This document shows, one piece after another, positions 1 through 32,000 of a DNA stretch of 32,000 bases. Below the pieces are notes generated by a model. It was not told the DNA's origin and ran no database searches. It worked only from the letters and a program-made list of their open reading frames with translations. The position numbers were made by a program, and so were the translations under genes. Every line of letters begins with the position of its first letter. Position 1 is the stretch's first letter. Source of the DNA: Kiritimatiella glycovorans. Lineage in GTDB: Bacteria; Verrucomicrobiota; Kiritimatiellia; Kiritimatiellales; Kiritimatiellaceae. The stretch covers positions 330,001 through 362,000 of the forward strand of contig NZ_CP010904.1 of assembly GCF_001017655.1 (NCBI RefSeq), written 5' to 3'.

Positions 1-554
1 CCTACTTCCGCCGCCCCGCCGACGTCCGCAAGACGGTCTTCATGGTGTGGAAACATACCGCGCTCGACCGCGACGACGACCGCTGGCTCTACCTGCCGGA
101 TCTCGATCTGGTCAAGCGCATCGCGTCCTCGGAAGAGCGCACGAGCTTCGTGGGCACCCACTTTTTCTACGAGGACGTCTCCGGGCGCACCGCTGCGGAA
201 GACACGCATGAGCTGGTGGAGACGACGGAGAACTACTACGTGCTCCGGCACGATCCGAAAGAACCGAAGCAGGTCGAGTTCGCCTACTACAAGACGTGGA
301 TTCACCGGGAGTCGTTCCTCGTGGTGCAGTCGAAGTATTACGACGACCGCGACGAGGTCTACCGCACGTACACGGCGGAGTCGGTCGAGACGATCGACGG
401 CCACCCCACGGTCGTCAGGGCGCGCATGAGCGACGAGCGCCTCGGCGGACACACCACGGCCGAGTACAGCGGGGTGCGGTATGACGTCGGCCTGCCCGAC
501 GACATCTTCACCGAGCGCTACCTCCGGAAGGCGCCGATCGAGTATCTGCGATAA
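1..554 (+). CDS. LolA-like outer-membrane lipoprotein-sorting/carrier domain protein (5' end outside window)
   Basis: Frame 3 is open from the window edge (YFRRPADVRKTVF precedes the first Met at 42), so the gene begins upstream. The motifs DRWLYLPDLDLVKRI..SFVGTHFFYEDVSGR...IDGHPTVVRARMSD...GLPDDIFTERYL match my memory of the PF17131-type LolA-like family. The stop codon ends at 554. Confidence 0.75.
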   Translation, partial: YFRRPADVRKTVFMVWKHTALDRDDDRWLYLPDLDLVKRIASSEERTSFVGTHFFYEDVSGRTAAEDTHELVETTENYYVLRHDPKEPKQVEFAYYKTWIHRESFLVVQSKYYDDRDEVYRTYTAESVETIDGHPTVVRARMSDERLGGHTTAEYSGVRYDVGLPDDIFTERYLRKAPIEYLR

Positions 555-576
555 CCCGAAAGCAGTACAGGTTCCC

Positions 577-2031
577 ATGAAACACAGCCCTACCTGCAAG
601 TCGAACCGGTCCGCGGGCCTGCGTGTGGCGGCCCGGGCCGCCCTCGGCGGGATGCTGCTCGCGCTCTGCACGCGGGCGGAGGAACCCGCATTGCCCCCGG
701 GCCTCGGGGGGGGAGGGAACGAAGGCCGTGCCGAAGAGCCCGCACTGCCCTCCGGCCTGAGTAGCGGCGGCCAGCCGGCCCCGGCAGCCGAGCCGGAAGA
801 CGGGGGCGGGCCGGATAAACCGTTCAAGCTGCCGTTCGAGTGGTACGGGTTCTGGGAGACCCGCATCGGCAGCCGGCTGCAGAACGATCCGCACACCGCG
901 GAGGACCTGATCCTCGGCGAGACCCGCCTGCAGCTCGCGGCCTCGAAACGCCTGCCCGACGTCGGATTCAATGTCGTCGCCGACTTCCTCTACGATGAGG
1001 CTGCGGAGGAAGTCGGAGTGGAACTCGACCGCGGCGAGGGATGGATCGACCTGCGCGAGGCGAACGTGCTCTGGTCGCCGCGCTCCGACCTCGACCTCAA
1101 GATCGGGCGGCAGGTGCTGACGTGGGGCACCGGCGACATGCTGTTCATCAACGACAACTTCCCGAAGGACTGGCGTTCGTATTTCATCGGACGCGACGAG
1201 GAGTATCTCAAGGCCCCGTCCGATGCGGTCAAGGCCTCGTGGTTCAACCCGGTGGTGAACGTGGATTTGGTCTACACCCCGAAGTTCGACCACGACCGCT
1301 ACATCGACGGACAGCGCGTTTCGGTACTCGATCCGCCCGCGGGCGAAGACGCGGTGATGGATGCCGTGGCGCCGGACGAGTGGCTGGATAACGACGAGAT
1401 CGCCTTCCGCCTGCACCGCATGTTCGGGAGGTACGAGACGGCCCTCTACGGCTACGACGGATACTGGAAGAGTCCCGGCGGGCAGCGACCCGACGGACGG
1501 ATGACCTTCCCGCGGCTGGCGGTGTGGGGCGCGAGCGTGCGCGGGCCCCTGGCGGGCGGGATCGGCAACTTTGAAACCGGCTACTACGACTCGAAGGAGG
1601 ACCGCGGCGGCGACGACCCGCGGGTCAATAACAGCGAGTGGCGCGTGCTCGCGGGATACGAACGCGACCTGAAATCCGTCGCCAGCGACTTCACCGTGGG
1701 TCTGCAGTATTACGTGGAGTGGATGCAGGATCATGAGGACTATCTCTCTGCGCTGCCCGCAGGCGCCGCCGCGCGCGAAGAGGACCGTCACGTCGCAACC
1801 GTACGGCTCACGAAACTGCTGATGCGGCAGACCGTGGAACTGTCGCTGTTCACCTACTGGTCGCCCACGGACCACGACCTCTACGCGCGGCCGTACGCGG
1901 GCTGGGACCTGACCGATCAGTGGAAGATCGAAGCCGGCGGCAATCTCTTTCTCGGCGAAGACGACCACACCTTTTTCGGGCGCTTCGAGCGCAACAGCAA
2001 CCTGTACGCCGCGCTGCGGTACAGTTTCTGA
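577..2031 (+). CDS. putative outer-membrane beta-barrel protein
   Basis: The track ORF is 481..2031. I start it at ATG 577 (MKHSPTCKSNRSAGLRVAARAALGGMLLALC, signal-peptide-like), which also avoids overlap with the upstream gene. The C-terminus ...AALRYSF ends in Phe, as in BAM-dependent barrels, and there are amphipathic strand-like segments (DLKIGRQVLTWG, VDLVYTPKF, FTVGLQYYVEW). An internal 54-nt tandem duplication at 673-726/727-780 encodes RAEEPALP(P/S)GL... Confidence 0.6.
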   Translation: MKHSPTCKSNRSAGLRVAARAALGGMLLALCTRAEEPALPPGLGGGGNEGRAEEPALPSGLSSGGQPAPAAEPEDGGGPDKPFKLPFEWYGFWETRIGSRLQNDPHTAEDLILGETRLQLAASKRLPDVGFNVVADFLYDEAAEEVGVELDRGEGWIDLREANVLWSPRSDLDLKIGRQVLTWGTGDMLFINDNFPKDWRSYFIGRDEEYLKAPSDAVKASWFNPVVNVDLVYTPKFDHDRYIDGQRVSVLDPPAGEDAVMDAVAPDEWLDNDEIAFRLHRMFGRYETALYGYDGYWKSPGGQRPDGRMTFPRLAVWGASVRGPLAGGIGNFETGYYDSKEDRGGDDPRVNNSEWRVLAGYERDLKSVASDFTVGLQYYVEWMQDHEDYLSALPAGAAAREEDRHVATVRLTKLLMRQTVELSLFTYWSPTDHDLYARPYAGWDLTDQWKIEAGGNLFLGEDDHTFFGRFERNSNLYAALRYSF

Positions 2032-2084
2032 GATGCGTTTGAACCCTGAATGAACCCTGAGTTCCCGTAAACAAGGAGGACCCC

Positions 2085-2564
2085 ATGAAGAACTGGAAGA
2101 GTCTGTTGATCGGTTTGATCGCCGGAGCGGCGGCCACGGCGGCGCTCGGCTGGATGATGATGCCGGGGATGATGATCCTGACACACCGCAGCCCCTACGG
2201 CCTCGAGAAGACGGTCGAGACGCTGGTCTCGAACTACGAGAAGGGCGGATGGACCGTGCAGCGGATCATGAACATCGAGCAGTCGCTCGAAAAACAGGGC
2301 AAGACGGGCGTGCGTCCCGTGCGGGTCATCAAGGCCTGCCGGCCCGACTATGCCGCGGAGATCCTCAGCGAACCGGAGGCGAGGCGCGTGGCGGTCATGA
2401 TGCCCTGCAGCATCGCCGTGTACGAGCAGCCGGACGGGGAGGTGTACGTTTCCGCGATGAACGTCGGTTTGGTGGGGCGCATGTTCGGTGGTACCATCGC
2501 CAAAGTGATGGGCGGCCCCGTGGCCGAAGACGAACACGGATTTACGGCGTTTCTGCGCCGATAG
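2085..2564 (+). CDS. DUF302 domain protein with N-terminal membrane anchor
   Basis: SD AAGGAGGA lies 5 nt upstream of ATG 2085. The N-terminus has a hydrophobic helix (LLIGLIAGAAATAALGW). The core VIKACRPDYAAEIL....VMMPCSIAVYEQPDGEVYVSAMN matches the DUF302 pattern (CnP..a..il...lPCrv.vye.dG.v.v). Confidence 0.8.
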   Translation: MKNWKSLLIGLIAGAAATAALGWMMMPGMMILTHRSPYGLEKTVETLVSNYEKGGWTVQRIMNIEQSLEKQGKTGVRPVRVIKACRPDYAAEILSEPEARRVAVMMPCSIAVYEQPDGEVYVSAMNVGLVGRMFGGTIAKVMGGPVAEDEHGFTAFLRR

Positions 2565-2603
2565 ACACGGAAGATAACCGCAAGACATGAACAGGAGGAT
2601 ACA

Positions 2604-2924
2604 ATGAGCGAAGGCATCAAGGATCTCAACGGGGAAAATTTCGACCAGGCGGTGAACAGCGGGGTTGCGCTCGTGGATTTCTGGGCGCCCTGGTGCGGCC
2701 CCTGCAAAATGCAGACGCCGATTCTGGAGTCGCTCGCGGACAAGGTCGGCGACGAGGTGACCCTCGCCAAGGTCAACGTCGATGAGGGCCCGGAGATTGC
2801 GGCGCGGTACGGCGTGCGCAGCATCCCGACGCTGATCGTCTTCAAGGACGGCGAGGTCGCCCAGCAGTTCGTGGGCGTGAAGCAGGAAGCCGAACTGAAG
2901 CAGGCGATCGAGTCCGCGCAATGA
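2604..2924 (+). CDS. trxA: thioredoxin
   Basis: 106 aa with the canonical active site WAPWCGPCKM and a cis-Pro region (SIPTLIVFKDGE). SD AGGAGGA lies upstream. Confidence 0.95.
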   Translation: MSEGIKDLNGENFDQAVNSGVALVDFWAPWCGPCKMQTPILESLADKVGDEVTLAKVNVDEGPEIAARYGVRSIPTLIVFKDGEVAQQFVGVKQEAELKQAIESAQ

Positions 2925-3670
2925 CGCCGCCCGTTCTGGAGACGAGAGACCTGTCGCTGCAGCTCGGCGAAAGCCGTCTGCTCGACGGTCTCTCGGTCGA
3001 TTTCCACGAGGGCTGCATTCACGCTCTGGTCGGCCCCAACGGTGCGGGCAAGACGACCCTTGCCAATACGCTGATGGGGCTGCGGGGGTATCGTGGACAC
3101 GAGGGCGACATCCTGCTCGACGGTACCTCGCTGCGCGGGACCGGACCGGATGAACGCGCGCGCAGAGGGATGACGCTCGCCTGGCAGGAACCCGCCCGCT
3201 TCGAGGGATTGCGCGTCGAACGCTTTATTGCCGCCGGAGCGAAAGACCCCGGCGAAGGACGGCTGCGCGCCGTGCTCGAAGAGGTGGGCCTGGACCCCCG
3301 CAGCTATCTCGACCGCGCGGTCGATCCGTCGCTCAGCGGCGGCGAGCGCAAGCGGATCGAACTCGCCTCGATCCTCGCCATGGAACCGCGCATCGTCCTG
3401 ATGGACGAACCCGATTCGGGGATCGATGTCGAAGCGCTGAACTACATCTTCAAGGCCCTGAAAAACCTCAAGCGCGCCGGGGCCACGGTGATTCTGATCA
3501 CGCACAGCGCCGAAGTCCTCAAGCACGCCGGGGACGCGATGCTGATGTGCTGCGGCCGGCTGATCGACCGCGGGCCGGTCGATAAAATCCGACCCTACTT
3601 CGAGGGTCGATGCATTCCCTGCAACCATCCCAACCGCCCATCGCTCGGAGAAGGGGGGCGCCGTGAGTGA
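2921..3670 (+). CDS. sufC: Fe-S cluster assembly ATPase, SufC type
   Basis: Walker A GPNGAGKTT, ABC signature LSGGERKR, Walker B LMDEPDSGIDV, and the SufC-like stretch MG..GY....G.IL.DG..L....PDERAR.GM.LAWQ.P. The ATG overlaps the trxA stop (ATGA). There is an extra C-terminal CIPC motif. Confidence 0.85.
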   Translation: MTPPVLETRDLSLQLGESRLLDGLSVDFHEGCIHALVGPNGAGKTTLANTLMGLRGYRGHEGDILLDGTSLRGTGPDERARRGMTLAWQEPARFEGLRVERFIAAGAKDPGEGRLRAVLEEVGLDPRSYLDRAVDPSLSGGERKRIELASILAMEPRIVLMDEPDSGIDVEALNYIFKALKNLKRAGATVILITHSAEVLKHAGDAMLMCCGRLIDRGPVDKIRPYFEGRCIPCNHPNRPSLGEGGRRE

Positions 3671-4598
3671 CCGCGACGTACTCGCCGCGCTGTACCAGTC
3701 GATACGGCACGACCCCGCCGAATTCGGTCCCGGTACGGCCCGGCTGGAAGTGCACGGGAACCGCGTGATCGGCGCGCACCGTATTGCGGGCTTGAACGTG
3801 GACGTGGACGAGCGCGACGACGGTATCGCGGCGGTCATCCGCGTCGACGAAGGTGTGCGTATCGAACCGCCGGTGCATATGTGTTTCGGCATGCTCCCCG
3901 AAGAGGGACTGCAGAAGATCGACCTCGACATGAAGATCGGTGCGGACGCGTCCGTGAACATCCTCGCGCACTGCACCTTCCCCAACGCGGTGAACGTGCA
4001 GCACCTGATGGAAGCCGACATCGAGGTGGGGCCGGGGGCCGAGTACGCCTACTTCGAGCGCCACGTGCACGGGCCGGAGGGCGGGGTGAACGTCGTGCCG
4101 CACGCGCGCGTAGCCGTGCGCGAAGGCGGTAGTTTCAAGACCGAGTTCGAACTCATCCGCGGTCGCGTCGGGAAAATGGATATCGACTACGAGGCGGAAT
4201 GCGAAGCGCATGCGGTGCTCGACATGCTCGCGCGCATCAGCGGGCGCGGCGACGACTGTGTGCGGATCAACGAAGTCGGTCATCTGCGCGGTGCGCACGC
4301 CTCCGGCGCACTCACTTCGCATGTGGCGCTGCGCGAGAACGCGCGCGCCCGGATCGAAAACACGCTGACCGCGCACGCGCCCGGTGCGAGGGGTCATGTC
4401 GACTGTAAAGAGATCGTGCAGGACCACGCCGTGGCGTCCGCGGTTCCCGTCGTGGAAGTGCATCATCCCGGCGCACACATCACGCACGAGGCGGCCATCG
4501 GAAGCGTGGATTCCCGGCAGCTCGAAACGCTTCTCGCGCGCGGCTTGACCGAGGACCAGGCGACCGAACTGATCATCGAGGGATTGCTGAGCCGTTGA
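3663..4598 (+). CDS. short SufB/SufD-family Fe-S scaffold protein (311 aa)
   Basis: The GTG start overlaps the sufC stop by 8 nt. The C-terminal signature HEAAIGSVDSRQLETLLARGLTEDQATELIIEGLL is typical of SufB/SufD. Confidence 0.75.
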   Translation: MSDRDVLAALYQSIRHDPAEFGPGTARLEVHGNRVIGAHRIAGLNVDVDERDDGIAAVIRVDEGVRIEPPVHMCFGMLPEEGLQKIDLDMKIGADASVNILAHCTFPNAVNVQHLMEADIEVGPGAEYAYFERHVHGPEGGVNVVPHARVAVREGGSFKTEFELIRGRVGKMDIDYEAECEAHAVLDMLARISGRGDDCVRINEVGHLRGAHASGALTSHVALRENARARIENTLTAHAPGARGHVDCKEIVQDHAVASAVPVVEVHHPGAHITHEAAIGSVDSRQLETLLARGLTEDQATELIIEGLLSR

Positions 4599-4671
4599 TG
4601 CGCCGGGTCTGATAACGCGGGTGCGGAATGTGATGACGATGCAAATGCAATAAAAAAATTGATAATCACGA

Positions 4672-4700
4672 TTGCATAACCGGGGCGTTAATTCTATAAG
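4672..4700 (+). promoter_or_regulatory. sigma70-like promoter candidate for the histone-like gene (TTGCAT-17 nt-TATAAG)
   Basis: TTGCAT at 4672-4677 and TATAAG at 4695-4700 are separated by exactly 17 nt. They sit inside the only AT-rich patch (4640-4700) upstream of the 4805 CDS. The inverted repeat ATGCAAT (4645-4651) / ATTGCAT (4671-4677) overlaps the -35 element. Confidence 0.45.
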
Positions 4701-4804
4701 CGATTCAGACGCAGCCCTATGTGGGCGGTCTTACAAAGGGGCCCGGCCCTGAACGTTCAAGGGGACGAGGCCGGAAATCCGGAACGCAACGAGGAGACGC
4801 ACGG

Positions 4805-5263
4805 ATGGCAACCAAGCGAACGGCGCGCAAGAAAAGCGCCTCGAACCGCAAGACGACGAAGAAGTCCGCGGCGCGCAAGCGCCCCGCTTCGCGGAAGAAG
4901 ACCGCGAAGAAGAGCAGCAGCAAGAAGCCCGCGGCCAGCAAGAAGTCGGCGAGCCGGAAGAAGAGCGCCGCTCGCAAGAAGAGCCCCGCGAAGAAGACCT
5001 CCCGGAAGAAGCCGACTGCGAAGAAGTCCGCTTCGCGCAAGAAGAGCACGAGCAAGAAGACGGCGAAGAAGTCTTCCGCGAAGAAAAAACCGGCCGCGAA
5101 AAAGAAGTCTTCGGCGAAGAAGAAGCCGGCGGCTAAAAAGAAATCTTCGGCGAAGAAGAAGCCGGCTTCCCGGAAGAAAAGTTCCTCCAAAAAAACTTCT
5201 TCCCGCAAGAAGAGTCCGGCCCGCAAGAAGACGAGCCGCAAAAAGTCATCCTCCGGAAAATAA
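4805..5263 (+). CDS. lysine-rich histone H1-like / Hc1-AlgP-like basic nucleoid protein (152 aa)
   Basis: The track ORF is 4721..5263. I start it at ATG 4805, preceded by GAGGAG (4791-4796) with an 8-nt spacer. The protein is almost entirely K/S/A/R/P/T (MATKRTARKKSASNRKTTKKSAARKRPASRKK...), with KKSSAKKKPAAK repeats. The two other long ORFs over this region, an Arg-rich + frame and a Phe-rich - frame, are repeat artefacts. Confidence 0.7.
   Translation: MATKRTARKKSASNRKTTKKSAARKRPASRKKTAKKSSSKKPAASKKSASRKKSAARKKSPAKKTSRKKPTAKKSASRKKSTSKKTAKKSSAKKKPAAKKKSSAKKKPAAKKKSSAKKKPASRKKSSSKKTSSRKKSPARKKTSRKKSSSGK
5066..5173 (+). repeat. 3 x 36-bp in-frame tandem repeat inside the histone-like CDS
   Basis: The units are 5066-5101, 5102-5137 and 5138-5173: aagaagtcttc(c/g)gcgaagaa(a/g)aa(a/g)ccggc... 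Each encodes roughly KKSSAKKKPAAK. Confidence 0.9.
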
Positions 5264-5304
5264 TCGGGTGTGAGGATGCCTGAAGCCGGTACGACCGGCG
5301 AGTA

Positions 5305-5353
5305 CCGTCCTGTCCGGCGGCTGTGAAGCCAGCCGGACGGGACGGTTGTTTAT
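5305..5353 (+). terminator. intrinsic terminator candidate after the histone-like gene
   Basis: A 14-bp stem pairs 5305-5318 (ccgtcctgtccggc) with 5332-5345 (gccggacgggacgg), with one G-U pair. Three further GC pairs lie in the loop. TTGTTTAT follows at 5346-5353. Confidence 0.6.
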
Positions 5354-5434
5354 GGGAGCCGCATTCGGAGATGCATTGAAACCGGGACCGCGCGCGTCTG
5401 CGCGTTCGTTCCGGAAGGGCAGGAGGGCGGTGTC

Positions 5435-5884
5435 ATGCGTTGTCCCCGATGCAGTGAAAAAGACGACAAGGTGATCGACAGCCGGGAGGCGCGCGAGGGC
5501 GCCGCGATCCGGCGCCGGCGGGAGTGCCTGAGCTGCGGCCACCGCTTCACCACGTACGAGGAAGTGCTGAAGGCTAAGCTCCAGGTCGTCAAGCGCGACG
5601 GACGGCGCGAAGCGCTGGATCGCGACAAGATGTTTCAGAGCATCAAGGTCGCCTGCCAGAAGAGGCATATCAGCGTTCCCCGGATCAACGGCATCGTCGA
5701 TGCCATCCTGAACGAGATCGAAGCCGAGTATGAAAACGAAGTGCCCAGCACGGCGGTGGGCGAGAAGGTCATGATGCGCCTCGGCAGGCTTGACGCCGTG
5801 GCGTATGTGCGTTTTGCTTCGGTGTACCGGCGTTTTCGAGATGTGAACCAGTTCATGAGCGAAGTCGAGCGCATGCTTGAATAA
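5435..5884 (+). CDS. nrdR: transcriptional repressor NrdR
   Basis: MRCPRCSEKDDKVIDSRE....RRRRECLSCGHRFTTYE is the NrdR zinc ribbon, followed by an ATP-cone (KRDGRREALDRDKMFQSI...). Confidence 0.95.
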   Translation: MRCPRCSEKDDKVIDSREAREGAAIRRRRECLSCGHRFTTYEEVLKAKLQVVKRDGRREALDRDKMFQSIKVACQKRHISVPRINGIVDAILNEIEAEYENEVPSTAVGEKVMMRLGRLDAVAYVRFASVYRRFRDVNQFMSEVERMLE

Positions 5885-5886
5885 TC

Positions 5887-6552
5887 ATGACGAATTCCCG
5901 CTCCCAATCGGAACCGGCCCCCGCGATCCCGGGCGAAGACACGGCGCTCGGTCTGGGTCTGGACCCCGGCTGCGGGCGCGTCTGTGACGCGATGGCGGGG
6001 CTGGACGCCTTCCGTCGGCGTTACGGTATGGAGGCTTCGCTGAGCGGCCGCCGGGTCCTGCCCGCGGCCCGCGCCCTGTATAGCGTGGGCTGTCGCGACG
6101 AGGCGCTGGACGTGTTGAAGAGCGGGGCCTGCGAGCCGGTGGACCTGTGGATCGAACTGCTGGATGCCGAGGAGTGTCCGGCTTCGCTGTGGCCGCTGCT
6201 CCTCTCCGGTATGCTTCGCCCCGCGCGCTGGACGTCCCGGGGCAGTGAGGCGGGATGGGTCCTTGACCTCGGCCGCATGCGGGTGCGTCCGGAGGAAGCG
6301 CACGAACTGATGGTCCGGCGCGCGGCGGGGGCGGTCATCGAGCGCGCCGGTCCGCTCTGGAGTGCGCGTCGCGGCAGGCTGATGCTGGGCGTGGACGGAT
6401 TCAGGAAACTGGCCCGGGTCCTCGGCTACGGCAGGCGCGGAACGCAGGCCTTCCGCTGCGAGATGCTGACGTATCTGCGGGACGTGCTGCACCGGGAGTC
6501 GTGCCGCCGGGGCTGGCGGGCCATGCCGGTGGTGTGGGGCGTGGATCTTTAA
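5887..6552 (+). CDS. hypothetical protein (221 aa, Cys/Arg/Trp-containing), coupled to nrdR
   Basis: The ATG lies 2 nt after the nrdR stop (TAA-tc-ATG). Third-position GC is strongly enriched in this frame and the gene is co-directional with its neighbours. I recognise no family. Confidence 0.55.
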   Translation: MTNSRSQSEPAPAIPGEDTALGLGLDPGCGRVCDAMAGLDAFRRRYGMEASLSGRRVLPAARALYSVGCRDEALDVLKSGACEPVDLWIELLDAEECPASLWPLLLSGMLRPARWTSRGSEAGWVLDLGRMRVRPEEAHELMVRRAAGAVIERAGPLWSARRGRLMLGVDGFRKLARVLGYGRRGTQAFRCEMLTYLRDVLHRESCRRGWRAMPVVWGVDL

Positions 6553-6583
6553 CCCGCGGCACGCGGGGAGTCTGAAGGAACGG

Positions 6584-8173
6584 ATGACGATGAGCGGGAG
6601 GCGAGTCGCGCCGGCCGGATTCGGCCGGTGCCTGTGTTTCTGGGGCGGTGCCGTCGGCAGCGGCGTTCTGCTCGCGGCCGCCTTCCCGCCCTTTGCGCTT
6701 CCCGCGGCCGCATGGGTGGCGCTCGTGCCGCTCTGGCTGGTCTGCGCGCGGGAGACCCCGGCGCGCATTCTCTGGGCCGGATGGATTTCCGCGCTGGTGT
6801 TCTTCCTCATTTCACTGTCGTGGCTGAACCGGGTGACGGTGCCGGGGACGATCATACTGTCCGCGGTGTGCGCCCTCTATACGCTGCCCTTCACGGCGGT
6901 TCTCGCGCTGTTCTACAGGGTGCGTCCCCGCCCGTCCGCGGCGGCCAATCTCGCGGTGATGGCGCTCGGCGCTGCGGCCTGGGCGGGAGCGGAATACGCG
7001 CGCGGCGTGATGTTCACGGGTTTTCCCTGGAACGCGCTGGGCGTAAGCCAGTATGCGCAGGTGCCCCTGATCCAGATCGCCGCCTGGGGCGGCGTCCCCG
7101 CGCTCTCGGCCCTCGCGGTGTGGGTGAACGGCGGCGTGGCCGCCACCGTGCTCCATTACGCCCGGAACGGCGCGCGGCGGACGCGTCCGCACGTGGAACT
7201 CGCCGCCGGGTTCCTGCTCATGGCCGCGGCGTTCGGATTCGGATGGCGCGGCGTGATGCGCGCCTCTCCGTCCGGGGACCCGGTGCGGGTCGCGCTCGTC
7301 CAGCCGGCGATTCCGCAGGTCCGGGAGTGGACGGCACCGCACGTCGAGACCATCTACCGCCGGCTGAAGAGTCTCTCGGTCGCCGCGCTGCGCGGGGCCG
7401 AACCCGATCTCCTGATCTGGCCGGAGACCGCGCTGCCGGATTTCGCGCGCCGGAGCCCGCGCAGCCGATCCTTCATCTCGGAGATCACGACCAACGGCGT
7501 GCCGCTGCTCGCCGGCAGCATGGACCTCGAATGGAAGGGCGGCAGACCGGTCTATTACAACAGCTCGATCCTCTTTGACCGTACCGGGGCTGAACGGGCG
7601 AAGTACGACAAGAAACACCTGGTCGTGTTCGGGGAATATGTCCCGCTGGAGAAGTACCTGCCGTTCCTGCGCGCCCTGAGTCCCAACGAGTCGGATTTCA
7701 GTCCCGGTTCGAAGACCGTGGTCTTTCGCGGGGCCGGCGAGGTACCGCCGTTTTCCGTGCTCATCTGCTTCGAGGACGTCTTTCCGGATCTGTCGCGCGC
7801 CGCGGTGCGGGCCGGGGCGCGCTGGCTCGTGAATCAGACCAACGACGGCTGGTTCGAAGGCACCGCCGCTTCACGCCAGCACCTCGCCCACAGCGTCTTC
7901 CGGGCCGTGGAGACGCGCGTCCCGCTGGTGCGCTGCTCGAACACCGGCGTGACGGGAGCGATCGACCGCTTCGGGCGTATCCACGCGCTGCTGCGGTCGC
8001 CGGAGGGCGAGGAAGACCGTCCCGGATTTCTGACGACTGCGGTGCTACCGGTGACGGATCCGCCTTCGACGCTCTACCTGGAGCACGGGCCGTGGTTTGG
8101 AAAATCGTGTGCGGCGCTCGCCGCGGTGGTGTTAATACTGCTCTATATACCCTACCGGAGGGCGACCGCGTAA
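6584..8173 (+). CDS. lnt: apolipoprotein N-acyltransferase
   Basis: A multi-TM N-terminal half is followed by a CN-hydrolase domain with the motifs LLIWPETALP, KKHLVVFGEYVP and VLICFEDVFP (catalytic E-K-C). Confidence 0.9.
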   Translation: MTMSGRRVAPAGFGRCLCFWGGAVGSGVLLAAAFPPFALPAAAWVALVPLWLVCARETPARILWAGWISALVFFLISLSWLNRVTVPGTIILSAVCALYTLPFTAVLALFYRVRPRPSAAANLAVMALGAAAWAGAEYARGVMFTGFPWNALGVSQYAQVPLIQIAAWGGVPALSALAVWVNGGVAATVLHYARNGARRTRPHVELAAGFLLMAAAFGFGWRGVMRASPSGDPVRVALVQPAIPQVREWTAPHVETIYRRLKSLSVAALRGAEPDLLIWPETALPDFARRSPRSRSFISEITTNGVPLLAGSMDLEWKGGRPVYYNSSILFDRTGAERAKYDKKHLVVFGEYVPLEKYLPFLRALSPNESDFSPGSKTVVFRGAGEVPPFSVLICFEDVFPDLSRAAVRAGARWLVNQTNDGWFEGTAASRQHLAHSVFRAVETRVPLVRCSNTGVTGAIDRFGRIHALLRSPEGEEDRPGFLTTAVLPVTDPPSTLYLEHGPWFGKSCAALAAVVLILLYIPYRRATA

Positions 8174-8880
8174 TGAACGCGCCGGATAAAACACCGAAGA
8201 ACTGGGCCGCGGTTTTCGATGTGGACGGCACCATGGTCGACAACGCCGCCTATCACGAGGCGGCGTGGATCGAGCTGGGCCGCCGCCACGGGGTGCCGAT
8301 TACGGCGGAGTACTATCGTCATCACATGCACTCGCGCAGCAACGAGGTCCTCGTGCCGCAGCTCTTTCCCGAACGCACCTCCCGCGAGGCGATCGACGCC
8401 GTGGTCGAGGAGAAGGAGGCGCTCTATCGCGAACTCTACCGGCCGCATGTCGCGCCGCTGCCCGGATTGCTCGACCTGATCGCCGATCTCGCGCGGGAGG
8501 ATGTTCCCGTAATGGCGGTCACCAATTCACCGCCCGCCAACGCGGCGTTTGTGTTGCAGGCGCTGGAGATCGAGGAGACCTTCCGGGGCTGCCTCGACTA
8601 TACCCGGGTGCCCGAAGGTAAACCGGCCCCCGATCTCTATCTCGAGGCGGCGCGGCGGCTCGAACTTCCTCCCGGGCAGTGCGTGGCGTTCGAGGATTCC
8701 GTATCCGGATTCCGCAGCGCCGAAGCGGCCGGAGTGCCCTATGTCGCCGTCACCGGTGCCGCGAACCCTCACGAGCTGGTCCACGCGCAGGGCGCCCTGG
8801 CGCACATCGAGGATTTTCGCGGCGTCACCACGGAGTGGATCCGGCGTCGGGCCTTCGGTCTCTTTGATCCGACCGACTAA
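8173..8880 (+). CDS. HAD-superfamily hydrolase (beta-phosphoglucomutase-like subfamily)
   Basis: I start it at ATG 8173, overlapping the lnt stop (TAATG), rather than at the track start 8092. HAD motifs are present: FDVDGTMVDN (motif I), VTNS (II), K...EDSVSGFRSAEAAG (III/IV). Confidence 0.85.
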   Translation: MNAPDKTPKNWAAVFDVDGTMVDNAAYHEAAWIELGRRHGVPITAEYYRHHMHSRSNEVLVPQLFPERTSREAIDAVVEEKEALYRELYRPHVAPLPGLLDLIADLAREDVPVMAVTNSPPANAAFVLQALEIEETFRGCLDYTRVPEGKPAPDLYLEAARRLELPPGQCVAFEDSVSGFRSAEAAGVPYVAVTGAANPHELVHAQGALAHIEDFRGVTTEWIRRRAFGLFDPTD

Positions 8881-9073
8881 AGGCAGTGCGACGTCAGGGT
8901 CGGCGGCCGTCCGCCTCAAAAAAACCAGGGCTCCTGTCCTCGTGCGCTGTACGAAGACGTCAACCTATGACACCTTGTGAGAGGCCGGGCCGTTTCAAGG
9001 CACAAAAGGGACGCCGGCGACAAAGGCCTGATGTCCCTTTGGCCCCTTGAGTCCCTTTTCTGGAGGTGGCTAC

Positions 9074-9637
9074 ATGAACGAGCACTTCATTCCCTCGCAT
9101 GGCGGCTACAAAGATCTCCTGACCTTCCAGAAGTCCGAAATTGTCTATGACGCCACCGTCAAGTTCTGCGCAGTGTACTTCGACCGCCGCGACCGCACCA
9201 TCGATCAGATGGTGCAGGCCGCCCGCTCGGGAAAGCAGAATATCGTCGAAGCCAGTATGGCCTCCGGAACCTCGAAGGAAATGGAGGTGAAGCTGACCAA
9301 TGTGGCGCGGGCAAGCCTCGAAGAACTGCTGACCGATTATCGCGATTTTCTGCGGACACGTGGACTTGAGGAGTGGCCGAAAGACCACCCTTATGTGAAG
9401 CGGTTGCAGGAGTTGAACCGGACCCCCGGGGCCGACTACGAGACCTTTCGGAGGGCGGTTGAACATGCCGATCCCGCCATTCGCGCCAATGCCATCATGG
9501 GGCTCATCAAGGTCACGAGTTATCTGTTGGGTCGCCAGATCCAGCGCCTTGAACAGGACTTCATTAAAGAGGGCGGCCTGCGTGAGCGCATGACCCGCGT
9601 CCGGCTGGCCTCCCGGTCAGGTAGGCGGAGCCCATGA
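9074..9637 (+). CDS. four-helix-bundle protein with suffix domain (23S rRNA IVS protein / Avd family)
   Basis: I start it at ATG 9074, with GGAGG 7 nt upstream. The stretch YKDLLTFQKSEIVYDATVKFC...RTIDQMVQAARSGKQNIVEAS...SKEMEVKLTNVARASLEELLTDYRDFLR matches my memory of the four-helix-bundle-plus-suffix family. Confidence 0.8.
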   Translation: MNEHFIPSHGGYKDLLTFQKSEIVYDATVKFCAVYFDRRDRTIDQMVQAARSGKQNIVEASMASGTSKEMEVKLTNVARASLEELLTDYRDFLRTRGLEEWPKDHPYVKRLQELNRTPGADYETFRRAVEHADPAIRANAIMGLIKVTSYLLGRQIQRLEQDFIKEGGLRERMTRVRLASRSGRRSP

Positions 9638-9731
9638 ACCTCAAGCCCCATCGGGAATGCCCGCCAACCGGCGCCGCGTGGCGGGGGAATAGGCCCGGGG
9701 GATCGCGTCGACGTCGATCCGGATTCAGGAT

Positions 9732-12302
9732 TCAGGGTTGAACCACACGGACGTCGTCGACGAACACGGTCGAATCGCCCGCCCCGTCGATGCCCCGAAC
9801 GATCAGTTCGTAGACGCCGGGGGCGGGAAGATCGAACTCGGCCTCAAAGGATTCGTAGCCCCCGCTCGCACCGGGCTGGAAGGTCCCTCCATTCAGGGCC
9901 CCAAGCAACACGGAGACCTGCTGGGTCGGATCGCCGTGATTCGTGCGCTGGGCGGCGTACAGGGAAACGGTACAGGTTCCCGCTTCGAGAAGAACGTACT
10001 GCGAGGCCTCACTCGTGTTCTGCAGGAACAGGACCTGGTCGCCCTGCGGAGGATCGGGGTTGCCCGAGGTGAAGGCCGTGTTTTTTTCGGAATACCCCGC
10101 CCCGCCGCTGAAATGCCACGGTACGCCGGAAGGCCCGTATTCGAACCGGTTGCCGTCGGGGTCGGGGAAGTCCGCCTCGAATCCTCCGTCCTGAAGGTCG
10201 CCGATCCCATCCGGACCCTCGTAACGCACGAGATCATCGCTGATCCCGAATCGGTCGCCGTAGAGGTTGTCCTTCGGGAATACCGTCCCGGGCGCGTCGT
10301 CCTTTACCGCGGTGCCCTCCATCGCGAACTGGTTGCCGAGGATACTCACGTACTCGAAGTCGGGACGGACGCGAACGCCGATGCGGTTGGTGTTCGCGGG
10401 ACCCGCGAAGAAGTTGTGATCGATGATCGCCGTGGATCCGTATTCGAGATGGATGTCGGTCGGACGAAACGCCCGCGCCGTCCCCGTGCCGAGGTAGGCG
10501 CTGCCCTGCGCGTCGGCGCAGTGAAAGACGTTGTGACTGAAGAAGAGCTGGCGCATGCCGTTGACGTAGATCCCGTAATCGCGCGTGAGGAAGTCGTTAT
10601 TGTTTATATGAAACGCCGGCTCTTCCCACCCGCCGTCCTCCACATCGGCAATGTCGATCAGGACGCCCGTCCGGCAGTGGGTCATCCGCGAGGCGCGCAC
10701 CTTGCCGTCTTCGGGATGCTTGTTGATCGCGGCGTAGACGATCCCGGTCTGCACCCCGTGAAAAGTCGAACTCTCCACCAGCGGGTTGTAGCAGTCGACC
10801 ATCTTCAACCCCGTCCCGCAGTCCCAGGTGTCGTTCGACGCATTCCCGTTTCCCCACACCATGATGTTTTCGAACTTCGGATACCAGCAGTGCACCGCCT
10901 GGAAGGCCGTATCGAAATAGGTTCCGTCGCCGGGTTCTTCCGGCCCGGCATGGACGTTGATCACGTTGAGGTTTCGGTTTTGCGTGACCCCCGTGTTCGG
11001 AATCCACATTTCAAACCCGTACGCAATGCCCGGGCGTCGGGCGACGATGGAAAAATCGCGCACCGTGAGCTGCATCCATGAAATCGAAGTGCCCTCGAAC
11101 TTCAATCCGCCGTCGGGGTTGTCGACCAGAAAGCGCGTGACGCCGGGTCCGGCGCCGCGGATCATCAGCCCGTATTGCGAGGTGTTGCCGGAGGCGGGCA
11201 CGATCAGCGGCTCGGCGAGCCGATAGGACCCGGGCGGAATCCAGATCGAGGCGTGGCGCAGGGTGCCGAGCCGGTCGAGCATATCACGAAAGGCGGGCAC
11301 GCAGTTTTGAACCCCGGAGGGATCGGCGCCGTAATAGATCGGATTGAATACCGACATGCGTGCGACGACACGCTGTTCGCCGGTGAGATGTGACGAGGTG
11401 AGATAGCGGTCCACCACGAACGAGGCCGATTCGGCGCCGTCGGGTTTGAAGGCGTGCATGACGAGCTGCGGGGGTTGGGCGGGATCGAATGCGAGGCCGT
11501 CGGCGTGAAAGATCCGGCGGCCGTCGACGAAGATCGAAGCCTCGCGCGACGCCCCGTCAAAAGAAAGCGTCACGAACCGGGGGTCGGCTCCGGCCAGCCG
11601 GTTCGAGGCCGTGAGGGTTCCGTTGACGAAGAATCGCGCGGTCCCGTCCCCTTCGAGTTCGAGCGCGACCGGCGCGGCCGGCCAGGCGTCCTCGCCGCCG
11701 TACGTGAGCCCGACGCCCCAGAAGGCACCCGCCGGTGGAGTGGGATCCCAGGGTTTGAGGATGGCGGTGAGGTCGATCCGCCGTGCGAACGCCATGTTCG
11801 TCAGGGGGCCGCCCTCGGAGACGAGCGTTGCCGAATTCGCATCCAGCCCCGCCAGATCAAAGATGAGATCGGCCCCCTCGACCCGCATCTCCGATCCCGT
11901 GTCGTCATCGTATTCCGTGTAGGGGTTCGCCGTGTAGCGGTTGACGTGATGACCCGCCTCGACGACGGCGCTGTCGGCACGAGAAAAATTGTCCACGGCC
12001 AGCAGATCGCCTCCCTGCATGACCCGGAGGAACATCGGCCGGGCCCCCGGGCCGACTGGGGCGAAGGAGCGCACCGTACGGTTGGTGTCCGCGTCCCCGA
12101 ACGCATAGCTGTACAGTTGCCAGCCCCCGGTCAGATCCGAGGAGTGATAAATCAGGTAGGGGGTGCTCGGCGTCGAATTCCAGTCGAGGACGAAGCGGGC
12201 GTCTTCCCAGTCTCCCCCCAGCCGCAGCGCGGCATCGGCGGCTGCCGCGCCCCAGAAAATCAGCGCCGCCGCGAACACCGCACGATGGAGCAAAGGTTTC
12301 AT
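9732..12302 (-). CDS. secreted multidomain right-handed beta-helix protein P1
   Basis: Domain order is a small N-terminal beta-module, a ConA/LamG-like region, a pectate-lyase-3-like beta-helix, and a C-terminal jelly-roll/CBM-like domain. I start it at ATG 12302 (MKPLLHRAVFAAALIFWGAAAADA, a signal peptide), 2 nt after the upstream stop (TGA-tc-ATG). The beta-helix entry motif is IYYGADPSGVQNCVPAFRDML....IWIPPGSYRL...LMIRGAGPGVTRFLV, and it is homologous to P2-P5. The C-terminal ~140 aa (GGFEADF...YELIVRG...VFVDDVRVV) looks like a carbohydrate-binding jelly roll. Confidence 0.75.
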   Translation of the reverse strand: MKPLLHRAVFAAALIFWGAAAADAALRLGGDWEDARFVLDWNSTPSTPYLIYHSSDLTGGWQLYSYAFGDADTNRTVRSFAPVGPGARPMFLRVMQGGDLLAVDNFSRADSAVVEAGHHVNRYTANPYTEYDDDTGSEMRVEGADLIFDLAGLDANSATLVSEGGPLTNMAFARRIDLTAILKPWDPTPPAGAFWGVGLTYGGEDAWPAAPVALELEGDGTARFFVNGTLTASNRLAGADPRFVTLSFDGASREASIFVDGRRIFHADGLAFDPAQPPQLVMHAFKPDGAESASFVVDRYLTSSHLTGEQRVVARMSVFNPIYYGADPSGVQNCVPAFRDMLDRLGTLRHASIWIPPGSYRLAEPLIVPASGNTSQYGLMIRGAGPGVTRFLVDNPDGGLKFEGTSISWMQLTVRDFSIVARRPGIAYGFEMWIPNTGVTQNRNLNVINVHAGPEEPGDGTYFDTAFQAVHCWYPKFENIMVWGNGNASNDTWDCGTGLKMVDCYNPLVESSTFHGVQTGIVYAAINKHPEDGKVRASRMTHCRTGVLIDIADVEDGGWEEPAFHINNNDFLTRDYGIYVNGMRQLFFSHNVFHCADAQGSAYLGTGTARAFRPTDIHLEYGSTAIIDHNFFAGPANTNRIGVRVRPDFEYVSILGNQFAMEGTAVKDDAPGTVFPKDNLYGDRFGISDDLVRYEGPDGIGDLQDGGFEADFPDPDGNRFEYGPSGVPWHFSGGAGYSEKNTAFTSGNPDPPQGDQVLFLQNTSEASQYVLLEAGTCTVSLYAAQRTNHGDPTQQVSVLLGALNGGTFQPGASGGYESFEAEFDLPAPGVYELIVRGIDGAGDSTVFVDDVRVVQP

Positions 12303-12304
12303 GA

Positions 12305-13588
12305 TCAGTTCAGATCGTCGGTGGTCATCGATCCGTCCCCGGCGTTGGTGTACCGGGTCAGCCACGCCCCGCCCCCGGTGAAGTCGTGCGTGCCCCCGAA
12401 CATGCTGTTGATGCAGGCGATGCCTTCGTCGCTTTCGTTGAAGACGGCCGTGCCCTCCATGTTGAAGTGGTTGCCGTCGATCAGCACATAGGCGCTGTTC
12501 GGCGAGATCGCAATGGCCCGGCGGTTCGGACTCGACGGTTCGACGAACTGACAGTGGTCGATGGTGATGTTGGAGGCGTATTCGAGATTCACATCGGTGG
12601 GATGGCCGGGGGCGGGGGTCGAACCGTCATCGAACCATTGGCTGCCGTCGCGCTCGCTGCAGTAAAAGAGGATGTGGCTCAGGTGCATCTGGCGCACGCC
12701 GACGGCGTGGACGCCGTACTCGTAGTAGTTGAAGTGGCAGTTGTCGACGTGGAACTGCGGTTTTTCCCAGCCGTCGCCGACGTTGACCCACTGCAGCTCG
12801 AGCGACCGGTTGCAGCCGACGAGATAGGTGTTGACGATCATCCCGCCACCGGCGCGGGACTCGCGGCGGCCGTGGTAGATGCCGGTCTGAACCTTGTTGA
12901 TGTGGCTGTCCTCGACCAGCGGGCCCACGCAGTCTTCGAGATGGATCCCGTAGACGGGGTAGATGGTCGGATCGGCGTATTCACCCTGCTTGCGGATATC
13001 GATATTGCAGAAACGCGGTTCCCAGGCGTTGACCACGCTGAATCCGCAGGTGAAATAGTTCGGCGAGGTGTGCTTAGGCGATGTGATATAGATGTTTTCG
13101 ACATTGAGCTGGCGGCAGAGCGGATTGCCCGCATCGCTCAGTTCGAAGGCAAAGGCCGCCGCAATCCCTGTGCGCTGCGCGACGAACGAGAGATCCCGCA
13201 GGTCCACATGGGCACGGGCCGCCGTGGTGCCGTCGACGTAGATCCCGCCCTCGTCATTATCGACGAGCAGTTCCGTCGCGTCCCGACCCCCGCCGCGGAT
13301 CATCAGCCCGTATTGCGAATCGTTGCCGTCGATGGTGAACACCACCCGGTGGTTCAGGCGGTACTGGCCCGGAGGGATAAAGACCTCGACGTGGCGGTTC
13401 GTCCCGAGGTCCGCGATCATCGCGTCGAACGCCGGCGCGGCGTCCTCGGTGCCGGAGGGATCCGCTCCGTAGTCGATCGGATTGTACACCCGGGCTTGTT
13501 CCAGAAACAGCGAGGCCTCCGGCTGAGCCGTCGCCGTTGCGACGCCGAGGGCCATCATCCCCAGCATGAACCTGATATAGGTTTTCAT
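12305..13588 (-). CDS. secreted right-handed beta-helix protein P2 (pectate-lyase-3-like)
   Basis: I start it at ATG 13588 (MKTYIRFMLGMMALGVATATAQP), preceded by GGAGGAG. The motifs are IDYGADPSGTEDAAPAFDAMI....VFIPPGQYRL...LMIRGGGRDATELLV. It is the closest paralog of the P1 beta-helix, sharing WEKPQFHVDNCHF / WEEPAFHINNNDF and PTD(V/I)(N/H)LEY. Confidence 0.75.
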   Translation of the reverse strand: MKTYIRFMLGMMALGVATATAQPEASLFLEQARVYNPIDYGADPSGTEDAAPAFDAMIADLGTNRHVEVFIPPGQYRLNHRVVFTIDGNDSQYGLMIRGGGRDATELLVDNDEGGIYVDGTTAARAHVDLRDLSFVAQRTGIAAAFAFELSDAGNPLCRQLNVENIYITSPKHTSPNYFTCGFSVVNAWEPRFCNIDIRKQGEYADPTIYPVYGIHLEDCVGPLVEDSHINKVQTGIYHGRRESRAGGGMIVNTYLVGCNRSLELQWVNVGDGWEKPQFHVDNCHFNYYEYGVHAVGVRQMHLSHILFYCSERDGSQWFDDGSTPAPGHPTDVNLEYASNITIDHCQFVEPSSPNRRAIAISPNSAYVLIDGNHFNMEGTAVFNESDEGIACINSMFGGTHDFTGGGAWLTRYTNAGDGSMTTDDLN

Positions 13589-13658
13589 TGCGCGTCTCCT
13601 CCGCATCCGCGTTGATCGGCGCCGACCGCAGTCTCGCGCAATGCGGAACCCCCGTCCA

Positions 13659-14798
13659 TCACCAGTTCAGCGAGTCGTCCATCAGCCGTTTTGCCGTGTC
13701 CTCATCCTCGGTCGCCGTAAGAATCAGCGTACCCTCCGTACCGAATTCCTTTACGAACGGTTCGACCTGTTCGATGGGGGCGCCGTGCAGAAAGGCGGAT
13801 TTACCGGAGGCGTAGACCTTCTTCCAGATTCGGTCCCACCACACCGGATCGCTGGTGCGCGGCTGCCCGGCGCCGGGTTCCCACTGCAGCGCATTCAGCT
13901 CGGGGATCGTCAACACCGAGTCGAGATGCCGGATCGCGTCCGGGCCGTCGAGGTGGTAGACGGCGTAGTCGAGCCGCTGACACTGACGCCGGATGTGCGG
14001 CAATACGAACTCATCGTACATGTCCGGCGAGATCATGGCCGAGAAATCACACTGCACCTTGGCGGTCCGCCCCGGTCCCCAGGCGTTGAACGCCATGTAG
14101 GGCACCGACCCGTCCTCGCGGCGGATGAGTTCGGCGAGCGGGTCGTAGGCCTCGAAGTAGAGGTCGTCGAGCTGGTCGAGCAAACGGTGGATATCGTCGG
14201 GACAGTCGAGCAGGTGCATCAGCAGCTCCTGCGTCCCGAACAGTTCCGCCAGCGTATCCAGCCCCTCGATCAGATCGGGCATGGTGACCACGTACCGCCC
14301 GGCGGCACGCTCGCGCAGGAATTCCAGCGCCTCGGCCGTCCACTTCCAGTACGCCCCGTTCCGGTCGAACTGAAGCTGTTCCACTTCCGCCGGGTCCTCG
14401 TAGATCTCGCGGTACCATGTCGTCGTATCCTGGAAATCCACCGGCGTACCGAGAAAGATGTTCAGACTGCCCGGTCCGAGATAGGCCGTGTTTTCCGGGT
14501 AAATGATCCCGTAATGCGCGTAGGCGGAAAAAAACGCCTCCTTGTGCGTGTGGTTCGTCCGGTAATCCAGCCATTTCTCCCGCGGATCGGCGGGGAAGGG
14601 CGGGGGCTCCTCAAACGGCAGCGGGTTCGCCCGCGGTGCGCGCACCCCGAGCGCCCACCGCCCGCGAATCTCATGATTCCACCAGCCCGTCAGCGATTCC
14701 TTCGCCGCCGCCCAGTCCTCTTTGAAATACAGCGTATCCATCCCGATCCCCATGTTGATACCACCCGCGAACCCATCCTTATCGAACGGACTGTCCAT
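13659..14798 (-). CDS. URO-D/MetE-like TIM-barrel superfamily protein, divergent (no His-x-Cys motif)
   Basis: 379 aa. The layout resembles uroporphyrinogen-decarboxylase-like proteins (VQCDFSAMISPDMYDEFVLPHIRRQ...VYHLDGPDAIRHLDSVLTIPELNALQWEPG). No SD precedes ATG 14798, so Met16 or Met20 are alternative starts. It is co-directional with P2 and P1, with a 70-nt gap. Confidence 0.55.
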   Translation of the reverse strand: MDSPFDKDGFAGGINMGIGMDTLYFKEDWAAAKESLTGWWNHEIRGRWALGVRAPRANPLPFEEPPPFPADPREKWLDYRTNHTHKEAFFSAYAHYGIIYPENTAYLGPGSLNIFLGTPVDFQDTTTWYREIYEDPAEVEQLQFDRNGAYWKWTAEALEFLRERAAGRYVVTMPDLIEGLDTLAELFGTQELLMHLLDCPDDIHRLLDQLDDLYFEAYDPLAELIRREDGSVPYMAFNAWGPGRTAKVQCDFSAMISPDMYDEFVLPHIRRQCQRLDYAVYHLDGPDAIRHLDSVLTIPELNALQWEPGAGQPRTSDPVWWDRIWKKVYASGKSAFLHGAPIEQVEPFVKEFGTEGTLILTATEDEDTAKRLMDDSLNW

Positions 14799-14963
14799 TA
14801 CCGGATATGTTTATAAGGGGCCAGAATAATTTGCCCGTCGTTGATGTCGGGACCGGGGCCTGCGGGGGAGGAACCGGGCATGCGGATTTAAAATCGCGAT
14901 CGGGTTCGGGAACGAGCTTCACCACAAATCGAAGAGAACACCCGGGTCGCGATGGAAAACGAC

Positions 14964-14998
14964 CACGGATGACACGAATGGCACGGATGTGTTTATAA
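14964..14998 (+). promoter_or_regulatory. direct repeats CACGGATG-N10-CACGGATG overlapping a possible TGACAC-18-TATAAA promoter for the GH106-like gene
   Basis: CACGGATG occurs at 14964-14971 and 14982-14989. A candidate -35 TGACAC lies at 14970-14975 and a candidate -10 TATAAA at 14993-14998. The 15-mer CGGATGTGTTTATAA (14984-14998) recurs as CGGATATGTTTATAA at 14802-14816. Confidence 0.3.
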
Positions 14999-15079
14999 AA
15001 TGCAAATCAGGGGTCATGCGGTGCATTTATTATTGGGGTGGTTTGGGGTACAGATTGAGGCCCTGAGCAGGAGGGCGCT

Positions 15080-18000
15080 ATGCGAAAAATCGGGTGCGGC
15101 GTGGTTTTGTCGGTTCTTGTAATGGCCGGTCTCGTCCGGGGCGCGGATCTCGAGGCCCGGTTTCAATCGCCGCCCGACGAGGCCCGGCCGTGGGTTTACT
15201 GGTTCTGGATGAACGGGAACGTCACGGAGGAGGGCATCACCGCCGACCTCGAGGCGATGCATGACGTCGGGATCGGCGGCGCGCTGATCATGGGGGTGGG
15301 GTTGCGCACGCCGCACGGACCCGCCGATTTCAATTCGCCGCTCTGGCGCGATCTTTACGCGCATGCCGCGGATGAGGCGCAACGGCTCGGGATGCATCTG
15401 ACGCTGCATCAGTGCGACGGGTGGGCGACGGCGGGCGGCAAATGGATCGATCCGGAACGCTCGATCAAGATGTTTGTGTCCACGACGAAAGAGGTCACGG
15501 GACCGGTCGATGCGCCGATCCAACTGGAGCATCCGGAGGTGCGTGAGAATTTCTACGAGGAGGTGGCGACGCTGGCCGTTCCCGTTTCGGCGGAGTCCGT
15601 GGCAAACCCGGTACGTGCCACCGCCCACGGTGAACCGGCCCCGGCCCTGATCGACGGCGATCCGATGACGGGCGTTCCGGTCGGGAGGTACGAGCTTGTG
15701 CTGGACGCCCCTCAAAGGATCCGGAGCGTTGTAATGCGCATGCCGAAGGCGCGGTTCCACCTGGGCCCCGATGTGCGGACCACCGTGGAAGTGTCCGTGG
15801 ACGGGCAGCGTTTCGGGCCGGTCGCGGAGTTTGTGATTAACGCGAGCCACCACCACGGGCCGCGCACGACGCTTACGGTTTCGTTTCCGGAACGGCGTGC
15901 GCGGTTTGTGCGGATCCGCCCGGAACGCACCATGCCGAACGAGATCGGCGAAATTGAGGTGAGCGCCGAACCGCGCGTCCATCTCTGGGAGGTCAAGGCC
16001 GGGTTCGCGCGGGAGCGTGAACACGGCGGGGAGACGGCGTGGATCGACGCCGCGCCGTTTCCCTCGTATGAACTCCCGGCCGGTCGGGTCGCCGATACGG
16101 ATGAGGTCCTCGATCTGACCGACCGGCTCGAAGAGGACGGCACGCTGAACTGGACCGTCCCCGAGGGGCGGTGGCGGATCGTCCGGTTCGGCATGACCAG
16201 CACCGGAAAACATGTCGCGCCCGGAACGCATGCGGGCCGGGGGCTGGAAGCGGACAAGATGAGCGGCGAGGCGATCCGTCACCACTTCAATGCCTTCGCA
16301 CGCGAAATGATCGAGGAACACAACACCGCGCCGGGCGAGCCGATCTACTCCGTGCATACGGACAGCTGGGAGTCGGGCCTCCACACCTGGAGTTCGCACT
16401 TCCGGGAGGAATTCGAGACCCGGCGCGGTTATGAGATGACGCCGTGGCTTCCGGTGCTGGCGACGGGAACCGTGATCGGCAGTCCGGAGGAGTCGGAGCG
16501 GTTTCTGTGGGATGTACGCCGGACGATGGCCGATCTGATCCGCGACAACTTTTACGGCCAGATGCGCGAGTTGTGTCATGCGAGCGGCGTGCAGTTTCAG
16601 AGCGAGGCCGCGGGGCGGCAGATGTTCATGTACGACCCGCTCGAATACGCCTCGAAAACCGATATCTACGTCGGTGAATTCTGGACGATGGATGCGGTCC
16701 GGGTCGACTGCCGTATCGCGGGTTCGGCCGCTCACACCTACAACCGTCCGCTGGCCGCCGCGGAGTCCTTTACCTCCGGCCACGGCGGGTTCGCCTACGA
16801 TATGTTCGACGTGAAGCCGCTCGGCGATCGCGCCTTCTGCGAGGGCATCAACCGCTACATCATTCACCGCTACTGCATGCAGCCGTTCAACAACGTGGAA
16901 CCGGGGATGACCTTCGGGCCGTACGGGATCAATTTCGAACGCACCCAGACGTGGTGGAACAACGGGGCGAAGGCCTGGTGCGACTATGTCCGCCGCTGCC
17001 AGGCGATGCTGCAGTCCGGCCGCTTCGTCGCGGATGTCATTCACTATATCGGTCACGACGCGCCGAATTTCCTCGGCCACCGCGAGGATCTGTGGAGTCC
17101 GGTGCCCGCCGGCTACGATTTCGACGGGTGCAATCTCGAGATCCTCAGGCAGCTGACCGTGGCGGAAGACGGGAACCTCGTGCTCCCCCACGGGATGCGC
17201 TACCGCGTGCTGCTGCTTCCGAATCGCGCACACATGACCCTGGAGGCCGTACGCGAAGTGGAACGGCTCGTCCGGGCGGGGGCGGTCGCCGTGGGACCGA
17301 AGCCGGTGCGTACGCCGGGGCTTCAGGACTACCGCCGGCGGGATGCCGCGTTGAGGGAGATCGCCGACCGCGTCTGGGGCGGGGTCGAGGGGGAAACCGT
17401 ACAGGAACACCGGTACGGCAGGGGGCGCGTGATCTTTGGCCCCTCGCTCGAAGAGGTGCTCAACGCGATGGCGCCGCCCGATTTCGACTATACGGTGAAG
17501 GACGCGGACACCACGGTGCATTACATCCACCGCCGCGAGGGGGATGCCGATTTCTATTTCGTCGCCAATGCCAATCGCGGGGCCGCGATCGACGCGGCGC
17601 TTCGTTTTCGCGTCTCCGGCCGCGCGCCGGAACTGTGGGATCCGGCCACGGGTACGATCACCCGTCCGGCCGTCTATCGCGAAGCCGGCGGCGTGACGGA
17701 GCTTCCGGTTCACCTCGACCCGGCGGGATCGGTGTTCGTCGTCTTTCGCCGACCGGCGCAGGCGGACCGGCTCGTCGCCGTGACGCGTGACGGGGCGTCC
17801 TGTTTTCCGTTCGAAGAGAGGCACGAAACCGAGACGCCTCTGGCTACGGACGCGAACAATGCCGACGTGACCGATACCTTCACGATGGCGGGCTGGGTTG
17901 AGCCCGAAAGCACCATCCCACTGCCCGACGAGTCGGCGCGCTCCATGGTGCTTTCGGGAATGAATTACGTGGTTTACGCCGCGCCCGGCCATGAGGTCTA

Positions 18001-19081
18001 CGGAGAGGATCACCTCGGCGCCGGGATCTCGGTCGGTTCGAACGGCGCAGTCGTGCTCGCCCATGGTCATCGCATGATCGCTCCGCTGCTGGCGTACGAG
18101 GGCGATCTTCGCGGCTGGCATCATCTCGCCGTGGTCTTTCGCGAGGGGGTGCCGGAGCTGTACGTCGACGGGGCCAGGGTCGCGACCGGCCGGGTCTCGC
18201 CGCGAACCGTTCACCCGTCCACGGGTGTGGAGCACCCACGCAGGGTGCCCGTGTTTGCGGGCAAGGTCGCGGGATTGCGTCAGCGCGCTGCGTCGTTAAC
18301 CGCCGAAGCCATCCGAACGCTCGCGGAGGACACCGCGCCGCCGGAAGCCGCGTTCGGCGGAATTCCGCTGCAGCTCGTGCGTTCGGACGATGGAGTCATC
18401 GCCACAGGCGGGCGTCCGGGCGCGTATACGGCGCGAACATCGCGCGGCGAGACGCACACATGGACGGTCGATCCGGTGGATTCATCAAAGATCGAGGGGC
18501 CGTGGTCGCTCAGCTTCCCCCCGGATAAAGGCGCACCGTCTTCGGCACAATTCGCCGAATTGCATTCATGGACCGAATCCGATGAGCCCGGGGTGAAGTA
18601 CTTCTCCGGCACCGCGACGTACAAGAAGACATTTCAAGCCGATCCGCGTCTCGCGGGGTCGGACCGGGTATGGCTCGATCTCGGCCGGGTGAAGAACGTC
18701 GCCGAGGTCCGGCTGAACGGAATCGATCTGGGGGTTCTCTGGAAGCCCCCGTTCCGAATGGAGGTTACCGACGCGCTGCGCCGCGGATCGAACGAGCTTG
18801 AGGTCCGGGTCACTAATCTCTGGCCGAACCGCTTGATCGGGGACGAGAAAATGCATCCCGATCCCTCGCTCGACTACCATCCTCGCGGGCCGAACTGGTC
18901 GGCCGCCGGGCCGCTGCAGCACATTCCGGACTGGGTGCGCGAGGGCGGCGAAAGCCCCGTCGGCCGAACGACGTTCGTGCTCTGGAAGTTCTACGACGGC
19001 GAGGCCCCCCTGCTGGAATCGGGCCTGATGGGGCCGGTGGAGCTTCTGCCTGTTCAGGAGCGGCGTCTGGGCGCGCCCTAA
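15080..19081 (+). CDS. large secreted glycoside hydrolase, GH106-like (alpha-L-rhamnosidase family), with LamG-like insertion
   Basis: AGGAGG lies 5 nt upstream and the N-terminus is a signal peptide (MRKIGCGVVLSVLVMAGLVRGA). The N-terminal motif FQSPPDEARPWVYWFWMNGNVTEEGITADLEAMHDVGIGG and the C-terminal jelly roll (VWLDLGRVKNVAEVRLNGIDLGVLWKPPFRMEVTDALRRGSNELEVRVTNLWPNRLIGDE) match my memory of PF17132/GH106-type proteins. A LamG-like segment (FTMAGWVEP...WHHLAVVFREGVPELYVDGARV) lies at about 17850-18215. The family call was not verified by HMM. Confidence 0.6.
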   Translation: MRKIGCGVVLSVLVMAGLVRGADLEARFQSPPDEARPWVYWFWMNGNVTEEGITADLEAMHDVGIGGALIMGVGLRTPHGPADFNSPLWRDLYAHAADEAQRLGMHLTLHQCDGWATAGGKWIDPERSIKMFVSTTKEVTGPVDAPIQLEHPEVRENFYEEVATLAVPVSAESVANPVRATAHGEPAPALIDGDPMTGVPVGRYELVLDAPQRIRSVVMRMPKARFHLGPDVRTTVEVSVDGQRFGPVAEFVINASHHHGPRTTLTVSFPERRARFVRIRPERTMPNEIGEIEVSAEPRVHLWEVKAGFAREREHGGETAWIDAAPFPSYELPAGRVADTDEVLDLTDRLEEDGTLNWTVPEGRWRIVRFGMTSTGKHVAPGTHAGRGLEADKMSGEAIRHHFNAFAREMIEEHNTAPGEPIYSVHTDSWESGLHTWSSHFREEFETRRGYEMTPWLPVLATGTVIGSPEESERFLWDVRRTMADLIRDNFYGQMRELCHASGVQFQSEAAGRQMFMYDPLEYASKTDIYVGEFWTMDAVRVDCRIAGSAAHTYNRPLAAAESFTSGHGGFAYDMFDVKPLGDRAFCEGINRYIIHRYCMQPFNNVEPGMTFGPYGINFERTQTWWNNGAKAWCDYVRRCQAMLQSGRFVADVIHYIGHDAPNFLGHREDLWSPVPAGYDFDGCNLEILRQLTVAEDGNLVLPHGMRYRVLLLPNRAHMTLEAVREVERLVRAGAVAVGPKPVRTPGLQDYRRRDAALREIADRVWGGVEGETVQEHRYGRGRVIFGPSLEEVLNAMAPPDFDYTVKDADTTVHYIHRREGDADFYFVANANRGAAIDAALRFRVSGRAPELWDPATGTITRPAVYREAGGVTELPVHLDPAGSVFVVFRRPAQADRLVAVTRDGASCFPFEERHETETPLATDANNADVTDTFTMAGWVEPESTIPLPDESARSMVLSGMNYVVYAAPGHEVYGEDHLGAGISVGSNGAVVLAHGHRMIAPLLAYEGDLRGWHHLAVVFREGVPELYVDGARVATGRVSPRTVHPSTGVEHPRRVPVFAGKVAGLRQRAASLTAEAIRTLAEDTAPPEAAFGGIPLQLVRSDDGVIATGGRPGAYTARTSRGETHTWTVDPVDSSKIEGPWSLSFPPDKGAPSSAQFAELHSWTESDEPGVKYFSGTATYKKTFQADPRLAGSDRVWLDLGRVKNVAEVRLNGIDLGVLWKPPFRMEVTDALRRGSNELEVRVTNLWPNRLIGDEKMHPDPSLDYHPRGPNWSAAGPLQHIPDWVREGGESPVGRTTFVLWKFYDGEAPLLESGLMGPVELLPVQERRLGAP

Positions 19082-19111
19082 ACACGGGCTCACGGCAGGA
19101 AGGGGTGTACC

Positions 19112-20245
19112 CTACCGTTCTTTCTGTTCCCACGGCCAGGGATACGGGGCTTTCGGCTTCCATTCGGCGGGATTGAGCGAGGCCAGGTAGTGGTAGGCCG
19201 TGCGTTGATTTTCGGGCGGCGTCTCGGGGCCGACGACGTTGCTCGTGAACAGGAAGAGCCCCTTGCCGCCGTCGGTGGCGTCCATGATGTAATCGATGTC
19301 GTTCTTCTGATCCTGCGCATCGCCGTAGGGGAGGGTGCGGGTGATGTTCAGCCCGCCCATCAGGATAATCCGTTCGCCCCGGGGACCGCGTCGTTTGGTC
19401 AGCTCGAACGGATCGACGCCGCATTCGTACTGGAAGCCCTGGAATCCCGAGTAGCCCGCCGCGATCATGTCGTCGACGATCGGCATGACGTTCCCGTCGC
19501 AGTGGTGGATCAGCCGGATGCCGGCCTCTACAAAGGGTTCGAGCGCGTACTTTGAATGCGGCCAGTACCGTTCGCGCAGGAATACGGGCGAACACATCGG
19601 ACCCACCTGGTTACAGATGTCGTGACCGGTGAACATCATGCGCGGGAGGTCGTACTTTTCGATCAGCTCGAGGTGAACGTAGTTGGTGCGGCGCGCGAGT
19701 ACCGCCGATTCCCAGAAGATCTTTTCCACCTCGTCGGGGTAGAGCGCGATCGCTTCCAGAAAGGCCTCGTAGCCGTAGATCGCAAACAGCGTGAAATTGG
19801 CCGAGACCCCCCAGTCGTTCGGGATCAGCACAAAGTCCCCGGTACGTTCCACGTTCATGGCGTAACTGTCCCGAATCCCCTTTTCCATCGCCTCGAGATC
19901 CGCCGCGCGTCGAGACAGCACCTCCTCTTCGGTGTCTCCGATGCCCTGCGCGTATTCGTACAGATCGTCGGCATCGCAATCGGCGAAGGACTCCTCCTGG
20001 ATCTCTCCCTGACGAATCTCGTCGAGATTTTCAGGGTCGGGCACGGCGGGCGGCACCAGTCCGTCGACCAGAAGATTGCGATTGGCCTTCAACGCGCCGC
20101 CAAGCGGGTCGGCGCGATATTCCTCGAGACGGATCTCCGCCAGTTCGCAGACGTTGCGCGTGCCCAGCATCCAGCCCCCAAGCATCGGGACCCTGTCGAC
20201 GGGTTCATCGGCCAGTTGACGAAATATGCGTTCTTTGCGGTCCAT
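19112..20245 (-). CDS. uroporphyrinogen decarboxylase (URO-D) family protein, MtaA/CmuA-like
   Basis: 377 aa. It has the N-terminal ...EPVDRVP motif, GHDICNQVGPMCSPVFLRERYWP and IRLIHHCDGNVMPIVDDMIAAGYSGFQ. The His-x-Cys (codons at about 19499-19507) resembles the zinc motif of URO-D-fold methyltransferases. Confidence 0.7.
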   Translation of the reverse strand: MDRKERIFRQLADEPVDRVPMLGGWMLGTRNVCELAEIRLEEYRADPLGGALKANRNLLVDGLVPPAVPDPENLDEIRQGEIQEESFADCDADDLYEYAQGIGDTEEEVLSRRAADLEAMEKGIRDSYAMNVERTGDFVLIPNDWGVSANFTLFAIYGYEAFLEAIALYPDEVEKIFWESAVLARRTNYVHLELIEKYDLPRMMFTGHDICNQVGPMCSPVFLRERYWPHSKYALEPFVEAGIRLIHHCDGNVMPIVDDMIAAGYSGFQGFQYECGVDPFELTKRRGPRGERIILMGGLNITRTLPYGDAQDQKNDIDYIMDATDGGKGLFLFTSNVVGPETPPENQRTAYHYLASLNPAEWKPKAPYPWPWEQKER

Positions 20246-20349
20246 GGTCCATTCTCCATCGGGTTGACGTTCGCGATCCGATCAGAACCTTATCTTCTTT
20301 CCTGTTCCGGACTTGCGCAATATCCCTGATCGGCATTTAATAATACTAA

Positions 20350-21147
20350 ATGAACATATTGAATCATATAGAGCATTTCAGGGCGGATGATTGCGTCTAT
20401 AATAAACATGGCACCTTGGGTCCGCGTATTCAGACGGGGTTGGAGCTGTTTTACATTTACCGCGGTTCGGCACGGGTGGAGATCGACGGCGTGGAGCGTC
20501 GGGTGGGGGCGGGGCGGGTCACGCTGCTGACGCCGGGTCATGTGGAGTGGTTTCGTTTTTCGGAGCGTGAGCCGACGCATCACGGGTATGGGGTGATCGG
20601 GGGCGGGTCGGTGCCCGAGCGTATGGCGTCCGAGCCGGAGGCCCTGGGTCGCGTGTATTCGATGACGCCGCGTATACGCGAGGTGACCGAGTGGGCGAAG
20701 ACGCTGGAGCGGGATGAAACGCCGTCCGGACGTGCTCTGCAGTGTGAATTGGTGCGGGTGCTGTTCATGGAGTTCTTCCGTATCGCGGGTTACCCGGAGC
20801 GTCCGGAACCGCTCCCGCCGGAGCCGTTTCGCCGGGCACGATCCTTCGTTGACGACCACTATGCGGAGGAGATCGATCTGGAACGGATTGCCGCGGCGGC
20901 CGGCGTGACCCCCGCCCATACCATCCGTCTCTTCCGCCGTTTTCAGCACGAGACGCCGATCCGCTATCTGTGGCGCGTGCGTACCTCGCACGGCGCGCGC
21001 ATGCTGGTCGAGACGGGACTGAGCATCGCCGAAATCGCCTATCGCTGCGGCTTTCGTGCGCCCTACCATTTCGCGCGGCTCATCCGGAAACGCACCGGCG
21101 TCACGCCGCGCGAGTACCGGGCCAGGCAGTGGCGCATTGCGGAGTGA
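20350..21147 (+). CDS. AraC-family transcriptional regulator (cupin N-domain + HTH)
   Basis: The C-terminal dual HTH reads IDLERIAAAAGVTPAHTIRLFRR...LSIAEIAYRCGFRAPYHFARLIRKRTGVTPREYR. The gene is divergent from the URO-D gene across a 104-bp AT-rich gap. Confidence 0.9.
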   Translation: MNILNHIEHFRADDCVYNKHGTLGPRIQTGLELFYIYRGSARVEIDGVERRVGAGRVTLLTPGHVEWFRFSEREPTHHGYGVIGGGSVPERMASEPEALGRVYSMTPRIREVTEWAKTLERDETPSGRALQCELVRVLFMEFFRIAGYPERPEPLPPEPFRRARSFVDDHYAEEIDLERIAAAAGVTPAHTIRLFRRFQHETPIRYLWRVRTSHGARMLVETGLSIAEIAYRCGFRAPYHFARLIRKRTGVTPREYRARQWRIAE

Positions 21148-21227
21148 GAGGGGAGCGTAAATCGGGACCGGGATCGGAAAGATGAATGAGAAGAGCACAG
21201 GCAAAGAAATCGTGCGTTCTCCCTTAC

Positions 21228-21361
21228 GTTCGCAGTAGACCCGAAGGTCCGCGCTCCGGAAAAAGTTCGTAGTAGGCCCGCAGGCCTGCGAAGCAGGGCC
21301 AGGGCCGTTATCTTCACGCGCCTGGCCTGCCGGGGGGCAGGCGTGCGGCGCTACTACGAAC
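21228..21361 (+). repeat. REP-like singlet plus REPIN-like inverted doublet with a GTAG-containing head
   Basis: The head GTTCG(C/T)AGTAG occurs at 21228-21238 and 21265-21275, and inverted (CTACTACGAAC) at 21351-21361. Each head is followed by a short GC palindrome: GACCcgaaGGTC, GGCCTGCgaaGCAGGGCC, and GCCTGCCggggGGCAGGC in the inverted arm. Positions 21265-21361 can fold as a ~97-nt long hairpin. Confidence 0.6.
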
Positions 21362-21521
21362 GTTTGTCGTCTCCCATCCCGAACCCGGTATCCTCTGTGT
21401 CCTGTGGTGAGTCCCGATCCCGATTCTGATTCCTATTCCCCCAAACCAACCTTCATGCTCTTCTTGTCCTTCATGGTTAATGCCTATTCCGCCTTGTTTT
21501 TATCTGTAGGATAGGTTAACA

Positions 21522-23384
21522 ATGCGCATGAATAATATACGAAACATATTGATAGGTGTGCTGTTGCTGGGTTCGGTTCAGGGGGGGTCGGCGGATTACC
21601 TGGTCACCTGGAACTGTGAGACGGGGGTGGAGGGGCGTCCGGATAAGCCGTCGCCGGAGGTCAACGGACATCCGTGGGGTGCCTCGTATACTGGAGAGCA
21701 TATCCTCGCCGCGCGTTCCCTGCTCGACGTGGTTCCCGCGAGTGCAGAGAAGTGGGCCTACGTCGTTCCACGGTCCTCCACGCGCTCGGACCAGGCGTTT
21801 ATCCGCATCCGGGTCGCCTGCGAACCGGACTATGCGCTTTGTGCGACCAACCTTTCGGTCGCGCTGCATTCCGCGGCGGGAGGGTCAGAGAAACTCGCTG
21901 TGCGGTGGAGCGTCGATGATTTCGCCTCGGATCTGGAACTGGAGCACACGGGAAACCGGCTCGACTTCCGGTGCGGACCGCTCGACACCGAGGGGCAGAC
22001 GGAATCCTCGATCGAATTTCATGTCTACAACTGGGGCAGTGAAAAGGGTACGACGTATATCCGCCGAATCGGCCCCGGCCCCGAAGTGTCGGTATCCGGC
22101 TTTCTGCGCGAGGTGACGGAGAAGGCCGGGGTCGCCATAACACAGGGCGACATGGCCCGCTGCATGACTCCGCCCCGGACCGTGACCAACGAACCGAAAC
22201 ACGATGCGCAGGGTCGGTTGCTTCCCCACCAGTCGTACCACCGGTTTATCAAGCGCGGCATGGATTTCGTCCTCTACGGTCAGGATGAGTTCTTTCAGGG
22301 CGACCTCATGAAGGATGAAAGCGGTCGCGAGCTTCCGCCCTATTACTCCTACGCCAAATGTCGCGGCGTCGGCGTCCCCTACGGGAGCCTCTCCGGACAG
22401 GCCGTCTACCCCGGCTTTCATCATTCCATTTTTATTGAAACGCTGCTCACATATCACGCGTACAGCGGGAACGAGGATGCCCTGAAGGAGGCGATCCGGA
22501 TCGGCGACTGGAATATCGCGCATCGAACCCCGGCGGAAGGGCAGTATCCCAACCTGGCCTGGAGCACGTTCATCCAGGGCAAGCCCGGAGGGTTCCACGA
22601 CAAAGACGCCATTATGACCGATAAGGCGGCGATCATGGGGCTGGCCTGGTTCCGGCTCTACGAGGCGACCGGCGAGGAGCGCTTTCTGGCGGCGGCGCGC
22701 GAAACGGCCGAATCGCTCGCCGCGAACGTCCTCCCGGAGGGACGGCTGCCCTTCCGCGTCGAGCCCGTCAGCGGCGAGGTGCGCGAGGACTATACCAGCA
22801 GTCAGATCTTCGCCGTCATGCTGATGGAAAAACTCGATGCGGAGAGCGGAGAGACGCGTTTTGAACCTGTACGGGGAGAGATGATCGAATGGCTCCTGCA
22901 GGGACCCGTCGAATCGATGGACTGGCGTGGTTTTTATGAAGATGTCGGCGACCGCCCGGAAAACCGCACCAACTGGGACGCGATCGAGACCGCGCGTTAC
23001 TTTATTCGCCGCCGCGACCGCGATCCGCGCTACCTTCCGGCGGCGATGAGGCTCTACGAGTGGATGGACGAGATGTTTGTTGCGCGCGAACACTACTACA
23101 GCCCCGCGGAGGGCTTCCGCGAACAGCTCGTCTGCTACAACATCATGGGCGTTCACACCCTCCACTGGGCTCAGCTTCTCACCGATCTGTACGAACTCAC
23201 CGGCGATCAGGAATACAGGCGGCGGGTGCGGCAGATCCTCAATTTCGCCACCTACCTCCAGGCGGATAACGACCGGATCGTCGTCGGCCCCTGGCACGTC
23301 CCGTTCTGGTACAGTTGCCACTTCGGCAGTGTTCATATGATGATGGAGATCCTGGACCGGTATCCCGAGTGGCTGGAGGAATGA
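21522..23384 (+). CDS. secreted protein with predicted (alpha/alpha)-toroid, six-hairpin glycosidase/lyase-like C-terminal domain
   Basis: The N-terminus is a signal peptide (MRMNNIRNILIGVLLLGSVQGGSA). The first ~200 aa look beta-rich. They are followed by repeated aromatic-rich helix pairs (LLTYHAYSGNEDALKEAIRIGDW; IMGLAWFRLYEATGEERFLAAARETAESL; ETARYFIRRRD..YLPAAMRLYEWM; HWAQLLTDLYELTGDQEYRRRVRQILNF). The fold call is pattern-based only. Confidence 0.5.
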   Translation: MRMNNIRNILIGVLLLGSVQGGSADYLVTWNCETGVEGRPDKPSPEVNGHPWGASYTGEHILAARSLLDVVPASAEKWAYVVPRSSTRSDQAFIRIRVACEPDYALCATNLSVALHSAAGGSEKLAVRWSVDDFASDLELEHTGNRLDFRCGPLDTEGQTESSIEFHVYNWGSEKGTTYIRRIGPGPEVSVSGFLREVTEKAGVAITQGDMARCMTPPRTVTNEPKHDAQGRLLPHQSYHRFIKRGMDFVLYGQDEFFQGDLMKDESGRELPPYYSYAKCRGVGVPYGSLSGQAVYPGFHHSIFIETLLTYHAYSGNEDALKEAIRIGDWNIAHRTPAEGQYPNLAWSTFIQGKPGGFHDKDAIMTDKAAIMGLAWFRLYEATGEERFLAAARETAESLAANVLPEGRLPFRVEPVSGEVREDYTSSQIFAVMLMEKLDAESGETRFEPVRGEMIEWLLQGPVESMDWRGFYEDVGDRPENRTNWDAIETARYFIRRRDRDPRYLPAAMRLYEWMDEMFVAREHYYSPAEGFREQLVCYNIMGVHTLHWAQLLTDLYELTGDQEYRRRVRQILNFATYLQADNDRIVVGPWHVPFWYSCHFGSVHMMMEILDRYPEWLEE

Positions 23385-24061
23385 AGATCTCTGAAAACAG
23401 AAGAGGATTCACGCTCATCGAGATGCTGGTGACGGTCGCGATTATAGCCGTCCTGCTGTCTATCCTGGTCCCGGCTACAAACCGGGCTCGTATTTCGGCG
23501 GTGCGCGCAGCCTCGCGGGGGAACCTCCGCGAACTGCACCGGCTCATGCTCGAATACGCGGAGGATCACGGCGGCCGCACCGTGCGAAAAGACCAGTGGG
23601 ATGTGGGCAACTGGATACTGGAACTTTATCGGCAGGGATATTTCCAGTATACGGAAAATGGCGCGCTGGAGAACTGGAATACACGCGACAAGAACGAGAT
23701 GCTTTTTTCGCCTCTGGGCGTGATGGCCCATAAGGATTCGTTCAACCCTCCCGGTACGCACAAGACCTTTGCCATGAATTACAACTGCCAGGGAGTCAAC
23801 ATCATCAGCATCGCCACACCCGCGGAGACGGTCATGTTCTGTCCCTCCAAGTGGGTGGAATCGCTGGGGACCTGGACGGCGGTGTCGATGGGCAAAAACG
23901 CGCTGTTCAATAATCCGGACTGCTTCAACCCACCCTGGCCGGCGGCACAGGACGATCCGGCCGCGACCATGGATTACATCGCAGTGGACGGGCATGTGGG
24001 CACGATCGCGCGCAGGGACATTCCGGAGAACACGAATGAACGGTTCTGGTTGCCGCGATAG
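23381..24061 (+). CDS. prepilin-type N-terminal cleavage/methylation domain protein (pseudopilin-like)
   Basis: I start it at ATG 23381, overlapping the upstream stop (ATGA), with GGAGGA immediately upstream. It has a class-III signal (RRGFTLIEMLVTVAIIAVLLSILVPA) and the C-terminal ...YIAVDGHVGT motif common in PVC pseudopilin-like proteins. Confidence 0.8.
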   Translation: MKISENRRGFTLIEMLVTVAIIAVLLSILVPATNRARISAVRAASRGNLRELHRLMLEYAEDHGGRTVRKDQWDVGNWILELYRQGYFQYTENGALENWNTRDKNEMLFSPLGVMAHKDSFNPPGTHKTFAMNYNCQGVNIISIATPAETVMFCPSKWVESLGTWTAVSMGKNALFNNPDCFNPPWPAAQDDPAATMDYIAVDGHVGTIARRDIPENTNERFWLPR

Positions 24062-24110
24062 GGTTTCGCCAAAAGGGAGCTGAATAGCGGATGATTCATG
24101 CCCCGCAAAG

Positions 24111-24171
24111 GTAGGGCGCGATGTCCCCATCGGCCCGGAAAGCGGCCGGTTGCGGAGAACCGTCCCTGCCT
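24111..24171 (+). repeat. GTAGGGCGCGAT...GTCCCTGCCT intergenic repeat, copy 1
   Basis: It starts with the same gtagggcgcgat(g/c)tcc and ends with the same gtccctgcct as the copy at 26098-26168. It lies just 3' of the P3 stop. An adjacent perfect 8-bp inverted repeat, CCTGCCTC (24165-24172) / GAGGCAGG (24186-24193), abuts the stop codon. Confidence 0.5.
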
Positions 24172-24194
24172 CCGCCCTGGCTGGTGAGGCAGGA

Positions 24195-25994
24195 TCATTC
24201 CGTCGGCGTAATCCTGGCGCGGAACAGCCTCACGCGGTTGTTCGTGTCGGCGCCCCAGATCGCCCATTCGTGTTCGTCGTCGATCGGTTCAATGCTCGCC
24301 GCCTGCCCCGGCGAGATCCAGTCGCTGAAGTCGCTCGAGACCTGAAGCCCGTAACGCACGTCTTTCCGTTCGCGCGCTCGGCGCAGCCGCAGATTTAACG
24401 CTCCGTCGTCGCGTGCGAAGTGCAGCCGCGCGTCGGGGATCTTCTCCGCGCGGGAGGGATCTGAGCCGAGGGCGTATTCGGCGAAATTGACGTGTCCATC
24501 CGCATCGGCGTCGTCCATGCGCGCGTTCAGGTTCGTGTATTCCGGCAGCCACCGGTCGCGCCATCCGGTGAACCGGTTTTCGTCCACCTCGAACACGGCG
24601 AAGATGGTGAGGTCGTCATCGAGGGTGCGGTTGATCTGCGTCGTGTCGTTGCTGTAGCCGCCGGGGGTCTCCCAGTAGAGAAACCGGCGGCCCGTAGCGG
24701 GTACGGCGGTCAGCGATACCACCGTCCCGGCGGGAAACTCGGTCCCGTCCGGGGATTGATCGATCGTTCCGTCGCCGATCGCCCATGCGCGGAGCTGTGC
24801 AGCTCCGCGCTGCGTCACGCCGGGGTTGGAGGTGCCGGGCGGATCGACGCTGTCGACGGCCAGGAGGTGCGCGCCTGAGCGAACTTCAAGCGGGATGCCG
24901 TCGGCGTTATAGATGTTGCCGGCCAGGACGATGTCGCGGCAGTTTGCGTCGCCGCTGATCATCTGCCGGGTAAAATTGTTGCCCTGATGAAAGATGGTGC
25001 GTGCGATCGTCCCGTCGAAACAATCCTCGAGCCGGATGTCGATGTACTCGGGATTGTACCCGGTGTGTTTGTGATACATCAGGCAGTTTTCGATCGTGAA
25101 CCCGTAGTGGTTGCGAAGCACGATGCCGCTGTCCTCGCAGTTGATGTGGCTGCAGCTGAATCGCGCGCCGGAGTGGTGGCGGTCGCCGGGTACGAATACG
25201 ATTCCGTTGCGGCATTCGACGGCGACGCTGTTGAGGAACTCCAGCTCACGGCAGGAGGTGCCCACCAGTCGCACCCCCGTTTTGAGGTCCCAGAAGTAGC
25301 TGTGCCGGAACGAGGGGGCGGGGCAGTCGATGAGTTCAACTCCGATGTGCGCCATGAACTCTTCCTCCTGCGGCGGGCCGTAGGGGCCGCCGAAGACCAC
25401 GCTGTGAAAGACCGGGCGCCAGAAGCCGGTCAGGCGGAACGCGCCCCTGTAGTAATCGTGCGCGATGTCCTCGGAACGAAATTCGATGTTTCGGGCGGTA
25501 AAGGTGTGATGTTGTTTATTGCCGCCCGGCGGACAGTACAGCTCAATACCGACCCCCGCTTCACGCCGCGGGGCGAAAAAGCTGAAATCTCGCATCGCGA
25601 TGATCGGCGAACGCTGCGCGAAGACCATCTTCAGAATGCCTTCGGGATTGTGCGAGCGGAGCCGTGTCACGCCGATCCCCGCGCCGCGGATCTGCAGGTC
25701 AGCGGTCGAGGCGTAGAGTTCGACGCGCGAGAAGAGGTCGTATGCCCCGGGCGGAATCCGGATGACCGCGGCTCCCGCCGCCACCGCATCTTCGAAAGCC
25801 GCCTGGAACGCGGGCGCGTCGTCCCGTCCGTCGTCCGGCACCGCGTTGTAGGGTGGGGCGGTGACGTCGATCTCCCCGAGGGCGCCGGGAATACACAACG
25901 CGGCGATCAGCACGGCGATCGGCCCCGCGCCGGGTTTCCGGAATTGGGTTGTCGGCGATTTGGCCACGGCCCCCTCCGCATTACGTTGGCTCAT
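24195..25994 (-). CDS. secreted right-handed beta-helix protein P3
   Basis: The C-terminal extension carries an InlB-B-repeat-like domain, a Ca-binding-like motif and a small beta-module. The entry motif is IDVTAPPYNAVPDDGRDDAPAFQAAFEDAV...IRIPPGAYDL...LQIRGAGIGVTRL, followed by AWAIGDGTIDQSPDGTEFPAGTVVSLTAVPATGRRFLYWE, DDADADGHVNFAEYALGSDP and ...RYGLQVSSDFSDWI...RLFRARI. ATG 25994 has no SD. GTG 25967, preceded by GGAGG with a 5-nt spacer, is an equally good start. Confidence 0.75.
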   Translation of the reverse strand: MSQRNAEGAVAKSPTTQFRKPGAGPIAVLIAALCIPGALGEIDVTAPPYNAVPDDGRDDAPAFQAAFEDAVAAGAAVIRIPPGAYDLFSRVELYASTADLQIRGAGIGVTRLRSHNPEGILKMVFAQRSPIIAMRDFSFFAPRREAGVGIELYCPPGGNKQHHTFTARNIEFRSEDIAHDYYRGAFRLTGFWRPVFHSVVFGGPYGPPQEEEFMAHIGVELIDCPAPSFRHSYFWDLKTGVRLVGTSCRELEFLNSVAVECRNGIVFVPGDRHHSGARFSCSHINCEDSGIVLRNHYGFTIENCLMYHKHTGYNPEYIDIRLEDCFDGTIARTIFHQGNNFTRQMISGDANCRDIVLAGNIYNADGIPLEVRSGAHLLAVDSVDPPGTSNPGVTQRGAAQLRAWAIGDGTIDQSPDGTEFPAGTVVSLTAVPATGRRFLYWETPGGYSNDTTQINRTLDDDLTIFAVFEVDENRFTGWRDRWLPEYTNLNARMDDADADGHVNFAEYALGSDPSRAEKIPDARLHFARDDGALNLRLRRARERKDVRYGLQVSSDFSDWISPGQAASIEPIDDEHEWAIWGADTNNRVRLFRARITPTE

Positions 25995-26045
25995 AATGGG
26001 ATCGGCCGGGCGCGTATACCAGTTAATTGCAGGATTATCCCCGGT

Positions 26046-26059
26046 ATTTCGCGCGAAAT
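26046..26059. promoter_or_regulatory. perfect 14-bp palindrome ATTTCGCGCGAAAT upstream of P3 (operator candidate)
   Basis: Read directly from the sequence. It lies 52-65 nt upstream of ATG 25994, in the 210-bp P4-P3 gap, next to an AT-rich stretch containing GATAAT on the minus strand. Confidence 0.3.
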
Positions 26060-26097
26060 GGACGGACCATCCCTTCAGGTAAAAAAGAATTGGATGG

Positions 26098-26168
26098 GTA
26101 GGGCGCGATCTCCGAGCGCGCCGCTTTTCAGACGGATCGGCGGACGGCTGGGGCAGCTGTCCCTGCCT
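26098..26168 (+). repeat. GTAGGGCGCGAT...GTCCCTGCCT intergenic repeat, copy 2
   Basis: The sequence is gtagggcgcgatctccgagcgcgcc, containing the hairpin GGCGCG-N8-CGCGCC. This is followed by GGACGGCTGgggCAGCTGTCC (a hairpin with one G-U pair) and ctgcct. It lies just 3' of the P4 stop. Confidence 0.5.
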
Positions 26169-26204
26169 TTCTGTACGCGTGGGTTCGACGGGGGAATGTT
26201 CCGG

Positions 26205-27956
26205 TCAAGGGTCATCAGAGGTCACCTCCACGCGGTAGAAGGCTGCGGCTTCGCCGGGGGCCGGGGACCAGACGGCCCACTCGTAATCCTCGTCGACGGG
26301 GTCGAGCGTCAGCGCAGCCTCGAGGGGCGCCCATGTGATGAGGTCGCTCGAGTGGAGGAGTTGATAGGAGAGATCCTTGATCCCGCGCGCCCTGCGCAGA
26401 CGAATCCGGGGCGTCGTCCCCGAGCGGGCTGCGCGGAGACGGTCTTCCGGGATGTCTGTTGCAAGGCGCGGGTCACTGGCAAAGGCGTATTCCGCCAGGT
26501 TCACGTACCCGTCGCCGTCATAATCCTCCATGCGTTCCGTGAGATGGGTGGCGCCCGGCATCATCCTGCGCCGCCATCCGTCATAGCGGTCCTCGTCGAT
26601 ATCGAAATGAGCGAAGAGCGTTCGGTCTCCGTTCATCGTCAACGCCAGTGTCCGGTTGGTATCGATCTGCCCCTGCGCCAGTTCCCAGTAGAGAAAGGTC
26701 CGGCCCGCATCGGGTGTGGCTTCGAGATCTACCATCGAACCCGCCGTAAACAGATCCTGGTCCGGGGTGGCGTCGATGACGCCGTCGCCGACCGTCCATG
26801 CGCGAAGTTGATATGGGGTCCGCTCGACGACGGAGGGATTGGTGCCATCGGAGGGAGCGTAATTATCGACGATTTCAATTCGCGAGGCTCCCTGCTGAAT
26901 TTCGGCCGGTACGCCCTCGGCGTTAAAGAGATTGGCCGCCAGGTGCAGTTGGTAGCAGTCCCCGTCTCCGCTGATCATGATGCGTGTCGTATTGTTCGGC
27001 TGGTGGAAAATGTTGCGGGCGATCACGCCCCGTCCGCAGGCCTCGAGCCGGATGTCCAGGTACTCGGGATTGACGTCCTCGTGGGCATGGTACATGAGGT
27101 TGTTCTGGAGGCAGAAGCCCCGGATCCGTCGCATCAGGATGCCGCTATCGCGGCAATTGATGTGGCAGGACTGGATGCGGACCCCGGTGTGCACGCGGTC
27201 GAGGGGATCGATCAGGATGCCGGTCCGGCACCCCACGGCGAAGGAACGGATAAACGAGGGTTCGCGCCCGGAGGTCCCGATGAGCCGATAGCCGGTCTGC
27301 AGCACCCACATGTAACAGTGGCGGAACGTGGGGCCGGGACAGTCGATCAGTTCGATGCCGCACGTACCCGCATAGGGTTTCTCCTGGGTCGGCCCGAAGG
27401 CGGCCCCGAAGATGACGTTGTGGAAGACGGGGCGCCAGAGCCCGGTGGCCTTGAGCCCGCCGTTGAAGTAGTCGTGATGGAATTCGACCGCGCGAAACTC
27501 AACGTTGCGGACAATGAGGGTGTGGCGCTGTTTATTGCCGCCGGGCGGAGAGAAGAGTTCGATTCCCTGTCCTGCCTCGCGCCGGTCGGCGAAGAAGGAG
27601 AGATCGGTGAAGGTCAGTTGCGAGGTGCGCTCGGTGAACGTAAGGCGGAAGACACCGCGCGGGTTATGCGAGTAGAGACCGGTCACGCCGTGGCCCGACC
27701 CGCGGATGGAGAGGTTCGCCGAGTCCGCCTGCATGTCCACGCGCGAAAAGAAATCGTAGCGCCCCGGTCCGATTTGTACGGCCCCTCCGCCGGCATCGAG
27801 GACGTCCTGCAGCGCGGCGCGGAACGCGGGGGCGTCGTCCCGTCCGTCGTCCGGCGTGGCGCCGTATTCACGTACGTCTACACTCATTGCCGCGGCACCC
27901 CCCGGTGAGACGAGGACGGCGGCAAGAAATAAAGCTGAAAGCCGGGCAGGGCGCAT
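26205..27956 (-). CDS. secreted right-handed beta-helix protein P4 (same architecture as P3)
   Basis: The ATG lies 2 nt after the P5 stop (TAA-gt-ATG) and the N-terminus is a signal peptide (MRPARLSALFLAAVLVSPGGAAA). Motifs are YGATPDDGRDDAPAFRAAL..., GGNKQRHTL.VRNVEFR and ATGLWRPVFHNV. The C-terminal EDYDGDGYVNLAEYAFASDP and ...SYQLLHSSDLITWAP...AFYRVEV parallel P3. Confidence 0.75.
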   Translation of the reverse strand: MRPARLSALFLAAVLVSPGGAAAMSVDVREYGATPDDGRDDAPAFRAALQDVLDAGGGAVQIGPGRYDFFSRVDMQADSANLSIRGSGHGVTGLYSHNPRGVFRLTFTERTSQLTFTDLSFFADRREAGQGIELFSPPGGNKQRHTLIVRNVEFRAVEFHHDYFNGGLKATGLWRPVFHNVIFGAAFGPTQEKPYAGTCGIELIDCPGPTFRHCYMWVLQTGYRLIGTSGREPSFIRSFAVGCRTGILIDPLDRVHTGVRIQSCHINCRDSGILMRRIRGFCLQNNLMYHAHEDVNPEYLDIRLEACGRGVIARNIFHQPNNTTRIMISGDGDCYQLHLAANLFNAEGVPAEIQQGASRIEIVDNYAPSDGTNPSVVERTPYQLRAWTVGDGVIDATPDQDLFTAGSMVDLEATPDAGRTFLYWELAQGQIDTNRTLALTMNGDRTLFAHFDIDEDRYDGWRRRMMPGATHLTERMEDYDGDGYVNLAEYAFASDPRLATDIPEDRLRAARSGTTPRIRLRRARGIKDLSYQLLHSSDLITWAPLEAALTLDPVDEDYEWAVWSPAPGEAAAFYRVEVTSDDP

Positions 27957-27958
27957 AC

Positions 27959-29152
27959 TTATTCAAACAGGTTGTCGGTAATGCGGATGCCGGAACTTCC
28001 GGCTGTAGTGTCGAGCGCCCGGGATTCGGGGGCGGCAAAGATGTTGTCCATGATCAGCAGATCCCGGGAGGTGTTTTGCAGCCGGATCATCGTCCGCGCG
28101 GGATTGACGGGGCTGCCGAACACGTTATCGGAGATGATGCCTCCGAACACCCCGTCGAGGAGGATGTCGACGTAGGGCCAGGTGTCGTCCGTGGTGAGGT
28201 TGTTGAAGGTACAGTTGTTGATCTGAAAAAACTTCCGGCCCACGAGTTGGATCCCCGCATCGCGGCAGTGGAAGTCGCAGGAATCTGCAACCAGCTGCGG
28301 CTCGTTTCCTCGATCGTAAACGTAGAGTCCGGTCCGGCAGCCCTGGATCGTACAGCCGAGCAGGGATCCGTCCTCCGGTGCTCCGTTTTCATCCCGGCTG
28401 TCGAACGAGACCCCGATCTTCGCCGAGAAGACCTGGCAGTCCTGAAGGCTGGGCGCGTAGCAGTTGTCGATGACGATCCCGGCCATGGCGGCGAACCGGG
28501 GCGAGGAGTCCGATACATTCGTGCTCACTCCGGGGCCGAAGGGCCCGGAGACCGTGACATGCTGCAGCAGCGGACGCCAGCATCCGTCGACACTCAGCCC
28601 GATATCGAAGTAATCCTCCGAGGGGTCGACGCCGCGGATCTCCACGGATTCGGCCAGCACCGCGCGGTTCTGACGTGCGCCTCCCGGCGGGGCGGTGATT
28701 TCGATGGCCGTGCCCGCCCCGGGAAGGTCGGCGAAGAGTGTGAAGTCGCGCAGCGTATACTGTGAACGCCGGCTCCCGTTCGTGATCCTGAACACCCCGC
28801 CCGTCGAGGTGGCGTAGAGCGTCGACACTCCGATTCCCTCGCCGAGGATGGAGATGTTGACCTCTCCGACCGCGATCGTGGCGGGGGTGGAGAGGTGGTA
28901 TGCGCCGGCGGGGATGCGGATTGCGGCCCGTTCCGCCGTCGCGGCTTGTTCGAGCGCCCGTTGAAACGCCGGGGCGTCGTCCAGCCCGTCGTCCGGCACC
29001 GCGTTGTAGGGTGGGGCGGTGACGTCGATCTCAAGCGCCCGGACACCGGCCGTCGACAGGAGCAGAGCCGTGAGGACCGCCGCTGCGATACGCGCTCTTC
29101 GACACGCGCCGCGAGCGCGTCCCGGGGAACGCTGTACATGCGGATGGGGCAC
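27959..29152 (-). CDS. secreted right-handed beta-helix protein P5 (core only, no C-terminal extension)
   Basis: The track ORF runs to 29254 but would overlap the sulfatase 3' end by 100 nt, and it has no internal Met. I start it at GTG 29152, preceded by GGAGG with a 5-nt spacer and lying 2 nt after the sulfatase stop (TAG-tc-GTG). This gives a signal-like N-terminus (..RRARIAAAVLTALLLSTAGVRA). The entry motif is IDVTAPPYNAVPDDGLDDAPAFQRAL...IRIPAGAYHL. Confidence 0.7.
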   Translation of the reverse strand: MPHPHVQRSPGRARGACRRARIAAAVLTALLLSTAGVRALEIDVTAPPYNAVPDDGLDDAPAFQRALEQAATAERAAIRIPAGAYHLSTPATIAVGEVNISILGEGIGVSTLYATSTGGVFRITNGSRRSQYTLRDFTLFADLPGAGTAIEITAPPGGARQNRAVLAESVEIRGVDPSEDYFDIGLSVDGCWRPLLQHVTVSGPFGPGVSTNVSDSSPRFAAMAGIVIDNCYAPSLQDCQVFSAKIGVSFDSRDENGAPEDGSLLGCTIQGCRTGLYVYDRGNEPQLVADSCDFHCRDAGIQLVGRKFFQINNCTFNNLTTDDTWPYVDILLDGVFGGIISDNVFGSPVNPARTMIRLQNTSRDLLIMDNIFAAPESRALDTTAGSSGIRITDNLFE

Positions 29153-29154
29153 GA

Positions 29155-31029
29155 CTACCTCCGGAACACGAACCTCATTTCCATGTCGTAGTTTTGAGGG
29201 TTGTCGCCGGTATAGGCGGTCCCGAAGCGGTACGGGTCGTCGTGGAACGCCCACAGGGCCAGGGTCTGTTTCGGCAGTTTCTTCGTCGGATGCATGCGCA
29301 CGAAGAGACGCGCATGCTTCGGGACTTCCGCGTCGAAGATGACGCGCTGCCGGAACTGGTTGCCCAGGCGCCGGGCGGGGATGGTCTGTTCGCCCAGCTT
29401 GCGGCCGTTGTGGAAGAGTTCGACCACCAGGTCCGCCACGCCGTAGGGCCGTCCCCAGGCGGGCGTCTGAAATTCGATCGCGTGCAGCCGTCCCGTCTCG
29501 GCGCGGAAGGTCTGGCCGATGTGAGGGTGCTGCGCGAAGTCGATCGACTGTTCGTGCTGCTTCTGCGCGGTGTTGACGACGACAAATTCCGGGTATTCGG
29601 CGTAGACCGGGTGGCGGTCCGGAATCTCGCGCCGGTACTGGTCGCAGCGTGCGCGCAGAGCCTCCAGTCGCCCCTTTTGTGCGGGATCCTCCGCGAGGTT
29701 GTTCATCTCGAGGGGATCTTCCGCGAGGTCGAAGAGCTGTTCACAGACGGGGTCGACACTGACGAAACGCACGTACTTCCAGCGTTCGGTCCGCACGCCC
29801 ACGCTCTTTGGAATATCGCCCGGCGCCGGCTCGTAGGTGTGTTCATAGAACCAGTCCTTCCGCCAGGCCGGGTGGCGGCCGCGCACCAGGGGCGTGAGGT
29901 CGCGCCCCTGCATGGTCGCGGGCGCTTCCACGCCTGCGAGCGACAGGATGGTCTGAGCATAGTCGACATTGAGCACCATCTCCTCCCGGCGCTGACCCCG
30001 AAGATTTTCCGGACTGCGGGGATCGAAGACGAGCAGCGGAATACGAATCGAGGGTTCGTACATAAACCATTTCCCGTGGAATCCGTACTCGTATTCGAAG
30101 TGGCCCTGGTCGCTGGTGTAGATCAGGATCGTATTGTCAGCCAGCCCCAGTTCGCTCAGCCGCTGTCGCAGTCGCCCGACCTGCCGGTCCACGCCGCTCA
30201 CCAGCGTGAAGTACTGCTTCATGTGGCGGTGATGGTGTTCGAGGGTCGGGTTGCGGCCCCAGCCCCATTCGCGGGCGATGGACCCCTGTTCGCCGGCGAT
30301 CGAATCCTGCAGGAACTTCGGCTGCGCGTCGAACGCCTCCGCGCTGAAGAGTTCGGGCACCGGCATGTCTTCGGGGTCATACAGATGATCGAGCCTGCGG
30401 TCGTAGCCGTCCCAGGGACCGTGGCACGCCTTGAAACTGACGGAGAGGCAGAACGGCTTGTCCTGCCCGGACGCCTGTTCGACAAACTCGACCGCGTCGT
30501 CGCCCATGATTTCGGTCATGTGTTTTTCGGGCTGCCGGGGATCGGGATAGTACTTGCCCTGTCCGACCACACCGCGCCAGAAGTCGAACCGGCCCGCGGG
30601 ACTTTTCAGATGTTCCGGATGCGTCGCGCCCACGCCCCACTTGCCGATGAATCCCGTGTAGTAACCGTGTCGGCGCAGAATGGCCGGGTACGTCGCGTCA
30701 ACCTGATCCTCCGTGAACGGTTCGATGAAATCGCGGATGCCGTGCGTGCGCATGTACTGGCCGGTCAGGACCGTCGCGCGGCTGGCCACACAGATGGACG
30801 TAACCACGAACGCGTTCTCGAACGCCGTGCCCTCCGCCGCCATCGCATCCAGATGCGGGGTCTTCACTGCGGCGTTTCCGTAACACCCCAGCGTGTCCTT
30901 GCGCTGGTCGTCCGTCATCAGAAAGATGATGTTCGGCCGCCCGCCCGGGGCACCGCGGGTAAGACCGCTCATGCCGAAGGCTGCAATCGCACCGGCGGAT
31001 GTCCCTGTAAGAAAAGATCTTCGTTCCAT
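29155..31029 (-). CDS. Tat-signal sulfatase (formylglycine type) with an additional ~170-aa C-terminal domain
   Basis: I start it at ATG 31029, with AGGAG 5 nt upstream. The N-terminus MERRSFLTGTSAGAIAAFG is a twin-arginine signal. Sulfatase motifs are PNIIFLMTDDQRKD and the FGly site TSICVASRATVLTGQ (C-x-A-x-R). The last ~170 aa (from about DQYRREIPDRH... to the C-terminus) lie outside the sulfatase fold as I know it. The track's N-terminal extension to 31185 runs through AT-rich promoter-like DNA. Confidence 0.9.
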   Translation of the reverse strand: MERRSFLTGTSAGAIAAFGMSGLTRGAPGGRPNIIFLMTDDQRKDTLGCYGNAAVKTPHLDAMAAEGTAFENAFVVTSICVASRATVLTGQYMRTHGIRDFIEPFTEDQVDATYPAILRRHGYYTGFIGKWGVGATHPEHLKSPAGRFDFWRGVVGQGKYYPDPRQPEKHMTEIMGDDAVEFVEQASGQDKPFCLSVSFKACHGPWDGYDRRLDHLYDPEDMPVPELFSAEAFDAQPKFLQDSIAGEQGSIAREWGWGRNPTLEHHHRHMKQYFTLVSGVDRQVGRLRQRLSELGLADNTILIYTSDQGHFEYEYGFHGKWFMYEPSIRIPLLVFDPRSPENLRGQRREEMVLNVDYAQTILSLAGVEAPATMQGRDLTPLVRGRHPAWRKDWFYEHTYEPAPGDIPKSVGVRTERWKYVRFVSVDPVCEQLFDLAEDPLEMNNLAEDPAQKGRLEALRARCDQYRREIPDRHPVYAEYPEFVVVNTAQKQHEQSIDFAQHPHIGQTFRAETGRLHAIEFQTPAWGRPYGVADLVVELFHNGRKLGEQTIPARRLGNQFRQRVIFDAEVPKHARLFVRMHPTKKLPKQTLALWAFHDDPYRFGTAYTGDNPQNYDMEMRFVFRR

Positions 31030-31255
31030 GGGTACTCCTGACTTTGAATACTTCTGATCACGAAAACACATTGTAAAAAATGAAAGCGGATATTTGTCAA
31101 TATAATCCCTGAAAGTGACAGGACGAAAGAACGGAGTCTTCGTTCTTGACAGTGCTCCTTCAGGATAATAAAACGCTTCGATCATTAACTTTAAGTATTC
31201 TTTAAGGTGGGCTCGGCAGAGGGTAGTCTGACTGCTCCGGAGGGCAGCGCATCGG

Positions 31256-32000
31256 ATGGGTTATTCAATCAGGGATTCATGGAAACGCGCGGCGGGTCTG
31301 ATCCTGCTTGCGGGTGCGTTGCTCGGGGGTCTGCTGCTGGTGCGTACGGGGGTTGACGCCAGGGACGTGCTCGGCGAGGACGAGGTCGAGCTGCGTTTCG
31401 AGTCCTACTTCGCCTTCTCGCCCTCGGTGCGCGAGATGATCCGTGAGTTCGAGCATCTCTGCAGGAGGCGTCATGAGGCCACGGACGGCGAGTATCCCCT
31501 GTACAAGATCAGCGTCCAGCAGTCGGCCAATCGCGGCGAATCCGAGGATCCCACTCGTTTTGTGCTCAGCCTGATCGGCGGCGACCCGGCGGACGTGGTT
31601 TTTTTCGGCGATCATGTGATGGCGAAGTGGGCGTCGATCGACGCCTTCACGCCGCTCCGTCAGTACATGGAACGCGACCGCGAGGCGTGGGAGCGCTGGC
31701 AGGAGGAGAAGGAGCGCCGTGGTCGGGACGTCCTTCCCCCGTGGCCGGGCGCGGAGGCTGAAGCGCCTCGTGCGGAGGGGGCGCGGGCGCTGGCGGCGAT
31801 CGAACCCATTGACCGCGGGGACTATTTCGAGGCGTGCTGGCGGCAGGCCACCTACACCGACCCGAAGACCGGCGATGCGGACGTGTACGGGATTCCCTGC
31901 TGGGTGAACAGTCGTGCGCTGATCTACAACAAGGACATCCTGGTCCGCCACGGCTACACCAATGCGGCGGGCGAAGCGCGTCCGCCGCGCAACTGGGATG
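31256..32000 (+). CDS. ABC transporter extracellular solute-binding protein (family 1-like), 3' end outside window
   Basis: This ORF is not in the supplied track because it has no stop in the window. My own translation from ATG 31256 gives MGYSIRDSWKRAAGLILLAGALLGGLLLV...VELRFESYFAFSPSVREMIREFE...GGDPADVVFFGDHVMAKWASIDAFTPLRQYM...DVYGIPCWVNSRALIYNKDILVRHGY. That is an N-terminal anchor followed by typical sugar-SBP motifs. GGAGGG lies 11 nt upstream. Confidence 0.7.
   Translation, partial: MGYSIRDSWKRAAGLILLAGALLGGLLLVRTGVDARDVLGEDEVELRFESYFAFSPSVREMIREFEHLCRRRHEATDGEYPLYKISVQQSANRGESEDPTRFVLSLIGGDPADVVFFGDHVMAKWASIDAFTPLRQYMERDREAWERWQEEKERRGRDVLPPWPGAEAEAPRAEGARALAAIEPIDRGDYFEACWRQATYTDPKTGDADVYGIPCWVNSRALIYNKDILVRHGYTNAAGEARPPRNWD

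What the first reader, a model, noticed from the sequence alone, without database searches (positions are those of the whole stretch)
9732..31029. Uncharacterised sulfated-glycan degradation island built around five paralogous beta-helix proteins
From 9.7 to 31 kb essentially every gene is secreted or glycan-related. There are five mutually homologous right-handed beta-helix proteins: P1 9732-12302, P2 12305-13588, P3 24195-25994, P4 26205-27956 and P5 27959-29152. All share the entry motif Y(G/N)A.PDG.DDAPAF...(I/V).IP(P/A)G.Y.L and (I/L).(I/L).G.G.G.(T/S).L. The island also holds a Tat sulfatase, a GH106-like enzyme, two URO-D-fold proteins, an AraC regulator, a toroid-like secreted protein, a pseudopilin-like protein and a sugar SBP. 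The beta-helix fold is used by endo-acting polysaccharide hydrolases and lyases (GH28, GH82 iota-carrageenase, GH90 endorhamnosidase, PL1/3/6/9). I cannot place P1-P5 in any characterised family by eye. Five paralogs, a rhamnosidase-family enzyme and a sulfatase together suggest a multi-enzyme pathway for a complex sulfated, possibly rhamnose-containing polysaccharide (ulvan or rhamnan-sulfate-like, or another algal or host glycan). The endo-acting enzymes of such a pathway would be undescribed.
Basis: partly seen in the sequence, partly recalled or inferred. Interest (0 to 1): 0.75.

Follow-up and report, generated by a model that had tools for sequence, protein, structure and literature searches.

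The report
Paired beta-helix enzymes, sulfated rhamnose-glycan locus
A gene cluster in the anaerobe Kiritimatiella glycovorans combines a rhamnose-sulfate-type sulfatase, a rhamnosidase and five secreted beta-helix proteins from an unstudied family that comes in matched pairs, making it a good candidate for a new set of enzymes that break down sulfated, rhamnose-containing slime polysaccharides.

Summary
The window is Kiritimatiella glycovorans chromosome. At 9.7-31 kb it carries five secreted, mutually homologous right-handed beta-helix proteins (BLASTP E 1e-14 to 0), a GH106 rhamnosidase, a Tat-exported S1 sulfatase, two URO-D-fold proteins, an AraC regulator, a weakly (alpha/alpha)6-like protein, a pseudopilin and a sugar-binding protein.

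P1-P5 match no characterised family. Sequence profiles hit solved structures only through the shared N-terminal cap motif. AlphaFold models (pLDDT 86-88) match known beta-helix enzymes only at fold level (12-17% identity). GH28, AlgE and RbmB catalytic signatures are absent.

The family is real and unnamed: 230 cluster representatives at E<=1e-30, nearly all metagenomic.

The sulfatase's best solved relative is the ulvan exo-L-rhamnose-3-sulfate sulfatase P36_S1_25 (39% identity).

Gene sets recur elsewhere: UroD2-AraC-P2-P1 in Tichowtungia and marine contigs; sulfatase ortholog followed by P5-like and P4-like genes; GH106/GH78 plus both URO-D orthologs.

New here: the family splits into complementary "E-only" and "H-only" forms. 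These are always adjacent, or fused in that order.

Enzyme activity and substrate remain inferred. This is a solid candidate new glycanase family, not a categorically new system.

The parts
9732..12302 (-). P1: secreted multidomain beta-helix protein of the 'E-only' type. It has a ~310-aa N-terminal domain partly alignable with the N-terminal region of P0014 (the sixth paralog, which carries a LamG-like domain), the beta-helix, and a 137-aa C-terminal domain with no Pfam match.
   Evidence: Orthologs at 47-55% identity always follow a P2 ortholog. The start codon lies 2 nt after the P2 stop (TGAtcATG).
12305..13588 (-). P2: secreted single-domain beta-helix protein of the 'H-only' type.
   Evidence: PF12708 at 32.3 bits, above the cut-off. 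It is 100% identical to a K. glycovorans hypothetical protein. AF2 model pLDDT 85.6. Orthologs at 58-61% identity occur in L001-L004 and L019-L023.
13659..14798 (-). UroD1: cytoplasmic URO-D-superfamily protein, 70 nt upstream of P2 on the same strand.
   Evidence: PF01208 at 18 bits, below the cut-off. 24% identity to UroD2. An ortholog at 68% identity sits next to the UroD2 ortholog in L027.
15080..19081 (+). GH106 alpha-L-rhamnosidase-family enzyme (1333 aa) with a LamG-like domain and a GH2-N-like C-terminal domain; it has a signal peptide.
   Evidence: PF17132 E 6.9e-195 over 1-737/743. PDB 6q2f E 1e-164 and 5mqm E 3e-140. GH106 also lies next to family members in L002 and L027.
19112..20245 (-). 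UroD2: cytoplasmic URO-D-superfamily protein, and together with UroD1 the most conserved protein of the gene set.
   Evidence: PF01208 at 28.9 bits, above the cut-off. 65-67% identity in L001, L019 and L027, always near the AraC ortholog. Only marginal PDB hits: CdmB and MtaA at E 0.05.
20350..21147 (+). AraC-family regulator with a cupin-type sensor domain, divergent from UroD2.
   Evidence: PF12833 E 6e-21. Orthologs at 49-51% identity in L001, L019, L021 and L027, and a fragment in L022.
21522..23384 (+). Secreted 620-aa protein, possibly with an (alpha/alpha)6 barrel; no family assigned.
   Evidence: Only sub-threshold Pfam hits to GH127, GH76 and GH88. PDB E 0.05. No counterpart in any related locus.
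23381..24061 (+). Pseudopilin-like protein with a prepilin N-terminal methylation motif. It overlaps the stop of the previous gene by ATGA.
   Evidence: PF07963 at 35.6 bits and TIGR02532. The overlap was read directly.
24195..25994 (-). P3: secreted 'H-only' beta-helix protein with an InlB B-repeat, a DxDxDG calcium-binding-like motif and a C-terminal domain.
26205..27956 (-). P4: secreted 'H-only' beta-helix protein with the same architecture as P3 (49% identity). Its start lies 2 nt after the P5 stop.
   Evidence: The NCBI model (560 aa) starts 23 residues later and so omits the signal peptide.
27959..29152 (-). P5: secreted single-domain 'E-only' beta-helix protein. Its GTG start lies 2 nt after the sulfatase stop.
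   Evidence: PF12708 at 36.4 and PF13229 at 38.1 bits, both above cut-off. AF2 model pLDDT 87.5, pTM 0.88. Junction. Residue types.
29155..31029 (-). Tat-exported formylglycine (S1) sulfatase, S1_25-like, with an extra ~150-aa C-terminal domain. It is the first gene of the sulfatase-P5-P4(-P3) operon.
   Evidence: PF00884 E 8.6e-48 plus SGSH_C. Best PDB hit is 6HR5 (P36_S1_25), E 1e-86, 39% identity over 423 aligned residues. Orthologs at 47% (L026) and 38.5% (L024) lie next to family members.
31256..32000 (+). ABC-type extracellular sugar-binding protein; runs off the window.
   Evidence: PF01547 E 2.9e-8. SBP_bac_1 also sits between the sulfatases in L028.

Best explanation
This is a PUL-like catabolic locus of an anaerobic Kiritimatiellales bacterium for an extracellular sulfated, rhamnose-containing polysaccharide. 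Candidates are algal, diatom or cyanobacterial-mat exopolymers of the ulvan or rhamnan-sulfate type.

Proposed working order:
1. The five secreted beta-helix proteins bind and cleave the polymer backbone. They belong to an uncharacterised family of the pectin-lyase-fold superfamily.
2. They act as differentiated pairs. 'E-only' members (P1, P5) keep a Glu/Asp pair, E294/D363 in P5 ORF numbering, that I take as the candidate acid/base of a glycoside hydrolase. 'H-only' members (P2, P3, P4) have lost the Glu but keep a His-x-Asn motif. They supply either a second chemistry or a binding/positioning function.
3. The co-transcribed S1_25-like exo-sulfatase then removes 3-O-sulfate from terminal 6-deoxy-L-hexose (rhamnose).
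4. GH106 releases rhamnose.
5. Oligomers and monomers enter through the adjacent ABC binding protein.
6. Two highly conserved cytoplasmic URO-D-fold proteins carry out an unknown downstream step.
7. The AraC protein induces the set.

Shown: gene content, homology, fold, family size, conserved residues, operon junctions and synteny. Inferred: catalytic activity, endo mode, the roles of the two types, the substrate, and the order of steps.
For: - Paralogy and secretion signals.
- Beta-helix fold with confident models.
- The family is real. Exhaustive HMMER finds 230 representatives at E<=1e-30 and 1983 at E<=1e-10. All those sampled are unnamed and metagenomic.
- Conserved polar ladder D170, R197, W226, Y266, E294, H327, D363, R387, N404, spaced 24-40 residues apart. 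D170, W226, D363, R387 and N404 are kept in all five paralogs.
- The nearest relatives by sequence cap and by fold are all glycan-active enzymes: GH87, GH55, GH110, GH28, GH82, AlgE, RbmB and phage depolymerases including the Sf6 endorhamnosidase.
[quoted passage not shown] It is translationally coupled to P5 and P4.
- GH106 is confirmed.
- Recurrent contexts:
  - UroD2-AraC-P2-P1 in Tichowtungia aerotolerans and Tara contigs.
  - GH106 next to P2-P1.
  - Sulfatase ortholog followed by an E-only and then an H-only gene (L024), and the L026 arrangement.
  - GH106 + GH78 + a fused pair + UroD1 + UroD2 + AraC (L027).
  - AraC + three members + two sulfatases + a binding protein (L028).
- Pairing: single-domain types count EH 72, E-only 38, H-only 38. 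All 11 two-domain fusions read [E-only or neither] followed by [H-only].
- Spring et al. 2016 noted that GH78/GH106 dominate this genome and proposed rhamnose-containing sulfated polymers as food (PMC5148204).
Against: - No biochemical data exist for any family member.
- K. glycovorans did not grow stably on the commercial sulfated polymers tested, nor on rhamnose.
- I could not read model coordinates, so the groove and the E294-D363 geometry are inferred from spacing only.
- E294 and H327 are each missing in some paralogs, so neither can be universally catalytic.
- S1_25 also contains a 3-sulfo-L-fucose sulfatase, so a fucose-based substrate is not excluded.
- The sulfatase's 39% identity does not fix its specificity.
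- One P2-P1 locus (L004) sits among GH32 and MFS genes, with no sulfatase or rhamnosidase within 10 kb.
- One member lies in a polysaccharide biosynthesis cluster (L025).
- Streptococcal PfbA, an adhesin, is among the fold matches.
- dbCAN was not available, so an unsolved CAZy family cannot be fully excluded.
Confidence: 0.6

Rival explanations
1. The beta-helix proteins are not depolymerases. They would be glycan-binding or glycan-modifying proteins: adhesins like PfbA, C5-epimerase-like modifiers, or surface proteins that capture polymer. Actual cleavage would be done by other enzymes.
For: - AlgE4/AlgE6 epimerases and the adhesin PfbA are among the best profile and fold matches.
- H-only domains in fusion proteins often lack D363 as well.
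- One member sits in a sulfated-EPS biosynthesis cluster with glycosyltransferases, a sulfotransferase and APS kinase (L025).
- P3 and P4 carry InlB-type repeats and calcium-binding-like motifs typical of surface proteins.
- Neighbours include PATR surface-repeat proteins.
Against: - The AlgE catalytic motif YG(F/I)DPH(D/E) is absent.
- D363, R387 and N404 are 88-89% conserved across the family and kept in all five paralogs. That is more than a binding scaffold needs.
- The operon link to an exo-sulfatase, and recurrent linkage to exo-rhamnosidases, calls for a chain-cleaving partner. No other candidate is present in the conserved modules.
Confidence: 0.17
2. The locus targets a fucose-based or other sulfated glycan (fucoidan-like or host mucin-like) rather than a rhamnose-sulfate polymer. 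Alternatively it is a juxtaposition of separate modules with different substrates.
For: [quoted passage not shown]
- Identity to 6HR5 is only 39%.
- The P2-P1/URO-D/AraC module and the sulfatase-P5-P4 module occur separately in other genomes.
- The Tichowtungia locus has a different sulfatase (23% identity).
- L004 lacks all the partner genes.
Against: - No fucosidase family is present in the window or in any of the related loci examined. The glycosidases that recur are GH106 and GH78 rhamnosidases.
- L027 joins GH106, GH78, a fused family pair and both URO-D orthologs in one locus. This links the modules.
Confidence: 0.13
3. P1-P5 belong to an existing CAZy GH or PL family that has no solved structure or Pfam model. 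Under this reading nothing is undescribed except these members.
For: dbCAN/CAZy HMMs could not be run. NCBI labels the Tichowtungia ortholog 'glycosyl hydrolase family 28-related'.
Against: - That label reflects only PF12708.
- GH28 motifs are absent.
- The rhamnogalacturonidase NCBIfam model scores 16 bits against a cut-off of 500.
- Profile searches of all PDB chains as of 2026 give only cap-motif matches.
- The cluster members sampled are named 'hypothetical' or carry no name.
- No paper in the library mentions these accessions.
Confidence: 0.1

Closest known systems
Beta-helix glycoside hydrolases that carry the PF12708 N-terminal cap (GH87 alpha-1,3-glucanase, GH55, GH110, GH28 rhamnogalacturonase, GH82 iota-carrageenase)
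   Same: Right-handed parallel beta-helix. Shared N-terminal cap motif (YGA.GDG..DD..AF ... IP.G.Y). Secreted and polysaccharide-directed. Acidic residues on successive helix turns.
   Different: Sequence similarity ends after about 100-130 residues. Fold matches reach only TM 0.35-0.67 at 9-17% identity. GH28 signature motifs are absent. The conserved set here (D170, R197, E294, H327-x-N, D363, R387, N404) is its own.
AlgE4/AlgE6 mannuronan C5-epimerase A-modules and the Vibrio cholerae VPS lyase RbmB
   Same: Among the best profile and Foldseek matches (E about 1e-8, TM 0.45-0.67). Similar size and the same cap. They act on anionic exopolysaccharides.
   Different: The AlgE motif YG(F/I)DPH(D/E) is absent. 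No Lys is conserved that could correspond to the RbmB catalytic K227.
[quoted passage not shown] 2019, as summarised in PMC9096561)
   Same: An S1_25-like sulfatase is linked to an alpha-L-rhamnosidase. The logic is the same: desulfate, then remove terminal rhamnose.
   Different: Here the rhamnosidase is GH106, not GH78, and is not fused to the sulfatase. No PL24/25/28/40 ulvan lyase and no TonB/SusD system are present. The candidate chain-cleaving enzymes are the beta-helix family. The host is an anaerobic Kiritimatiellales bacterium.
Phage Sf6 tailspike endorhamnosidase and other phage beta-helix depolymerases
   Same: Fold match at TM 0.60-0.65. These are endo-acting enzymes on rhamnose-containing polysaccharide.
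   Different: 12-14% identity. The tailspikes are trimers with active sites between subunits. There is no phage context here (and the gene map).
Sulfatase-rich CAZyme clusters of PVC bacteria (Pontiella, Lentimonas, marine Verrucomicrobiota)
   Same: Many sulfatases sit beside glycosidases. Pseudopilin-type genes and ABC uptake take the place of SusC/D. AraC-type control is used (PMC6388578, PMC8857213, PMC5148204).
   Different: The papers I checked (PMC5148204, PMC8857213, PMC6388578) returned no mention of beta-helix proteins, and the one searched for URO-D (PMC5148204) none of that either. The paired and fused E-only/H-only architecture has not been reported in the library searched.

Membership tests
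Pectin-lyase-fold superfamily / PF12708 (Pect-lyase_RHGA_epim) | Right-handed parallel beta-helix fold | tested here: met
   AF2 models of P5 (pLDDT 87.5, pTM 0.88) and P2 (pLDDT 85.6) consist of stacked short strands. All top Foldseek PDB hits are beta-helix proteins.
Pectin-lyase-fold superfamily / PF12708 (Pect-lyase_RHGA_epim) | Pfam score at or above the gathering cut-off (27 bits) | tested here: inconclusive
   P2 at 32.3 and P5 at 36.4 bits pass. P1 at 21.4, P3 at 19.9 and P4 at 16.4 bits do not. 38 of 44 family members match at E<=0.001.
GH28 (polygalacturonase / rhamnogalacturonase) | Conserved catalytic motifs NTD, (G/Q)DD, G(H/D)G, R(I/V)K in order, and a full-length profile match | tested here: not met
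   NTD, DD and RIK are absent from P1-P5. The NCBIfam rhamnogalacturonidase model scores 16.4 bits against a cut-off of 500. PDB GH28 chains align only over query positions 23-92.
AlgE-type mannuronan C5-epimerase | Catalytic motif YG(F/I)DPH(D/E) (established from the AlgE4 structure; recalled, not re-read here) | tested here: not met
   No DPH(D/E) in any paralog. The alignments to 5lw3 and 2pyg stop at residue ~144, before the motif.
RbmB-type polysaccharide lyase | Catalytic lysine base (K227) in the cleft | tested here: not met
   K227 is described in PMC12993940. No alignment column of the 155-member family has Lys at 50% or more.
Phage-type endorhamnosidase (Sf6 tailspike) | Trimeric tailspike with an intersubunit active site and acidic catalytic pair | not testable with these tools
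   Only a fold-level match (TM 0.60-0.65, 12-14% identity). Oligomeric state and residue equivalence could not be examined.
S1 formylglycine sulfatase, subfamily S1_25 | Sulfatase domain with a C/S-x-P/A-x-R maturation motif | tested here: met
   PF00884 E 8.6e-48. The motif reads ...SICVASRATVLTG....
S1 formylglycine sulfatase, subfamily S1_25 | Closest characterised relative lies in S1_25; SulfAtlas subfamily HMM assignment | tested here: inconclusive
   The best PDB hit is P36_S1_25 (6HR5): 295 bits, one full-length stretch, 39% identity. The next hits score 244 bits in two stretches. The identity of 6HR5 comes from PMC9096561. SulfAtlas HMMs were not available.
GH106 alpha-L-rhamnosidase | Full-length match to the family model and to solved GH106 structures | tested here: met
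   PF17132 at 650 bits over model positions 1-737/743. 6q2f E 1e-164 and BT0986 5mqm E 3e-140. Catalytic residues were not checked individually.
URO-D superfamily / MtaA-CmuA corrinoid methyltransferases | Family model above cut-off; zinc-binding His-x-Cys motif of MtaA | tested here: not met
   PF01208: UroD2 at 28.9 bits passes the 23.9 cut-off and UroD1 at 18.0 does not. TIGR01463 scores 24 bits against a cut-off of 235. PDB hits to CdmB and MtaA are marginal at E 0.05. The MtaA H-x-C motif aligns to an invariant H248-x-D250. So these are superfamily members, not members of the methyltransferase family.
Tat-exported protein | Twin-arginine motif (S/T)RRxFL followed by a hydrophobic segment | tested here: met
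   The sulfatase begins MERRSFLTGTSAGAIAAFGMSG. This was read directly; no predictor was run.
Type IV pilin-like / pseudopilin | Prepilin N-terminal cleavage/methylation motif | tested here: met
   PF07963 at 35.6 bits (cut-off 21.2) and TIGR02532 at 34.5 bits (cut-off 16.3).

The most novel reading that the evidence does not exclude
The beta-helix family is a two-component glycan-cleaving system. An ancestral 'E+H' enzyme would have split into obligate partners, E-only and H-only. These act as a heterodimer or as consecutive domains, either forming a composite site or coupling two chemistries on a sulfated deoxyhexose polymer.

The equally conserved cytoplasmic UroD1/UroD2 pair would perform a so far unknown sugar-processing step. 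Since they are the nearest relatives of corrinoid methyltransferases, one possibility is oxygen-independent removal of O-methyl groups from methylated rhamnose or fucose.
Probability: 0.25. Interest if true: 0.78.

Novelty: new variant of a known kind. Interest (0 to 1): 0.57.

Why it matters
Sulfated, rhamnose- and fucose-rich exopolymers from algae, diatoms and cyanobacterial mats are a slow-turnover carbon pool. The enzymes that open their backbones are largely unknown, especially in anoxic settings where Kiritimatiellales are the sulfatase-rich specialists.

This locus offers:
- A defined, testable enzyme set: a candidate new glycanase family of a few hundred sequence clusters, almost all from uncultured organisms.
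- A built-in hint to substrate, from the S1_25-like sulfatase and the GH106/GH78 partners.
- An unusual paired or fused architecture that predicts cooperative action.
- Two very conserved URO-D-fold proteins, which point to a missing cytoplasmic step.

Success would add a CAZy family and a pathway. Failure would show that these abundant beta-helix proteins are binders rather than enzymes.

Tried and rejected
- **Limited locus searches.**
  - The search for related loci with the divergent alignment failed for lack of a conserved stretch.
  - The genome scan with the P2 alignment returned only two loci and missed even K. glycovorans.
  - The metagenome scan gave few useful loci.
  - The word-indexed protein search saw only 5-15 relatives. 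The exhaustive HMMER search was what revealed the family size.
- **Exact look-ups.** P4 and the sixth paralog P0014 were not on record, so the genomic context of P0014 is unknown.
- **Distant hit.** P0019 (L006) sits in an unrelated context.
- **Window scans.** Promoter/terminator scans were no better than shuffles. There are no Rfam families or tRNAs in the window, and composition gives no sign of a mobile island.
- **Literature.** Searches for rhamnan-sulfate endo-enzymes, for URO-D proteins in glycan loci, and for the protein accessions found nothing relevant.
- **Rejected assignments.** Membership in GH28, AlgE-type epimerases and RbmB-type lyases was considered and rejected on motif tests. 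A prophage tailspike origin was rejected from the gene map.
- **Model coordinates.** Predicted-model coordinates are not exposed, so a groove and residue distances could not be measured.

Full report
**Origin and gene map**

P2 is 100% identical to a hypothetical protein of Kiritimatiella glycovorans on a 2.95-Mb contig, so the window is from that chromosome. K. glycovorans is an anaerobic halophile from a cyanobacterial mat.

With about 63% G+C, many spurious ORFs overlap the real genes. Third-position GC picks one coding frame per region.

- Positions 1-9.6 kb hold housekeeping genes: LolA-like, ABC/SufBD, NrdR, Lnt and HAD.

| Gene | Coordinates | Strand |
|---|---|---|
| P1 | 9732-12302 | - |
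| P2 | 12305-13588 | - |
| UroD1 | 13659-14798 | - |
| GH106 | 15080-19081 | + |
| UroD2 | 19112-20245 | - |
| AraC | 20350-21147 | + |
| 620-aa secreted protein | 21522-23384 | + |
| pseudopilin | 23381-24061 | + |
| P3 | 24195-25994 | - |
| P4 | 26205-27956 | - |
| P5 | 27959-29152 | - |
| sulfatase | 29155-31029 | - |
| sugar-binding protein | from 31256 | + |

Supporting calls for the map are 4, 5, 9, 10, 71 and 102.

Three junctions are only 2 nt apart: sulfatase TAGtcGTG P5, P5 TAAgtATG P4, and P2 TGAtcATG P1. The 620-aa gene and the pseudopilin overlap by ATGA. The sulfatase is therefore almost certainly co-translated with P5 and P4.

The five proteins share a homologous domain of about 360 residues. 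BLASTP E-values run from 7e-14 to 0 and the alignment is. All five have signal-like N-termini.

The accessory annotations hold up as follows:
- GH106 is unambiguous.
- The sulfatase has a twin-arginine leader and the Cys-x-Ala-x-Arg motif.
- One URO-D copy passes the Pfam cut-off and the other does not.
- The '(alpha/alpha)6 toroid' call rests on sub-threshold hits only.

**What P1-P5 are**

Pfam gives only PF12708/PF13229 hits. P2 and P5 are above the cut-off and the other three below. NCBIfam gives nothing meaningful.

Profile searches of all PDB chains used the five paralogs and then a 44-member family alignment. They match GH55, GH87, GH110, GH28, GH82, AlgE epimerases, RbmB, phage depolymerases and the adhesin PfbA. 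In nearly every case (all glycan-active enzymes among them) the match covers only the N-terminal cap, query positions about 25-135.

AlphaFold models of P5 and P2 are confident: pLDDT 87.5 and 85.6, pTM 0.88 and 0.86. Both are beta-helices. Foldseek against the PDB gives the same list at TM 0.35-0.67 and 9-17% identity.

The signature motifs of GH28 and AlgE are absent, as is a conserved lysine like the RbmB catalytic base. P1-P5 therefore belong to the pectin-lyase-fold superfamily but to none of its characterised families.

**The family is real**

An exhaustive HMMER search of 1.84 billion cluster representatives found 230 proteins at E<=1e-30, mostly matching over nearly the whole domain. 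A further count of 1983 reach E<=1e-10. Twenty sampled clusters are metagenomic and named 'hypothetical' or not at all. K. glycovorans has a sixth paralog elsewhere, P0014, with a LamG-like domain plus the beta-helix.

In 155 aligned members the conserved polar residues, in P5 ORF numbering, are:

| Residue | Conservation |
|---|---|
| D170 | 71% |
| R197 | 77% |
| W226 / R227 / P228 | conserved block |
| Y266 | 77% |
| E294 | 72% |
| H327-x-N329 | 69% / 64% |
| D363 | 88% |
| N377 | 81% |
| R387 | 88% |
| N404 | 89% |

The spacing of 24-40 residues is about one helix turn. I read this as a line of residues along one face, which is the usual place for a substrate cleft.

**Two complementary types (new here)**

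The commonest combination at positions 294/327/363/387 is E-H-D-R.

- P1, P5 and P0014 keep E294 but have Asp or Arg in place of H327.
- P2, P3 and P4 keep H327-x-N329 but have Gly or Arg in place of E294.

Every P2 ortholog is H-only and every P1 ortholog is E-only, in all six independent P2-P1 loci. The same pairing appears in unrelated loci L024 and L026. In L027 the two types are fused in one 822-aa protein.

Across 163 proteins the single-domain types count EH 72, E-only 38, H-only 38 and neither 4. All 11 two-domain fusions are [E-only or neither] followed by [H-only], and never the reverse order. This Rosetta-stone pattern argues that the two types work together.

My preferred reading is that E-only members retain a Glu/Asp acid-base pair and are the hydrolases, while H-only members add a second function. 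Which function that is remains open.

**Partners and substrate**

The sulfatase's best solved relative is 6HR5: E 1e-86, one full-length stretch, 39% identity. [quoted passage not shown] The same subfamily also holds a 3-sulfo-L-fucose sulfatase (PMC9096561).

With GH106 next door, and given the reported dominance of GH78/GH106 in this genome (PMC5148204), a sulfated rhamnose-containing polymer is the most economical substrate. It is not proven. The strain did not grow stably on commercial sulfated polymers or on rhamnose.

**Co-conservation**

- UroD2 (65-67% identity), AraC (49-51%), P2 (58-61%) and P1 (47-55%) recur together in Tichowtungia aerotolerans (L001) and in Tara Oceans contigs (L019-L021). 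The AraC-P2-P1 part also occurs in L022, and P2-P1 alone in L002-L004.
- GH106 flanks P2-P1 in L002.
- SASA-type esterases flank the module in L001 and L019.
- Orthologs of the window's sulfatase, including its extra C-terminal domain, sit beside family members in L026 (47% identity). In L024 (38.5%) the order sulfatase, E-only, H-only is the same as in the window.
- L027 unites GH106, GH78, a fused pair, UroD1 (68%), UroD2 (65%) and AraC (51%).
- L028 has AraC, three tandem members, two sulfatases and a binding protein.
- Locus G+C ranges from 35 to 58%, so several lineages are involved.
- Exceptions: L004 has the pair among GH32/MFS genes. L025 has a member inside a sulfated-EPS biosynthesis cluster.

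**The URO-D pair**

UroD1 and UroD2 are cytoplasmic and are the most conserved proteins of the set. They are only marginally similar to the corrinoid methyltransferases CdmB and MtaA (E 0.05). The MtaA zinc motif His-x-Cys aligns with an invariant His248-x-Asp250. They are superfamily members of unknown function. No corrinoid protein is present in the window.

**Verdict**

The locus is a modular, conserved, PUL-like system whose candidate backbone-cleaving enzymes form an uncharacterised beta-helix family with a paired or fused architecture.

It is a new variant of a known kind of system, a CAZyme/sulfatase locus with beta-helix glycanases. It is a well-defined target for biochemistry rather than a categorical surprise.

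Noticed in passing
window 9732-13588 and 24195-29152; loci L001-L004, L019-L024, L026, L027: The family splits into complementary 'E-only' forms (Glu294 kept, His327 lost) and 'H-only' forms (the reverse). These are always adjacent genes, or fused in the order E-only then H-only. Counts are 38 versus 38 single-domain proteins, and all 11 fusions have an H-only domain second, preceded by a domain lacking His327 (E-only in 8, neither residue in 3).
   Followed up: yes
window 13659-14798 and 19112-20245; L001 7806-8948; L019 266-1408; L027 10496-12865: Two URO-D-fold cytoplasmic proteins are the most conserved genes of the set (65-68% identity across lineages) and lie side by side in L027. The MtaA zinc motif His-x-Cys is replaced by an invariant His-x-Asp. 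Their function is unknown.
   Followed up: partly
L019 1427-2437; L027 12873-13901: A membrane fatty-acid-desaturase-family gene (PF00487, normally oxygen-dependent di-iron enzymes) sits between the UroD2 and AraC orthologs in two loci. It is absent from the K. glycovorans window.
   Followed up: no
L001 6495-7757; L019 5058-8645: SASA-type (sialate O-acetylesterase-like) esterases accompany the P2-P1 module; in L019 one is part of a 1195-aa multi-esterase. This hints that the substrate is O-acetylated. No such gene is in the window.
   Followed up: no
L025 1-12020: One family member lies inside a polysaccharide biosynthesis cluster with glycosyltransferases, a sulfotransferase, a methyltransferase and APS kinase. 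That member lacks D363 and R387.
   Followed up: partly
L026 4545-7949; L027 2533-7960; L024 8594-10075: Large PATR (autotransporter-associated beta-strand repeat) proteins flank family members. In L026 one carries an H-only beta-helix domain at its C-terminus.
   Followed up: partly
window 23381-23384: The 620-aa secreted protein and the pseudopilin overlap by ATGA with a GGAGGA just upstream. This suggests the two are made together. Neither has a counterpart in the related loci.
   Followed up: partly
window 29155-29640: The sulfatase has an extra C-terminal domain of about 150 aa with no Pfam match. It is conserved in the orthologs of L026 and L024.
   Followed up: partly
window 24195-24824 and 26205-26840: P3 and P4 end in an InlB B-repeat, a DxDxDG...N..EY..(G/A)SDP calcium-binding-like motif and a roughly 90-aa terminal domain. 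This may serve for surface attachment.
   Followed up: no
window 27888-27956: The public NCBI model of P4 (560 aa) starts 23 codons downstream of the ORF's first ATG and so omits the predicted signal peptide.
   Followed up: partly
window 9047-9637: A small ORF between the HAD gene and P1 has a sub-threshold match to the '23S rRNA intervening sequence protein' four-helix-bundle family. Its role is unknown.
   Followed up: no
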